Counted from the first letter of the stretch, positions 1 through 64,000 are shown. The stretch: DNA of 64,000 nt from Chloroflexaceae bacterium (GCA_012033195.1 JAAUSQ010000001.1:5565-69564); one strand, 5' to 3'. The notes: generated by a model from the letters alone, not told the origin. Translations and numbers: made by a program.

Positions 1-1666
1 TCACCACGGCAATCACTTTGCCGCCACGTGCATGCACCTGCTCGATATTGCTGAGCATCTTTTCGTACACGCCATCGCGGGGTGCAATGCAGATTACTGG
101 CATCTGCTCATCAATCAGCGCCACCGGACCGTGCTTCATCTCGCCTGCCGGGTAGCCCTCGGCATGAATATAGCTAATCTCTTTCAGCTTCAGCGCCCCT
201 TCCAGGGCTATCGGGTAGCTCACCTGCCGCCCCAGGTACAGTGTGCTATTGGCAGTGTAATAGCGCTCGGCCAGCATCCGCGCCTGTGCTGCCGTCTTTT
301 CGAGCGTCTGGGCCGCTTTCCCCGGCAGCGTGCCCAGTTCGCGTATGTGCGCCGCAAGCTCTGCCGCCGATAACGTGCCGCGTACTTCTGCCAGACGCAG
401 CGCCAGCAGATAGGCGGTTGCCAGCATGCTGGTAAAGCACTTGGTGGAGGCAACCCCAATTTCGGGGCCAGCGTGCAGATACAGCGCTCCCCCATCGGCG
501 AGGCGGGCCGCCTGACTGCCAACCACATTGACAATCGCCACACTCGGCGCACCCTGGCGGCGGGCCTCTTCCATCGCTGCCAGCGTGTCCACTGTTTCCC
601 CACTCTGGCTGAAGGCGAGCACCATCGCCCCGGCACCGATCACCGGGTCGCGGTAGCGGAACTCGCTGCCATAGTCTACCTCGACCCGCACCCGCGCCAG
701 CTTTTCAATCATAAACTTGCTGACAAGCGCCGCGTGCCACGCCGTTCCACACGCCACCGCATAGATCCGGTCGATGCCGCGCAACTGCGCCTCGTCCAGC
801 AGCAGGTCGTCGAGGCGCAGCGTGCCCGCTTCCAGATCGACGCGTCCGCGCAGTACATCCATCAGGGCACGGGGTTGCTCATACATCTCTTTCTGCATAA
901 AGTGGTCGAAGTCACCCTTCGCAGCGCTCTCGGTGTCCCAGGTTACCAGCGTGGGCAGACGCTCAATGCTGGCCCCCTCGCGGTTGCGAAGCACAACGCC
1001 CTCGGCGCTCACAACAGCCATATCGCCATCTTCCAGAAAGATAAGCTGGTGCGTGTAGCCCAAGACTGCCGGAATATCGGAGGCGATCAGCGTTTCGCCT
1101 GCGCCAAGCCCGATCACCACGCCGCCCGCATTGCCAAGCCGTGCGGCCACCAGTTTATCTGGCTCGTGGATACTGAAGGCGACCACCGCATTGCCGCCGT
1201 GCAGGTCGTGCAGGGTACGCTGCACAGCGTCGGTCAGGTCGTGGGTGTCGCGGTAATATGCGCCAACCAAGTGCGCGATGACCTCGGTATCGGTCTGAGA
1301 GTGGAAGGTGTGGCCCGCCGCGATCAGGCGCTCTTTCAATTCTTGATAGTTTTCGACAATGCCATTCTGCACCACAACAATGGTACCGCTCTCGTCGCGG
1401 TGGGGGTGCGCATTCGCTTCGGTGACCGCGCCGTGGGTGGCCCAGCGCGTGTGGCCTAGCCCGATCTGACCGGCCAAGGTGCGCCCGTTCAGGCGGTCGG
1501 TGAGGAAGTGCAGCTTGCCCACGCTACGCTCGATCTGTAGGCCGGCTGTGGCATCGTAGACGGCAATGCCCGCCGAGTCGTAGCCCCGATATTCCAGCCG
1601 TTGCAAGCCCTGCAATACCACCTGCTGCGCCTGCCGTGTGCCAACATAGCCAACAATACCACACAT
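1..1666 (-). CDS. glmS: glutamine--fructose-6-phosphate aminotransferase GlmS (C-terminal end lies beyond window start)
   Basis: Minus-strand frame is open from ATG 1666-1664 to the window edge. It is absent from the ORF track because there is no in-window stop. Translation starts MCGIVGYVGTRQAQQVVLQGLQRLEYRGYDSAGIAV, the Cys1 class-II amidotransferase N-terminus typical of GlmS. GGAGG lies 9 nt upstream. Confidence 0.9.
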   Translation of the reverse strand, partial: MCGIVGYVGTRQAQQVVLQGLQRLEYRGYDSAGIAVYDATAGLQIERSVGKLHFLTDRLNGRTLAGQIGLGHTRWATHGAVTEANAHPHRDESGTIVVVQNGIVENYQELKERLIAAGHTFHSQTDTEVIAHLVGAYYRDTHDLTDAVQRTLHDLHGGNAVVAFSIHEPDKLVAARLGNAGGVVIGLGAGETLIASDIPAVLGYTHQLIFLEDGDMAVVSAEGVVLRNREGASIERLPTLVTWDTESAAKGDFDHFMQKEMYEQPRALMDVLRGRVDLEAGTLRLDDLLLDEAQLRGIDRIYAVACGTAWHAALVSKFMIEKLARVRVEVDYGSEFRYRDPVIGAGAMVLAFSQSGETVDTLAAMEEARRQGAPSVAIVNVVGSQAARLADGGALYLHAGPEIGVASTKCFTSMLATAYLLALRLAEVRGTLSAAELAAHIRELGTLPGKAAQTLEKTAAQARMLAERYYTANSTLYLGRQVSYPIALEGALKLKEISYIHAEGYPAGEMKHGPVALIDEQMPVICIAPRDGVYEKMLSNIEQVHARGGKVIAVV

Positions 1667-1889
1667 AGTTTATTGTCCTCCATAGGATAAAAAGGCTTAC
1701 CAATAGAACACACCGAGTCGGAACCAGATGGCAGGCACGGGTATACAACGTTGCACCCTGTACTGTGCATGCACAGCTCAGGGTTGGCGGCAGACCGCAC
1801 CCGGCTCTGGTTCATCCAGATACTATGAAAACTATGTGGGGAGAAGTGACACAATTAAACTGTGTCGGAATGGTGGCGCACTGTGTTTT

Positions 1890-2088
1890 GCTTTGTCCTG
1901 GCCCGTCACCGGGAGGCGTTGTCGAAACACGCAACAGGATGTGGCCTGATCCTGGGAGGCATCCGCTGAACCTTCGATTTTCCGGGTGCTCGTCTGGCGA
2001 CCCGTTACCCCCACCATGCGGCGGGGAACCTCCACCTCGTCAACTTCGGCCCATCAGCAAATGGCTGGCGGACGAAGTCCATGCGCTT
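1890..2088 (-). ncRNA. glmS ribozyme (GlcN6P-activated self-cleaving riboswitch) in the glmS leader
   Basis: Minus strand reads AA/AGCGCAUGGACUUCGUCCGCC...CCGAAGUUGACGAGGUGGAGGUU...AAUCGAAGGUUCAGCGGAUGCCUCCCAGG. This matches the conserved glmS ribozyme blocks recalled from memory: the A/GCGCC cleavage site, UUGACGAGGAUGGAGGUU and UUCGGCGGAUGCCUCCCGGC. It is upstream of and co-oriented with glmS. Boundaries are approximate. Confidence 0.8.
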
Positions 2089-2257
2089 TATGTGTCCTGG
2101 TCGGTAGGTGTTTATCCCTCCTGGCAGTGCTCCCCCGCACTACCCGCTTGATTGAATGCGCTCTGTGAAGACTATAACACACCCATGCGCTGCCGTCCAA
2201 TCTTGGAAACGTGCTACCATGCCTGCATTGTTTATCTGTACATGGAGGTTGACGACA

Positions 2258-4060
2258 ATGACACTCACACTGCCCCATCGCGCCGATGTTGCGCCGGAAT
2301 ATACCTGGAGCCTGACCGATCTGTATGCCACGCCCACCGATTGGGAAACGGCCTACACTGCAATGCAGCACGATATCCAGCAGATCGAGCCGTTCCGAGG
2401 GCGGCTCGGTGAGTCGCCTGCCGTGTTGCTGAATATGTTCCAGACTTGGGAGCGGCTTGGTATGTTGATGTATCGCTTGGTTATCTATGCCCGCCTCGAC
2501 TCGGATACCGACACCACCAACCAGACGCGCACCGAACGGCTGAACCGGGTGCTTGGTTTAGCCACGCGCTACTTTGCGGCCACCTCGTTCATCGAGCCAG
2601 AATTGCTGGAGTTGGAACCAGCCACGCTCACCAGCATGGTTGCGGCAGCGCCGGGCCTTCAGACGTATACCCACTTCCTCGACGATGTGCAGCGCCGCCG
2701 CGAGCATGTGCGCTCTGCCGAGATTGAGGCGATTGTGGCGCAGGCGGGGCAGCCACTCGGCACGCCCTGGAATGCGTATCAGGTGCTGACCGACGGAGAG
2801 ATTATCTTCCGTCCGGCCCACGACAGCAGCGGGCAAGCGCACGAGGTCGCGCAGGGCACGATTGACGCGCTCTTGCTGGATGCCGACCGCACCCTTCGCA
2901 AGAGTGCATGGGAGGCGTACGCTGATGGCTTCTTGCAGGTGAAGAACACCCAGGCGGCACTGCTGGCGGGCAATGTGCAGTCGAATATCTTTTATGCACG
3001 GGTGCACAACTTTGCCACGGCACGCCAGGCGGCACTGTTTGCCAACAATATTCCAGTCGCCGTGTTCGACAATCTGATTGACGCGTGTAATCGGCACCTC
3101 CCGATCTGGCACCGCTACTGGCACATTCGGCGGCGGGCGCTTGGCCTGGAAAAGCTAGAGGTGTGTGATATCTTCGCACCACTGGCCAGTGCGGAAACGC
3201 CCGTACCTTATCAGCAGGCGGTGGACTGGATCTGTGCAGGGTTGCAGCCGCTTGGTGATGCATATGTGCAGGTGTCGCGGGCAGGTATGACAAGCGGGCG
3301 TTGGGTGGATATCTACCCCAACCGGGGCAAGCGCAACGGGGCCTACTCGAATGGGGCGTATGGCGTGCATCCCTATATTCTGATGAGCTATACCGATAAT
3401 CTGGAAAGTATGAGCACGCTAGCGCACGAACTGGGCCACGCGCTGCACTCGTACCTCTCGAATGAGCATCAGACCTTCCTCAATGCGGGGTATACCATTT
3501 TTGCTGCCGAGGTTGCATCAAACTTTAATCAGGCAATGGTGCGGGCCTACCTGCTGCGCGAGAACGATGACCCGGCTTTTCAGATTGGTGTGATCGAAGA
3601 GGCGATGCGAAACTTCCACCGCTATCTCTTCCTGATGCCGATCCTGGCGCAGTTTGAGCGCACCATTCACGAGCGGGTAGAGCATGGCGAGGCGCTCACC
3701 GCCGATGGGTTGGGGGCGCTGCTGGTGGGATTGTTCAACCGTAGTTATGGTGATGCCTTCGCGATTGATGCAGAACGGGTTGGTATCACGTGGGCGCAGT
3801 TTGTCCATATGTATATGAACTTCTATGTGTATCAGTATGCATCGGGCATTGCTGCCGCCAATGCACTCGCCGACCGGGTGCTGGCAGGCGAGGAAGGCAT
3901 TGTCGAGCGCTACCTGACCTTTTTGCAGGCGGGCGGCTCACGTTACCCGCTGGATGCGCTGGCCGCCGCCGGTATTGATATGACCAGCCCGGAGCCGATA
4001 GATCGGGCGTTTGCGGTGCTGGAAGGCTTCGTCAATCGGCTGGATGAGCTAACCCGGTGA
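2258..4060 (+). CDS. pepF: oligoendopeptidase F (M3B metallopeptidase)
   Basis: ORF 2156..4060 trimmed to ATG 2258, which has GGAGG 10 nt upstream. HELGHALH zinc motif. About 600 aa with PepF-like sequence throughout. Confidence 0.85.
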   Translation: MTLTLPHRADVAPEYTWSLTDLYATPTDWETAYTAMQHDIQQIEPFRGRLGESPAVLLNMFQTWERLGMLMYRLVIYARLDSDTDTTNQTRTERLNRVLGLATRYFAATSFIEPELLELEPATLTSMVAAAPGLQTYTHFLDDVQRRREHVRSAEIEAIVAQAGQPLGTPWNAYQVLTDGEIIFRPAHDSSGQAHEVAQGTIDALLLDADRTLRKSAWEAYADGFLQVKNTQAALLAGNVQSNIFYARVHNFATARQAALFANNIPVAVFDNLIDACNRHLPIWHRYWHIRRRALGLEKLEVCDIFAPLASAETPVPYQQAVDWICAGLQPLGDAYVQVSRAGMTSGRWVDIYPNRGKRNGAYSNGAYGVHPYILMSYTDNLESMSTLAHELGHALHSYLSNEHQTFLNAGYTIFAAEVASNFNQAMVRAYLLRENDDPAFQIGVIEEAMRNFHRYLFLMPILAQFERTIHERVEHGEALTADGLGALLVGLFNRSYGDAFAIDAERVGITWAQFVHMYMNFYVYQYASGIAAANALADRVLAGEEGIVERYLTFLQAGGSRYPLDALAAAGIDMTSPEPIDRAFAVLEGFVNRLDELTR

Positions 4061-4073
4061 TAGTCGGGGGTAG

Positions 4074-4138
4074 GAAAGCGCAAAGCGCAGCACACCTGCT
4101 CTCCGCGCCGCTTGCCCAGGTTGTGCGCCTTGCGCTTC
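4074..4138. repeat. inverted pair of the dispersed GAAGCGCAA(A/G)GCGC element
   Basis: GAAAGCGCAAAGCGCAGCACACC (4074-4096) and its imperfect reverse complement GGTTGTGCGCCTTGCGCTTC (4119-4138). They sit in the convergent gap after pepF, next to the G/C-tract sequence CCCCCTCACCCCCGGCCCCCTCTC...GGGGCAAGGGGG. Confidence 0.6.
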
Positions 4139-4198
4139 TATCCCCCTCACCCCCGGCCCCCTCTCTCACTGCGGGGCAAGGGGGTAACCGTGTGACCC

Positions 4199-5230
4199 CT
4201 ATGCCCCTTCGCCGTCTGCCGCGTGGCTCCCGTCCCGCGCCCCTTGTCCTGCGACGGCTGCGGAGGTGAGGGGGGTATAGGTCGCCAGGGCAAGCTGTAA
4301 CCCGTTCTGTCCGGTGCGCCAGCGCACCCATCCGACCGTGAGCGCACTACCAAGCGCAATGGTGAGCAGGCCCATCAGTCCGGCTTCTGGCCCGAATGCG
4401 CCGCCTGTCCAGAGCGGCGGGCCACCCTGCTCGATGCTAAAAACACCAACCCGTGTGAAGTCCTGCCCACTGACCGGAAAGCCAAACACGGTGCCCTGAA
4501 AAAAGTTCCAGGTGATGTGTAAGCCAATCGAGATAGCAAGCTGTCCGGTCAGGACATAACCAAGCCCCAGGAACAACCCGGCAATGATCAAATTCAGCGT
4601 ACTGATTGGGGTTGCGTTCGGGTTGAATGCATGCAGGATGCCGAAGATGCTAGATGAGATTAGCCAGGCGACGACGATTGCCGGACGTGCCCCGAAGCGC
4701 CCCAATCCTTCGGCAAGGTTCCGTAGCAGGTAGCCCCGTGTCAGCAGTTCTTCGTAGATGCCCACACTGAGAAAGAGCACTACCGGCGACAGCAGCGCCA
4801 GCACAAACGACTGCCCCGGCTGTGTGGTCTGGAAGGTGCCCGTAATGGTGATCCAGCCGAGTGCCAGTTCGACTACAAAAATCAGTGCCATCAGCAGCGC
4901 CCCCAGCAACAGCCCGAAGCCGAGATCAAGCCACCAGCCGCGATCCAGATGCAAGCCGTAGCCACTGAGCGGGCGACGGTCGAGCAGCACGCCGCCCAGC
5001 CACAGCGCCAAAATGGTAGCCAGACAGGAAACCAGCGCAAACAGGCTGATGCTGGCATGCTGGCCGAGGGCGGCCTGCTCCACGCCTGCCAGACCAAGCA
5101 GCGGTACCAGCACCACCGTGAGGCCTGTGATACTGGTTAACATGATGATGCCGTACAGGGTAATAAACAGCAGCAACCGCCAGATCATTCGCAGGCGGCG
5201 CTCGTGGGGGTTCCAGAAGACGGTTATCAT
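4199..5230 (-). CDS. CPBP family intramembrane glutamic endopeptidase (CAAX protease-like)
   Basis: ORF 4199..5356 trimmed to ATG 5230, which has AGGAG upstream. Multiple hydrophobic helices. CPBP motifs EELLTRGY, FGILH and HITWNF. Confidence 0.8.
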   Translation of the reverse strand: MITVFWNPHERRLRMIWRLLLFITLYGIIMLTSITGLTVVLVPLLGLAGVEQAALGQHASISLFALVSCLATILALWLGGVLLDRRPLSGYGLHLDRGWWLDLGFGLLLGALLMALIFVVELALGWITITGTFQTTQPGQSFVLALLSPVVLFLSVGIYEELLTRGYLLRNLAEGLGRFGARPAIVVAWLISSSIFGILHAFNPNATPISTLNLIIAGLFLGLGYVLTGQLAISIGLHITWNFFQGTVFGFPVSGQDFTRVGVFSIEQGGPPLWTGGAFGPEAGLMGLLTIALGSALTVGWVRWRTGQNGLQLALATYTPLTSAAVAGQGARDGSHAADGEGA

Positions 5231-5240
5231 ACAAACTCCT

Positions 5241-6742
5241 TTATGTCTGTGTAGTGCCGTCCTCCGGCATCGTTTCGGCAGCAGGCGCGGCAGGTGTGGC
5301 TGGTTGTACTTCGGCGATGTACCGCGCCACACGCGGCAGCACCAGCCTGTCGCCATCGGTGATGCCTACTTCGGCCAAGGCCCGTGCCACGTCTGCTACC
5401 AACGGCAGAGCGGGGGATGGGTCGGCGGCAGCGCTCCTCCTGCGACGCTCGGTGATGCCCACAGGTTGCGCGGGTGGCGCGGCAGGGGCAGCGCTTGTTA
5501 GTTCCCACAATGGTGCACTGCGAATACGTTGCACAGCAGGCCAGCCATACAGCCGCGCCAGAAAGCGCACATAACCCAGGGCCGCACCATCGAGGCTGTG
5601 CTGCTCGGCAACATAGGCGCGGGCATGGTCGCCAATCGCGGCGGCAAGAGCGGGTTGCTCGGCAAGGAGCCGCAGCACCGCGAGCATAAGATCGCCTTCG
5701 TGGGCATCGGTGTCGATCTGGATGGCGACGTGTGGCGGCAGTTCGGCAAAGGCTCCTGTGCGGCTAACCAGCGTGGGCCGCCCCGCACCAAGCAGCCGCA
5801 GCAGGCTCGCGCTTGTTTCGCCGGCGGTAGGGTGGCGCAGGTTGACACATACATCGGCGGCGGCGACATAGGCTTCAAAGTCGGCACGTGGCACATAGCC
5901 AGTAATGCTCACCACGTCGGCGAGGCCGAGCGCTCGACCAACCCTGCAACATCGTAGTGTGGCGAGACACTGCCCACCAGCACATAGCAAATATTGGGGC
6001 GCTCAGCTCGCAGCGCCACCAGTGCCCGCAGCGTTGGCTCCAGCCGCTTGTAGGCATTGATGTGCCCAAAGCTCGCTAGGACAAATGCATCGGTGGGCAG
6101 ACCGAGCCGCACCCGTGCCGCATGTTGTGAATTTACTTGCGGTAATGGCACTCCCATTGGTACAATAGTAGTTCGTAGATCGGGGCGCAGTGCCAGCACC
6201 CGCTCCCGCACATACTGGCTATGGGCAATCAGGCCATGTGCTGCGGCAATCACATCCTCGTTACAGGGATACTCAAAGGCTGCCTCGGTGAAGCGACTGC
6301 GAATCATTAACTGGGCGATATGGTCGCCTGCCGCGCCATAGCGCTGGTGCATTGCAGCCACGTACCGCTGAATATCGTGCTGCCGATTGGCGGCATACCA
6401 GAGCATAAAATGGTGCAGCACATAGTCGTGCAGCACCACCACACCCGGCACACGTTGTGCTATATCCCAGATACGCGCATGGGCGGGGCTGTTGCCAATG
6501 TGGTACAGGATAGCATCATATGGGCGGCGGCGGTGGTCGCGTTCGAGGCGGCGCAGCGGCAACACAGCGAGGTGTTGCGAAAGCTGTGGATTGGTGGGCC
6601 GCAGGTGCTCATCAAGATAGAGCGTTACATCGGCATAACGGGCGAGATAGGGCAGCAGTTCTTCTGAATAATCGGCGATGCCCGACGGGGCCGGATTGAC
6701 AGGCGAACAGTAGGCGATGCGTGCCGGGAACAATTGTGTCAT
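5241..6742 (-). pseudogene. GT4-family glycosyltransferase interrupted by one single-base frameshift (likely assembly error)
   Basis: ORFs 5909..6811 (N-terminal domain, start ATG 6742, MTQLFPARIAYCSPVNPAPSGIADYSEELL) and 5241..5990 (C-terminal domain, ...ITGYVPRADFEAYVAAADVCVNLRHPTAGETSASLLRLLGAGRPTLV) are two halves of one GT-B enzyme. The frames join near 5925-5936 (...YDVAGLVER|LGLADVVSITGYV...). The span is 1502 nt, one base short of a multiple of three. Confidence 0.8.
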
Positions 6743-7471
6743 ATATGTTGTATCCGTGTGATGTGCATCATTTGTACCAGAAGCACAAATTCTTGACAAG
6801 TTTTGTTGCACATTGTATACTCATGAAGATACTTCATTTTAACCTACTCTAGGAATCTATTCGGCAGGCCAGTACACCAGACACCTGCGCATAGTCGGGG
6901 TACAGCGCTGCTGGCAGAGGCTCGCCTGGCATAGTATTTATCTACGGTAAGAGCCTCGACACCTGACTGATACAACAACTTGCTTGTAATGCATCGTTGC
7001 ATCCACATCATCGGTGATGTCCCTACAGCATCCCTGTCCGGTACGGAATCTCCTTCGTACTACATATCAGGAGGCGGTAGCTGAGATGAACAACGGCGTT
7101 CGCCTGTTCTGTGCCTGCACAGAACGCTGTTAATGCCTTGCCCTTTGCATCTCGATACCACGGCACGCCGGTTTGCTAAGATCCGTTTCACGCCCGCTGC
7201 CCACAGTATCATTCTAGTGTAGTTTGCCTGGAAACACGGTCAGCTCTATACGACGATCCAGAACGTGATGTGCACTGGCACACCTGGCTCTGTTGTTATA
7301 CCTTTTTTGCACCGCTTCGCTGATGAGCGTGCCGTATCCCAGGTATTGGAATGGGCTTTGTGCTTGCAGTACAGATGCTAGTAAAGAGATAATGATTCAT
7401 TCTTTTTTGTTTCGATTTGTTTCCTTCTTGGTGGGATCGTCTGTTTTTGAACTGTGTAGGAGCAGGATACA

Positions 7472-10400
7472 ATGAACAAAACCGCACCCGGCATCTATGA
7501 GCAAACGCTCTATGACCCACGGTACGAGCACGATGCTTGCGGCATCGGCTTTGTGGCTCGTATCAATGGTCAGCCCGATCACGCCCTTCTCACGAAGGCG
7601 TTGACCGCACTGGCGAACCAGAAACATCGCGGCGCAGTAGCAGCCGATGCCAAAACCGGCGATGGTTCGGGCATTCTGACGCAGCTTCCGAAAACATTGT
7701 TGCTGCGCGAGTTAAAACGCCAGGGTGTGGAGGCCGATGCTGCGGATCTTGCGGTGGGGATGCTGTTCCTACCGCAGGATGCAGCCGGTGTGGAAGCAAG
7801 CCAGCAAATTATTGAAGCCGAGTTGACGCAGCGCGGCCTGACGGTGCTGGCGTGGCGCACTGTGCCCGCCGACGACGAGGCGCTGGGGCAGCGGGCACTG
7901 GAGATGAAGCCGACGATCAAGCAGGTGCTTATCACGCGGCCTGCTGGCTTGAACGACGAAAACTACGAACGCACGCTGTATGTAGCACGCAAGGCGATGG
8001 AACGCACCTTCACTGAGCAGCAGCTTTCAACCTATATTCCGTCGCTATCGTCGCGTACCATCGTTTACAAAGGCCTGTTAATGGGGCCGTATCTGGCAGA
8101 TTTTTATTACGACTTGCGCGACCCTGACTATACCACCGCGCTGGCTGTCTACCACGAGCGCTATTCAACCAACACGTTCCCAACCTGGGAGCGTGCACAG
8201 CCATTCCGAATGCTCTCGCATAACGGCGAGATTAACACCTTGCAGGGTAATGTCAACTGGATGCGTGCCCGCGAGAGCCGCCTGTACTTCCCGCAGATTT
8301 CCGGTCTGGCCCGTGAGTTGCCCACCGATGTTACGCCGGTGATCGCCCCACGCGGCAGCGACTCGGCGGCCCTCGATAACGCGCTGGAACTGATGGTACA
8401 GGGTGGGCGCGATATTCGCCACGCGATGGCTATGCTGGTGCCCGAAGCGTGGGAGCACGTGCCCGATATGGATGCCAACCTGCGTGCCTTTTATCAGTAT
8501 CACGCATGCCTCAGCGAGCCGTGGGACGGCCCGGCTGGTCTATCGTTCTCGGATGGACGCATTGTCGGCTCCACGCTCGACCGCAATGGCCTGCGTCCGG
8601 CACGCTTCCTGGTCACCCGCGATGGTTTGGTGGTCAGCGGCAGCGAGGCGGGGGTGGTTGAGGTGGACGATGCCGAAGTGATGCTGCGGGGACGGCTTGG
8701 CCCTGGGCAGATGCTGGCGGTTGACACACAGGCGGGGCGTGTCTATACCAATGCCGATATCAAGGCCGAACTTGCCAACCGTCAGCCGTATGCGGAATGG
8801 ATCGCGCAGCATATGCGACGGCTGGAAGATTGCCCCCTGCCAACCGATTACACGGTGGAACACAACGATGCCGAGCGCCGCACCGCGTTGCAGATGGCCT
8901 TCGGGTATACCAGCGAAGAGCTAAACGTTATTCTCAAGCCGATGCAGCGCGATGGCAAAGAGCCGGTCGGTTCGATGGGCGACGATACGCCGCTCACGGT
9001 GTTCTCGCAGGTCGATCCGGGTCGCCCGATTTACCAGTTCTTCAAGCAACGGTTTGCCGAAGTGACCAACCCGCCGATGGACCCGCTGCGCGAAGAAATG
9101 GTGATGTCGCTCAGCATTGGCCTGGGTAAGCGCGGCGACCTGCTGGACGAAACGCCAGAGCACGCGCATTTGCTGCAACTCACCTCGCCATTCCTGACCA
9201 ATGTGCAACTTGAGGCAATCCGCGCTGTTGACGACCCGCTCTTCAAGACAGCAACAATTTATGCGCTTCAGCCGGTTGGTGCGGATGAGGACGACGAAGC
9301 CGCCGAGCGTGTGATGCGTCGGGAGCTTGACCGCCTGCGCCGCGAGGCTGTGCAGGCCGTGCGCGATGGAGCCGCGATCATTATCATCAGTGACCGGGGC
9401 GTAGACGAGCAGCACGCCCCGATCCAGACGATGATTGCACTCGGTGCCGTCCACCATCACCTGATCCGGTCGGGACTGCGAACCAATGTCAGCCTGGTGG
9501 TGGAAAGCGGCGAACCGCGTGAAGTGCATCATATGGCCTGTCTGATCGGGTATGGAGCCGAGGCAATCAATCCGTATCTGGCACTTGAAACGGTCCGGGC
9601 AATGGCCTTCGGGTTGAGCCGGGGCAGGGGGGCAACCAACGGCACCAACGGCAACGGGGTGCACAGTAATGGCAACGGCTCACACAGCGCCGATCTGCTT
9701 GGGGACGATCTGGTGCGAACGGAAGAGGCCGAGGCCGAGCGCAACTATATTGAGGCGCTTGAAAAGGGCGTACTCAAGATTATGTCGAAGATGGGCATTT
9801 CGCCGCTCGATAGCTACTGTGGGGCGCAGATCTTCGAGATCATCGGACTGGATGATGCGATCATCAACGCGTGTTTTGCAGGCACCCCTCGCCTGTTGGT
9901 GGCATCGGCTACCGCGAACTGGCGCACAAAGTGCGCTCACGCCATGCGCGGGCCTTCAACCTGCCCGAAGGCGAAAAGGTTGATCTGCCGCACCCTGGCT
10001 TCTACAAGTTCAAGAAGAACGGCGAAGTGCACAGCTATAGCCCGCAGGTCATCCACGCAGCACACAAGGCGGCTCGCCACGCGATGGACGTAACAGGCGG
10101 CTTGTACCCGTCGATGGACACGGCCCTGCCGCAGTTCCAGGAGGGCTACGGCCACTACCGCGAGTACTCGGCCCTGATTGACCAGCGCCCGCCAACCGAA
10201 CTGCGCGACCTGCTGGAGATGCTGCCGGCTGGCCCACCGGTGCCGCTCGAAGCAGTGGAGCCAATAGAGGCCATTCTGAAGCGCTTCAGCACGGCAGCGA
10301 TGAGCCTGGGCGCAACCAGCACCGAGGCCCACGAAACACTGGCGATTGCGATGAACCGGCTGGGGGGGATGAGCAACAGCGGCGAAGGCGGCGAGGACGA

Positions 10401-12204
10401 GGCCCGCTTCCGTGACGAGCGCAACAGCAAGATCAAGCAGGTGGCATCGGGGCGCTTCGGTGTCACTCCGGCCTACCTTGCCAATGCTGCCGAGCTTCAG
10501 ATCAAGATGGCGCAGGGCAGCAAGCCGGGTGAGGGCGGTCAGCTTCCGGGGCACAAGGTTAGCGCCGAGATTGCCCGCATTCGCCATACCACGCCGGGGG
10601 TATCGCTGATTAGCCCGCCGCCGCACCACGATATCTATAGCATCGAAGACCTGGCACAACTGATTTACGACTTGAAGCAGGTCAATGCCGGGGCGCTGGT
10701 GTCGGTCAAGCTGGTGGCGACGGCAGGCGTGGGCACGATTGCAGCGGGGGTAGCGAAGGGCTACGCCGACTTGATCCTGATCAGCGGGCACAACGGCGGC
10801 ACGGGTGCTTCCCCGCTCAGCAGCATCAAGAATGCCGGCGTATCGTGGGAACTGGGCCTTGCCGAAACCCAGCAGACCCTGATCATCAACGGGTTGCGTG
10901 GGCGGGTACGTTTGCGTGCCGACGGTGGCTTGCAGAACGGGCGCGACGTGCTGATCGCGGCGCTGCTTGGTGCCGATGAATATTCATTTGGCACTACCGC
11001 CCTGATTGCCGAAGGGTGTTTGATGGCGCGGGCCTGCCACAACAATACCTGTCCAGTGGGCATCGCCACCCAGCGCCTCGACCTGCGCGCCAAGTTTCCT
11101 GGTACACCCGAAATGGTCATGGCCTTCTTCCGCTATGTCGCGCACGAAATCCGCGAACTGCTGGCAAGCCTGGGCCTGCGCTCGCTGGAAGAGGCGGTCG
11201 GGCGCACCGACCTGCTGCGACAGCGCACCACGGGCGTTGCCGAGGCCGATGCGCTGCGGCTGCACAAGTTGCTGGCGCTGCCGGCCAACTTTGCACAGCA
11301 GGAAATCCGGCACGCGGGCGAGCGCAACCCGCTTCCGGTCGGTGAGACGTTGAACGACCGTCTGTTGCAGGATGCACAGCCTGCCCTGGAGGGGCGCGGC
11401 TCGGTTGAACTGAATTACACCATCCGCAACTGTGAGCGGACGGTTGGGGCGCGGCTGTCGGGTGTGATCGGGCAGATGTATGGCGACCATGGCCTACCAT
11501 CTGACACCATCCGCATCAACCTGCGGGGGAGTGCAGGCCAGAGCTTCGGCGCATTTAATGCACCGGGCGTTAGCTTCCATCTGATTGGTGAAGCCAACGA
11601 CTATGTTGGTAAGGGTATGGCAGGTGGCACGATTGCTATTCACCCGTCGCGTGAGGCCGCCTATGCATGGCACGAGAATGTCATTGCAGGTAACACCATT
11701 CTGTATGGGGCGACGGGTGGCGAACTCTACCTTGCTGGACGGGTTGGCGAGCGCTTTGCCGTCCGCAACAGCGGTGCTACTGTGGTGGTCGAAGGCGTGG
11801 GCGACCACGGCTGCGAGTATATGACGGGTGGCACAGCGGTCATTTTAGGATCGACGGGCTACAACTTTGGCGCAGGTATGACCGGCGGCGTGGCCTTTGT
11901 GCTCGATGTTGAAGAGCGGCTGCCCATCCGCTACAACCGTCAGCTAGTGCAGCTTGATCGGCTAAACCAGCAGGATCAGGAGCGACTGCGCGAACTGGTG
12001 CAGCGCCACGCCGACCTGACCGGAAGCCCGCGTGCTGCCGAGATCCTGGCAAACTGGGCCGCCTATGTCCCGCTGTTCTGGCGTGTGATGCCACGAGAAA
12101 TGGTGGCCCGCATCGAGGCGCAGAACGCAGGCACCCAGGAGGGCGGCACGGCGACCTATGACGATGCCACCCACCCCGCACCGAAGGCAGCGGCAGTAGT
12201 GTAA
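7472..12204 (+). pseudogene. gltB: glutamate synthase large subunit (GltB / Fd-GOGAT-like) interrupted by one single-base frameshift (likely assembly error)
   Basis: ORFs 7472..10093 and 9871..12204. Ntn-amidotransferase start ...YEHDACGIGFV. FMN domain motifs SKPGEGGQLPG and ISGHNGGTGASP. C-terminal GXGXG domain VVEGVGDHGCEYMTGG. The frames join at the CCCC run 9885-9888 (...INACFAGTP|SPVGGIGYRELAHK...). The span is 4733 nt, one base short. No gltD follows. Confidence 0.9.
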
Positions 12205-12251
12205 AGCACAGAACAGTTGCTAGCGCCGCAAGGTTATATACTTTCCCCTGG

Positions 12252-12284
12252 CCCCCGCTCCATCATTGGAGTGGGGGGCTTTTT
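12252..12284 (+). terminator. rho-independent terminator after gltB
   Basis: 11-bp stem CCCCCGCTCCA / TGGAGTGGGGG (one G-U pair), loop TCAT, then GC and TTTTT (12280-12284). Confidence 0.75.
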
Positions 12285-12444
12285 GTATGGTGCCCGCGAA
12301 TGAGAGTATCGTTAGATCTTGTGCAAAATGCCACCGAAAGATGCCCTGATGCGTTTATAGTAGTACATACGGCATAGTTCTGGTATAGTACACGCACGGC
12401 GTTTTTGTGCAATGTGGCAATTGGTCGCAGGAAGTGAGGCGACA

Positions 12445-13632
12445 ATGGGAGACGATTTTTATGCACAACTTGAGCCAGTCGGCAATTTTCGTGACATCAC
12501 CCGGCTTGATGTGTATACCCCTGCGCCTCGCGATTGGTATGTGGTGGTGACGGACATTCGCGGCTCAACGCGTGCTATCAACGAAGGGCGCTACAAAGAG
12601 GTCAATCTGGTGGGCGCTACGCCAATTGTGGCGATCCTGAATATTGACCGCTCCATCGAACTGCCCTATATCTTTGGTGGCGATGGCGCAACGATCCTGA
12701 TTCCACCGAGCTTTGTTGAGCGGGCAAAAGGGGTGCTGGCAGCACTGATTGAAATTGCCGCCGTCGAATTTGGCTTTGATCTACGGGCCGCCATTGTGCC
12801 GATGACAGCGCTCGATGACAGCGCGTATGCTATTCTGGTGGCCAAAATCCGCACCTCCGAAAACCTGGAGCAGGCGGCATTTACGGGCGGTGGCCTAGCC
12901 TACATCGAAAAGTTGGTGAAAGATCCGTTGCAGGGGCGTGAGCTGTTGATCGAACGGGCTGCCACCGCCGCCGCAGACATGGGCGGGCTTGAATGTCGCT
13001 GGCAGGATATTCCAAGCCGCCACGGGGAAACGGTGACGCTGCTGGTGATGGCGACCGACGAGATGCCCAACCGCAGTAGCAACATCTATCGCGATGTGAT
13101 TGAGCAGATCGAGGCGGTGTATGGCATGCCCGATCAGTTCCGCCCGATTGATATTTCAACGCTGCGGCCTTCGTTCAACTTCGGCAAGCTCAGCCTGGAA
13201 ACGCGCCTGCGTGTGTCGGGGCGCTGGCTGGGACGGCTGCTCTATCTATGGAAGATCTGGATACAGAACTGGATGCTCCTGTTTCTGTGGCGCAACCGGG
13301 TTGAACTGGGCGGGGTGCAATGGGATGAGTACCTCGATCTGCTGGTTGAAACATCCGATTATCGTAAGTACGATGATACGCTGCGGATGGTACTGACAGG
13401 CAACGCAGTGCAACGGGAGGCACTGGTAGCCTATCTGGAGCAGCGCCACCAGTGCGGCGATCTGGTGTATGGCTTCTCGGTGTCCGAGAGTGCGGTGATG
13501 ACATGTGTTGTGTTTGAGCGGATGGGCCGACAGGTGCATTTTGTGGATGGTGCGGGCGGCGGGTATGCGCTGGCGGCGCGGATGCTGAAGCAGCAACTGC
13601 GCGAACTCAGCACGGCTGAGGTACTGGTATAA
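12445..13632 (+). CDS. DUF3095-like protein (family assignment from memory; predicted nucleotidyl-cyclase-like fold)
   Basis: ORF 12412..13632 trimmed to ATG 12445, which follows GGAAGTGAGG. The N-terminus FYAQLEPVGNFRDITRLDVYTPAPRDWYVVVTDIRGSTRAINEGRYKEVNLVGA resembles DUF3095 proteins. No search was possible. Confidence 0.6.
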   Translation: MGDDFYAQLEPVGNFRDITRLDVYTPAPRDWYVVVTDIRGSTRAINEGRYKEVNLVGATPIVAILNIDRSIELPYIFGGDGATILIPPSFVERAKGVLAALIEIAAVEFGFDLRAAIVPMTALDDSAYAILVAKIRTSENLEQAAFTGGGLAYIEKLVKDPLQGRELLIERAATAAADMGGLECRWQDIPSRHGETVTLLVMATDEMPNRSSNIYRDVIEQIEAVYGMPDQFRPIDISTLRPSFNFGKLSLETRLRVSGRWLGRLLYLWKIWIQNWMLLFLWRNRVELGGVQWDEYLDLLVETSDYRKYDDTLRMVLTGNAVQREALVAYLEQRHQCGDLVYGFSVSESAVMTCVVFERMGRQVHFVDGAGGGYALAARMLKQQLRELSTAEVLV

Positions 13633-13698
13633 CACAGCTTGACACCCGCTGCTAGCTCTCGTGAGATGCATTGACCTGACTATAGACCGAATGAACCC

Positions 13699-13727
13699 TT
13701 GACAACTGTACAGGGCCATGCTATAGT
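13699..13727 (+). promoter_or_regulatory. sigma70-type promoter for the HTH gene
   Basis: TTGACA (13699-13704), 17-nt spacer, TATAGT (13722-13727). The ATG follows 26 nt later. Confidence 0.6.
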
Positions 13728-13752
13728 GCCTATCAGAAAGGATAGGGAGTCT

Positions 13753-13962
13753 ATGCTACAGCGAGAACCTGTGCATCCAGGTGCCATCTATTCACGTGAA
13801 GAGGCCGCCGAAGTGCTCGGCATCAGCCTCAGTACATTAAAGCGATTGATTGTCGCAGGGCAGCTTGAAGTCAGCCGCCCCTCTAGTATTCGACGAATCT
13901 TTATCAAGGGTTCCAGCATCCTGAAAATGCTGGAAGAAACCAGATTGGAAGTTATGCGATGA
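13753..13962 (+). CDS. excisionase/MerR-type helix-turn-helix DNA-binding protein (69 aa)
   Basis: ORF 13699..13962 trimmed to ATG 13753, which has AGGGAG upstream. IYSREEAAEVLGISLSTLKRLIVAGQLEV is a typical excisionase-family HTH. Confidence 0.65.
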   Translation: MLQREPVHPGAIYSREEAAEVLGISLSTLKRLIVAGQLEVSRPSSIRRIFIKGSSILKMLEETRLEVMR

Positions 13963-14149
13963 ACCCCGGAACGGCATCTTTTTATGACGTGCTCGATACC
14001 ACAGGGCGCTGCGTTGTCTGTACCGTGCGTGGTATAGATAGCGACCCGTGCACCGCCCGTTGCTGGGATCTAGCGCCCAATAGCCAGATTCACGCCGCAG
14101 GAGGTGCTTCTGTGTAAGGGTATGCACAGAACACGGTTATTTGCCTCTG

Positions 14150-14183
14150 GCGTGAAGTGTGGGCACTTCACGCTTTTTGTTTT
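14150..14183 (+). terminator. rho-independent terminator-like hairpin plus T-tract
   Basis: Perfect 10-bp stem GCGTGAAGTG / CACTTCACGC, loop TGGG, followed by TTTTTGTTTT. Confidence 0.6.
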
Positions 14184-14207
14184 CGCTACACATAGAATGA
14201 GGTCAGC

Positions 14208-14438
14208 ATGAACAAGCTTGAGCTTGTCCTGAAGGAAGAAACACACAGCATCTACGACACAGCGACTATGGAAGCACTCTTTGCATGCATCGACCGCCTG
14301 CACGACTATGCAGCGGCAGGTCGGCTGCACGAAGTAACCACGCTGAGTACCGAGGAGCTTCAGGGCTGGCTCGAAGACTTGATTTACACGGCCCGCGAGA
14401 CACTGCACGAGATGGGCACGACACGGCGCGGACAGTAG
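14208..14438 (+). CDS. hypothetical small protein (76 aa)
   Basis: ORF with TGAGG 6 nt before the ATG. No recognisable motif. Confidence 0.4.
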   Translation: MNKLELVLKEETHSIYDTATMEALFACIDRLHDYAAAGRLHEVTTLSTEELQGWLEDLIYTARETLHEMGTTRRGQ

Positions 14439-14579
14439 GCTGCCAACAATATTGCACCATGCTCGACCGTTTCCCATACGGCCCGAGGAGTTCGGACAGT
14501 CCGTGCGATTCGGCTGTCGCGGAACTGACCAGCACCGAATCAGAACGGGGATACCAGTACGGTATCCCCCTTGTTGTAG

Positions 14580-15875
14580 CTACTCCTGCTCTGGCGCGGG
14601 CTGTGGTCGGTGGTGGTTGGCAAAGCCGAAGTTCTGCCCATTCTCGCGGTGGGTACCCGTAAAGCCGATGGGGGCCTTGCTCTCCATATGTTCGCGCAGT
14701 GCTTCAACCTGGGCCAGCATCACCTGCTCCATCGCGCTGGCCTTCCCCTGGTTGACCCAGGCCATCATTGAGGAGAGGAACAGTTCCTTCAGATAGGCAA
14801 ACGAAAAGCCGTGTGTCTGCTCTGCTACTGCTAGCAAACCCTGCTCAGGAAGCTGTAGCTCGCGCTGGAGCCGCCCATTCCACAGCGCAGTATAGGCGTG
14901 CCGCTCTGGGGTAGCAGGCAGGTCGAAGTGGTACTTGCGATCAAAACGGCTGGGTCGGTCGATAATTGCAACGTCGAGCCGCTCCGGGTGGTTGGTGGTT
15001 GCCAGCGTCACAACACCTTCGTTGCTGGCGAAGCCGTCCAGTTCATTCAGAAAGAACGAGCGGTTGTCATCGTTAATCAGCGCGTCCAAGTCTTCGAGCA
15101 CCAGCAAGCAGGGGGCCTGGTCGCGGGCACGCTGGAAGATGCGGTGAATGTTGTGATGATCGGTGCCGTACTCGGCCTTGAAACTCCGCACATACAGACA
15201 TGGCTGGTTGAGATGGTTGATCAGCGCCTTGACTGCGTGGGTCTTGCCGTTTCCTGGTGGGCCGATAAACAGAATGCCCCGCTTCCAGGGAATACCATAG
15301 TGATGGTAGGTGTCACGTGCCGCAAAAAAGCTCTCAAGGTCGGTGCGGATGTCGTGCTTGAGCGCCCCCTTAAGAATCAGGTTCTCGAAGGTAATACCCT
15401 TCAGTTCGCGGTACAACTCTTCGCTCTTACTCCAGTGCCCGTTTTCAAAGACGAGTACCTCGCCGCGCACTTCGGTGTGCCACTTGCAGACTGCCGTAAA
15501 AAAGTTGTCTGCAATCTGCTGGGTATCGGCAACAATCCAGTGATACTCGGTATTGCATCCCTCGTGGCTCCACGCGAGGCGCAACACCTTGAGCGTGTGG
15601 CCCTGCCATGTAATATTAATCCAGGCGGTATCCACCGCACGCTCAATGCGCTCGTAGGTGCTTTGCCATTCAGTGCGTACAATGCTATGTGCTTGCAGAT
15701 CGATATTGGCAGTGCAGTGCTGTGCTCCGGTATATCCCTCCAGGTAGAAGGCGTGGTCGGTGGTGGTCAGGATCGCCTTGCCTGCAAAGTGTTTGGTGAG
15801 TTGCTGTCCAACGTGATAGGCGATCAGGTTTACTGGCAGCGCCAGCGTCTCGCGGATAAATGCTGTATCTACCAT
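14580..15875 (-). CDS. AAA+ family ATPase (classic AAA clade) with an uncharacterised about 190-aa N-terminal domain
   Basis: Walker A GPPGNGKT, Walker B LLVLEDLD, second region of homology TTNHPERLDVAIIDRPSRFD. Co-oriented with and immediately downstream of the tRNA array. Confidence 0.85.
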   Translation of the reverse strand: MVDTAFIRETLALPVNLIAYHVGQQLTKHFAGKAILTTTDHAFYLEGYTGAQHCTANIDLQAHSIVRTEWQSTYERIERAVDTAWINITWQGHTLKVLRLAWSHEGCNTEYHWIVADTQQIADNFFTAVCKWHTEVRGEVLVFENGHWSKSEELYRELKGITFENLILKGALKHDIRTDLESFFAARDTYHHYGIPWKRGILFIGPPGNGKTHAVKALINHLNQPCLYVRSFKAEYGTDHHNIHRIFQRARDQAPCLLVLEDLDALINDDNRSFFLNELDGFASNEGVVTLATTNHPERLDVAIIDRPSRFDRKYHFDLPATPERHAYTALWNGRLQRELQLPEQGLLAVAEQTHGFSFAYLKELFLSSMMAWVNQGKASAMEQVMLAQVEALREHMESKAPIGFTGTHRENGQNFGFANHHRPQPAPEQE

Positions 15876-16113
15876 CTGGTTGTGTGTCCTTGCTAGGTGG
15901 TGGAAGGGGCCATGTTGCGGGCAAGCGGCAAGAGGTGGTCCCGCGCCCGCAACGGTAAGGTACCGCTTACCCGTAAAACGTTACTGCACAAACGATACTG
16001 ATGCACGCCCGCTGTGTATTCGCGCTATTGGGACTGGTTACTGGTGCAGGCATCGCATCACCTCCTCACGCTCTGATCGATTGTTTCTTCAGCTACTACT
16101 ATAACAGGAAAAC

Positions 16114-16207
16114 TGGTCAGGCCGGTCGGATTTGAACCGACACCTCCGACATGGCACGTCGGCAGGCTGCCCTTGACGCCACGACCGCTCGAACACCCTC
16201 GCGCCTG
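16114..16207 (-). tRNA. tRNA-Gly(GCC)-like, aberrant 5' half (possible pseudogene)
   Basis: The 3' part is canonical: anticodon arm CCGAC-GUGCCAU-GUCGG, T arm GUCGG-UUCAAAU-CCGAC, 3' acceptor CGGCCUG-A73-CCA. The best 5' acceptor strand (CAGGCGC) pairs only 5/7. About 38 nt occupy the place of a roughly 20-nt D region. Confidence 0.45.
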
Positions 16208-16211
16208 TCTA

Positions 16212-16286
16212 TGGTCCATCCGGCAGGTTTCGATCCTGCGACCCCCGGTGTTTCAGACCAGTGCTCTGCCGCTGAGCTACGGATGG
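16212..16286 (-). tRNA. tRNA-Phe(GAA), CCA encoded, variant T-loop
   Basis: Acceptor CCAUCCG/CGGAUGG, A73. Anticodon loop CUGAAAC. D arm GCUC-AGCGGCA-GAGC. T loop AUCGAAA (A54 instead of U54). Confidence 0.8.
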
Positions 16287-16287
16287 C

Positions 16288-16364
16288 TGGTACCCCCGGC
16301 ACGACTCGAACGTGCAACCCTCGCTGTGTAAGAGCGATGCTCTGACCAATTGAGCTACGTGGGC
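16288..16364 (-). tRNA. tRNA-Val(UAC), CCA encoded
   Basis: Acceptor GCCCACG/CGGGGGU (one A-G mismatch, one G-U), A73. Anticodon arm UCGCU-CUUACAC-AGCGA. T loop UUCGAGU. Confidence 0.8.
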
Positions 16365-16365
16365 A

Positions 16366-16442
16366 TGGTCGGACTGGCTGGACTTGAACCAGCAACCCCC
16401 TGTGTATCAGACAGATGCGCTGTCCTATTGCGCCACAGTCCG
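16366..16442 (-). tRNA. tRNA-Ile(GAU), CCA encoded
   Basis: Acceptor CGGACUG/CAGUCCG perfect (C1-G72), A73. Anticodon loop CUGAUAC. D arm GCGC-AAUAGGACA-GCGC. T loop UUCAAGU. Confidence 0.85.
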
Positions 16443-16446
16443 GCAA

Positions 16447-16523
16447 TGGTGCGCGGGAGGGGATTCGAACCCCTACTGTACGGTGTTTGAAACCGTTGCC
16501 TCTCCCAGTTGGGCTACCCTTGC
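16447..16523 (-). tRNA. class-I tRNA with Leu anticodon CAA (short 5-nt variable region), weak acceptor stem
   Basis: Anticodon arm ACGGU-UUCAAAC-ACCGU. T arm AGGGG-UUCGAAU-CCCCU. A73-CCA. Acceptor GCAAGGG/CCCGCGC has two mismatches. No long variable arm. Confidence 0.55.
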
Positions 16524-16526
16524 ACA

Positions 16527-16598
16527 TCGGTCCGGCGAGACTCGAACCCGCAACCCGTTGTATATAAGACAACCGCTCTGCCATTGAGCTACAGGCCA
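16527..16598 (-). tRNA. tRNA-Ile(UAU), the only array member without encoded CCA
   Basis: Anticodon arm GUUGU-CUUAUAU-ACAAC (perfect). D arm GCUC-AAUGGCA-GAGC. T loop UUCGAGU. Acceptor UGGCCUG/CGGACCG (one mismatch, two G-U), A73 followed by UGU. Confidence 0.65.
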
Positions 16599-16600
16599 TC

Positions 16601-16679
16601 TGGCTGGCCCGGCGGGACTCGAACCCGCACGTGGGTGACTTAGAAGGCACCTGCTCTCCTTCCATTGAGCTACGAGCCA
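16601..16679 (-). tRNA. tRNA-Arg(UCU)-like with one extra base in the anticodon stem
   Basis: Acceptor UGGCUCG/CGGGCCA, G73-CCA. D arm GCUC-AAUGGAAGGA-GAGC. Anticodon region GGUGC-CUUCUAA-G(U)CACC has a bulged U. T loop UUCGAGU. Confidence 0.6.
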
Positions 16680-16691
16680 TATTCTGGTGTG

Positions 16692-16767
16692 TGGTGCTCC
16701 CGGCGGGACTCGAACCCGCACCACACGGTGTTTAAGACCGTTGCCTCTGCCATTGGGCTACCGGAGC
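16692..16767 (-). tRNA. class-I tRNA with Leu anticodon UAA (short 5-nt variable region)
   Basis: Anticodon arm ACGGU-CUUAAAC-ACCGU (perfect). T arm GCGGG-UUCGAGU-CCCGC. A73-CCA. Acceptor GCUCCGG/CGGGAGC (one G-G mismatch). 3-bp D stem. Confidence 0.65.
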
Positions 16768-16771
16768 ACAG

Positions 16772-16858
16772 TGGTGTGTCAGGTCGGATTCGAACCGACT
16801 CAGCCAAACGGCGACGATATTACAGACCGCTGAGGCTCTCCCGCGCCCGTGCTGACAC
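16772..16858 (-). tRNA. tRNA-Tyr(GUA), class II, CCA encoded
   Basis: Acceptor GUGUCAG/CUGACAC perfect, A73. Anticodon loop CUGUAAU. 14-nt variable arm CGCCGUUUGGCUGA. T loop UUCGAAU. The D region is somewhat irregular. Confidence 0.75.
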
Positions 16859-16899
16859 ATACAATATCAATGATTCTTATTTGAACACATCTTTGCCAA

Positions 16900-16977
16900 T
16901 GGTGCCCCCGGCAGGACTCGAACCTGCACTGCACGGTGTCTGAGGCCGCTACCTCTGCCGGATTGGGTTACAGGGGC
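16900..16977 (-). tRNA. class-I tRNA with Leu anticodon CAG (short 5-nt variable region)
   Basis: Acceptor GCCCCUG/CGGGGGC, A73-CCA. Anticodon arm GCGGC-CUCAGAC-ACCGU (31-39 C-A mismatch). T arm GCAGG-UUCGAGU-CCUGC. The D arm is paralogous to those of 16447 and 16692. Confidence 0.65.
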
Positions 16978-16979
16978 AC

Positions 16980-17055
16980 TGGAACAGGAGCCTGGATTCG
17001 AACCAGGATCAGCGATATTCAGCGCATCGTGTCCTCCCATTGAGCCGACTCCTGT
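16980..17055 (-). tRNA. tRNA-like gene, anticodon probably CUG (Gln) but with a non-canonical loop (G33) and U73
   Basis: Perfect acceptor ACAGGAG/CUCCUGU and perfect T arm CCUGG-UUCGAAU-CCAGG plus CCA. Anticodon arm CGAUG-CGCUGAA-UAUCG has G at position 33. The D stem has one mismatch. Confidence 0.45.
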
Positions 17056-17056
17056 G

Positions 17057-17131
17057 TGGCTGGGGGCGAAGGACTCGAACCCTCATCAGCCGGGTCAAAG
17101 CCGGGTATCCTGCCGTTAGACGACCCCCCCA
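17057..17131 (-). tRNA. tRNA-Gln(UUG), one extra G in the 5' acceptor run
   Basis: U1-A72 and G73 as in bacterial tRNA-Gln. 3' acceptor GCCCCCA-G-CCA. The 5' strand is U followed by G7 (C7 run 17124-17130), one base too many. Anticodon loop CUUUGAC. T loop UUCGAGU. Confidence 0.7.
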
Positions 17132-17138
17132 GTATGTG

Positions 17139-17213
17139 TGGTCCCCCTGGAAGGATTTGAACCTCCAACCCTGCGGGTAAGAGCCGCCTGCGCTGCCGTT
17201 GCGCCACAGAGGG
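17139..17213 (-). tRNA. tRNA-Lys(CUU), CCA encoded
   Basis: Acceptor CCCUCUG/CAGGGGG, A73. Anticodon loop CUCUUAC. D arm GCGC-AACGGCA-GCGC. T loop UUCAAAU. Confidence 0.8.
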
Positions 17214-17216
17214 AAC

Positions 17217-17291
17217 TGGTACCGCCAGAGGGACTCGAACCCCCACCTCATCGCTTAAAAGGCGCGTGCTCTTGCCTTGAGCTACAGCGGT
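17217..17291 (-). tRNA. tRNA-Lys(UUU), weak anticodon stem
   Basis: Acceptor ACCGCUG/UGGCGGU, A73-CCA. Anticodon loop CUUUUAA on a stem with only 3 Watson-Crick pairs (CGCGC/GCGAU). D arm GCUC-AAGGCAA-GAGC. T loop UUCGAGU. Confidence 0.65.
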
Positions 17292-17292
17292 G

Positions 17293-17367
17293 TGGAGCCT
17301 CGCGCAGGAATTGAACCCGCAACCATCGCCTTACAAGAGCGTTGCTCTACCATTGAGCTAGCGAGGC
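17293..17367 (-). tRNA. tRNA-Thr(UGU), CCA encoded
   Basis: Acceptor GCCUCGC/GCGAGGC perfect, U73. Anticodon loop CUUGUAA. D arm GCUC-AAUGGUA-GAGC. T loop UUCAAUU. Confidence 0.8.
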
Positions 17368-17371
17368 ATTG

Positions 17372-17446
17372 TGGTAACGGAGGGTGGACTTGAACCACCG
17401 GCCTCCAGGATATGAACCTGTTGCGCTGCCGCTGCGCCACTCCGTC
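17372..17446 (-). tRNA. tRNA-Met(CAU), elongator type (or Ile2/lysidine substrate)
   Basis: Acceptor GACGGAG/CUCCGUU, A73-CCA. Anticodon loop UUCAUAU. Lacks the initiator GGG/CCC anticodon-stem signature and the C1-A72 mismatch. T loop UUCAAGU. Confidence 0.75.
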
Positions 17447-17455
17447 ACAGAAGGT

Positions 17456-17483
17456 GTGGCCCGCTGGAGGCGGTGCGGGCCAC
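17456..17483 (-). other. GC-rich 9-bp hairpin inside the longest intra-array spacer
   Basis: GTGGCCCGC / GCGGGCCAC perfect inverted repeat with a 10-nt loop. It lies in the 48-nt gap between tRNA-Glu and tRNA-Met. There is no U-tract. Confidence 0.5.
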
Positions 17484-17494
17484 GCGAAAGATTG

Positions 17495-17569
17495 TGGCAA
17501 CCCCGGCGGGAATTGAACCCGCGCTGCTCGCTTGAAAGACGAGCGTCCTGACCATTAGACGACGGGGCC
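17495..17569 (-). tRNA. tRNA-Glu(UUC), CCA encoded
   Basis: Acceptor GGCCCCG/CGGGGUU, G73. Anticodon loop CUUUCAA. D arm GUCU-AAUGGUCA-GGAC (Glu-like). T loop UUCAAUU. Confidence 0.8.
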
Positions 17570-17571
17570 AC

Positions 17572-17645
17572 TGGTGGATCGGCGGGGAGTTGCACCCCGA
17601 TCTCTGCGGTGCAAGCGCAGTATCCTCCGATTAGACGACCAACCC
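17572..17645 (-). tRNA. tRNA-Ala(UGC) with G3:U70, variant T-loop UGCAACU
   Basis: Acceptor GGGUUGG/CCGAUCC contains the G3:U70 alanine identity pair, A73-CCA. Anticodon arm CUGCG-CUUGCAC-CGCAG. T arm CGGGG-UGCAACU-CCCCG (G at position 55). Confidence 0.8.
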
Positions 17646-17649
17646 ACAT

Positions 17650-17724
17650 TGGCGCTCCAGAAGGGTTCCGACCCCTCTACTCCTGTTCGACAGACAGGGA
17701 TGATAGCCACTTCACCACTGGAGC
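17650..17724 (-). tRNA. tRNA-Asp(GUC), variant T-loop GUCGGAA
   Basis: Acceptor GCUCCAG/CUGGAGC perfect, G73-CCA. Anticodon arm CCUGU-CUGUCGA-ACAGG. T loop GUCGGAA (G54, G58). Confidence 0.75.
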
Positions 17725-17728
17725 ATAC

Positions 17729-17805
17729 TGGCCTCGCCAGAAGGACTCGAACCTTCAGCCTCCACCTTCGCACGGTGGCACCCTTTCCGCTTGGGCGATG
17801 GCGAG
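17729..17805 (-). tRNA. tRNA-Arg(GCG), CCA encoded
   Basis: Acceptor CUCGCCA/UGGCGAG perfect, G73. Anticodon arm CCACC-GUGCGAA-GGUGG (perfect stem; G34 rather than the usual A34/I34). T loop UUCGAGU. Confidence 0.75.
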
Positions 17806-17808
17806 GAA

Positions 17809-17881
17809 TGGCTGCCGCACCCTCGAACCGGGCACCGCTGCCTTCGGATGGCAGCGCCCTTTCCTGCTGGGCGCTACGGCA
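17809..17881 (-). tRNA. tRNA-Arg(CCG) with a truncated T arm
   Basis: Acceptor UGCCGUA/UGCGGCA, G73-CCA. Anticodon arm CUGCC-AUCCGAA-GGCAG. D arm GCCC-AGCAGGAAA-GGGC. Only 18 nt lie between the anticodon stem and the acceptor, giving a 3-bp CCC/GGG stem around GGUUCGA. Confidence 0.55.
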
Positions 17882-17885
17882 ACAT

Positions 17886-17959
17886 TGGCAGCGAGGAAGG
17901 GACTCGAACCCCTACCACGTGAGTAACAATCACGCGCCCTACCGTTAGACGACCTCGCT
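17886..17959 (-). tRNA. tRNA-Asn(GUU), CCA encoded
   Basis: Acceptor AGCGAGG/CCUCGCU perfect, G73. Anticodon arm CGUGA-UUGUUAC-UCACG. T loop UUCGAGU. Confidence 0.8.
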
Positions 17960-17963
17960 CCAC

Positions 17964-18040
17964 TGGCAGATGGGAGTGGACTCGAACCACTACGACGCAG
18001 TGTTGGAGACTGCTGCTCTGCCCCATTGAGCTACCCATCT
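17964..18040 (-). tRNA. tRNA-Trp(CCA), CCA encoded
   Basis: Acceptor AGAUGGG/CCCAUCU perfect, G73. Anticodon arm GCAGU-CUCCAAC-ACUGC. D arm GCUC-AAUGGGGCA-GAGC. T loop UUCGAGU. Confidence 0.9.
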
Positions 18041-18043
18041 GTA

Positions 18044-18121
18044 TGGTCGAGGCGACTGGATTCGAACCAGTGATCACTGCGCTCCAAACGCAGGATGTTG
18101 ACCAAGCTACACCACACCTCG
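18044..18121 (-). tRNA. tRNA-Pro(UGG), CCA encoded
   Basis: C1-G72 and A73 as in bacterial tRNA-Pro. Acceptor CGAGGUG/CGCCUCG. Anticodon arm CUGCG-UUUGGAG-CGCAG. T loop UUCGAAU. Confidence 0.85.
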
Positions 18122-18125
18122 GCAA

Positions 18126-18213
18126 TGGCGGGAGAAGCAGGAGTTGCACCTGCAAGGCATAAGCTCGCCCGTTTTCAAAGCGGGTGCCGTCGCCTGCCCT
18201 CGGCTAGACCTTT
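18126..18213 (-). tRNA. tRNA-Ser(UGA)-like, class II, with unpaired 5' acceptor strand and variant T-loop (possible pseudogene)
   Basis: Ser-like D arm UA-GCC-GAGGGCAGGCGAC-GGC. Anticodon loop UUUGAAA. 14-nt variable arm. T arm GCAGG-UGCAACU-CCUGC. 3' strand UUCUCCC-G73-CCA. The 5' strand reads AAAGGUC instead of the expected GGGAGAA. Confidence 0.45.
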
Positions 18214-18220
18214 CATCTTG

Positions 18221-18311
18221 TGGCGGAGGATGGGCGGATCGAACACCCGCGCCAGTCTGCCCGGCGGCCTTCTCTTAGCAGGAGAGCACATTGCCCCTCT
18301 GTCAATCCTCC
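18221..18311 (-). tRNA. tRNA-Ser(GCU), class II, CCA encoded
   Basis: Acceptor GGAGGAU/AUCCUCC perfect, G73. Anticodon loop CUGCUAA. 21-nt variable arm. 3-bp D stem. T loop UUCGAUC. Confidence 0.8.
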
Positions 18312-18315
18312 GCAA

Positions 18316-18390
18316 TGGACACCCCGACTGGATTTGCACCAGCGTCTGGCGGGTTGCAACCGCCTGCCTGTTCTGCTCGGCAACGGGGTG
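18316..18390 (-). tRNA. tRNA-Cys(GCA), variant T-loop UGCAAAU
   Basis: Acceptor CACCCCG/CGGGGUG perfect, U73 (the Cys discriminator), CCA. Anticodon arm GGCGG-UUGCAAC-CCGCC. T arm GCUGG-UGCAAAU-CCAGU (G at position 55). Confidence 0.75.
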
Positions 18391-18424
18391 CCAGAAATGG
18401 CGATGCAGTTGTTAAGGTTCCGGG

Positions 18425-18501
18425 TGGGGTGACGGACGAGATTCGAACTCGTGTCCTCTGTGTTCACAGCACAGCGCTCTCGCCACTGAGCTAACGCCAC
18501 C
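18425..18501 (-). tRNA. tRNA-His(GUG) with encoded G-1 and C73, CCA encoded
   Basis: G-1 plus GUGGCGU / CCGUCAC-C73-CCA (one U-C mismatch at 7-66). Anticodon arm CUGUG-CUGUGAA-CACAG. D arm GCUC-AGUGGCGA-GAGC. T loop UUCGAAU. Confidence 0.85.
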
Positions 18502-18583
18502 ATCTCCGTTGAACATTGGGCGACCGTTATGGCGGTCGTTAGCTGGTGTCGAGTGTTGTCCAGCTCGTATTTGGTATGAATAG

Positions 18584-18612
18584 AGTGTAGCATAGCTCTT
18601 TATAGTTGTCAA
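18584..18612 (-). promoter_or_regulatory. sigma70-type promoter of the tRNA array
   Basis: Minus strand has TTGACA (18612-18607), a 17-nt spacer and TACACT (18589-18584). It lies about 75-80 nt upstream of the tRNA-His 5' end. The leader contains the hairpin CGACCG-N6-CGGTCG (18521-18538). Confidence 0.65.
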
Positions 18613-18696
18613 CGGTTCAATATGGGCCTTAAGATGTATTCTCTCTACGTTAAAGGTCTGAGAAGTGCAAGCTGGGGCGCGGGGCACGGGGCACGG

Positions 18697-18724
18697 GAAG
18701 CGCAAAGCGCCCGCGCAGGCGGGC
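18697..18724. repeat. GAAGCGCAAAGCGC element fused to a GCCCGC-GCAG-GCGGGC hairpin
   Basis: Exact 14-mer GAAGCGCAAAGCGC (18697-18710), preceded by GGGGCACGGGGCACGG and overlapping the 6-bp hairpin 18709-18724. Located between the ruvB stop and the tRNA-array promoter. Confidence 0.6.
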
Positions 18725-18791
18725 TATTCCATAGATAGTCGTTTCAGGTGATGAACGGTTGCTAGTATCAGTTAGAAAGTTCGAGGGCTTG

Positions 18792-19844
18792 TCAGAACAG
18801 CGATCCTTGCTGTGGCGCGTCCGGGTCGGGGTGGTCGGATGGGGCGGTGTAGGGCAGGCCTAGGTGGGCATACGCACGGGCCGTGGCGATACGCCCGCGT
18901 GGGGTACGCTGCAAAAAGCCCAGTTGCAGCAGGAACGGCTCGTAGACATCTTCAATTGCATCAACCTCTTCCGCCATCGCTGCCGCCAGCGTCGAAAGAC
19001 CTACCGGCCCACCATTGAACAACTCGACGATGGTACGCAGCAGGCGGCGGTCGTTCTCGTCCAGTCCAAGCTCATCCACCTCTAGCGTGGCAAGCGCGGC
19101 CCGTGCCACTTCCAGCGTAATGATGCCATCTGCCACGACTTGGGCATAGTCGCGCACCCGCCGCAGCAGACGGTTGCCAATACGCGGCGTACCACGCGCA
19201 CGGCGGCCTATCTCGAACGCGCCCTCGGTAGTGGTGGGGACATTGAGAATACGCGCCGCCCGCTCGATAATATCTTGCATCGCTTCGTCGCTGTAAAACA
19301 CCAGCCGATGAATCGAGCCGAAGCGGTCGCGCAGGGGCGAGGTGAGCAGCGCCAGCCGGGTAGTCGCCCCGATAGTGGTGAAGCGTGGCAGCTTCAAGCG
19401 CAGGTTGCGGGCGCTCGGCCCTTTGCCGACCATTAGGTCAAGGGCGAAGTCTTCCATTGCCGGGTAGAGCACTTCTTCGATGGCACGGTTCAGGCGGTGG
19501 ACTTCATCAATAAAGAGCACATCATCTTTTTGCAGGTTGGTGAGGATCGCCGCCAGATCGCCCGCTCGTTCGATAGCGGGGCCGCTGGTAATCTTTAGAT
19601 TGACCCCCATCTCGTTGGCGATGACGCCTGCCAGCGATGTTTTGCCCAGACCGGGCGGGCCATAAAACAGGGTATGATCAAGCGGCTCCTCACGGGCACG
19701 GGCAGCGGCTATGGCGATGCGAAGCTGCGACACCACCTTTTCCTGCCCGATAAACTCGGACAGGACACGCGGGCGCAGGCTCTTTTCAGTCTGCTGGTCA
19801 TCGGCGCGGGCCGCCGGGTTGACCAGACGCTCATCTTCGCTCAT
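18792..19844 (-). CDS. ruvB: Holliday junction branch migration DNA helicase RuvB
   Basis: 350-aa ORF. ...[22 protein letters not shown]..., Walker A GPPGLGKT, Walker B DEVHRL. RuvB-like along its full length. Confidence 0.93.
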
Positions 19845-20138
19845 AAAAATCAGGTCTATCTGTCTTGCTAACGCAGCACAGGTGTGCCAGCTTTGGGGGC
19901 ATTATAGCACACCCGCTGGCAGTACTGCCGCACGGCATGGTATCGTGGTTCAGAGCAACCCATACACGCAAGAGCACGCCGATGCCTTCGCCTACGACCT
20001 GGCCCGATGTGGCAATCACGCAGCAAGTATCACAAAAGATAGATGGAGTGGCTCCGTACCGACAAGGATAGCACAGCCCCCTCTGCCCGTGGATGGGAGC
20101 GGGGGCCGCGTGTTCTACCTGTATCTGTTCGTTTGCGA

Positions 20139-23100
20139 CTACCGCCGCTCAAGCACAAAGTCTCTGCGCGGCAGGGTGTTGAATTCAAAGGGTATAAGAC
20201 CACTATAGCTGATAGTGTCCTGCGGTTCCTGGTACGAGGACGAACTGTGGTCAATCCGATACCAGATGGTGCCGTCGGGTAGCTCACCAGGGTAGATCGG
20301 CATATAGACACCATACTCGCCGGTGGTCAGGTCAATCTGGTCGCCAGTACGATAACTCGATTGTGGCTTGTACATGTTCACATCAACCCGGAATGTCGGC
20401 GGTGTACCCGTGTCGGCGCGTGTGACCGTTCCGGTAAAGCCCAGCGTGGTTGGTCGCACCAAGATATCACGCGCGAACTCGTAATCATCATTGATGTAGC
20501 GTAATTGCGCCGGGTCAACCACGTCGGTGGTGACATAGTAGACCGTCTCTTGGTTATCCAGCGCCGTGATGTAGGTCACGGCATATGGTGCGGTGTCGGT
20601 GCGCTCACGTTCGAACTCACAGAAGCGCACGAACGTGCGGAGGGTGGTTGAACAGAGCCGCGTGCCAGTCGTATCAAAGACATCGATAAACTCGGCGGTA
20701 ATGGCATTGGTATTGGCATCGGGGTTGTAGATGTTGCGAACCGTGCCGGTGATCTTCTCGCCGCGCCGTGAGAAGACCAGATCACGCTCAAACTCGTTGA
20801 TGGTACCGGGAACGATGCCGTCAATCTGGGCGGTCACGTTTTCGCTCACATAGACATCAGTGCGGTTGGCAATCTGGAAGGTAAGCTCAACATTTTCACC
20901 CACCCCGTCATTCAGGATGACATACATATCACGATACTCGCCCTGCCGGTTGACATCATCCTGGGAACCGGTGCCATAGCGCACACGATCAACCACATCG
21001 TTAGCATCAAGCCAGGTTGGGATAGTGACATCGCCAGTATCGAAGTTGCCCCGGTTCGGGTCGGCGTAGGTAACCCGCCCCGACAGCTTAAGCATGGTTG
21101 GGGCTACTTCGAAGTCGCGGTAGAAGTACCGATTACCATTACCATCGTCAATCGCCGTCGGGTCAACCGTCTCGGTATAGGTAGCCTCGTCCGATTGGCC
21201 CGCATTGATGATATAGGTAGCCACAAACGGATCGAGCGAGGTAACCGTCAATGGACAGTAGTAGGTATCGGTAGCGTCTTCGTTGGTACAGCTTCCATAC
21301 GGCCAACGAATATCGACGCGGGTTGTTGGCGCAAAGTCGGCCAGCAGCGTATTGTTGATATTCCCTTCGAAGTAGATATCAATCGGATTGACCCGGATAT
21401 CAAAGGTGAGCGCATTGAGCGTGTTGGCTTGCAGGTTCTCAAATGGCACGTCGAGGTAGACTGATTCCGAGTTGTTGCCATCATTCACAGACGCATAAAT
21501 ATCATTCAGCACGCCCGATGTCTTGCCATCTTCCAGCACAAAGAGCAGGCTGTAGATACTTGTAGCATCAACATCGTTGTTATTGCTAATTTCTAAGATG
21601 CCATCCCCGTACCCCCAATAGCTTACATAACCAGTCACACCGTTATCCGGGTCAATCGGGTTGTTGTTCTGGTCGGTGAGCCTTCCGGTCAGGCGCACCA
21701 ACGTTGGCAGCGGTATGTCCAGTTCGCCCAGGTCAATGGTGAAGGTTGTGCCGTTCAGCGTCGCCGTCGATGGGTCGATGGTTACATTGGTGACGGCACT
21801 GCTCCAGTAGGTTGAAATCTCGATCTCGGCACTGTACGATGGCTGCTGGTTGAACGGTAGTGTATCGGCGGGGTAGATGCTGCAATCGAAGGTGCCATCG
21901 TACGAACTGGTGCTACAAGTCAGGTTCGGGTCGAGCACGCGAATGTCTATATCAATACCGCTATAATCGAGAATTTTCTGCTGTTCTTCTGCCGTGAGGC
22001 CCGTGCCATCTGGGAAGGCGACCGTGCCGACATAGCGAGCATCGTAGTTGATGACCGGCTGTGCCGTAAAGGTAAAGTTGCGGGTTGCCGTGGTGAGCGT
22101 GCCCACAACCACATTGACATTCCGGGTGAATGTCTGCTCGGCGTTGTTATAGCTGATTTCAAAGGTCAGGTTTGCCGGTGACTGGTTGAGCACGGTAAAG
22201 GTGGCATTATACGCGCCCGTTGCATCGGTACTGGTTCCGCCGATGTAGGTGCCGTTCTGAAAGATAGCTATCGAGGCTGATGCCAGCGGTGTGGCTGCGC
22301 CATCAGAAACGGTGCCCTGCAACTGGAGCCGCGTATGGGTGATGGCGAAAGCTTCGTCAAAGCGGTTCAGTTGCCCCGGTGTGACATTGAGCGTCCGCTC
22401 GAAGTTGGTGACGATGTTGCCAACAGATACCTCGTAGCGAATGCCAATGACTGTGTCGCTGGTGTTGCGGGCGATTGTTGTATCATAGCGGCCCGTAGCA
22501 TCGGGGTAGATCCATGCAATATTAGTTGTACCCTGATACACCCGTATATAGCTTCCGGCAATCGGGTTGCCCGCCGTGTCTTGGAGGGTGCCCACGAATT
22601 GCAGGCGGGTCAGGTTGATACTGAAATCCTGCTCGTACGTTGTCAGGGTTCCCGGCGTGACCGTCGTTGATCGATTGAAGGTGTAGGATGTGCCACCAGA
22701 GGAGATCACATATTCGAGCGCCGCCGTGTTCACGTGGCCCACCGGAATATCGCCACTGTAATTGCCCTGTGCATCCGTACTAAAGTTGTAGAAGAGGTTG
22801 TTATAGCGTACTCGCACCGATGCATTATTGACAGGTGCGCTGCTCAGGTCGGTAATGGTGCCGCGCACCCGCACCTGCGTAAGTGATGGTGGCTCAACAA
22901 TGGTATTAACCGTGGCAGGCTGCCCCGATGTCAGGTTGGTAAAGGTTGCGTAGCCGTAGTTCAACTGCCCATCATAGAAGCTATCCAGGCGGAAGCGGCC
23001 CGTGAGCGCACCGGAGAACGCATTGCCATTGAGATCGACCACGAACGAGAATTGTCCCTGCGCATTGGTCGTGACACTGCTGCCCGGCGGAGTGATGCGC

Positions 23101-23465
23101 TGGAAGAAGAAGCTCGATGGTACCTCGCCCGATAGCGAAACGCTGGTACTGGCAACCGGTGTGCCATCGGCCCGCCGCGCCACACCCGCAATGGTCAGGC
23201 GGGTGGTCGGTCGGAGTTGCAAGGTCTGGTTGTCCAGCGTGAGCAGGCTGCCCGGCTCCACATTGGTAAAGGTTGGTTCCAGGGTCACGTTTTGCCCCGA
23301 TATGAATGTACTGATACGGAACTTGCCACTCAGGGTGCCGTTCGGGAACGCACTGGGTAGCAGGTAGAGCCGATAGCTAAAGCGGCCCTGTGCGTCGGTT
23401 CGGGTGTAGCGATTGTTGAACGGCTCCACTGTGTTGAAGAACGTGCTGAACGGTTCGAGGCCCAC
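20139..23465 (-). CDS. giant secreted repeat protein, segment 5 of 5 (C-terminal CarboxypepD_reg/Cna-B-like repeats)
   Basis: 1108-aa ORF made of roughly 100-aa repeats of the type L.L.G.V.D..G.P.A.A.V...........TDA.G.Y. Its frame is open upstream to about 23505 and joins segment 4 there (...GTVLDG|AGTPVANNQVELVGLEPF...). Confidence 0.8.
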   Translation of the reverse strand: MGLEPFSTFFNTVEPFNNRYTRTDAQGRFSYRLYLLPSAFPNGTLSGKFRISTFISGQNVTLEPTFTNVEPGSLLTLDNQTLQLRPTTRLTIAGVARRADGTPVASTSVSLSGEVPSSFFFQRITPPGSSVTTNAQGQFSFVVDLNGNAFSGALTGRFRLDSFYDGQLNYGYATFTNLTSGQPATVNTIVEPPSLTQVRVRGTITDLSSAPVNNASVRVRYNNLFYNFSTDAQGNYSGDIPVGHVNTAALEYVISSGGTSYTFNRSTTVTPGTLTTYEQDFSINLTRLQFVGTLQDTAGNPIAGSYIRVYQGTTNIAWIYPDATGRYDTTIARNTSDTVIGIRYEVSVGNIVTNFERTLNVTPGQLNRFDEAFAITHTRLQLQGTVSDGAATPLASASIAIFQNGTYIGGTSTDATGAYNATFTVLNQSPANLTFEISYNNAEQTFTRNVNVVVGTLTTATRNFTFTAQPVINYDARYVGTVAFPDGTGLTAEEQQKILDYSGIDIDIRVLDPNLTCSTSSYDGTFDCSIYPADTLPFNQQPSYSAEIEISTYWSSAVTNVTIDPSTATLNGTTFTIDLGELDIPLPTLVRLTGRLTDQNNNPIDPDNGVTGYVSYWGYGDGILEISNNNDVDATSIYSLLFVLEDGKTSGVLNDIYASVNDGNNSESVYLDVPFENLQANTLNALTFDIRVNPIDIYFEGNINNTLLADFAPTTRVDIRWPYGSCTNEDATDTYYCPLTVTSLDPFVATYIINAGQSDEATYTETVDPTAIDDGNGNRYFYRDFEVAPTMLKLSGRVTYADPNRGNFDTGDVTIPTWLDANDVVDRVRYGTGSQDDVNRQGEYRDMYVILNDGVGENVELTFQIANRTDVYVSENVTAQIDGIVPGTINEFERDLVFSRRGEKITGTVRNIYNPDANTNAITAEFIDVFDTTGTRLCSTTLRTFVRFCEFERERTDTAPYAVTYITALDNQETVYYVTTDVVDPAQLRYINDDYEFARDILVRPTTLGFTGTVTRADTGTPPTFRVDVNMYKPQSSYRTGDQIDLTTGEYGVYMPIYPGELPDGTIWYRIDHSSSSYQEPQDTISYSGLIPFEFNTLPRRDFVLERR

Positions 23466-26400
23466 GAGTTCGACCTGATTGTTGGCGACCGGGGTACCGG
23501 CCCATCCAGGACGGTGCCCGATACCAGCACACTGGTGAGATCTGGCTCAATGCTGATGGTGCGCTTGACTTCGCCCGACCCGCTGCCGGGGTCAATCGTG
23601 ATGGTACGGGTATCGGTGCCCCATTCGCCGTTGACCGTTACGGTGACATCAAACGGTGCATCAAGCGGCAGCATGCGGTCACAGATCAGCGTTTCAAAGC
23701 CCTGGCGACCGCTCGACGTCCAGATCTGGCACAGGTTGCCCAGTTGCGGCGATGTGACGGTGGCGTAGTTGCCAAACAGCGGCTTGCTGGTGTTCGGGTC
23801 GGTGATATTGGTAATCAGCACCAGGCTGCGTTCGCTCAGGGCGAAGTCGTTGGTTACCTCGTGATACTGGTAATCGGCCAGCGTCGGCAGATCGCGGCTA
23901 AAGCGTTCGGTCGCATTGTTGGCCATAATTTCAAACACAATCAATGGATCGGTCTGGTTGGAACGCAGAATGACATCCATCTCATACGCACCGGTGGCAT
24001 CGGTCGTCGCCACGCCGGGAGTATTGTCAGCATCGATAAAGAGATGTGGCCCCGTCGCACGCACCGTTGCATTCGGCACCGGGTTGCCTTCGTCATCGCG
24101 CACCACGCCACTCAGCCGCAGGGTGGTTGCGCGGGCGGTCAGGTTCAGGGTCACATTGGCCGATTGACCAACCGGCGGCAAGCCGTTGGGCGGCGGTGCA
24201 CTGTCATCGATGCGGTAGGTGAGGACGGTCTCCCCCCAATCGTCGGAGATGGTGCCGATCACATCGAACGGGTTGCTGATGATCGTCACCTGGTTGCACG
24301 AGTAGCGGTTGGTCTGAGTATCGGTGTCGTACCAGATGGTGCCGCTACACCACCCTTCCAGACCAGGTGCAGAAAGCTCGTAGCGCATCCCCTGCAAGTT
24401 CATCGTCGGCCCAAACTCGTTCACGATAGCACCGGAGATCCAGAGCTGCCGCTCTTCCAGCACCACCGATTGCTCATACTCGTTCAGGTTATCTGGCCCA
24501 CCCGGAGCCAGTGGGTCAATTGTAAACTCACGATAGAAGCTCGGTGCAGAGATGCCCGATTGCACTTGCAGCCGCAGGTCGGCGCTGCTGGCATCGGTTG
24601 GCAGCATCACCAGCATCTCGTACGTGCCGCTCGCATCGGTTGTGGCATAGCCGGTCGCATCGCCACTCAGTTGCACGGTCGCATTCGCAAACGGTGTGCT
24701 ATCCGGGGCGGTCACTGTGCCGTACAGCCGCAAGATAGTTGTACGGATGGTCAGGTCATCGGTAAAGGTAGCCTGCTCGCCATCACCTGGCATCTCGGCG
24801 CTGCCGATCTCACGCTCGAACACACGGCTGCCCCACTCGCCCCGCACGGTAATGGAGTACGGGAAGGTGTCGCGGGTGGTATCAACCGGCGGACAGGTGT
24901 AGGTGGAGGGCGAATTGTTCGAACGGTAGGAATAGGTACAGAACAGACCGATTCCTGGCGCACGCAGTTCGACGCGGGTGCCCTGCCGCCAGAACGTGAG
25001 CGCATTGCTCAGTTCGTGGGTCACGCTGCCGTTCATATTCAGGCGGCGCAAGGCAAAGACAATATCTTCCTGCCGCTCGTTAAGCTGGTCAGTCTGCAAC
25101 GGCACGGTGAGATTAACTTCTTGCTGGGTGCTATTGCCCAGACTGACCGAGCCGTAGCTGAAGCGCAGGCTGAGGTTGGCGCTGGTTGTGTCGGGCGCAA
25201 AGACCAGCCACGCCTCGTAATTGCCCGCTGCATTGCTGGTGACGCGGGCGTAGCCGTCGCCGCTCACCTCGATGATTGCACCATTCAGCGCTGTGCCGTT
25301 CTGGTTGGTAATCTTGCCATACAGCCGTAACGTGTTGGCCTGCACCACGGTATTGTTGCTGACCGTGCCCGCTGCGCCCGCATCCGGCATGGCCGCCCCG
25401 CTGACGGTGTAGCTTTCTTCGGTGCTGCCCCACACGCCCGCCACAGCAACCGTGTAGGCAAATGTGTCACCCGTCACATCGATGGCGGGGCAGGTATACT
25501 CGCCGTTGGTGTTGGTCCAGGTCGCACACCACTCGCCAATGCCGTCGGCCCGTACAATCACGCGCTGACTCGGAATGCCCACGTTTGTATTGTAGGCATT
25601 GACCACGCGGCCCTGAATAGTCAGGCGGCGCACCGTGAAGGCGATATCGACCGTGCGCTGGTTGAACTGGGTCGGCTGAATAGGCATACTGATCGGCTGC
25701 ACCACGGTGAGGCCGTTGTTCTCTACGCGCACCGTAAAGGTAGCTGTGGTGGTGCCCGTCGAGAAGAGCACCGTGCTGCCATAGGTGCCATCGCTGGCGG
25801 TCGTGGTCTGCGCGTTGGCGGCCCCACTGAGGCGTACGGTTGCGCCTGATAGCGGGTCTGCACCATTGGTGACAGTGCCAAGCACGCGCAGCGCCGGGAA
25901 GATCACCTGCTCTTCATACTCTGTCAGGTCGCCCGGCGTGAGCGGTACCACGATTTGATCGGTCAGCGAGTTGGACGGATGGCTCACGCGCAGGGCCAGC
26001 GTTGCGGTGTCGGCATCCGCGCCGAAGAGCAGATAGGTTGAGAAGTCGCCGCCTGCATCGCTGGTCAGTTCGGCACTGGCATCGCCGCCAATAGTGACCC
26101 ACCGATTAGCCAGCGGTGTGCCGTCGGTGCCCGTCAGCCCCACATCAAGCTTCAGGGTGGTTGGTGCCACAAAGAGCGTCAGCGGATAATCGATGCTGGT
26201 ACCCGCTGGCGGTACATAATTAACATAGCCATCAATCTCGAAGGTGCCCCAATCGCCGCTCATCCGGTAGATAATCGGGAAGGGGTCGTCCCAGGTGATA
26301 CGTGCCTTACAGGTGTAGGTGGCATCGTTGCGGGTTGTAGTGGTGCAGAGTGTCCCCACGTCCGGATTGATGACTTCCACCTGTAGCCTGCTCATCGGCA

Positions 26401-28516
26401 GCGCTGGCACCAGTTCGTGAATGACCTGCCCGGTAAAGACCAGCTCGCGTCCAGTCAGGGTGAGGTCACGCTCAATCAGGGTGATGGTGTCGGCACTCAC
26501 GCTGTAGTCGCCCGTTTCGATGACGGTATCGCTGCCAGATCTGACCCGGTAGGTGATCGTGCCGCCAGTGGTGCCGTTGTCCTCAAACAGGTAGATGCTG
26601 TAGGTGCCGTTGTTCCTAGTGGTGGTGCTGCCCCGGTCGTTGACGGTAACGGTTGCATTGGCTAGCGGCGTTTCACCATCGCCTGTGACCTTGCCAAAGA
26701 AGTACAGCAGCGTTGGCTCAACGGTGAAGTTCCGCACCAAGCTTGCCACCCCGCCCGCTGGCGGAATGCTGGTGATGTCGGTGACAAAGCTGGCATTGCC
26801 GCGTTGGGTCACATCGATCTGCACGGCGAACGGGTCGGCACTGGTGACCTGGACCGGACAGGTGTAGTAGCCCTGCGCGTTGGTTGTTGTCTCACACCAT
26901 GCCGTGTCGGGATCGTCCGGTGTCCGCACCACTACCTGCGCCCCATCAACGGGCAGCGTAGTGCCTGCCACCTGATTGCTGGTGACGCGGCCCTGGAAGT
27001 AGAGCGTGCGGGCCGTTGGTGGGGCCGTGCCGTCGCCCGGTGGTGGCTGAAGTGTCAGGTTCTGGCTGAACTCGTTGATCGCACGGGCCGTCAGGTTGGC
27101 GGGCACGGTTGCCACACCAGAGCGATTGCCAAAGCTGCCCTGGAGTTGCAATTCGCCGCTGAGCGTGTCGGTGGCGGCAATGCTCACAATCGTATAGGTG
27201 CCGTTGGCATCGGTGGTGGCGGTGGCTTCGCTCAGCCCGCTGAGGGTGATGGTGGCGTTTTGCAGCAGGGTGCCCTGCTCATTCTGCACCACGCCCGTTA
27301 GCCGTACCACGGTCGGCGATGCGGTGAAGTCGTAATCAAAGACACGCTCACCGCCGGCCTGCGGCAGTTGCAGGTTAATGTCGGCGTTGTCGATGGTCAG
27401 GGCCAGCACAAACGGCTGTCCATTGACCAGCGCGGGTTCGCCTGCCACCCGATAGGATGCTGTGAAGGGGGCATCGTTTTCGAGATTGACAGTACAGCGA
27501 TAGATGCCCTGGCTATTGGTGAGCACATCACAGACCGTGCCCCGCTCTGCTGTGCTGATTTGCACCCGGATACCGGCACGCAGTTCGGGCAGCACAGCAT
27601 TGGTAATGGTGCCTTGCAGCACAATGCTGCGTGCTGTGAAGGGGAGGGCCGTGTTGACAGCAGGCAGGATGTTCAGTGCGCCTGCCGTCAGGTTGCTCAA
27701 GTCCTGGGTGCCCGTCTGCTGCACGTTGCCGTAGCTCACCCGATAGTTCACTGTGCCATTGCTGATGCCAGGGGGCAGTGCAAAGAAGAGTTCGTAATCG
27801 CCCTGATCGTCGGTCTGCACCGTCGCTGCAACCGGACTCAGTACCTCGAAGGTGGCCCGGTTCAGCGGTCGGCTGGTCAGTTCGGTGACCTTGCCATGCA
27901 GCCGCACGGTGGTTGGTGCCACGGTAATATCGCGCAGGTAGCTATTGGCAAACTCGGTGCCCGGCAGCAGGCGGTATGTCGCACTGATCGGGTCGGTGAG
28001 CGGCGTATTCGCCAGACTGACCACGTATTCAACGGTCAGCGGTGCTTCCGTTTGGAAGGAGCTACCACATGTGTATTCGCCTGCGTCATTGGTGGTGGTG
28101 GTGCAGAGCGTACCAAGGTCAGCATCGTCGTCAACGCCCCGGATGACAAGCGTTGCACCGGGCAGACCATAGCCGCTGTTGCTGTTGCGGACGGTGCCGG
28201 AGAACGCGGCACGACTGGCCGTGCTCTGGTCGAGCGTGGCGGCGCTGGCATCCAGCACAAGCTCCACCGATAGCTCGTTCAGTACGTTGACAGTGGCATT
28301 AAAGCGCTGCCGCAACGTGGTTGTTGCCTTGCCTGTCTTTGTTTCATACACCACGTTGAAGTTGAGATCGCCCGCAACCAGGCCGTTGTTCAGGGTCAGG
28401 AAGGCGTTATACCGTCCCTGGCTGTCGGTGGTGGTGTTGGCTCCGATAGTGGTGCCTACCACATTGAGGCCGACCTGGGCATTTGCCAGCACGTTGCCGT
28501 TGGTATCGCGCACCAC
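23330..28516 (-). CDS. giant secreted repeat protein, segment 4 of 5 (CarboxypepD_reg/Cna-B-like repeats)
   Basis: 1728-aa ORF of the same repeat family, for example RLYGKITNQNGTALNGAIIEVSGDGYARVTSNAAGNYEAWLVF. The listed GTG start is internal. The frame is open upstream and joins segment 3 near 28545-28555 (...ERLPVIRT|IVVSPTTLYISGVVRDTNG...). Confidence 0.8.
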   Translation of the reverse strand: MVRDTNGNVLANAQVGLNVVGTTIGANTTTDSQGRYNAFLTLNNGLVAGDLNFNVVYETKTGKATTTLRQRFNATVNVLNELSVELVLDASAATLDQSTASRAAFSGTVRNSNSGYGLPGATLVIRGVDDDADLGTLCTTTTNDAGEYTCGSSFQTEAPLTVEYVVSLANTPLTDPISATYRLLPGTEFANSYLRDITVAPTTVRLHGKVTELTSRPLNRATFEVLSPVAATVQTDDQGDYELFFALPPGISNGTVNYRVSYGNVQQTGTQDLSNLTAGALNILPAVNTALPFTARSIVLQGTITNAVLPELRAGIRVQISTAERGTVCDVLTNSQGIYRCTVNLENDAPFTASYRVAGEPALVNGQPFVLALTIDNADINLQLPQAGGERVFDYDFTASPTVVRLTGVVQNEQGTLLQNATITLSGLSEATATTDANGTYTIVSIAATDTLSGELQLQGSFGNRSGVATVPANLTARAINEFSQNLTLQPPPGDGTAPPTARTLYFQGRVTSNQVAGTTLPVDGAQVVVRTPDDPDTAWCETTTNAQGYYTCPVQVTSADPFAVQIDVTQRGNASFVTDITSIPPAGGVASLVRNFTVEPTLLYFFGKVTGDGETPLANATVTVNDRGSTTTRNNGTYSIYLFEDNGTTGGTITYRVRSGSDTVIETGDYSVSADTITLIERDLTLTGRELVFTGQVIHELVPALPMSRLQVEVINPDVGTLCTTTTRNDATYTCKARITWDDPFPIIYRMSGDWGTFEIDGYVNYVPPAGTSIDYPLTLFVAPTTLKLDVGLTGTDGTPLANRWVTIGGDASAELTSDAGGDFSTYLLFGADADTATLALRVSHPSNSLTDQIVVPLTPGDLTEYEEQVIFPALRVLGTVTNGADPLSGATVRLSGAANAQTTTASDGTYGSTVLFSTGTTTATFTVRVENNGLTVVQPISMPIQPTQFNQRTVDIAFTVRRLTIQGRVVNAYNTNVGIPSQRVIVRADGIGEWCATWTNTNGEYTCPAIDVTGDTFAYTVAVAGVWGSTEESYTVSGAAMPDAGAAGTVSNNTVVQANTLRLYGKITNQNGTALNGAIIEVSGDGYARVTSNAAGNYEAWLVFAPDTTSANLSLRFSYGSVSLGNSTQQEVNLTVPLQTDQLNERQEDIVFALRRLNMNGSVTHELSNALTFWRQGTRVELRAPGIGLFCTYSYRSNNSPSTYTCPPVDTTRDTFPYSITVRGEWGSRVFEREIGSAEMPGDGEQATFTDDLTIRTTILRLYGTVTAPDSTPFANATVQLSGDATGYATTDASGTYEMLVMLPTDASSADLRLQVQSGISAPSFYREFTIDPLAPGGPDNLNEYEQSVVLEERQLWISGAIVNEFGPTMNLQGMRYELSAPGLEGWCSGTIWYDTDTQTNRYSCNQVTIISNPFDVIGTISDDWGETVLTYRIDDSAPPPNGLPPVGQSANVTLNLTARATTLRLSGVVRDDEGNPVPNATVRATGPHLFIDADNTPGVATTDATGAYEMDVILRSNQTDPLIVFEIMANNATERFSRDLPTLADYQYHEVTNDFALSERSLVLITNITDPNTSKPLFGNYATVTSPQLGNLCQIWTSSGRQGFETLICDRMLPLDAPFDVTVTVNGEWGTDTRTITIDPGSGSGEVKRTISIEPDLTSVLVSGTVLDGPVPRSPTIRSNSWASNRSARSSTQWSRSTIATPEPTHRAALAIGSTCYPVRSRTAP

Positions 28517-31203
28517 GCCGCTGATATACAGCGTGGTCGGTGAGACAACAATGTGCGGATGACCGGCAGGCGCTCGCCCACGCCAGCAGCACTCGGATCG
28601 ACCGGGTAGACGGCACTGGTGGTGCCGCGCCCGCTGACGATGTATTCCACGTTGAAGGTATCACTGCTGTTGATGAAGTAGTCACAGGTATAGAAGCCCT
28701 GGGCGTCGGTCTTCGTTTCGCAGATCACGCCCCCATTCTGGCGCACCAGTTGCACAGTTGCTCCGGCGACACCATAGTTCGTAACTAGCGCATTGCGTAC
28801 GCGCCCGGAGAAGGCCAACGTGCGCCCGGTCAGGGCAATGTCTTGGTCGATGGTGGTGAGGGTGTTGATCTGCGGCGCACCACCCGGCAGGGTTGCCAGG
28901 TCGAGGCGCTGCTCGTGGAGGCTGCGTCCGGCGCGGGTGCTGTATTCAACCCGGTAGCGCAGTTCGCCCAGTACATCGGTGCCGCCACCCAGCACGGTGC
29001 TGTTTGGTATCGCCAAGTACAGATCGTAGTTGCCGGCGTTATCGGTGGTACCCTCGACCTGCAAACTTGTCTCGCCAAAGGTCGGGCTAGTCACGATGAC
29101 CGTGGCTCCCGCAATCGGGGTATCCAGATGATCGGCAACCTGTCCGGTCAGACGGAAAGTGGTGGGGGTCAGGGTAAAGTCGGTAGTTTTCACCAGCGAA
29201 CTGCCCGGCGCGGGGATCTCACTCGCCGCCACATCGACCGTCTGTTCGGCGCTACCAACCCCTTCCACGATGACCCGTGCTGCAAATGCCGTGGTGGTGA
29301 CCACACTGGTCACACAGGTGTACTCGCCGCTGTTGTTGGAGGTGGTGACACAGCGCCCGCCATCGATGCCCGCTGCTTCGATGATGACCCGTGCGCCTGC
29401 GACGGCTTGGGCATCCTCGTCATCGGGATTGGACGGAATGAGGCTGTTGGTCAGTTGCCCACTGAAGATCAGGGTGCGGTTCTGGTCAACGGCGTCATTT
29501 TCCCAGGGGCGCGGTGGCTGCGGGGCAGGCTGCGACTCGGTCGTGAGGTCGGTGGTAATGAGGTGCACGCCGCCGCCCGTCACCGCAAACGGCTTCACCA
29601 GTTTGACATAACTACTGCCGTCGCTCTGGGCGGCTTCGTAGATGATTTCACCCGACGTGATGCCATCGGGCAGTGACAGGTACTCGCTATAGTAGCCGTC
29701 TTCGTCTGCCGCCACAAAGAGTGTTGCAAGTCCGGTAATCCGCATCACGCCGCTGGTCAGGGGCAGCCCATCGGGGCCATACAGCCGCCCAACGAGGTGC
29801 AGGGTGTTCTGCGGCGCGGCGGTGAGATCCTGCACATATTCGGCCATATCGCCTTCGGGGGGCAACGCTGCGGCGATGGTGGTAATGGCCGGAGCGCCAC
29901 GCCCGCGCACTTCGTAGCGCAGATTCAGGGCCGATTGTTCGGCGTATGGCTCGGCGTAGTCGGTCAGCCCACACCCATACCCGCCTTCGGTATCGGTGGT
30001 GGTGTCACACAGAATCTTGTTGCTCAGGTCGGTAGCGCGGATAATCACCCGTGCGCCCTTGATCGGCACCTCCGGGTAGCCTTCCAGCGATACCTGCCCG
30101 CTGAACTCCATGCCGACCAGTTGCGGATCTGGCTCGCCTGCGCCATCGACGTGCTCATCCAAACAGAGGCCGCTGGCCTTCAGGTTGCTGGCGCTGCGTC
30201 CGGCGGCGAGTTCAATCGCAAGCGCTTGGATGAAGTCTTCATCAATATAATCAAGGTTTGCTGCACAGTCGCCGCTGAGCAATTGCCGTGCTTCGGCGAA
30301 GTAGTCGCGGTTCTGCGCATTGTTGCCGCGCAGTTCGGAGAGGCGCGGTACCTGGGCATCCTGGGGCTTGTTGTAGGTTTCCGGGCCTTCGCCCGGTTTG
30401 TAGGTAAAGAGCGACTCGCTGCGGGTGGTGACACGCCATGCATCGGCAAAGGCCGTGTAGGAAGTCAGGATGTTCCCGTTGCGGTCGGCGATATCGTTGG
30501 CGGGGATGCCATCCGACGAGCCAAGCATGCCCCGGTAGCGTCCACGCGGCGCAACCGAGAACGAGACATCAATCGACTCGGCGGGGCCAGTGCCCAGCAA
30601 CTGCTCGGCGGTTTTGGCGATCCGTACCCGGATCGCGCCGCCGTCGGCGTAGTCTTCGGGGTTGGTGATGCTGGGATCAAGCACCCAGACCGTTACCGAG
30701 TTGCCTGGCTCAACGCGCAGCACGGCATCGCCCACGGTGTAGAGACCGGGCGCGAAGTCGGCGATCTCGCCATTCAGCAGCAGGATCAGTGAGTCATCCA
30801 CGGATGGGCCAGTCGGGAGTTGTACTTCAAGCACATTGTCCGGATCAACCCGCAAAGCCACGGCAGTATTCCACGAGGCCCAATCGGGGTAGCCGGGAAT
30901 ACGGGCCTGTCGCGTTTGCAGTTCGAGGCCGTTGGTGCCGCTGAGCACATCGCGGGCCATAATAAATTCACCCAGATGCAGGCTGGTATAAGGCACACCG
31001 TCGAAGGTGGTGTAGTGCGGGTCGCCCCACGAGCGCGAGGCAGGCAGCGTCAGCAGCGAGGCAATATAGCCCCACCCGCCACCGCTCCACCAGCCAGAGC
31101 CACCGCCCCACCCCGACCAGCCGCCACAGAAGACGGCAAAGGGGCAGTTGCCATTGGATGACCAGTTCGAAGGACGGGGCCGGATGCGCGGGCGGAACTG
31201 CAT
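28456..31203 (-). CDS. giant secreted repeat protein, segment 3 of 5 (W/G-rich linker, vWD domain with GDPH motif, first CarboxypepD_reg-like repeats)
   Basis: 915-aa ORF. GGWSGWGGGSGWWSGGGWG is followed by SWGDPHYTTFDGVPYTSLHLGEF (von Willebrand factor type D signature, GDPH at 31015-31026), then repeats. The frame is open upstream through 31204-31320, so the listed ATG is internal. Confidence 0.8.
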   Translation of the reverse strand: MQFRPRIRPRPSNWSSNGNCPFAVFCGGWSGWGGGSGWWSGGGWGYIASLLTLPASRSWGDPHYTTFDGVPYTSLHLGEFIMARDVLSGTNGLELQTRQARIPGYPDWASWNTAVALRVDPDNVLEVQLPTGPSVDDSLILLLNGEIADFAPGLYTVGDAVLRVEPGNSVTVWVLDPSITNPEDYADGGAIRVRIAKTAEQLLGTGPAESIDVSFSVAPRGRYRGMLGSSDGIPANDIADRNGNILTSYTAFADAWRVTTRSESLFTYKPGEGPETYNKPQDAQVPRLSELRGNNAQNRDYFAEARQLLSGDCAANLDYIDEDFIQALAIELAAGRSASNLKASGLCLDEHVDGAGEPDPQLVGMEFSGQVSLEGYPEVPIKGARVIIRATDLSNKILCDTTTDTEGGYGCGLTDYAEPYAEQSALNLRYEVRGRGAPAITTIAAALPPEGDMAEYVQDLTAAPQNTLHLVGRLYGPDGLPLTSGVMRITGLATLFVAADEDGYYSEYLSLPDGITSGEIIYEAAQSDGSSYVKLVKPFAVTGGGVHLITTDLTTESQPAPQPPRPWENDAVDQNRTLIFSGQLTNSLIPSNPDDEDAQAVAGARVIIEAAGIDGGRCVTTSNNSGEYTCVTSVVTTTAFAARVIVEGVGSAEQTVDVAASEIPAPGSSLVKTTDFTLTPTTFRLTGQVADHLDTPIAGATVIVTSPTFGETSLQVEGTTDNAGNYDLYLAIPNSTVLGGGTDVLGELRYRVEYSTRAGRSLHEQRLDLATLPGGAPQINTLTTIDQDIALTGRTLAFSGRVRNALVTNYGVAGATVQLVRQNGGVICETKTDAQGFYTCDYFINSSDTFNVEYIVSGRGTTSAVYPVDPSAAGVGERLPVIRTLLSHRPRCISAAWCAIPTATCWQMPRSASMW

Positions 31204-31220
31204 CGGGTCGACCTTGAAAT

Positions 31221-34200
31221 TCAGCGGGTCATCGCCATCGCCGGGGTCGCCGGGGTCGTCGGGGTCGTTGGGGTCGTCGGGGTCGCCGCCACCGCCAGGG
31301 CCACCACCGCCAGGCCGCCGGGGGGGTCGAAGTCGTCGCCGCAGTCGCCAACCGTATCAACATACTCGCGCTCTGGCTCTTCTTCGTCGCCACACGCATA
31401 TGAGAACTCGATGATGTCGGCAGTTTGCTTCCAGTCTTCCAGCGATATATTGCCCACATTGTACAGGCGCAGTGGCATGAAGATGGGGTGCATAAAGCCG
31501 GCCAGCCGATAGCGCCCCGGCTCCCAGCCAGAGCCGGAGTCCCACGTCCAGTAATCACCATCGCGGGTGAAGGTGCCGAGCGCCTGGGGCGGCAAGAAAG
31601 GATCTTCGGGTAGTTCTTCGTCACACGCTGCCCGCGTGATAATCGAGACATACGGGTTGAGGCCCAACGCAGAAATCTGCCAATCGGCAAAACTGCGGCC
31701 CGCTGCGGTCGGATCGGTAAGCCCTAGTACGCGCCGAATAGCACCGAAGGCATCATATTCATAGAACCGCTCAAGTTTGCCGGTCTCGCTGATCTGCTGT
31801 TCGTAGTCTACAACGCGGTAGTAATCGGTACACGTCTGCCCGATGAGGGGGCCTTGGCGTTCCTCTTGTTCGCAGCTCACCCCGTTGATTGTTTCATCGA
31901 TGCGCGGGTCGCCAGGTGTACAATGGCCTGATGCGCCCATACTCACAATCGATTCGGGGAAGCCTGCATTGCGCTCGATGCGTATCTTCCAATCGTCCGG
32001 GTTCAGGCTGGTTGCCAGTTCAAACACGGTCCTGATCCACGGATTATCAAAGATGCCGATATCCAGCCCGATTTCGAGCACAACGCCAAGCCCGTAGCGC
32101 CCGTAGCCCGTAATAAAGCCGCTGACCGGGTTGCCGCCACCGGAGTAGCGGGTATCGGTTTCGAACTCGCCAAAGAAGCGCGGGAAGTCGAGTTGTGCCT
32201 GTGGGGTCAGGGTCAGGTCGGGCACATAGTCGACAATGGCGTTCAGCCCGATGCGGCGCAAGAAGGCACCGAAGCGGCGCGTGTCGGGAATGCCGATCAC
32301 TATGCCGACACGGGTACGTGGGCTGATGTCGATGCTGATCTTGCCCGTGAGTTCATATTTCACTTCGGGCCGATACTCTTTATAAATAGCTTCCTGAAGC
32401 CGATCTTGGTAGGTATCGGCGGGGCTTTCGTCTACCTGCGGCTTAGTCAGTTGTGGCCCGTCCTCGGTGTTAAAGGTAAACTCGGCATGAACATCCCAAT
32501 TAAATTCAAGTGTTAGTTTTGCCGAGATTTCCAGATAGCTATGGAAGATAACATTCAACGAGAAATCGAGGCCAAACGGTGTGGGCAGGAAGCGGGCAAT
32601 AGGCAGGTTGAGGCTGAAAAGCTCCACATCCGACTCGTACTTGACACTGGCGCTCAGTTCGGCTTTGGCGGTAATAAAGGGCTTGACCCACGCCTTGGCT
32701 TCGGCATCGGCGGTGAAATCGTTCGGGCTGATCGACATCGAGACCGATACTTCTGCACCGATCTCAAAGCCAATTGAACCCTGGAAGGCAGCCTGTGCCG
32801 AAAGCACACTGCGGCCCCCGCCATCGCTCAGCACGCCACGCTTGATTTCCCGGCTACACTTCAGTGTGCCGCCCAGTTCGCCCGCAATGCCCCGGCTATC
32901 AAATATTTGCGGTGTGACACCGACATTGGCCGTAACGGTACAAGCGGCGGGCGGCTGATCGATTTTCAGTTCGGCCTCGTGCTTGTCAAGTTCCTTTGCA
33001 TCCAGGTCGGTGTTGAAGAGCTTCGCGGTAACTTTGTGCTTGCCCTCCTTGGTGACTTTGGCCTGGAAGGTATAGGTATGTTGCTGCCCCGCTGCGAGGG
33101 TTTTGTTGCGGAAGACCCACTTGTACGTGTCGCGGGTGCTCATCACCGGCAGCAGGCCATCTTCGCCCGATACATCGATCAGTTCGGGCGGCATCGTTAG
33201 TATAATCTGATCGTATTCGAGCGGCCCACGGGTCGGGTTGCTCACGACAACCTGGAACTCGGCAAGCTGGCCCGGCTCGATGCGACCATTGGTCTGGGTG
33301 GGCGGCACCACCTTGATATCAAGCGTGTCGGACTGAATAGTGATGCGGACATCCTGACGGAGCGCACCCGAAATAGCTCGCACGACCGGGGTGCCGTCGT
33401 CTTTGGCTTTGGTCTTGAACTTAAAGGTATAGGTGGTATCGGGTGGAAGTGAGCCGCCAACCCAAGAAAAGTCGGTGGCGTTGCCTGTTGCGTTCAACCC
33501 ACTGTCCGGGTTGCCGCTGCCGCCGACGTAGGTAAGTTGTCCGCTGCCGAGGCTAATCTGAAGGTCGCGGTAGGGCACCGGGTCACCAGAACGGCGGGTG
33601 TTTTTGATCTCAACCGTAAACTCAACTTCATCACCCACCCGTACATCAGTCTTGTTGGCATTGAGCGTCAGGGTGACTGATTCATCCTGGATGGTAATGG
33701 CTTTCTCGGCAGTTACCTCACCAGAGCGGACCTTCACCGTGACACTCCCGGCACTGACGGCTTTTGCACGCAAGGTGAACTGTTTTTCGGTGCCGGGGGC
33801 TATGTCGCCACCGAGCACCCACGCAACGCTATTGCCAGAGGGTTGTGCGCCACGCAGCGGCAGGGCACTCCCGCCGATATAGCTGAGTTTGCCATCACCC
33901 AGGTCGACCCGCAGGTTTTCATAGCTGATCGGTTCGCCGGCGGTGTTCGGGTTCCGCAGGGTAACAACCAGATCAACTTCCTCGCCCACGCGCAGATCGG
34001 TCTTGCTGGCGCTGACGGTGGCCTGCAACGGTGCGGCACGCGGCTTCAGTTCAATATAGACATCCTTTGATGCTTTTTTGCTGCCCGATTTTAGCTCGGC
34101 AGTGACTTTAACACAGACCGTTTGATTAGCTTTCCAGGCATCGCTGCGAAGCTCGAAACCACCTGCAATGAGCAGCGCGGTGTTGTTGGCCCCCGATGTA

Positions 34201-36461
34201 ATGATCTGGCCTGAAGGGTCGCTATTCACATCTATCGGGCCGATGTTGCCGCTCCACGAATATGCATTGTTTGAAACGTCGGTACTCCCCGCCGTAATAG
34301 TTGGCTCACCACTTGCGGTGTAGGTGGCATTGACCACTTCGGCATAGGGGATGGTGCGGGCCTTGCCCTGATACGCCCCATCAAGCGACAGCGAGAATTC
34401 AATCGGTTGGGTGATCGCGCTGTTATTAAACAGGGTAATCGCATATCCGACCGGGTTACTGTACTGCCCATCGGCAGGCTGGTTGGGCGAAGCATTGGGC
34501 GGCACCGCCACGACAGCGGCGCGAATCACCTGCCCATCATCCGCTGCAACCGTAAAGGTAGTTTGCCGTGCCGCACACCCACCGCTTACCTGCATCAATC
34601 CGGGGGCACGGTAGGCCGCGAGTGGAACAGGCATGCCTGCGTCGGCAGGTTCGCTAGCGGCGGCGGGGACCGCTGGTGTTTCGATGGTTTCGCTCGCCTG
34701 TGGCGGGAGGGCATCGGGCTGTGCTGCGGCCTCAATCGCCTGCCGATGGGCAGCGCGTCGGAAGGTGGCTTCCTGGTCGGGGGTGCGTTGCTGCGCCAAC
34801 CCTGCAAGGCCACTGGTCAGGGCGGGCAGGCTGGCAGCGCTGTCATCGTCGTCTGTCGCTTCGCCGAGCGGCGCGAAGTCGTTCAAAAAGAATGCTTCTG
34901 TTTCGGCACTGTCGAGCATAAAGTCAACCGCACCAAAGTCAGCCGCCATCTCCATCCGGCGCACTACGTCGGTAATCGGTGTCATCGCATAGATGATTTC
35001 GGTGCCGGCGTCGGTCGGAAGGGTATCAATAATGCGTCCGAAGATGGTCTGATCGGAGTCGGTCGCGATAAGCATGCCGGGTGCAAGGGTGGTGCCAAGC
35101 GTTAGTTCGTCTACCACGGTGCGGTAGTGGGGCATCACCTCGCCGCCGTTGGCAGCAATCCAGGCATCCCACTGATTTTCGGGCAGCGTGAGCAAGGCAG
35201 GCGGTATAGCAAAGTCTACCTCGTCAACCACCGCGTCGGCAGGTATCAGGGTGACACCCGGCTCGAATTCTACTGCTGTGACCATGGCCGAGGCGGAGAT
35301 CAGGCCATCAGAGATAGCGCGGAGTTGCATATAGCCCGGAATGCCACTGGTACGCACCAGTACCTGCGCCGGGTCGGTCGGGTCAACGCGATACTGTACC
35401 TGCCCGGCGGCATCCTGGTTGCCCACTACCCAGTCAATTAGCTGGTTGGTAAACGGTACTTCCTCACCGAGCGCGTTGTAGCCAATTACCCGGATTGGTT
35501 TTTCTTCTGCGGTGCTGGTCAGAATAACGTTGCGCGGCTCAAGATCCAGGCGCACAATCTGGTTCAGGTTGGTGAGTTGTTGCAGACGCGTGGGCCACGG
35601 GTCAACGATGAAGAGCACCAGTCCAGTCGTGGTTAGCCCCTGTGTGTCAGTGACAAGGTAGTTGACCTCTACCCACCCTGTCGCAGCGGGGGTGTAGCGC
35701 AGGGTCGAGTCTGTCAGGGCGATGGTGCCATTGTCGGGCGTTGATTGCAGCACAAATTGCAGGGCGGCTTCGGGGCCGTCGGGGTCGTTCACCAGGGTAA
35801 GCAGATCAAGGTCAAACGTCTGGCTGACATACATCGTGACGGTGCGCTCGTCGGCGAGCGGTGGGAAGGTGGGGCCGTCGCCGGGGTCGGTGCGTGCAAA
35901 GATGATGAGACCCTCGGCAACCTGGCGGCGCTCCTGCATAACAACATAACTAATGCGGTCGGTGTCAGTCAGGGTCGCGGTGGGGGTGTAGGTCAGGGTG
36001 CTGCCTGCTATCGCAACGGCCCCGTGATCGGGCGGGTTGCCAATGCGATACGAAGATACAGGGCCGCCATCCGGGTCGCGCACGAGGCTAGCGAGATCAA
36101 CCGAACGGGGGCGGAGATCAGTTAGCAGCACGGTGCGGCTATCGGCCAACGGCGGCTGATCGTTGGATTCGACCACCACCTCAACGCGCCCGATAGTGCT
36201 GGCGCTGCCCGTGGCGCGGTTGTCGGTGGCGATGAACGTCATATCGTCGGCACCAACGAAGCCATTGTCAGGCAGGTAAATCAGCATGTTCTCATCGACA
36301 AAAAACTGACCCTGCAAGGGGGGCTGTCCGGTCGCAAAGGTCACACCGTCGCCGTCGGGGTCTTCGGTAATGTTGGGTAGCCAGATCACCCCGGCCTGTC
36401 CTTCGGGAATCGTCAGGCGGGCAGTTTGGACAACGGGCGGCTGGTTGGCGGGTTCGGTCAC
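31221..36461 (-). CDS. giant secreted repeat protein, segment 2 of 5 (cadherin/Big_9-like, Big_2-like and DUF11-like repeats, plus an uncharacterised beta-rich module)
   Basis: 1746-aa ORF. Three DPDGD...L.Y.P..GF.G.D.F.Y cadherin-like repeats. A Big_2-like Ig domain. Three DUF11/CARDB-like repeats (for example NKTDVRVGDEVEFTVEIKNT). Then about 540 aa with no recognisable motif. The apparent C-terminus follows a C7 run where a +1C correction continues the frame into segment 3. Confidence 0.8.
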   Translation of the reverse strand: MTEPANQPPVVQTARLTIPEGQAGVIWLPNITEDPDGDGVTFATGQPPLQGQFFVDENMLIYLPDNGFVGADDMTFIATDNRATGSASTIGRVEVVVESNDQPPLADSRTVLLTDLRPRSVDLASLVRDPDGGPVSSYRIGNPPDHGAVAIAGSTLTYTPTATLTDTDRISYVVMQERRQVAEGLIIFARTDPGDGPTFPPLADERTVTMYVSQTFDLDLLTLVNDPDGPEAALQFVLQSTPDNGTIALTDSTLRYTPAATGWVEVNYLVTDTQGLTTTGLVLFIVDPWPTRLQQLTNLNQIVRLDLEPRNVILTSTAEEKPIRVIGYNALGEEVPFTNQLIDWVVGNQDAAGQVQYRVDPTDPAQVLVRTSGIPGYMQLRAISDGLISASAMVTAVEFEPGVTLIPADAVVDEVDFAIPPALLTLPENQWDAWIAANGGEVMPHYRTVVDELTLGTTLAPGMLIATDSDQTIFGRIIDTLPTDAGTEIIYAMTPITDVVRRMEMAADFGAVDFMLDSAETEAFFLNDFAPLGEATDDDDSAASLPALTSGLAGLAQQRTPDQEATFRRAAHRQAIEAAAQPDALPPQASETIETPAVPAAASEPADAGMPVPLAAYRAPGLMQVSGGCAARQTTFTVAADDGQVIRAAVVAVPPNASPNQPADGQYSNPVGYAITLFNNSAITQPIEFSLSLDGAYQGKARTIPYAEVVNATYTASGEPTITAGSTDVSNNAYSWSGNIGPIDVNSDPSGQIITSGANNTALLIAGGFELRSDAWKANQTVCVKVTAELKSGSKKASKDVYIELKPRAAPLQATVSASKTDLRVGEEVDLVVTLRNPNTAGEPISYENLRVDLGDGKLSYIGGSALPLRGAQPSGNSVAWVLGGDIAPGTEKQFTLRAKAVSAGSVTVKVRSGEVTAEKAITIQDESVTLTLNANKTDVRVGDEVEFTVEIKNTRRSGDPVPYRDLQISLGSGQLTYVGGSGNPDSGLNATGNATDFSWVGGSLPPDTTYTFKFKTKAKDDGTPVVRAISGALRQDVRITIQSDTLDIKVVPPTQTNGRIEPGQLAEFQVVVSNPTRGPLEYDQIILTMPPELIDVSGEDGLLPVMSTRDTYKWVFRNKTLAAGQQHTYTFQAKVTKEGKHKVTAKLFNTDLDAKELDKHEAELKIDQPPAACTVTANVGVTPQIFDSRGIAGELGGTLKCSREIKRGVLSDGGGRSVLSAQAAFQGSIGFEIGAEVSVSMSISPNDFTADAEAKAWVKPFITAKAELSASVKYESDVELFSLNLPIARFLPTPFGLDFSLNVIFHSYLEISAKLTLEFNWDVHAEFTFNTEDGPQLTKPQVDESPADTYQDRLQEAIYKEYRPEVKYELTGKISIDISPRTRVGIVIGIPDTRRFGAFLRRIGLNAIVDYVPDLTLTPQAQLDFPRFFGEFETDTRYSGGGNPVSGFITGYGRYGLGVVLEIGLDIGIFDNPWIRTVFELATSLNPDDWKIRIERNAGFPESIVSMGASGHCTPGDPRIDETINGVSCEQEERQGPLIGQTCTDYYRVVDYEQQISETGKLERFYEYDAFGAIRRVLGLTDPTAAGRSFADWQISALGLNPYVSIITRAACDEELPEDPFLPPQALGTFTRDGDYWTWDSGSGWEPGRYRLAGFMHPIFMPLRLYNVGNISLEDWKQTADIIEFSYACGDEEEPEREYVDTVGDCGDDFDPPGGLAVVALAVAATPTTPTTPTTPATPAMAMTR

Positions 36462-36571
36462 GGTGATAGTCGTGACGCGGGCCGGGTCGCTCTTGTCCTG
36501 CGCATAATAGGTTCCAACCTGATCAAACTGATATGCAACCTCGGCACCAGCAGGTACCGTCAGTTCGTCAC

Positions 36572-37201
36572 TCAGGGCCAGCAGATGGTATGTGCATCGG
36601 CGGCGGCAGTGCTGGCGGCCCGATTGACTAGCGGCAGGTAAATTGTGAACGGATCTTCAACAAGGTCGGGTTGGTCGGAAGGAGTCGGAGATGGTGAACT
36701 GCCCGGTATTGTGGTATCGGTTGGCGTAGTCGTGGGGGTGAGGGTCGCGCCGCCCGCTGTGGCGGTGAGTTCGGGGGCGTTGGGGGTGCTGGTCGCGGTG
36801 GCAGTGTCAGCCGTTGCGGTGCTGGTTGGTGTTGGAGCACATGGGTCAGGTTGATCGGAGAGACAGACCTGTCGCGCTACAGTGCCCGTGTTACGGAAGA
36901 TAACCTGCGAACCAGTGCTGATTGTTACTACATTGGGCAGCATGCTGGCATCAGTCAGGGTGATGACAACTGTACTGGTCAGTGCCGCCGATTGTTGCAG
37001 CGATGATTGGTGTGGTTGATCGTTGAACAGTTCCTCAGCATGGGTTGCTTGCGAGGAATCGATGTTATGCGAGGGTGCAGCAAAGGCAGGTGTTCCAGCC
37101 GGGGAAGGAATCGCCATACCTGGAGCGAGTGACGAAAAGATGACCGCGTAAATCAACACCAGATACACCGGACGTGCCCAACGTTTTTGCCACCAGTACA
37201 T
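36572..37201 (-). CDS. giant secreted repeat protein, segment 1 of 5 (signal peptide, small beta domain, Thr/Pro-rich linker)
   Basis: 209-aa ORF with AAGAAGAGG RBS. N-terminal signal peptide MYWWQKRWARPVYLVLIYAVIFSSLAPGMA. T/P-rich linker. The frame of segment 2 is open from about 36630, so one indel between 36575 and 36630 fuses the two. Confidence 0.7.
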   Translation of the reverse strand: MYWWQKRWARPVYLVLIYAVIFSSLAPGMAIPSPAGTPAFAAPSHNIDSSQATHAEELFNDQPHQSSLQQSAALTSTVVITLTDASMLPNVVTISTGSQVIFRNTGTVARQVCLSDQPDPCAPTPTSTATADTATATSTPNAPELTATAGGATLTPTTTPTDTTIPGSSPSPTPSDQPDLVEDPFTIYLPLVNRAASTAAADAHTICWP

Positions 37202-37822
37202 GACAACCTCTTCTTGGAGTTAAGATGTTTTTGCTGATCAGATCAATGAGCGTTGTGGGACGTATGCTGCACACAGCGCGACATGGCGAACCGGGCTTAA
37301 ACAGCATAAAGCTGCTGGACTAAAGACTCCGTTTAAGGGGTGTTCTCGATAAATAAGCGATGTATTCTACATCTGGTACAAGATAACTATCTATAACCAG
37401 TGAGAACAGGATGGTATTCAGAGGATATATCTATAAAGCTGACTACTTTATAGATTTGGCAGTACACAAATTGTACTAATACGCTTGACTAGAATATTGT
37501 CAAGGATTGCATTGATGTTATATGGATTTGAAGGTTCAGTATACTTCTTGCACAATCATACACTGTCTCTCTGGATTAGTCAAATAAATGTAAATTATTC
37601 TCATAATAGACTTTTAGAGGGTTGTAAAGCGGTACAGGCCAGAAAGTTGGTAGCAAAAACAAACTTTTTCTGATAAGTACCTAAGTCCTATTTTTGAATA
37701 AGAAGGGACCTGCAACCCATGTAGAAAGGTTATAAGGGGTAAATATGAATGCAAGATAATATCTGATTCTGTAGAAGACACGAGCAAAAAAGAATATTAG
37801 TTTATAGATTAACGTAGTTTTG

Positions 37823-37862
37823 TCAGCGCCAGACCGTGAACGACCCTGGTCTGGTGCTGACA
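37823..37862 (-). terminator. 14-bp hairpin immediately downstream of copA (terminator-like, no U-tract)
   Basis: GTCAGCGCCAGACC / GGTCTGGTGCTGAC (one G-U) with a 12-nt loop, 22 nt after the copA stop. Confidence 0.4.
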
Positions 37863-37883
37863 AGCGTGCTATTACTCAACCCT

Positions 37884-40415
37884 TCACCCCGTGGCTGGCG
37901 CAGTGAGCCGCACACCCCGTAACCGCAGCGAGTTGCTCACCACAAACACCGAGCTAAAGGCCATCGCTGCCGCCGCGTAGATCGGGCTGAGTTGCCAGCC
38001 GAAGAACGGATACAGCAGCCCTGCCGCCAGCGGTATGCCAATGATATTGTAGATAAAGGCCCAGAACAGGTTCCAGCGAATAGTCGAGAGCGTGCGCTTG
38101 CTCAGCGTGATAGCCTGCGGCACACTCAGCAGGTCGCCGCGCATCAGGGTCACATCGGCGGCTTCCATTGCAACATCGGTGCCTGTACCGATAGCAATGC
38201 CCACATCGGCCTGTGCCAGCGCAGGCGCATCGTTAATACCATCACCGACCATGGCCACAATCCGGCCCTGTTCCTGTAAGCGCTGTACTTCAGCAACCTT
38301 ACCCTGCGGCAATACCTCGGCCCGCACTTCGTCGATGCCGACCTGCTGCGCGATAGCGGCGGCAGTGCGCTGGTTGTCGCCGGTCAGCATTACAACCGCA
38401 ATGCCCATCTGGTGCAGTGCTGCGACTGCTGTCTGCGATGTTGGCTTAACGGTATCGGCAACCGCCACCACGCCAAGCGCCACCCCATCGGCGGCAACGG
38501 CCATGGCAGTTTTCCCCTCGGCCTGAAGCTGTGCAACTGTATCGGCAATTGGTACGGTGTCGATCTGGCGCTCGTGCAGCAACCGCAGCGTGCCAAGTAC
38601 CACCTGCTGCCCTTCCACGTCGGCGGCGATACCGTGGCCCGCAATCGCTTCGAAGGCAAGCGGCTGCGCCAGCGTTAGCCCGCGTTCCTGGGCGGCCCGC
38701 ACAATCGCTTCGCCGAGCGGGTGCTCGCTGCCGCGTTCGGCACTGGCAGCCAGTCGCAGCAAGGTGCTATCGTTCAGCGGTGCGGCCTCGCCTGTGCCCG
38801 CAAGCACGGGCGCACTCCGCGCAACCAGTACATCGGTTACGACCGGTCGGCCCTGGGTAATGGTGCCGGTCTTATCGAGCACAACAGTCTGTATAGCATT
38901 GGCCCGTTCGAGGCTCTCGGCATTTTTGATCAGGATGCCGTACGCTGCACCCGTGCCCGTACCAACCATAATAGCGGTAGGGGTTGCCAGTCCCAGCGCA
39001 CAGGGGCAGGCTATCACCAGCACAGCGACGGCAAAGATCATGGCTTGTGTGAAGCCAACCCCGCCGACGAAGAACCAGACCAGAAACGTGACCGCCGCAA
39101 TCGCAATCACGATAGGCACAAACACCGCCGCCACCTGATCAACCAGGCGCTGCACCGGGGCGCGGCTGCCCTGCGCCTCCTGCACCAGCCGGATAATCTG
39201 GGCCAGTGCGGTTTCTTTGCCCACACGGGTAGCCCGAAACTGGAAGCTGCCCGTTTTGTTCATCGTCGCACCAATCACGCTGTCGCCGGTGTGCTTCTCA
39301 ACTGGCAGGCTCTCACCTGTGATCATACTCTCGTCCAGGCTTGAGCCACCACTGACGATAACACCATCCACGGGCACCTTTTCGCCGGGGCGCACCAGCA
39401 CCACATCGCCGCGCCGCACCTCGGCAACCGGAATATCAACCTCTTCGCCGCCACGCATCACCCGTGCGGTACGCGGTTGCAGCCCCATCAGCGCCCGAAT
39501 AGCGGTGCTGGTCTGGCTCTTGGCGCGTGCCTCCAGGAACTTGCCCACCAGAATCAGGGTGATGATCACGGCAGCCGTTTCAAAATAGACGTGCCCGCTC
39601 AGTCCCGCGACCAGCAGCACAATGCTATAGAAGTAGGCCGCTGACGAACCCATGGCAATCAGTGTATCCATATTGGCGGTACGGGCCTTCAGCGCTTTCC
39701 ATGCATGTACATAAAAGTCCCACCCGCTATAAAACTGCACGGGCGTTGCCAGCGCCAGAAATAGCCAGTTGAGCAGGTCGGCGGCGGCGGGGTAGCTATG
39801 GCCTGCCATCCCTGCCATCCCCGCTGCCGACCCCACCAGCCATGGGCTTATCAGACCAAAGTCACGCGCCATCGATATGACAAACAGCGGCAAGCTGAAG
39901 ACAATACCTACAATCAGTTTGCGGCGCTTGCGGGCAACTTCGGCAGCACGGGCCAGTTCTTCGGCGTCGCGGGCGCTCTCGGCATCTGCGCCAACCGTTT
40001 CGACCACACCATACCCGGCCTGCTCCACTGCCGCCTTAATTTCAGGCCAGCCAACCGTCGCCGGAACGTACGTTACACTGGCCTGCTCGCTGGCAAGGTT
40101 GACACTGGCTTCAAGTATGCCGGGGAGCTTCTGCAATGCCTTCTCGACGCGCCGCGAGCAGGTGGCACAGGTCATACCAGTTACGGGAAATTCTATCTGG
40201 TCGGTGATAACACCATAGCCCGCCTGTTCTACCGTTTCGAGCAGGGCCGCAGGCTGTACCTGCAAGGGGTTGAAGCAGATTGTCGCCTGTTCGTTGGCAA
40301 GGTTGACGCTGGCACTGCTAATGCCGTTGACCTTGCCGAGTGCCTTCTCGACGCGCCGCGAACAGGTGGCACAGGTCATGCCTGTCACCGATAAGGTAAT
40401 CTGTTGTTCCGCCAT
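37884..40415 (-). CDS. copA: copper-translocating P1B-type ATPase CopA
   Basis: ORF 37884..40475 trimmed to ATG 40415, which has GAGGAG upstream. Two N-terminal HMA domains ([15 protein letters not shown] twice). CPC motif ([12 protein letters not shown]), DKTGT and GDGINDAP. Confidence 0.92.
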
Positions 40416-40463
40416 TGCTGGCTTCTCCTCTCTATTACCGCGTACATACCCCTTCATCCCTGG

Positions 40464-40512
40464 CCCCGCTCCCACGGCGCGGGGAGCGGGGAACAGCCCA
40501 TGCAGGCGGGCT
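40464..40512. repeat. two GC hairpins in the copZ-copA spacer, the second of the AGCCC(A/G)-TGCAGG-CGGGCT family
   Basis: CCCCGCTCCC / GGGAGCGGGG (10 bp, 40464-40491) and AGCCCA-TGCAGG-CGGGCT (40495-40512). The second is nearly identical to 48724-48741. Confidence 0.6.
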
Positions 40513-40523
40513 TTGCAAGTGGC

Positions 40524-40742
40524 TTACTTGCCTACTACTGCTACTTGCTGGTAGCCGGCCTCATTGATAGCAGCGATAATCGCTTCGGTCGGTACGGCTT
40601 CGTCGTGCTCCACCATCACATGCTTGCTGCTGAGTTCGGCCTTGACCGACTGTACACCTGCCAGGGCGGTTACTTCTTTGGTGATAGCGTTGATGCAGTG
40701 GTGGCACAACATTTCGGGCACCATAAACGTCTCGGTTGTCAT
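40524..40742 (-). CDS. copZ: copper chaperone CopZ-like HMA-domain protein (72 aa)
   Basis: ORF trimmed to ATG 40742, which has AAGGAG upstream. MxCxxC metal site present as EMLCHHC. Ferredoxin-like HMA length. Confidence 0.8.
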   Translation of the reverse strand: MTTETFMVPEMLCHHCINAITKEVTALAGVQSVKAELSSKHVMVEHDEAVPTEAIIAAINEAGYQQVAVVGK

Positions 40743-40796
40743 AAACAGCTCCTTCTTCTCTAGTATAAAGATACGATCCAGAAACCACAAGCTACG

Positions 40797-41372
40797 TTAT
40801 CCCAGCGTAGTGCTGGCGGTAAAGACCTGCAACAGTTCGCGCACCACCCGCTCGCGTTCGGCTGGCTGGTCGCTGCGAATTGCCGTGGTGACACAGCCAT
40901 TGAGGTGGTCGGCGAGCACCCGCCCCTGAAAGGCATTGAGCATACGTTGTACCTGTTGCACTCCGGCAATTGTCTGTACCGGGGCGCTATCGGTTTCGAG
41001 CAGGTCTTGCAGGGCGCGTACCTGCTCCTCAAGCTGTTGCAGCCATGCCGTCCGGTCGTTCACGTCAGTCAGACTCGGCGCAGAGGGTGCGCTGCCAGCG
41101 GCCAGATGAAACACCGCAAGCAGTTGGTTGACAATCCGCGCCCGCTCATCCTGATCGGCGGTACGCAGCACGCCTGTGACTTCGCCATTCAGATGGGCTT
41201 CGAGCAGCAGGCTACTGACTTTGTCGAGTGCCCGCTGTACCGCCTGCGTTTGCTTGATAATATCAATACAGTAGGCCTGTGTCTCGACCATCCGCTGCAC
41301 CCCACGCAGATGCCCTGCTACAGTCTTCAGGCGGTTGAGAAGCTGGTAGGTGGTTGGTTGCTCAATGCTCAT
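40797..41372 (-). CDS. csoR: tandem-fused CsoR/RcnR-family (DUF156) metal-sensing repressor (191 aa, two repeats)
   Basis: ORF 40797..41543 trimmed to ATG 41372. Repeat 1 LNRLKTVAGHLRGVQRMVETQAYCIDIIKQTQAVQRALDKVSSLLLEAHLNGE. Repeat 2 LQQLEEQVRALQDLLETDSAPVQTIAGVQQVQRMLNAFQGRVLADHLNGC. Both align to the CsoR helix bundle. Confidence 0.8.
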   Translation of the reverse strand: MSIEQPTTYQLLNRLKTVAGHLRGVQRMVETQAYCIDIIKQTQAVQRALDKVSSLLLEAHLNGEVTGVLRTADQDERARIVNQLLAVFHLAAGSAPSAPSLTDVNDRTAWLQQLEEQVRALQDLLETDSAPVQTIAGVQQVQRMLNAFQGRVLADHLNGCVTTAIRSDQPAERERVVRELLQVFTASTTLG

Positions 41373-41410
41373 AGTGCTATGTTTGTATGAAGATGTTACT
41401 ATCGTATTTA

Positions 41411-41467
41411 TGGCCCCCTCCCCAGGGGGAATGGGGTAAGTATACCAAACGGCCTGCCCCATGTCAA
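41411..41467 (-). promoter_or_regulatory. cop operon promoter with overlapping CsoR-type G/C-tract operator
   Basis: Minus strand has TTGACA (41467-41462), a 17-nt spacer and TATACT (41444-41439). It is followed immediately by TACCCCATTCCCCCTGGGGAGGGGGCC, which contains the inverted repeat CCCCCT-GGGG-AGGGGG and resembles known CsoR boxes (C-tract/G-tract palindromes). Confidence 0.6.
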
Positions 41468-41542
41468 GCAGATAACGGCTTGGCTTGCCTTGTAAACCGG
41501 TATACAATAGAACGACCAAAGCTGGGCAAGAAGGAGCGTGCA

Positions 41543-42472
41543 TTGCAAATACTGGTGACAGGGGGAGCAGGGTTTGTCGGGTCGCATCTGGTGCGCTGGC
41601 TGGTGGAGCAGGGCCATCGGGTGCGGGTGCTCGATAATTTCAGCATGGGCAGGCGCTCGTCGTTGCAGCCGGTTGGCGCTGCGGTCGAACTGGTGGAGGG
41701 CGATATTCGCAACAGCAGCACCGTGCAGCAAGCTGTCGCGGGGTGCGAACTGGTGCTGCACCTGGCAGCAATGGTATCGGTGGTACAGTCGATGGAACAA
41801 CCGCTGGAAGCACAGGCCATCAACGCCACGGGGAGCATTAATATATTTGAGGCAGCGCGACAGGCCGGGGTGCGGCGTGTGGTCAATATGTCATCGAGTG
41901 CGGTGTATGGCGACAGCGACCGCCTGCCCCTGCGTGAGCACGAACCACCCTGCCCCCTCTCGCCGTATGCGCTCACCAAACTCGCCGCCGAGCATGCCGG
42001 AACGCTATACACCCGTTCGTATGGTCTCGAAGTTGTTTCGCTGCGCTGCTTCAATATTTACGGCCCCCGTCAAGATCCTTCCTCGCCGTATGCAGCGGTG
42101 GTGCCGCGCTTCATCGAATGGCTGCGGGCCGGACAACCGCCGATCATTTTTGGCGATGGGCTGCAATCACGCGACTTTGTGTATGTGGGTGATGTGGTGC
42201 AGGCGTTGTGGCGGGCCGCAACCGCGCCTGCTATTGCGGGCCATGTCTTTAATGTGGCACGTGGCGAGGCGCTGGTTCTGCGTGATCTGGCGGCACTGCT
42301 AGCCGAGATTATCGGGGTAGCGGTGGCTCCAGTCTATGCCCCGCCGCGCCCTGGCGAGATCATCCATTCGTATGCCGATGTGCGCCTGTTTGCAGAACTG
42401 GCAGGCTTCCGGGCGCAGGTCGGCCTGCGCGAGGGGCTGGCGCAGACGGTAGCGCAGTGGGAGGCGCTGTGA
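41543..42472 (+). CDS. NAD-dependent epimerase/dehydratase (UDP-glucose 4-epimerase-like SDR)
   Basis: ORF 41387..42472 with a probable TTG start at 41543, 6 nt after AAGGAG. Rossmann motif VTGGAGFVGSHL. Catalytic YALTK (YxxxK). Confidence 0.8.
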   Translation: MQILVTGGAGFVGSHLVRWLVEQGHRVRVLDNFSMGRRSSLQPVGAAVELVEGDIRNSSTVQQAVAGCELVLHLAAMVSVVQSMEQPLEAQAINATGSINIFEAARQAGVRRVVNMSSSAVYGDSDRLPLREHEPPCPLSPYALTKLAAEHAGTLYTRSYGLEVVSLRCFNIYGPRQDPSSPYAAVVPRFIEWLRAGQPPIIFGDGLQSRDFVYVGDVVQALWRAATAPAIAGHVFNVARGEALVLRDLAALLAEIIGVAVAPVYAPPRPGEIIHSYADVRLFAELAGFRAQVGLREGLAQTVAQWEAL

Positions 42473-43359
42473 TGTATCTGGCGCTTGACATTGGTGGGAG
42501 CCATGTTACAGCCGGTATCGTTGATAGCACACGGCGCACGCTGCTACCAGACAGCCTTGCACGACGTGTTATCAACCCGGACGCACCCGCCGATAGGTTG
42601 CTGGCGGCGTGGGCGAGCGCGGCGCTCGCTGCCTATTGGCAGGCGGGTGGCGTGGCGGTAGCGGGTGTGGGGGTGGCGATGCCGGGGCCGTTTGAGTATA
42701 CAAGCGGCATTTCCCGCCTGACGCACAAGTTCGCGGCGCTGTACGGGCAGGATGTTGGAGCCGGCTTGCGGCAGCAGTGGGCCACCACGCCCCTGCACAT
42801 CGCCGCGTTGTCTATCCGTTCTGGCAACGACGGAGCACTGTTCACGCTTGGTGAATGGTGGGCAGGCGCGGCGCAGGGGCACGACCGCGTGATCGGGGTG
42901 ACGCTTGGCACTGGCTTGGGCAGTGGCTTTGTGGCAGGCGGCGTACCGCTCTACAGTGGGGCACACGTGCCACAGGATGGGCAACTCTGGCATACCCCCT
43001 ACACGGGCGGCATTGCGGAGGATGCTGTATCAACCCGCGCCCTGAGCAGCGCCTATGCCGAGCGTACCGGTCAGCAGCGCACCCCTGTTGAGTTGGCATT
43101 GCTGGCGCAGACGGGCGATGCGGACGCGCTGGCGGTGTATGCCGATTTTGGCACCCATCTAGCACGCATCCTGGCACCCTGGCTGCGGTCATTCCAGCCG
43201 ACGGCGCTGGTGTTTGGTGGCAACATTGCCCGCTCATGGCCCCTCTTCGAGCCGACCCTCAGCGCCGCGCTGCCCGCTGAAACATCAATCAAGCTGGCAG
43301 TCACAACCCGGTTTGAAACTGCCAACCTGCTTGGCGCGGCGGCGCTTGCGGCTAGCTAG
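42472..43359 (+). CDS. ROK family sugar kinase
   Basis: ATG 42472 overlaps the upstream stop codon (TGATG). MYLALDIGGSHVTAGIV ATP-binding start. No N-terminal HTH, so a kinase rather than a repressor. Confidence 0.75.
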   Translation: MYLALDIGGSHVTAGIVDSTRRTLLPDSLARRVINPDAPADRLLAAWASAALAAYWQAGGVAVAGVGVAMPGPFEYTSGISRLTHKFAALYGQDVGAGLRQQWATTPLHIAALSIRSGNDGALFTLGEWWAGAAQGHDRVIGVTLGTGLGSGFVAGGVPLYSGAHVPQDGQLWHTPYTGGIAEDAVSTRALSSAYAERTGQQRTPVELALLAQTGDADALAVYADFGTHLARILAPWLRSFQPTALVFGGNIARSWPLFEPTLSAALPAETSIKLAVTTRFETANLLGAAALAAS

Positions 43360-43380
43360 CATGCAGGCAAGGGGCAAGGG

Positions 43381-43394
43381 GAAGCGCAAAGCGC
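43381..43394. repeat. GAAGCGCAAAGCGC element copy
   Basis: Exact 14-mer preceded by GCAAGGGGCAAGGG, just after the ROK gene stop codon. Confidence 0.6.
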
Positions 43395-43499
43395 AAAACG
43401 AAAACACAGCCTCGGCGGGGCTTCGTGTGTGATGCCGGTCACGCATGGCCCCTCGCTCCTCGCCCACATTCTCAACCCAACTTTGCAACAACACTCCCC

Positions 43500-43528
43500 T
43501 TGACAACTGCCCTCCGACCGTATATCAT
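43500..43528 (+). promoter_or_regulatory. sigma70-type promoter of the metY-metX leader
   Basis: TTGACA (43500-43505), 17-nt spacer, TATCAT (43523-43528). Confidence 0.55.
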
Positions 43529-43563
43529 ACGCACAGCACAAACACAACTCAATACCGTGCGCA

Positions 43564-43676
<113 letters not shown>

Positions 43677-43792
43677 AGTGTGCCACCGTCGCGGTTTCCG
43701 GGCATATTGTAATATCCAGGAATCGCAGATTGAAAGGTAGCTGGCTCTCATCCGACAGGTGGGGGCTTTTTTGATGCCCTAATCTGAGATAA

Positions 43793-45112
<1,320 letters not shown>

Positions 45113-45293
45113 CACGGAGAGGAGCGCAATCTATGGCATTGTTTCGTGTTTGTCAGCAGCGCGGGGCCAGCACGCAACGGAGCGTGTACAGCCCCCATTC
45201 TGCGACGCCGGTTCGTTTTGCACCGGCTGCCCTTGCCTCTCACGTATCCCGGCAGCGTCCGATGCTGTGCCTGCCGGGGAGGGGGTTGGATTG

Positions 45294-46400
45294 GTGCAGA
45301 CACAGTATGCTACCTGGGACGAGCCGCTGCTGCTGGAAAGTGGCGCAGTGCTGGCTCCGGTCACGCTCGCATACGAAACTTATGGTACGCTCAATGCGGC
45401 ACGCGACAATGCCATTCTGCTCTTGCATGCGCTCTCTGGCGATGCCCACGCCGCTGGCACCCACCACCCTACCGAACGCAAGCGTGGCTGGTGGGATGCG
45501 ATGGTGGGGCCAGGGCGTCCGTTTGATACCAACTGCTACTTTATTATTTGCTCCAATGTGATTGGTGGGTGTCAGGGCAGCACTGGCCCCGGCAGCCTCA
45601 ACCCGCAGACCGGACGGCCCTATGGGACACGGTTTCCGGTTATTACGATTGGGGATATGGTGAGCGCCCAAGCCCACCTGATTGAGCGGCTGGGCATTAC
45701 AACCCTGTATGCGGTGGCGGGTGGCTCGATGGGTGGCTTTCAGGCGCTGGAATGGGCCACCGCCTACCCAGAGCGGGTACGCAATGTGGTCTTGCTGGCA
45801 ACCGCTGCCCGCTCGTCAACCCAGACAATTGCCTGGAATAGCATCGGGCGCAGGGCGATTATGAGCGACCCACACTGGCGCGGCGGCGATTACTACGGGC
45901 ACGCGCCGCCGATAGATGGCCTGTCGGTGGCGCGGATGATCGGGCACATTACCTACCTGAGCGAGCCAGCCCTTGAGCAGAAGTTTGCGCGACGGCTCCA
46001 GGATACGCCACAGGTGCAGTTTACGCTCGAACGCGAGTTTGCAATTGAGAGCTACCTCGATTATCAGGGCCAGAACTTCAACGAGCGTTTTGATGCAAAC
46101 TCGTATCTGTATATTACAAAGGCCATGGACTACTGGGATTTGCCGGGGCGCTATGGTTCGCTTGAGGCAGCCCTGCGCCGCAGCACGGCCCGCTTTTTAA
46201 TCCTGTCGTTCGATAGCGACTGGCTGTATCCGCCTTCCGAGTCGGCAACAATTGCGGCGGCACTACGACATACGGGGGCAGAAGTATTCTATACGAATTT
46301 GTCATCGTCAGCAGGCCACGATGCTTTTCTAGTAGATACGGCTTTGCAATCACCAATGCTTGTAGATTTCCTTGCCGCTGGAAATGGGGAATGTAAATAA
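45294..46400 (+). CDS. metX: homoserine O-acetyltransferase MetX
   Basis: ORF 45030..46400. The N-terminal 88 codons overlap metY or are low-complexity. Probable GTG 45294 (or TTG 45291) after GGGGAGGGGG. ...[31 protein letters not shown]... and the GGSMGG nucleophile elbow. The start is uncertain. Confidence 0.8.
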
Positions 46401-46511
46401 GAACAGGCACTTTAGCGCTTGTTGATGGCAAAAGGGTCTTGACAAGTACAGTATACTGCTCTCTAAAGGCATGTTTACCAATTTCATACCATTTCTGGAG
46501 GTTAAAAAACC

Positions 46512-46808
46512 GTGACTACTGAAAAAGTTGCATCGATGCAGAAGACCGATTTCATCAAGGCCGTGTCGATCAAGACAGGTATGTCGCAGAAGGATACCAA
46601 GGTAATCATTGATGCCGCGCTCGATATGATTGCCGACTCGTTGGCAAGCGGCAAGCGCGTCACCCTGACCGGCTTTGGCACGTTCGAAGTACGTGAGCGT
46701 CGCGAGCGCGAGGGGGTCAATCCGCAGACTGGATCGAAGATTACGATTGCTGCAACCCGCACCCCTGGCTTTACGGCGAGCAGCACGCTCAAAGAACGGG
46801 TGCGCTAG
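46512..46808 (+). CDS. hup: HU/IHF-family nucleoid-associated DNA-binding protein
   Basis: ...DFIKAVSIKTGMSQKDTKVIIDAALDMIADSLASGKRVTLTGFGTFEVRERREREGVNPQTGSKITI.... The start is either GTG 46512 (GGAGG 10 nt upstream) or ATG 46536. Confidence 0.85.
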   Translation: MTTEKVASMQKTDFIKAVSIKTGMSQKDTKVIIDAALDMIADSLASGKRVTLTGFGTFEVRERREREGVNPQTGSKITIAATRTPGFTASSTLKERVR

Positions 46809-46839
46809 GACGTTTCGAGCGGGCCATCATCGATAGAGC

Positions 46840-46882
46840 ACGCAGGGCACCGCGTGTGTTCCTGCGTTCTTTATTGTTGTTT
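46840..46882 (+). terminator. rho-independent terminator after the HU gene
   Basis: Stem ACGCAGG / CCTGCGT (7 bp, 14-nt loop) followed by the T-rich tract TCTTTATTGTTGTTT. Confidence 0.5.
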
Positions 46883-46978
46883 GTAATGATCGGGGTAGCT
46901 GGGAAACGCGGCGACACGCCACAGCTCCGCCCGCATTGTCCCGGAATGGATGCAAAAGGAACCGTTCATACGTCCTTG

Positions 46979-48622
46979 TTATGGCACATCCACCGCAACG
47001 GCCCGCGCGATCCAGTCGGTGTAGAACTGCTGCAAATCGCAGCTACAGGTTTCTTCGGCTACTCGCAGCACATCGGCTCCGGTCGCCTCCTCGTAACGAT
47101 AGGTGGCGTAGTAGGTCTGCAAAAATGCGAAGAAGCGTTCGTCGCCGAGCCGTTGCCGTAACGCCTGATAAAAAAGTGCCCCTTTTGCATACACCATCGC
47201 AACATAGTTGCCATTAAACGAACCTGCCGGCCCGCTCACAATGCCATCGCGCCCGGTGTTGCGTGCGCCGATATACTGCTGCCGGAAAAAGTCCACCTCG
47301 GCGGTTGCCGCCTGCGGGTTGCCTATTCCTTCGTAATAGACCACCTGAAGATAGCTTGCCAGCGACTCATCAAGCCACGGTTCGCCCTGGGGGTCGCTGC
47401 CCACCTGACTATACCACCACTGATGCGCGACCTCGTGCACGACGGTTGTTTCGAAGACACGCCCGCCGCGTGGGTAGAGCCGCTGCTCAATCAGCACCAC
47501 ACCGGGAAACTCCATACCCAGAAATTTGGTAAGCGCCGCCTGGATCACGTCCAGTTCGGCCAGGGGGTAGCGCCCGAAGCGTGCGTTAAAGATCCGCACC
47601 GAGTCGGCGGCGATTTGCAGACTCGCCTGTCCTGCTGCCGGGTTGCCGCGCTGATAGTACGAAACAACCCGTGTGCCATCAACCACCGTGCTGGCCTGAT
47701 CGAGGTCGCGCAGGGCGGCTATGAAGAATTCGCGCTGTGGCCCGCTAACATAATACTCACGGCGTGGCCCGTGGTCGAGCGGGGTCTGGTCGGTGCGTAC
47801 CCCGGTAGCAACAACCGTCCATTCGGGGGGGGTGTCAATAGTCACGGCATACAGCGCCGTTTCGGTGGCAGGCAAGTCGCCTTGGTCTTCGAGGGGCCGG
47901 GTATCCCAGCTACCATTGAAGCGCCGCGCCAGGGTCGGATAAAAGTTCGCCAGTGCCCATACGCCCGCCTCCTGATTAAATGCGCCGAACGTTGAGCCGC
48001 TTGCGTTGCGGGGGGTGCGTGTCTCAAAGCGAATGCTGACAATGGCTTCGGCGGCGGGGGGCAGTGGTTCGGTCAGGTCAACCCGTAGCAACATAGTGTC
48101 TTGCTCGGTAGCGAAGGTGGCAGGCTGATCGTTCACCAGCACCTCGGACACACTAAGGCTGCCGCCATAAATTGGCTCGTTGGGGTAGAGCTTGAAATAC
48201 AGTTCGGTGTAGGGGACCTCCTCGCGGTTGCGGAGTGCAAGGTCAAGCTCGCCGTAGAGTGTCAGCGCCGCCGGGTCGAGCACCACATACAGGGCATACT
48301 GATCCCATGCCTCGGCCTGTGCGAGATCGCTAGCATATTCTGGTACCAGAGCCGCCGCCTGTGCTGCCACGTCGATCAGGGTCGGGGTTGGGGTGGCGGT
48401 AGGAGGCAGGGTACTGGTAGGTGGTGGCATGGTGGGCGGCGGTGCGGTTGGGGTGGGTTCCGGCTGGAATGCTGGTGCTGGCGAGGGGGTGTCCATAGCT
48501 ATATCGGCGGCGCGGCCCGGTTGCTCTGCGACGGGCACCGGGGGTGCGGTGGGCTGTGCAACGGGTGCAGCACAGGCGGCGAGCAGCAGGACGAACAGTA
48601 GATATCGCGTAGCTCTATGCAT
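46979..48622 (-). CDS. M1-family zinc metallopeptidase (aminopeptidase N-like) lipoprotein
   Basis: 547-aa ORF. HEVAHQWWY...WLDESLASY (HExxH-18-E). N-terminal lipoprotein-type signal LLFVLLLAAC followed by a Pro/Thr-rich linker. Confidence 0.85.
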   Translation of the reverse strand: MHRATRYLLFVLLLAACAAPVAQPTAPPVPVAEQPGRAADIAMDTPSPAPAFQPEPTPTAPPPTMPPPTSTLPPTATPTPTLIDVAAQAAALVPEYASDLAQAEAWDQYALYVVLDPAALTLYGELDLALRNREEVPYTELYFKLYPNEPIYGGSLSVSEVLVNDQPATFATEQDTMLLRVDLTEPLPPAAEAIVSIRFETRTPRNASGSTFGAFNQEAGVWALANFYPTLARRFNGSWDTRPLEDQGDLPATETALYAVTIDTPPEWTVVATGVRTDQTPLDHGPRREYYVSGPQREFFIAALRDLDQASTVVDGTRVVSYYQRGNPAAGQASLQIAADSVRIFNARFGRYPLAELDVIQAALTKFLGMEFPGVVLIEQRLYPRGGRVFETTVVHEVAHQWWYSQVGSDPQGEPWLDESLASYLQVVYYEGIGNPQAATAEVDFFRQQYIGARNTGRDGIVSGPAGSFNGNYVAMVYAKGALFYQALRQRLGDERFFAFLQTYYATYRYEEATGADVLRVAEETCSCDLQQFYTDWIARAVAVDVP

Positions 48623-48723
48623 AGGTTGGAAACTCCCGATGTAGAAAGTCGTTGGTTGTTACCGTAGTGGTGCCCGACGCTTTGGCATCGGGCTTATATA
48701 CAAAGCCCCGCCGGAGCTAACAC

Positions 48724-48741
48724 AGCCCGTGCAGGCGGGCT
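48724..48741. repeat. AGCCCG-TGCAGG-CGGGCT hairpin copy
   Basis: 6-bp stem with a 6-nt loop, downstream of the 2-hydroxyacid dehydrogenase stop. ACAGCCCGTGCAGGCGGGCTTCGT is near-identical to ACAGCCCATGCAGGCGGGCTTTGC at 40493. Confidence 0.6.
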
Positions 48742-48766
48742 TCGTACCGTGTAAAATCCTATTTAA

Positions 48767-49748
48767 TTACCCCCATACCTCACCATTCACCGGCGTGGGC
48801 ACAGGCTGCCCGGTCAGCGCGGCGACCAGGTTTTCGGCGGCAAGCGTCGCCATGCGTAGCCGGGTATTGACCGATGCGCTGCCGATGTGCGGCACGGCGA
48901 CGACATTGGGCAGCGTGAGCAGCGGGTGGGCGGCCCCAATTGGCTCCTGCTCAAACACATCAAGCCCCGCCGCCCACGGTCGCCCCTGCTGAAGGGCGGT
49001 GTACAGGTCGGCCTCATTGACGACCGGGCCGCGTGATACATTCACAAACACGGCAGTTGGCTTCATCAGTGCAAACTCACGCGCCGCGAACATGCCCCGC
49101 GTCTCGTCGGTGAGCGGTACGGTAACCACCACAAAATCGGCCTGCTGAAGCAGGTCATCAAGGGGAGCGGTACTGTGCGCCCGTCTGCGCTTCAAGCTCT
49201 GGCGATGCAGTGCGATTATGATAGAGGATCGGCATATCAAAGCCCTGCGCCCGCCGTGCGATGGTTGCGCCGATGCGCCCCGCCCCGATAATACCAAGCG
49301 TTGCGCCGCTGATATCCTGCCCCACCATAAACATGGGGTACCAGCTTTTCCACTCGCCCGCCTCGATCAGCTTCTGCCCCTCCACAATGCGCCGCGCCGC
49401 CGCCATCAGCAGCGCCCAGGCAAGGTCGGCGGTGGTGTCGGTCAGCACGCCAGGGGTATTGGTGAGCAACACCTTGCGCACCGTGAGGGTCGGCACATCC
49501 ACATTGTCATATCCAGCCGCCATATTTGCCACCACCCGGCAACGTGGCGCGGTATCCAGAAATTCGCCATCAACCCGGTCACTCAGCATGGTGAGCACAC
49601 CATCAACGCTGGCTATCTCGCGCAGCAGCACATCACGCGGCACCGCAGGCGACTCGTGATCCCACAGCGTGTACGCGCAGGCGGCAGCAACAATATCAAG
49701 CGCCTGTTGGGGCAAGCGGCGGGTGATGTATACAACCGGACGGCTCAT
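48767..49748 (-). pseudogene. D-2-hydroxyacid dehydrogenase (glyoxylate/hydroxypyruvate reductase-like) interrupted by one single-base frameshift (likely assembly error)
   Basis: ORFs 49158..49748 (catalytic and NAD domains, GIIGAGRIG) and 48767..49297 (...DFVVVTVPLTDETRGMF..., VPHIGSAS). The frames join near the C/G run about 49160-49190 (...GAQYRS|LDDLLQQADFVVV...). The span is 982 nt, one base more than a multiple of three. Confidence 0.8.
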
Positions 49749-50473
49749 GCGGCTTCCTCCTCGTTCAGCACAATAATATGCAGTTCGCCCGGCCCGTGGA
49801 CGCCCGTCGTCAGCGTCATTTCAATATCACCCGTGCGACTCGGCCCGGTGATCAGCGTCAGGTTGGCGTGCTCGGCAAAGATATCGCTGCCGTACTGGTG
49901 CCGCAGCGCATCGAAGGCCGCACCCAACCCGCGTACAAGCCGGGATGCTGGCAGCACTGCAATATGCAGCGGCGCAAAGAGCGTGGTGAGCCGCCCGCGC
50001 CCCGGCCCGGTCATCACGGCGAGCGTGCCACTCTCGGCAATGCCCAGATCGGCCCCGCTGATACCAACGCTAGCATGCTCGATGGCGTGCAGATGAGCAA
50101 CCCGCTGCGCCTGGGTTTCGCCGCATACCGTCACGGTGGTATCAAGCCGGGTGATCTGCATCTGGTTGAGCAGCGCTTCCAGACCGGGCAGGTCAATCTG
50201 TGCAAAGTCCCACGTCAGCGCCGAGTTTGCGCCGTGTTCGCTCAAGATCTTCTGAATGGCATCGAGCGCTGCTTCGGCATCGGCGCAGATGTACGGGAAC
50301 GCGCCCGCCCGTTGTGCCTCCTCCACAAACTGAGCCTGGAGATCGTCGGCGGGCGGGTGGACATGTGGCGGCGGCGTGTGCGGCGCTTTCTGCATCTCCG
50401 CTTCCAGAAAGGCCCGGTTGGTGTTGATGCCAGCGCGGATGGCGGCAAGCATGCGTTCACGAGGTGTGGTCAT
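49745..50473 (-). CDS. lutC: lactate utilization protein C (LUD/YkgG family)
   Basis: 242-aa ORF directly after lutB with a 4-nt overlap. Size and position fit LutC. Confidence 0.7.
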   Translation of the reverse strand: MTTPRERMLAAIRAGINTNRAFLEAEMQKAPHTPPPHVHPPADDLQAQFVEEAQRAGAFPYICADAEAALDAIQKILSEHGANSALTWDFAQIDLPGLEALLNQMQITRLDTTVTVCGETQAQRVAHLHAIEHASVGISGADLGIAESGTLAVMTGPGRGRLTTLFAPLHIAVLPASRLVRGLGAAFDALRHQYGSDIFAEHANLTLITGPSRTGDIEMTLTTGVHGPGELHIIVLNEEEAA

Positions 50474-51897
50474 TGCGGTTCCTCATCTGTTCCATGCTGC
50501 GCGGCCCACCGTTCGCTGAACGACTGCTTTGCAAAGGTCGGGAAGTCGCGGTGCTGTGTCCAGCCTGCCAGCGGCGGCGGCAACTGCTTCAGGACGCCTT
50601 CGCGCCCGCCCACTAGCCGGGTGATGATCGAGGCCATCGTGCCACCCGCCCGGTACAGCGCCGGATTGTTCATTGTGGCTTGCCAGGCCGTCATTGCCGC
50701 CTGTTCGCCAGGGGCAACTTTGCCCGCCTGCACTGCATCGCCACGCAGCCGCAGCAACATATCGGGCAGTGCAATGCGTACCGGACAGGCTTCCTGGCAC
50801 GCACCGCAGAGCGTGCTGGCATACGGAAGCTGATGCACATCGGGCACATCGGGCTGGAGCAGCGGCGAAATAACCGAACCAATAGGGCCAGAGTACACGC
50901 CACCATAGGCATGCCCGCCAATGCTCTGGTAGACCGGACAGGCGTTCAGGCACGCGCCGCAGCGAATACACATCAGTGCCTCGGCATATGCGCTGCCCAG
51001 AATACGCGAGCGCCCGTTATCGAGCAGAATCAGGTGGAACTCTTCGGGGCCATCTGGTTCGCCGGGGCGGGTCGGCCCACTGAGGAAGGTGGTGTATACC
51101 GAGAGCTTCTGTCCGGTGGCAGAACGGGCCAATACCTGCAACATCACCGCCAGATCGTCCAGCGACTCAACCACCCGCTCAATGCCCATGATGGCAACGT
51201 GAATACGCGGTACACTGGTGGTCAGGTCGGCGTTGCCCTCATTGGTGACCAGCACCATACCGCCACTCTCGGCAATGCCAAAGTTCACCCCGCTGATACC
51301 CATATCGGCCTGTACAAAGCGCTGCCGCAGCACGCGCCGTGCCGTTCGGGTCATGGTGGGGATGTCCTCGGTTGGCTCCATTCCCAGCTTTTCCTGGAAC
51401 AATTGCCCGATCTCCTGGCGTGTCATGTGGATGGCAGGCGCGATGATATGCGAAGGCGTTTCGCCCGAAAGCTGAATAATGTACTCGCCGAGGTCGGTTT
51501 CAATCACTTCGAGGCTGTGCGCTTCAAGCTGTGCGTTCAGGTGGATCTCTTCCGAAGCCATCGACTTCGACTTGACAATGCTTTTAACGGCCTGGCGCTG
51601 GGCAAGCTCGGCAATATACTGTCCAGCGGCTTTGCCATCCGTGGCCCAGCAGACGTGCCCGCCGCGTGCCTCCACGGTATCCGCCAGCCGGGTGAGCAGT
51701 TCGTCCAATCGGGCCAGCGACTTCGCCCGAATTGCGCGGGCCTGATCGCGCAGGGCCGCCTCGTCAATCAGCTTGTTGAGGGCTTGCGCCCGCAGCGCCA
51801 CAAAACGCGGCATGTTGCGTTCCAGTGCGTGCTGCAATGTCGAGTTCTGCAAGGCATCCTCGACCCGGTCGTAAAACGGTAGCATTTGTGTTGCCAT
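50470..51897 (-). CDS. lutB: lactate utilization iron-sulfur protein LutB
   Basis: 475-aa ORF with two 4Fe-4S ferredoxin motifs (CIRCGACLNACPVY and CGACQEACPV) and a DUF162/LUD domain. Confidence 0.85.
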   Translation of the reverse strand: MATQMLPFYDRVEDALQNSTLQHALERNMPRFVALRAQALNKLIDEAALRDQARAIRAKSLARLDELLTRLADTVEARGGHVCWATDGKAAGQYIAELAQRQAVKSIVKSKSMASEEIHLNAQLEAHSLEVIETDLGEYIIQLSGETPSHIIAPAIHMTRQEIGQLFQEKLGMEPTEDIPTMTRTARRVLRQRFVQADMGISGVNFGIAESGGMVLVTNEGNADLTTSVPRIHVAIMGIERVVESLDDLAVMLQVLARSATGQKLSVYTTFLSGPTRPGEPDGPEEFHLILLDNGRSRILGSAYAEALMCIRCGACLNACPVYQSIGGHAYGGVYSGPIGSVISPLLQPDVPDVHQLPYASTLCGACQEACPVRIALPDMLLRLRGDAVQAGKVAPGEQAAMTAWQATMNNPALYRAGGTMASIITRLVGGREGVLKQLPPPLAGWTQHRDFPTFAKQSFSERWAAQHGTDEEPQ

Positions 51898-51986
51898 TGG
51901 TGGTATCTCCCTGCGAGTGTCACAAAAACGTATCCCTCACCCCGGCCCTGCGGCCACGGTGCAGAGCGTGCCCCCTGGCCGCTTGT

Positions 51987-52721
51987 TTATCTGCCCACCA
52001 GCACCTCGGCGATGTGGCGTACCTGCACGGGTGCGGCGTTGCGCTTTAGCCCGCCTGCTATCTGCGTCATACAACTGGCATCGCCTGTGATGAGCAGGTC
52101 GGCGCTGGTACTAGTGATGTTTGCCAGTTTGCGCTGCAACATTGCGCCCGAAATAGCAGCCTGCTTGACCGCAAACAGCCCACCGAAGCCGCAGCATTCG
52201 GTGCAGGCGGGCAGCGGCACCAGTTCCAGCCCACGCACATGGGCCAGCAGCGTGCGCGCCTGCCGGCTGAGGTCCAGGTAACGCAAGCCGTGGCAAGCGT
52301 CGTGGTAGGTGGCGCGGGCCGCGTAGTGTGCGCCGACATCCTGCACGCCCAGCACATCTACCAGATATTCGGTCAGTTCGTAAGTGCGCCCGATCAACGC
52401 TTCGGCGGCCTGCTGATGGGGCGTGCCATGGAAGAGTTCGTGGTAAAGATGGCGGATCATCGCAGTACACGAGCCAGACGGCAGTACTATATCGCCCTGC
52501 CCGCGTAGCACCTCTATCGTGCGCCCCGCCACAGCATACGCTTCGTCACGAAAGCCGGCATTCAGCGCCATCTGACCGCAGCAGGTCAGGCCGCGTGGTA
52601 CCCGCACCGCCACGCCCTGCGCCTGCAAAAGCACGGCGGTGGCCTCGCCAATTTCGGGGTACATCTGGTCTACGATACAGGTAACAAATAACGTCGCCCG
52701 TCGCGTCGGTTGCATCATCAC
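51987..52721 (-). CDS. lutA: (Fe-S)-binding oxidoreductase LutA (CCG-domain protein)
   Basis: 244-aa ORF. ...ATLFVTCIVDQMYPEIG... and CCGFGG cysteine-rich (CCG) motifs. Confidence 0.85.
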   Translation of the reverse strand: MMMQPTRRATLFVTCIVDQMYPEIGEATAVLLQAQGVAVRVPRGLTCCGQMALNAGFRDEAYAVAGRTIEVLRGQGDIVLPSGSCTAMIRHLYHELFHGTPHQQAAEALIGRTYELTEYLVDVLGVQDVGAHYAARATYHDACHGLRYLDLSRQARTLLAHVRGLELVPLPACTECCGFGGLFAVKQAAISGAMLQRKLANITSTSADLLITGDASCMTQIAGGLKRNAAPVQVRHIAEVLVGR

Positions 52722-52789
52722 GGGGAATATCCTTTGCTCGTATCATCTGTCGGGAAGCCGATTCTTCTAGCAGTGTAGCATAAGTCGGG

Positions 52790-54043
52790 CTATGATAGCA
52801 CATATTCGGGGTGGGCCGTCAATGCAGCGTGTTCGGCGGCGCAGATCGCCTGCTCTATCGCATCCACCTCGTGCGGGCGCGTGCTCCCGCCCGGCTCAAT
52901 AATCAGCACAAACTCCACATTGAGCGGCTTCTCCGAGAAGCGCTGGCTGCTCACGCGGTAGCGCTTGTAGGCGTTCTGCACGCACGACAGCCGCCCGCGT
53001 GCTGCCGCCGCTTCGAGCAGCGTTCGCAGGTCGATATTACCATCGGTGCTGTAGCTAGTCAGAATATAGTCGGCCTCAATCGTTTCGAGCAGGGTGGCAT
53101 AGGCGGCGGCGGCGGTGGCGTAGTTGTAAGCCGAACGGCGGGCAGTGCGCCAGTCGGTGCGGATAGCAGACTTGCCGCCACCTGCGCTGCGTGGGGGCAA
53201 CGGTGGCTTGTCCCACAGCGCCACCGTGTTCAGTACATGGTAGTTGCTGCCATACGGATGCTGATTGTAGGGCGGGTCGAGGTAGGCGATGGCGACGTGC
53301 TGCCCACGGTCGCGCAACTGCTCCGCGAGGGTCTGGGCATCAAGTTGATAGGCGCGGTTGGCTTGCTGGTTGTCGTAAAAGACGGGTGGGCGCAGTTCGA
53401 AGCGGCTGAGGATGCGATACAGGGCTGTGCTGGTCTGCCCGCCCCACCCGCGATGAAAGCCCTTGAACACACCGCTGGTATTGCTGACATAACTGACCGC
53501 ATACATCATACTGCCCAGCAGCACGGCCCGCTCATCGGCAGCCAGCAACCCGGCAGCATCCCAGGCGGCGATCTGCTCGCGCAGCGCATCAATCCGCATA
53601 CCATTGGCACGGGTAAAAAAGAGCCGCTCGGTGTCGGGGTCGGGGTGGGCATCGTCGGCGGGGCACAGGTTAGCGGTAATATAGCCGGCCTGCGGTGCGA
53701 TGCTGTTGAGCAGTCGGAAGACCATCCCCGCCCCACCAAACGCGGCGAAGGCTGGCATGGTGTTGCAGGTAATGGCGCAATGGTTGATGATGGCGGCGTA
53801 TGGCTCCCAATCGTTGGCAAACACCCGGAAGCCGCGCAGCTTGGCGAGGCGGGCTACCACGCTGCTGCCCGCAAAGTAATCGACAAATAGCCCGCCGCGT
53901 GTGTCGGTGCGCTGGATCGCCGTGTCAATCAGCGGAAGCAGCTTGCGCTTGTTGCCAATATACGGAATAAGTTGGCTATACAGATAGTCGCGGGTGTGCG
54001 CTGCGGCGTGGCGACGGGCGGTGTAATCGAGTTCGGGTTCCAT
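52790..54043 (-). CDS. D12-class (alpha-type) N6-adenine DNA methyltransferase, no cognate endonuclease visible
   Basis: ORF 52790..54556 trimmed to ATG 54043, which overlaps the upstream stop as ATGA. The first 171 listed codons are an out-of-frame read of the FGE gene. IPYIGNKRKLL, motif I DYFAGSSVV, motif IV DPPY. Confidence 0.85.
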   Translation of the reverse strand: MEPELDYTARRHAAAHTRDYLYSQLIPYIGNKRKLLPLIDTAIQRTDTRGGLFVDYFAGSSVVARLAKLRGFRVFANDWEPYAAIINHCAITCNTMPAFAAFGGAGMVFRLLNSIAPQAGYITANLCPADDAHPDPDTERLFFTRANGMRIDALREQIAAWDAAGLLAADERAVLLGSMMYAVSYVSNTSGVFKGFHRGWGGQTSTALYRILSRFELRPPVFYDNQQANRAYQLDAQTLAEQLRDRGQHVAIAYLDPPYNQHPYGSNYHVLNTVALWDKPPLPPRSAGGGKSAIRTDWRTARRSAYNYATAAAAYATLLETIEADYILTSYSTDGNIDLRTLLEAAAARGRLSCVQNAYKRYRVSSQRFSEKPLNVEFVLIIEPGGSTRPHEVDAIEQAICAAEHAALTAHPEYVLS

Positions 54044-54885
54044 CAGCACGGCCTGCTTGCAAGCGAAAAGGCCAGTCGAAAGCCCATAAAGCCATTCCGC
54101 ACAGTTGGCAGAAACCGAAACCGGGTGGCACAGCGGGCATAGCCCTGCGGATTCATATAACAACCGCCACGCGCAATGTAACGGTTGGGGGCTGTGTTCG
54201 GGTTGGCATCTTCGCGCTCGGCGTGCGGGTCGTAGGGGTAGAGCCGGTCGAGGGTGCTGGTGAGTTCCCACACATTGCCCGCCATATCCAGCACACCATA
54301 GGGGCTGGCTCCTTGCGGATAGTGCCCAACAGGTGTGGTTTGCCCCAGGCCATGCTCGCGAGTGTTGGCATAGTCGGTGCTGAAAGTGTTCCCCCACGGG
54401 AAGGTGCGCCCGTCGGTGCCGCGTGCGGCGTGCTCCCATTCGGCTTCGGTCGGCAGGCGAAAGGTGATATTTGGCAACAGTACCGGATGGGCCGCCTCGT
54501 CTGGTTCGGCCAGCAAGAGCACAGTGTTGCTCTGCCGCCATGTCTCCGTCAACCACATGCAGAACGCGCCAGCATCGTGCCAGCTTACATCAACCACAGG
54601 ATGCGTCAGCAAATCGGCGACAGGTTGCGACCCATGCCAGATTAGCGGCGGCGCGGTTCCGGTGGCGGCGATGTATGCAGCATAGAGTGCATTGGTGACG
54701 GGTACGCGTGCGATGGCATACTCTGCAAGCGTCAGGCTGTGCTGTGGCGATTCTTCGCGATAGCTCTCGCGGGTACCACCATACTGGCGGGCAAGGTCGC
54801 TCAGGTCGCGCTCAGGGGTGCCCATCAGAAACTCAAGCGCCGGAATATGGATAAATATTGGCAGCATGCTAGCTACGATGCTCAT
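54043..54885 (-). CDS. formylglycine-generating enzyme (SUMF1/FGE-sulfatase) domain protein
   Basis: 280-aa ORF. HPVVDVSWHDAGAFCMWL, RLPTEAEWEHAARG, GNVWELT, RGGCY.... The ATG overlaps the stop of the upstream TPR gene (ATGA). Confidence 0.85.
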   Translation of the reverse strand: MSIVASMLPIFIHIPALEFLMGTPERDLSDLARQYGGTRESYREESPQHSLTLAEYAIARVPVTNALYAAYIAATGTAPPLIWHGSQPVADLLTHPVVDVSWHDAGAFCMWLTETWRQSNTVLLLAEPDEAAHPVLLPNITFRLPTEAEWEHAARGTDGRTFPWGNTFSTDYANTREHGLGQTTPVGHYPQGASPYGVLDMAGNVWELTSTLDRLYPYDPHAEREDANPNTAPNRYIARGGCYMNPQGYARCATRFRFLPTVRNGFMGFRLAFSLASRPC

Positions 54886-57800
54886 TGTTCAAACTCTACT
54901 GGTGCGCCCATCTCGATGTCCTGGCGGAAGCGTTCGAGTTCGGTGCGTGCCCGGTCTGCGACCAGCGGGTCGCGACTGGTCTGGATGACGGTCTCATACG
55001 ATGCCTCAGCCTCGGTGGTGCGTCCCAGCCGCTCTTCGGCAATGCCCTGATACAGCCGCGCCACCGCCAGATTGCCACCACTCAGTGTAACAGACCGCTC
55101 GAAGTTGAGTAGCGCTGGCTGTGTACGCTCAAGCGCCAGATTCGCCCGCCCCAGCCAGTAGAACGCCTCGGCATTCTGGGGTTCCAGCAACGTCGCCCGT
55201 TCAAGGTCGTTCTGGGCCTGGCCGTAGTCGTTGCGGCTCATCGCAATCAGACCGCGTTGATAGTAGGCGGCGGCAAAGCGGCGGTTACCTTCGATGGCGC
55301 GGTTATATGCATCATAGGCGGCATCCAGTTCGCCCTGGGCTTGCAGCAGGCGCGCCCTGAAGAACCAGGCATCGGCATAGGTGCTGCGCTGTTCCAGTGC
55401 GCGATCAACGGCCTCCTCAGCCGCCGCTGCATTGCCCATATACAGGTAAGTCTGGGCAACGCCGAGCCACGCTTCGGGGAAGGGCCGATTTTCGCGCAGG
55501 GCCAGCGCCAGTTCATACTCTTGCATCGCACGGCCCAAGTTGTTCTGGCGCAGCAGCGCTTCGGCCAGCCAGAAATGGGCCGGGGCGTGGGTGCTGCTAT
55601 CCGGTTGGCTGGCGGCACGCTCAAACTGGTTGAGGGCCGCGACCAGTTATCCTGGGCAATGGCAACCTGCCCAAGTCCGAGATAAGCATCAATGTTGGTG
55701 GGCATCAGTTCGAGCGCCTGCGTGTAGAAGTCGGCGGCTGTATTGATGTTGCCGCGCTTCCGTTCGACATCGCCCAGCACCACCAGCGCATCGCTGCGGA
55801 GCATTGCATCTGTGCCACCAAGCAGGTTCAGGGCGCGGCGGGCTTCCAGTTCGGCAGCATCCAGATTATCGAGCCGATCCTGGATGCGGGCCAGCGGCAC
55901 CAGCACAGCGGGGTTGTCGGGTTGCAGGGCGCGGGCCTGTTGCAGTGCTTCCTGCGCCAGTTCATACTGCCCCAGCGTTTCGGCACGGTCGCTCATCTCA
56001 ATCAAAATACCCGGCTCCTGTGGCTCTTCGCTCAGGATACGGGAATACATCTCGGCGGCGGCGGCGGGTTGTTCCAGCGGGCCAGCATATAGATCGGCAA
56101 GTGCCAGCGCCGCATAGATCGCCGTGCGTCCTGCGCCGCGCTCGGTGGCATACACCAGTTGCTCGGTGGCGGCGGTCAGTTCGTCGCGCTCAATCAGGAG
56201 CAGGCCAAGCTCGAAGGCGGCTTCGGCAGTTGCGGGATTATTGCCCCGTGTGCGGGCATTCCGCAGCGTTGCAATTGCCTGATCTACCTGTCCTGCGTCG
56301 CGCTGAATGCGCCCCAGTTCGGTGAGCGCTGCCGGGTCGTTCTGGTCGATCAAGGGCTGCAATACCTGCTGTGCCTCGTTGTACGCCACCGGGCCGCCCT
56401 GCCGCAGCAGCGAAGCGAGCCGGAGGGTTGTCTCGCGGCGCGGGTATTGCTGCGCCAGCACCCGCAAATGTTGCAGGGCCATCTGCCAGTTGCCTTGCTC
56501 TTCGGCAATGCGGGCCAGTGTTGCGTGGGCCGGGTAGAACGCAGGGTCACGTGCAAGCGCCTGCTCGTTCCATTGGCGGGCCGCGTCGAGGTCGCCCCGC
56601 AGCAGGGCCACCTGCCCCTTTCCATAGGGGCCTTCGGGCCGCGCTGGAGCCAGTGCAATGATGCGGTCGTAGTATTGATCGGCCTCGATGCGGTCGGTTT
56701 CCGAATCGTTGCGGGTCAGTCGCGCACTGGCATGGGCCAGCAGCAGCGCAGGACTTTCGGGGTTGCTCTGTTCGAGTGTTTCGAGCAGCGCCAGTGCATC
56801 CGCGATGGGGGCTTCGTTGCGGAGGGTGCCGCCGAGAATGCTGGCGAACAGGTTTTGCTCGCTGGGGCCGAGTGCCTGCCGTAGCTCAATCTTGTGCAGT
56901 GCAAGATAATATTGCTGGCGCTGCAAATCTGCCAGGGCAAGCTCGGCCTGGGCGCTTGCTACCACCACCACGGCATCCAGATCGTTGATCGTATTTTCGA
57001 GATCAACAATCTCGTTGCTGGCGGCGCTGGCGGTGGCGATGCGCTGCCACCCCTCCACGCGCTGTCGGCTGAGTTCGACGGCCTGCCGCAGCCGTTCGCC
57101 GCTTGGCTCAAGCTGATCGGTTGTAAACGGTTCGCTGGCTTCGAGCGCCCAGAGCAACGAGCCGGATGCATTGGTCAGTTCGGCCAACCCCAGCAGCCCT
57201 TTCTGCTCCATCACTGCTGCGCCATACTGCCACTGGACCAGTTGTTGCAGGTCGGGTGGCGCGTAGGTGCTAGACTCGGAGTTGCGGCGCTGTTCGGCCT
57301 GCTGAAGCACTGCCGCCGCCGCTGCCAGATTTGCCCGCCTCGCGGTGGGCCTGCGCCAGTGTGACCAGCAGCGGCACACGGGGCGCGTTATCGGGCAGCA
57401 TGGCGCGGGCGCGTTCCAGTTCGGTGATGGCCTCGGCGGTGCGCCCATCTTCCAGGGCGACCATGCCCATATTGTAGTGCAGGGCCGCCATGTTACCATC
57501 TTCTACCAGGGCAAGCGTTTGCTGGAGCATCTGCGATGCGGCAGGGTCGCTGCCATCTTGCAAGATGACCCAGAGATTGTTGGCAAGTCTGCCCCGTTCA
57601 TTCAATGGCTGCACCAGCGCCAGTTCATATTCTTCGGCGGCCTCGGTATACAATCCACGTGCCCACAGAATATTGCCACGCAGCGCACGCGGCAGGGCCG
57701 GCTCAAGCGGGTAGCTGGCAAGCAGATCACCAAGGAGCGTATAAGCAACGTCGGCATCGCCGACATGGTAACGGGCCAGTGCTTCGAGCACAGGCGGCAC

Positions 57801-58568
57801 TATCACCTGCCCATTGAGCGGGTAGGGGGCAAGGTCGAAGGTGCGCGGCATTGCAAAGCGAGTGCTATAGCCTTCCCAGGCATACGGCCCATAATGCCCC
57901 TGTGGGAGGTAGGTCAGGCGGGGCAGCAGGGCCGGACGGTTCAGCGTTTCACCCGCCTGCACCGTGCCCCAGATCAGCACGTCGGCGGCGTGTTGTTCGG
58001 CAAGCCGAATAGCTTCGGCGGAGTCGGCGGGGCGCTGCTCAGTCTGGCGCACTACCATCGCACCATTGTTCTGCTCGTTCAGCAGGTCGGCCAGTTCATT
58101 CGCAACCGCTACGCCCGTCTGCCCGCCGCCGCTATCATCGAAAGGGGCAACCAGCACCACAAACTCGTTATTGGTACGCCACGCCTCGAACGTCGGCCAC
58201 AGGCGCGCCCCGCCCAGGATCACAACCAGCGTCACCAGCGTGGCACCGAGGACAATCCGGGCCAGTGCGCCACCGGGCAGCTTCAGCGGAATACGGAGCT
58301 TGCGCGAAGGGCGACTGTGTTTGAGCAGCATGGGCAAATGGGGGATGCGGCGGCGGGGTTGGTTGGCCTGCCGTGCCACCAGTGCGCCCTGTTCTTCGTG
58401 CATCTCCATATCAATGACGGTGTTATGCTGGCTGGCATCACCGCGCATGGGGTCGTTGATGCGGCGCTGTTGCCACAGATACCAGATCACCGACATCGCC
58501 CCTGTCGCGAAGATGAGCACGATGATCACCACAAGCACCTGAATTGTCCACTGATCGAACTGTTCCAT
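54882..58568 (-). pseudogene. membrane-anchored TPR-repeat protein (about 1,228 aa) interrupted by two single-base frameshifts (likely assembly errors)
   Basis: ORFs 57270..58568 (two TM helices plus a TolB-N-like FVVLVAPFDD... domain), 55247..57499 and 54882..55538 (TPR repeats). The frames join near 57325-57340 (...AQAHREAG|NLAAAAAVLQQAEQ...) and near 55640-55650 (...AIAQDN|LVAALNQFERAAS...). The total span of 3687 nt is a multiple of three, consistent with one insertion plus one deletion. Confidence 0.8.
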
Positions 58569-58575
58569 GCCAATC

Positions 58576-59538
58576 CTACTTCTGATCGGGCGATACTTGA
58601 AGCATCACTTTAAGCTGTCCGCGTGCAGCGGCGAAGGCGGCCACGGCATCGCGCAACGGATAGACCGCACTGATAAGCGGCTCCACTTCGACCAACCCGC
58701 GTTCGAGCAGGCGCAGCGCGGGCGCAAATGGCCCGCAACGCGAACCTATCACCTCGATTTCGTCCACTACCAGCGCACTCAAGTTGAGCGTCACATTATG
58801 ATGAAACGTACTTTTCAGCACCAGCCGACCACGCGGGCGCACCAGTTGCCGCGCTGTATCGAGGCCGCCGACTTGTCCGGTGCAGTCAATCACCACATCG
58901 TACCCGGTGGGGGGCAGGTCGCTGCTGTGGCGGCACGCGATGCCCTGACGCTGGAACAGTGCCCACCGTTCGGGGTGCCGTCCGATCAGGGTGACGCTGC
59001 AACCGGGCAGGCGCACTACCTGCACAATCAGTGCGCCGAGCTTGCCATCGCCCACTACCGCCACCCGGTCGGTGGGCCGAATGTGGACAGCTTGCAAGAT
59101 TTCCAGGGCAGCGGCGAGCGGCTCTACAAATACGGCAGCCGTATCGGGGACGCTAGCGGGCACCTCGTGCAGGCAGGCGATAGGCAGGGCAAAGGCTTCG
59201 GCCATTGCGCCATCACGCCCTTTAATGCCGAGCGTGGTGCGTTTGGGGCAGTGCTCCACCCCACCGAGCGCACAGCTCGTCGCACAGTCGGCACAGTAGG
59301 CGTTGATTTCGCCCACCACGCGCCGCCCGATCCAGGCCCGGTCGGTAGCTGCTTCGACCGTACCAACAAACTCGTGACCGAGCACCCCTCGAAAGCCCTT
59401 GTATCCATGCGTGATTTCTATATCAGTATTGCAAATACCAAGCAGATGAGGCCGGATAATTGCTTCGTTGGCCCGCAGAGTCGGGCGGGGATAGGCGGTA
59501 TCTATATATAATTGTTCGTTAAAGACCAGCGCGTCCAT
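58576..59538 (-). CDS. zinc-dependent medium-chain alcohol dehydrogenase/reductase family protein
   Basis: ORF 58576..59673 trimmed to ATG 59538 (MDALVFNEQLY...). GHEFVG catalytic-zinc region, Cys cluster CADCATSCALGGVEHC, NAD-binding VAVVGDGKLG. Confidence 0.85.
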   Translation of the reverse strand: MDALVFNEQLYIDTAYPRPTLRANEAIIRPHLLGICNTDIEITHGYKGFRGVLGHEFVGTVEAATDRAWIGRRVVGEINAYCADCATSCALGGVEHCPKRTTLGIKGRDGAMAEAFALPIACLHEVPASVPDTAAVFVEPLAAALEILQAVHIRPTDRVAVVGDGKLGALIVQVVRLPGCSVTLIGRHPERWALFQRQGIACRHSSDLPPTGYDVVIDCTGQVGGLDTARQLVRPRGRLVLKSTFHHNVTLNLSALVVDEIEVIGSRCGPFAPALRLLERGLVEVEPLISAVYPLRDAVAAFAAARGQLKVMLQVSPDQK

Positions 59539-59712
59539 CGTGCAACCCTGTATTTCAAAGGAATCTGCACTCTTCTGATGCGTATTGTACGATAGAAAAA
59601 CGTTTCTGAACAGCAGAAAATAGCAGAAAACAACGAGGGATTGCAGCAATAGGTCCCAGCGGCGACGGTGCATTGCAGCGTTGCCATCAGATCAGCCGTT
59701 GCTGCTGAGCGA

Positions 59713-60015
59713 CTAGCTAAATTTTTCAGGCCGTAACACTTCGACAGTGCTGCGGTAGGCCACTACCGCATAATGTTCAAAGTAGTGTTCTGCCACCCGC
59801 GCCAGAATAATATCGGAGATGGGCACCGATACGAGCGTTTCAATTTTGATATTGTGGCCCTGCCATGTGCTGGCGCGGATGCCACGCGAGCCTTCGCCCT
59901 GTACTTCGGTCAGCGTGTAGCCCTTGATCCCCGCCGCCCGCAGATCTTCAAGAATGCGCTCTTGCAAAATAGCCTCGGCAACAATCGTTACCAGCGTCAA
60001 TGGTGCCATGTCCAT
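59713..60015 (-). CDS. PII-like (GlnB-fold) small protein, about 100 aa
   Basis: ORF 59713..60207 trimmed to ATG 60015, which has AAGGGGGA upstream. LVTIVAEAILQERILEDLRAAGIKGYTLTEVQGEGSRG resembles the PII/DUF3240-type beta-alpha-beta fold. Family assignment is tentative. Confidence 0.55.
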   Translation of the reverse strand: MDMAPLTLVTIVAEAILQERILEDLRAAGIKGYTLTEVQGEGSRGIRASTWQGHNIKIETLVSVPISDIILARVAEHYFEHYAVVAYRSTVEVLRPEKFS

Positions 60016-60396
60016 AGATAGCTTCCCCCTTCGCAAGCAATATGCCATGTCCAGTTGTGATAGACAGTTCCTGGTACTCCAGATTATACCAGTATTATAC
60101 CTACTCTCGGAGATGGGCGGTACACCAGCAGGGCGCAACCGGGACGCGGCACCCCCTAACACTAGATGTAGTGGTGTACCGCTGATTATTCCACATACTT
60201 TCCACAATATGTGGATGATGTATTGTACGTGGCTTTGTAGTGCTCAATACGACAATATCAAATATGTATATAATACATACGATACCCCCTTACCAACAGT
60301 AGTAAAGTACTATACATGCCTGTACAAGTGACAATCTCAGGTACAATATGCAGAGTAAGACGAACATTTAGCGATACTGTGAAGGAGTGTGAAACC

Positions 60397-60864
60397 GTGA
60401 GTGAACCAACGACCCTGCAAGCGGGTGCCTCTGCCCCCGACTTTATGCTCCCCTCCGATACAGGCGAGATGGTGCGGCTGTCCGATTTTCGTGGGCGGCG
60501 GGTTATTCTGTATTTTTATCCCAAAGATGATACCAGCGGTTGCACCACCCAGGCCTGCGGCTTCCGCGATGCCTACCCGCAGATTGAAGAGAAAAACGCC
60601 GTGGTGCTTGGCATCAGCCCCGATGGGCAGGCATCCCACCAGAAGTTTAAAACCAGATACGACCTGCCCTTCATCCTGCTCTCGGACGAAGCGCATAAGG
60701 TTGCGGAAATGTATGGCGTGTGGGGCGAAAAGAAGATGTATGGCAAGACATATATGGGCATTGTCCGCAGCCATTTTGTGATTGACGAGGCGGGCAACCT
60801 GCTTGATGTGCAGGTGAAGGTTAGCCCGAAAGACAGCGTTACCAGGGCATTGGAGATGGTGTAA
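60397..60864 (+). CDS. bcp: thioredoxin-dependent thiol peroxidase (peroxiredoxin Bcp)
   Basis: ORF 60316..60864 with a probable GTG start at 60397, 9 nt after GAAGGAG. APDFMLPSDTGEMVRLSDFRGRRVILYFYPKDDTSGCTTQAC carries the peroxidatic Cys motif. Confidence 0.88.
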   Translation: MSEPTTLQAGASAPDFMLPSDTGEMVRLSDFRGRRVILYFYPKDDTSGCTTQACGFRDAYPQIEEKNAVVLGISPDGQASHQKFKTRYDLPFILLSDEAHKVAEMYGVWGEKKMYGKTYMGIVRSHFVIDEAGNLLDVQVKVSPKDSVTRALEMV

Positions 60865-60935
60865 AGCGGCAAGCGGCCAGGGGAACAGGCAGCGCACAGC
60901 GCACGCGAGCGGCGTGGGTGCGGGGCGTTGCGCCC

Positions 60936-61705
60936 CTACTGCATCTCGTGTCGTCGCCAGCCAAGCGCCTGCTGCACCACCAGCAGCACAAAAAGCGGGT
61001 TGTTGATCAGGTAGCGCCGCCACAATCGGCGCGGCTCCTGTGACAGCCGGAACAGCCATTCTAGCCCGCTGCGCTGTATCCAGCGCGGAGCCTGCGCTTT
61101 CAGGCCAGCGTGGAAGTCGAACGCAGCCCCCACCCCAATCAGCACGGGCGCACGCACCTGTCCGACGTGCGCCGCCATCCAGCGCTCCTGTTTGGGCGTG
61201 CTCAGCCCGACCCACACAATATCGGGATTGGTTGCATTGATCTTCTGCATCAGCGCCGCGTCTTCTTCGGCAGACAGCGGGCGAAACGGCGGCGAGTAGG
61301 TGCCCGCCACCACCAGGCCGGGGAAGCGCTCTTGCAGGCGGGCCGCCAGCTTTTCGGGTACACCGGCGCACCACCATAGAAGTAGTGGCGGTAGTGGTGG
61401 GCCACGCTATGCTCAGCGACGGCCAGCAGCAGATCGGGGCCATATACTCGGTCAACGCCGTGCAACCCGCGCAGGTGGCTCAGCCACACCAGCGGCATGC
61501 CATCGGGTGTCACCAGACCAGCCGCATTGTGAATCCGCAGCAGGGCCGGGTCGCGCTGGCTTTCCATCACACCATGCACGCCCGTCACACAGATATAGTT
61601 GGGGGTTTGCTGGGCAATCCAGCTATCGATGGTTGCAAGGGCCTGCGTCATATTGATCGCGCTGACCCCCACCCCCAGCACATTGATTCGTTGATCTGCT
61701 GTCAT
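60936..61705 (-). pseudogene. WecB/TagA/CpsF-family glycosyltransferase interrupted by one single-base frameshift (likely assembly error)
   Basis: ORFs 61250..61705 (...VTPDGMPLVWLSHL...) and 60936..61313 (...VWVGLSTPKQERWM...). The frames join near 61363-61366 (...YGGAP|GVPEKLAARLQERFPGLVVAGTYSPP...). The span is 770 nt, one base short. Confidence 0.8.
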
Positions 61706-62906
61706 TGTTTTGTTACTGCGTGTGCTCGTGCTGCTGCTATTTCATAAATCGACCGCAACCGCCGATAGTTCTGGTGGGCGGTGTAGTGTGTTTCGTAGGC
61801 AGTGCGGGCACCCTGCCCCAGGCGGGCCAGCCGTTCGGGTTGCTGCCAGAGCACGGCCAGTTTTGCCGCAAGGTCGGCAGCATCGCCCGGTGCAAAATGC
61901 ATGCCAGTCTGCTCATCAGCCACAATAGTAGCGGTGCTGCCAAGCCGTGCCGCCACCACGGGCACCCCACACGCAAACGCTTCAACCAGTGCCACCGAGA
62001 AATTCTCGTAGCATTCCGATGGAAAGACCAGCACCCGCGCCTGCTTGAGCAGCGCCACTATTTCATTATGCGGACGCGCCCCAGGATGTCAACGTGGCGC
62101 AACCCGTGGGCCTGTACCATTTGTTGCACATCGGGCATCAGCGGGCCGTCTCCGGCAATCTTCAGCGGAATACCGAGCGCATCCAGCCGCAGCGCCCACG
62201 CTTCGAGCATGGTGCTCAGGCCTTTTTCTGGCGAGAGCCGCCCCATAAAGAGCGCATAGTCTCCGATGCCTGTGCGTGGGCCAGGGTCGGGGTGCAGAAA
62301 ATTGGGCTTGACCACAATCTTTTCGGCGGGCAACCCGCCCGCAATAAACTGCTGCCGCGAGAAGGCCGACAGCGCAATAAACACATCCACCTGCTGCTGA
62401 TAGGTGCCACGCAGCCGATGCAAGGCTAGCATCGCAGCGATGGCGGCAGTCTGTGGGCGCGAGTTGTGGTAGCAGGCGTGCAGCACACCGGGCCACGGTA
62501 CCCGCTTGCCAACACAATCGCTGCACAGATGTTGATCACGCAGCAGCAGCGCATCGGGGCAGATCAGGCGGTAGTTGTGCAACGTCTGCACGACAGGCAA
62601 CCCCGCCGCCTGAGCAGTGTAGTAGGCAGCGGGCGAAATCAGGATAAACGTATTGTGGAAGTGGACAAGGTCGGGCCGTTCGCGGCGGATAACCTCGCGC
62701 AATTCCTCCTGTATAGTGCGGTTCCAGACAGTTGCCGCCGCCAGTTCGAGCTTGCCCATTTGCTCAATAGCATCGTTGTGGGCCGTGAAGCGAATCACGT
62801 GATGCCCGTATGCTTCGAGCAGGCGCGTTTCAGCCGCAAACACTTGGTCTTCGCCGCCGGGTTGCTGGTAGTGGTTGTGGACACACAGAATACGCTCAAG
62901 TGACAT
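61702..62906 (-). pseudogene. GT4-family glycosyltransferase interrupted by one single-base frameshift (likely assembly error)
   Basis: ORFs 62058..62906 (MSLERILCVHNHYQQPGGEDQV...) and 61702..62058 (...VLVFPSECYENFSVALVEAFACGVPVV..., the EX7E region). The frames join near 62071-62076 (...HVDILGRV|PHNEIVALLKQA...). The span is 1205 nt, one base short. Confidence 0.8.
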
Positions 62907-64000
62907 ACCGCACGGCCTCCATCATTCCCGCTGCGACTGCCTCCGGTGTAACGCTGCGGATATAAGCGCGAGCCGCCGCACGCATGCGGTCAAGCTCAGC
63001 GGGTGTGGTGGTCAGCGCTGTGTGCAGGGCGGCATCCAGTTCGCCCGCGTGATCGGTGCGGAATGTCCAGCCGGTTTCGCCCGCGCTAATCAGTTCTTCC
63101 ACCGCCTGACTGTAGCGGCTGCCCAGCACGGGCAACCCCGCCGCTAGCGCCTCGTTCACCACCAACCCCCACGTATCCGATAGGGTGGGGAAGGCCAGGA
63201 TGCCCGCCTGCCCGTAGACCTGCGGCAGCAGTGTGTAGGGTACATTGCCCAGGAAGCGTATCTGCACATTCGGGGCCAGCGGGAGCCGTTCCAGGTCGGC
63301 GCGTAGCGGCCCATCGCCCGCCAGCCAGCATTGTACCGTACGGTCGGGGTGCAGGCGTGCCCATGCATTGAGCCGATCAAGGAAGGTAGTCAGCCCCTTG
63401 AGTTGCACCAACCGCCCGACATACAGCAGCCGATGCGCTTGTTCGGCGGTGCGTTCGAGCGGCAGTGCCAGCCACGGCGATACATCAACTGGGTTGGGTA
63501 CACAGAAGATGCGCTCAGCGGGCACACCATAACGCGCAATGTAGCGCACCCCACTCGACCCGTTGACAATCACCGCATCGACCTGCCTGAGTAGCACCCG
63601 CCGCAGGATGCTGCGTGCCCTGCCGCGTCCCTGCTCGGTGTGCTCCGAAAGCGTCACCCACGCGATAATACGGGTGTGGGGCCGCAGCCTGCGATAAAGT
63701 ACCGCCTGCAAGGTGCGTGGTCCCAGTTCCCCAGAGATAATCACATCGGGTTGATAGCGGGCCAGGGCGGGCAGGGTGTCGTAGGGCAGATGGATAAAAA
63801 GCTGTTCCTGAAAGCCCTGCGGGTGTCGCCACATCGGTTGAAAGGTCAGGCTGCGCTGCATCTGTACGTGCAGGTCGGCCCATGCAAACGGGCCAGGGGC
63901 GGTTTGGCTCCATTGGCGTCGAGAGTAGCACCAGCAGATCGCTAGTGTGGGTGGCAAGCGCCCGATAGAGCGGCACCCGGTAGGGCGGTATAAAGTTGGT
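62896..64000 (-). pseudogene. GT4-family glycosyltransferase, 5' end outside the window, one frameshift near 63885-63905
   Basis: ORF 62896..63957 (...LYVGRLVQLKGL..., ...FPTLSDTWGLVVNEALAAGLPVL...). A second frame is open to the window edge (TNFIPPYRVPLYRALATHTSDLLVLLSTPMEPNRPW) and supplies the missing N-terminus. Confidence 0.75.

Follow-up and report, generated by a model that had tools for sequence, protein, structure and literature searches.

Five consecutive minus-strand ORFs in a draft genome of a member of the Chloroflexaceae very probably represent one gene, which encodes a secreted protein of 5,688 residues, proposed to be a surface fibre, and is interrupted by under-calls of the assembly. 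The window, which is the whole stretch of 64,000 nt that was analysed, is derived from a metagenome-assembled genome (MAG) with the NCBI locus tags HC876_002xx. The ORFs, designated A to E, are located at 36572..37201, 31221..36461, 28456..31203, 23330..28516 and 20139..23465. Their stop-to-stop frames (37219..36572, 36656..31221, 31356..28456, 28660..23330 and 23546..20139, from A to E) overlap by 85 nt at the A/B junction, 136 nt at B/C, 205 nt at C/D and 217 nt at D/E, and the frame changes from f to f-1 at all four junctions. When one base is added at each junction, the 17,063 nt become 17,067 nt (3 x 5,689), encoding 5,688 residues and a stop codon, and the resulting frame contains no internal stop codon. 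An earlier reading made from the sequence alone (the sequence-only reading) had claimed the co-orientation and overlap of these ORFs and the divisibility of the corrected span by three, and these claims are confirmed; its fusion of the ORFs into one gene for roughly 5,680 residues by four 1-nt corrections is supported. Its suggestion of a filamentous bacterium is consistent with the source, a Chloroflexaceae MAG. The features of the gene are listed in Table 1.

Table 1. Features of the giant gene and its product, in the direction of translation (positions are those of the window)
Feature	Position	Strand	Basis
Whole gene	20139..37201	-	17,063 nt as assembled; 17,067 nt with four single bases restored
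SD-like GAGG	upstream of ATG at 37201	-	sequence inspection
Signal peptide or signal anchor, Sec-type, MYWWQKRWARPVYLVLIYAVIFSSLAPGMA	37112..37201	-	sequence inspection
Small beta domain, weak cupredoxin-like match	36866..36997	-	Pfam Cupredoxin_1, E=0.0025, 18 bits, under the 27-bit cut-off
Thr/Pro/Ala-rich linker	36659..36844	-	translation
YLPLV motif, after the Thr/Pro/Ala-rich linker	36626-36640	-	translation
Junction A/B	36584..36585	-	ATC-TG in the window, ATCCTG in the sister, one C short (blastn, L004 vs window)
Three Big_9/cadherin-like domains	35568..36458	-	Pfam Big_9, 87.4 bits over three stretches (gathering score 23.6 bits); Cadherin_4, Cadherin_5
Beta-rich region (previously called Big_2-like)	35238..35561	-	conserved in P0004
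Three DUF11/BatD-like domains	32988..34025	-	Pfam DUF11, 53.1 bits over three stretches (gathering score 24.6 bits); BatD, 28.8 bits
Conserved module of ~520 aa	31320..32885	-	profile search among relatives
Junction B/C	31320..31326	-	C7 run as likeliest site, C8 probably the true length; reads ...DDFDPP|RRPGGGG...
Acidic linker, basic motif and Gly/Trp-rich stretch, together	31066..31319	-	
Acidic Gly/Pro linker	31225-31319	-	translation
Basic FRPRIRPRP motif	31171-31197	-	conserved in homologues
Gly/Trp-rich stretch	31066-31128	-	conserved in homologues
VWD domain, opening GDPHYTTFDG	30478..31029	-	Pfam VWD (PF00094), 30.5 bits (gathering cut-off 22.9 bits), profile positions 4-154 of 156 covered; GDPH at 31015-31026
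33 tandem CarboxypepD_reg-like beta-sandwich units of ~100 aa	20142..30129	-	self-built HMM; runs to the C-terminus
Junction C/D	28547..28548	-	TTGTT-GTC in the window (TTGTTGTC), TTGTTTGTC in the sister, one T short (blastn, L005 vs window)
Junction D/E	23501..23504	-	GGG as likeliest site, GGGG probably the true sequence; ...SGTVLDG|AGTPVANNQVE...

The SD-like GAGG and the N-terminal hydrophobic signal are found in ORF A only, as had been claimed for a ribosome-binding site and a signal peptide. The five ORFs are annotated separately at NCBI (ORF A as HC876_00220, ORF C as HC876_00205, and ORF D with the label 'carboxypeptidase regulatory-like domain-containing protein'), as would be expected if they were five separately translated genes for cooperating surface proteins. 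This possibility is hardly credible, because ORFs B-E lack both a signal peptide and an SD-like motif, the listed starts of ORFs D and E each lie inside a beta-sandwich unit, the out-of-frame tails are low-complexity nonsense, and the ORFs are fused in sister assemblies and homologues. The absence of an SD motif is by itself a weak criterion, because the intact neighbouring genes ruvB and copA also lack it.

Independent sequence of the locus reads through two of the four junctions. The contigs L004 and L005 of one sister MAG, which are 99.55% and 99.35% identical to the window, cross junctions A/B and C/D respectively. The window as assembled contains ATCTG at ~36584, the repaired reading of A/B is ...ADAHTI|LLALSDELTV..., and the sister protein P0154 (1,051 aa) is continuous across this junction (...ADAHTILLALSDELTV...). 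The region of 36575-36630, to which the sequence-only reading had assigned this junction, is thereby narrowed to ~36584/36585. At C/D, the T is missing at ~28547, and therefore the junction reads ...PVIRTLFVSPTTLYISG..., not ...IRT|IVVSP..., in agreement with the sister protein P0157 (2,379 aa), which is continuous there. The break near 28550 in the sequence-only reading thus stands, but its reading ...PVIRT|... does not; otherwise, the junction readings that it quoted are reproduced, with A/B and C/D refined by the sister assemblies. Junction C/D is also spanned by single HSPs in four intact giant proteins (for P0004, 41.6% identity over 1,786 columns), and it represents a boundary between repeat units, of which one begins upstream of the listed start of ORF D.

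The missing base at B/C and D/E is deduced rather than seen, because both junctions lie in gaps between the sister contigs. The position of B/C within 31221-31356 is likewise deduced. The C7 run at 31326-31320, at which the sequence-only reading had placed this break, is present in the window. In 11 intact homologues, with which the window is collinear, a single ORF encodes both E.VD...C from the B side and (Y/F)(K/R)P(R/K).(R/Q)P.P, the Gly/Trp-rich stretch and GDPH from the C side, and the alignment with P0004 crosses B/C in a single HMMER stretch. Junction D/E, predicted near 23500, is located inside the most conserved motif of the ~100-aa repeat unit. The unit at 23208-23551 spans this junction, and the 1-nt repair restores the consensus sGtVtnadGtPlagatVe and its spacing (55.8 bits, self-built HMM). 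Conserved domains and motifs are thus kept in register across B/C, C/D and D/E, and A/B is settled by P0154.

Assembly artefacts best account for the frame breaks: the gene appears broken because the draft assembly lost single bases. The proposed losses are under-calls (C2 to C1, C8 to C7, T3 to T2 and G4 to G3), mostly or entirely in short homopolymers, and would not be biological frameshifts. The gltB gene in the same window changes from f to f-1 at a run of C4; when aligned with glutamate synthases of known structure in PDB, its two halves adjoin each other. A TPR gene (two breaks) and a glycosyltransferase gene (one break) are broken in the same manner. At least eight breaks are present in the 64 kb, and the giant gene, with four of the eight, is not enriched in them (P=0.14). 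The sister contigs have frame-breaking homopolymer indels of their own near 21658 and 34074, where the window is intact, and the indels between the assemblies are mostly differences in homopolymer length. The substitutions between the assemblies in the repaired frames are 34 synonymous and 20 non-synonymous (63% synonymous, as compared to 25% expected by chance; P=4.6e-9; dN/dS ~0.2). Judged by these substitutions, purifying selection acts on the repaired frames.

These results bear on the possibility that the breaks are real mutations, such that the giant gene has recently become an inactive pseudogene or only the 209-aa product of ORF A is expressed. Genes for giant surface proteins are frequently lost or inactivated. 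In addition, the window and the sister assemblies differ by 0.3-0.7% and therefore do not represent the same clone. Nevertheless, this possibility is very unlikely, because it requires four independent 1-nt deletions in 17 kb that contain no in-frame stop codon or other decay, because the same defect is present in a core enzyme gene (gltB) and two further genes of the window, because the sister assemblies are broken at different homopolymers, and because changes in the repaired frames are strongly biased to synonymous ones. Real frameshifts are what the sequence-only reading had named as evidence against a single gene, and the evidence points in the opposite direction.

Biological decoding, either by programmed -1 ribosomal frameshifting or transcriptional slippage, or by a phase-variable switch at the C7 run of B/C for the C-terminal 3,700 aa, is even less likely. 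The shift is -1 at each of the four junctions, and B/C contains, in frame, the slippery heptamer C CCC CCC in a tract long enough for slipped-strand change. However, when all four frame overlaps are searched, a slippery heptamer is found at B/C only; the X XXY YYZ heptamer is absent from the A/B, C/D and D/E overlaps, a pattern that does not fit programmed -1 frameshifting. The sister DNA holds one base more at A/B and C/D, the intact homologues do not need recoding, and homopolymer-length errors are widespread in these assemblies. Thus, loss of single bases during assembly remains the preferred explanation for all four breaks.

Most of the domains listed in the sequence-only reading are recovered by Pfam/HMMER searches or by inspection. 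The N-terminal hydrophobic signal of ORF A is evident by inspection, and the translation shows the Thr/Pro-rich linker, the acidic Gly/Pro linker and the Trp/Gly-rich stretch. The three cadherin/Big_9-like repeats, the three DUF11-like repeats and the vWD domain all score above the Pfam thresholds; the Big_9/cadherin-like and DUF11 domains, which are Ig-like, make up the head of the protein. The exception is the Big_2-like domain, because no Pfam family matches residues 560-1000 even at E<=1. YLPLV-like motifs recur in intact homologues, where their placement is similar. The 'unknown module' of that reading is a conserved region of ~520 aa to which no family or fold is assigned. It is always located directly upstream of the Gly/Trp-rich stretch and the VWD domain in the relatives detected by profile search. 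Its AlphaFold2 model has a pLDDT of 60, and comparison of this model with the folds in PDB gives no significant match.

The array of some thirty CarboxypepD_reg/Cna-B-like repeats that had been proposed consists of 33 units, of which 14 are of a Cys-pair type and 19 of a Cys-free type, mostly in alternation. It forms a rod of ~3,300 aa. Pfam CarboxypepD_reg (PF13620, cut-off 32.3 bits) matches ORF D with 165.5 bits, ORF C with 51.8 bits and ORF E with 50.1 bits. The C-terminus of the protein is the end of a repeat unit (...LIPFEFNTLPRRDFVLERR). A search of this terminus for an LPXTG motif that precedes a hydrophobic segment and a basic tail finds none, and neither a recognisable C-terminal anchor in the protein nor conserved secretion or sortase genes among its neighbours are found.

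The large size of the protein, which the sequence-only reading had called rare, and its architecture are not unique, because intact uncharacterised relatives of about 5.5-6.1 kaa (5,487-6,068 aa) with similar architecture are already public. P0004 (6,068 aa; JABXJS010000182.1, GCA_013538855.1) is encoded by one intact 18.2-kb ORF and has a collinear architecture. Query segments 244-780 (34% identity), 1497-1766, 1803-2399 and 2057-3809 align with P0004 segments 318-854, 961-1213, 1884-2478 and 2130-3889 respectively. Further giant 'hypothetical proteins' are P0006 (3,734 aa), P0001 (2,985 aa), P0003 (5,487 aa) and P0009 (5,848 aa). The identity to the relatives is 30-42% across the VWD domain and the initial ~1,700 aa of the array, and reaches 53% in the VWD core of P0001. 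The core common to this family consists of the module, the basic Pro/Arg motif, the Gly/Trp-rich stretch, the GDPH-containing VWD domain, a post-VWD region and the array of Cys-pair and Cys-free units. An N-terminal anchor, an Ala/Pro linker, a YLPL motif, cadherin-like repeats and the 'Big_2-like' region are also shared with P0004. The N-terminal heads, in contrast, are not alike: that of the window protein includes three DUF11 domains, the P0004 module carries an HExxH-containing insert of ~620 aa, and the heads of P0003 and P0009 contain beta-propeller-like repeats. Judged by its collinearity over head, module, VWD and array, the window protein belongs to this P0004-like family of uncharacterised giants.

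The nearest relative of the VWD domain in PDB is FCGBP (E=1.4e-11). WGDPHYTTFDG of the window protein is aligned to the GDPHYTTFDG sites of FCGBP, and its GDPH opens the domain, which is the canonical placement. Of 150 relatives, 121 carry GDPH, as do 26 of the 29 closest ones. The GDPH autocleavage motif is known from eukaryotic VWD domains, namely those of FCGBP, MUC2, MUC5AC, RGM/hemojuvelin and SUSD2 (PMC10880436, PMC8267560, PMC6696261), and the demonstrations of cleavage found are for eukaryotic domains only (PMC10880436, PMC8267560). Like these, the VWD domain of the window protein contains the C-terminal motif G(M/L)xGxxxG...F(A/G)xxW. Unlike these, it is bacterial, is present in a single copy without C8, TIL or E modules, and lacks the conserved cysteines (GLCG is replaced by GMLG); therefore it has no disulfide that could hold the cleaved fragments together as in eukaryotic VWD. 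The VWD domain of the window protein probably cleaves itself at GD|PH, by analogy with its eukaryotic counterparts, and the two fragments may remain associated. We tentatively suggest, as a possibility that is less probable than not, that proteins with the conserved core form a hitherto unstudied family of giant, self-cleaving fibres on the surface of Chloroflexota and other bacteria, in which the cut would generate a head of ~2,060 aa and a rod of ~3,630 aa. If so, this would be the first autoproteolysis of a bacterial VWD domain, and it may serve to release the rod from the cell surface, or to couple it to that surface, in filamentous phototrophs that form mats.

From the domain content, we infer that the protein acts at the cell surface as an adhesin or fibre; the sequence-only reading had proposed a sheath, adhesion or gliding-surface component, which is a candidate role. 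The protein would be exported by the Sec pathway and would remain on the surface of the filament, or extend from it, as a long fibre for adhesion or cohesion within microbial mats, with the repeat array serving as a spacer. Cna, SdrD and other stalk adhesins of the MSCRAMM type from Gram-positive bacteria are likewise secreted and combine ligand-binding domains with a spacer of tandem Ig-like or beta-sandwich units. The ice-binding adhesin of the Gram-negative bacterium Marinomonas primoryensis, a giant repeat adhesin of 1.5 MDa (PMC4083281), likewise carries ligand-binding domains on a long spacer of tandem units. SdrD_B gives a weak Pfam match in the window protein. Unlike these Gram-positive and Gram-negative adhesins, the window protein has neither LPXTG or another C-terminal anchor nor an RTX/T1SS signal. 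Its repeats are of the CarboxypepD_reg type, not Cna-B or BIg, and are divergent (~25% identical) rather than nearly identical. Its putative binding domains are located N-terminal to the stalk, and its sole membrane-like element is also N-terminal.

The five consecutive minus-strand ORFs of the giant gene (ORFs A-E, 37201 down to 20139) lie exactly where the sequence-only reading had placed them, and the junction readings that it quoted are present in the window. Its proposal that these ORFs represent one 17-kb gene in need of four 1-nt corrections is right, as indicated by four independent lines of evidence, which are provided by the junctions D/E, C/D and B/C and by sister assemblies. The open frames are listed in the table below. 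Adjacent frames overlap by 85, 136, 205 and 217 nt at A/B, B/C, C/D and D/E respectively, and all four frame changes are from f to f-1, as expected if one base is missing or a -1 slip occurs. With one base added per junction, the frame is open over 17,067 nt, which correspond to 5,688 codons and a stop codon, without internal stops. The third-position GC changes frame at B/C, C/D and D/E, at the expected places. ORF A had been proposed to be the only one of the five ORFs with a ribosome-binding site and a signal sequence. An SD-like GAGG and a hydrophobic N-terminus are indeed found only in ORF A, but the absence of the SD sequence is a weak argument by itself, because it is also missing upstream of intact neighbours, such as ruvB. 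The giant gene contains no promoter or terminator that exceeds shuffle expectation. It is represented at NCBI by at least three separate products, one of them with a 60-residue nonsense tail; ORF A is identical to NJO04083.1 (HC876_00220, 'MAG: Chloroflexaceae bacterium'), which identifies this MAG as the origin of the window. In exact look-ups in the contig index, the M-start versions of ORFs B and E are absent, and ORF D, ruvB, copA and the protein P0156 give nothing, partly because GTG starts are translated as V. Opposite the giant gene, the plus strand has long antisense ORFs, the longest of 528 aa, at 23744-25330, 27368-28273 and 29797-30792. They are typical of GC-rich coding DNA and show no sign of being genes.

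Table. Open frames, repaired readings, other broken genes and domains of the repaired protein in order from the N-terminus
Feature	Position	Strand	Remarks
ORF A, open frame, stop to stop	37219..36572	minus	
ORF B, open frame, stop to stop	36656..31221	minus	
ORF C, open frame, stop to stop	31356..28456	minus	
ORF D, open frame, stop to stop	28660..23330	minus	
ORF E, open frame, stop to stop	23546..20139	minus	
Repaired reading, A/B			ATCCTG
Probable repaired reading, B/C			C8
Repaired reading, C/D			TTGTTTGTC
Probable repaired reading, D/E			GGGG
Repaired reading, gltB			C5
gltB (glutamate synthase large subunit)	7460-12204	plus	break at C4 run, near 9885-9888
gltB, frame 1	7460..10093	plus	aligns to residues 1-754 of ferredoxin-GOGAT
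gltB, frame 0	9856..12204	plus	resumes at about residue 743/779 of NADPH enzymes
TPR-repeat gene	54882-58604	minus	breaks near ~57300 and ~55640
GT1-family glycosyltransferase	5241-6820	minus	apparent split near ~5950
Glycosyltransferase, N-terminal half	5909-6820	minus	
Glycosyltransferase, C-terminal half	5241-6002	minus	
Signal peptide or anchor	residues 1-30		judged by eye
Small beta domain	after signal		cupredoxin-like match, sub-threshold
Thr/Pro linker, then YLPLV motif	36626-36640 (motif)	minus	
Big_9/cadherin-like domains, three			87 bits
Beta-rich conserved region			Big_2-like in the sequence-only reading
DUF11/BatD domains, three	after beta-rich region		
~520-aa module	residues 1440-1961		
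Acidic Gly/Pro linker, basic motif FRPRIRPRP, Gly/Trp-rich stretch	between ~520-aa module and VWD		
VWD domain			begins WGDPHYTTFDG; 30.5 bits (cut-off 22.9 bits)
Post-VWD region			~115 aa
CarboxypepD_reg-like units, 33 in tandem	residue 2359 to C-terminus; 20142-30129	minus	~100 aa each; profile built from own repeats

The junction D/E is spanned by one repeat unit (residues 4552-4666; 55.8 bits with a self-built repeat profile) and is located inside the most conserved repeat motif. The 1-nt repair gives '...VSGTVLDG/AGTPVANNQVE...' (slash, junction), which has the correct spacing when compared with the consensus 'sGtVtnadGtPlagatVe'. The junction C/D is located at a repeat-unit boundary, and the next unit starts 13 residues upstream of the GTG listed as the start of ORF D, so that this GTG lies within a beta-sandwich. 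Four intact giant homologues cross C/D in single HSPs. One of them, P0004, the closest intact giant (6,068 aa, encoded by a single 18.2-kb ORF), aligns with residues 2057-3809 of the query with 41.6% identity over 1,786 columns. P0004 is collinear with the repaired protein from the N-terminal anchor to the repeat array, and spans B/C in one aligned stretch as well (HMMER). An exhaustive HMMER search gives 869 relatives, some of them with lengths of 5,487-6,068 aa. In 11 intact homologues, the B-side motif E.VD...C, the C-side motif (Y/F)(K/R)P(R/K).(R/Q)P.P, the Gly/Trp-rich stretch and GDPH are present in one ORF, with 10-60 residues between the B-side and C-side motifs. A word-seeded search with 891 aa spanning B/C gives no matches, apparently because of saturation by low-complexity words. 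That the five ORFs are five separate genes is extremely improbable.

The region around A/B aligns too weakly with P0004 and another relative, P0006, to count as evidence, and this alignment is superseded by P0154, a protein of 1,051 aa from the sister MAG HC914 (GCA_012031155.1), which is continuous through A/B ('...AVADAHTILLALSDELTVPAGAEV...'). Likewise, P0157, a 2,379-aa partial protein from the same MAG, is continuous through C/D ('...GERLPVIRTLFVSPTTLYISG...'). The sister contigs are 99.55% (L004) and 99.35% (L005) identical to the window and contain an extra base at A/B, near 36584 (ATACCATC[C]TGCTGG), and at C/D, near 28547 (ACATTGTT[T]GTCTCACC). This amounts to resequencing of these two junctions. 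The missing bases at B/C (31320) and D/E (~23503) are inferred, because both sites fall in gaps between sister contigs; the C7 run at 31320-31326 and the GGG run at ~23501-23504 respectively are the most probable sites. A scan of metagenome contigs with the VWD part finds no relatives, and a composite query for sister fragments over B/C and D/E gives only P0158 on the sister contig L003, whose start is 98 nt downstream of D/E. A scan of genome contigs returns only L001 (JAAUSY010000120.1), a 14-kb sister contig that crosses no junction. Its positions 1-960 match 36320-35362 of the window in ORF B, with 100% identity over the first ~540 nt followed by an error-rich patch, and positions 961-10961 contain unrelated genes (DUF4915, PMP-repeat protein, multihaem cytochromes). 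The join in L001 either is chimeric or reflects a rearrangement within the giant gene.

Frame breaks are not confined to the giant gene. The window contains at least eight, and the four in the giant gene, which occupies 27% of the window, are no excess (P=0.14). gltB consists of two overlapping frames with a break from f to f-1, and addition of one C restores the conserved 'CFAGTPSPVGGIGY' motif. The TPR-repeat gene consists of three overlapping frames, which read ...AQAHREAG/NLAAAAAVLQQAEQ... and ...VAIAQDNW/VAALNQFERAAS... after 1-nt corrections; one of its two shifts runs the opposite way (f to f+1). The glycosyltransferase reads ...AGLVER/ALGLADVVSITGYV... after a 1-nt correction. The sister assemblies in turn have indels that break the frame at sites that are intact in the window. 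ORF E is split in L003 by C4 against C3 near 21658, and P0154 is truncated by A5 against A6 near 34074 in L004. A difference between L003 and the window near 20187 (TT against TTT) changes the last ~16 codons, and the window version fits the repeat-unit consensus. The indels between assemblies are mostly differences in homopolymer length. Within the giant gene, the assemblies differ by 54 substitutions. Synonymous changes account for 34 of these (chance expectation, 25%; P=4.6e-9; dN/dS ~0.2), and the third codon position in the repaired frames is affected by 34. The repaired frames are under purifying selection.

These results indicate that the giant gene is very probably one intact gene broken by assembly errors. 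It is quite unlikely to be a genuine recent pseudogene. Recoding or phase variation at the breaks is very unlikely, and plausible only at the C7 tract. A slippery heptamer, C CCC CCC, is present at B/C, but programmed -1 frameshifting needs one at each site, and programmed frameshifting is rejected because the heptamer is seen at B/C only. The oddity of five abutting ORFs is thus an assembly artefact, and the gene is a clean case of single-base indel errors in draft MAGs shredding a giant gene into several 'hypothetical proteins'. Fragmentation of this kind conceals giant proteins from censuses, and the same concern has been voiced elsewhere (bioRxiv 10.1101/2023.11.21.568195). Correction is needed for the gene model and for the contig, including gltB, the TPR-repeat gene and the glycosyltransferase gene.

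The giant multidomain surface repeat proteins, to which the repaired protein belongs, are a known kind, and in this respect it is not very surprising. The Big_2-like domain of the sequence-only reading is not borne out, as the corresponding beta-rich region is conserved but has no Pfam match even at E<=1. No NCBIfam family scores above cut-off. The repeat units mostly alternate between a Cys-pair type (n=14) and a Cys-free type (n=19), which implies a ~200-aa two-domain super-repeat; this alternation is interrupted at residues 4549-5050. The protein ends in a repeat unit, without an LPXTG-type or other recognisable anchor at the C-terminus. It is alike in concept to stalk-type adhesins, but differs from them in failing the LPXTG test and in its repeat family. 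A subfamily retains the ~520-aa module, which invariably stands immediately before the Gly/Trp-rich stretch and VWD. The AlphaFold2 model of the module, built from a 10-sequence alignment, has a pLDDT of 60, a pTM of 0.53 and very long beta strands, and has no Foldseek match in the PDB at E<=1e-3. A likeness to beta-pore-forming toxins is rejected, because the weak Foldseek matches come from long hairpins only.

Of 150 relatives, 121 contain GDPH, as do 26 of the 29 closest, and the GDPH of the repaired protein aligns with the cleavage sites of FCGBP. In eukaryotic VWD domains, GDPH is cut autocatalytically between Asp and Pro, and the cut stabilises the domain (PMC10880436, PMC8267560). By analogy, cleavage at GD/PH may produce a ~2,060-aa head and a ~3,630-aa rod. 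The cleaved fragments of eukaryotic VWD domains are tethered by cysteines, whereas the repaired protein lacks these cysteines. The secretion-type N-terminus, the domain content entirely of extracellular type, the purifying selection and the intact orthologue-like giants are backed by evidence. We infer that the protein would be exported by the Sec pathway and then form a long surface fibre, in which the cadherin-like and DUF11 domains are probably the binding modules and the repeat array the spacer. The function of this fibre would be cohesion, between cells or between cells and substrate, in a phototroph that is filamentous and forms mats; Chloroflexaceae, the source family, is part of the order Chloroflexales. 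A literature search by accession and on Chloroflexus surface or gliding proteins gave nothing relevant.

The closest relatives of the repaired protein are uncharacterised giants. Their family of surface proteins of 3-6 kaa, likewise uncharacterised, gains a Chloroflexaceae member. Candidate roles of the conserved GDPH-VWD core and the alternating repeat rod are in filament cohesion, adhesion or the structure of sheaths in phototrophic mats, and the remaining interest lies in this core of an unstudied giant-protein family. A YLPLV-like motif is located shortly after the N-terminal low-complexity linker in several intact giant relatives as well (residue 124 of P0004, 115 of P0015, 140 and 166 of P0034, and 138 of P0007). 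This motif, of which we know no description, could be a signal for sorting or processing. In P0004, encoded on contig L002, the ~520-aa module is interrupted by a ~620-aa insert with HExxH (HELFHAIQY) at residues ~1220-1840, which suggests an embedded metallopeptidase-like domain that is missing from the repaired protein. A second, divergently oriented giant gene (>2,272 aa, weak DUF4785_3rd match) is located beside that of P0004, at 1-5271 (minus strand) of L002, and giant surface-protein genes may be clustered in this genome.
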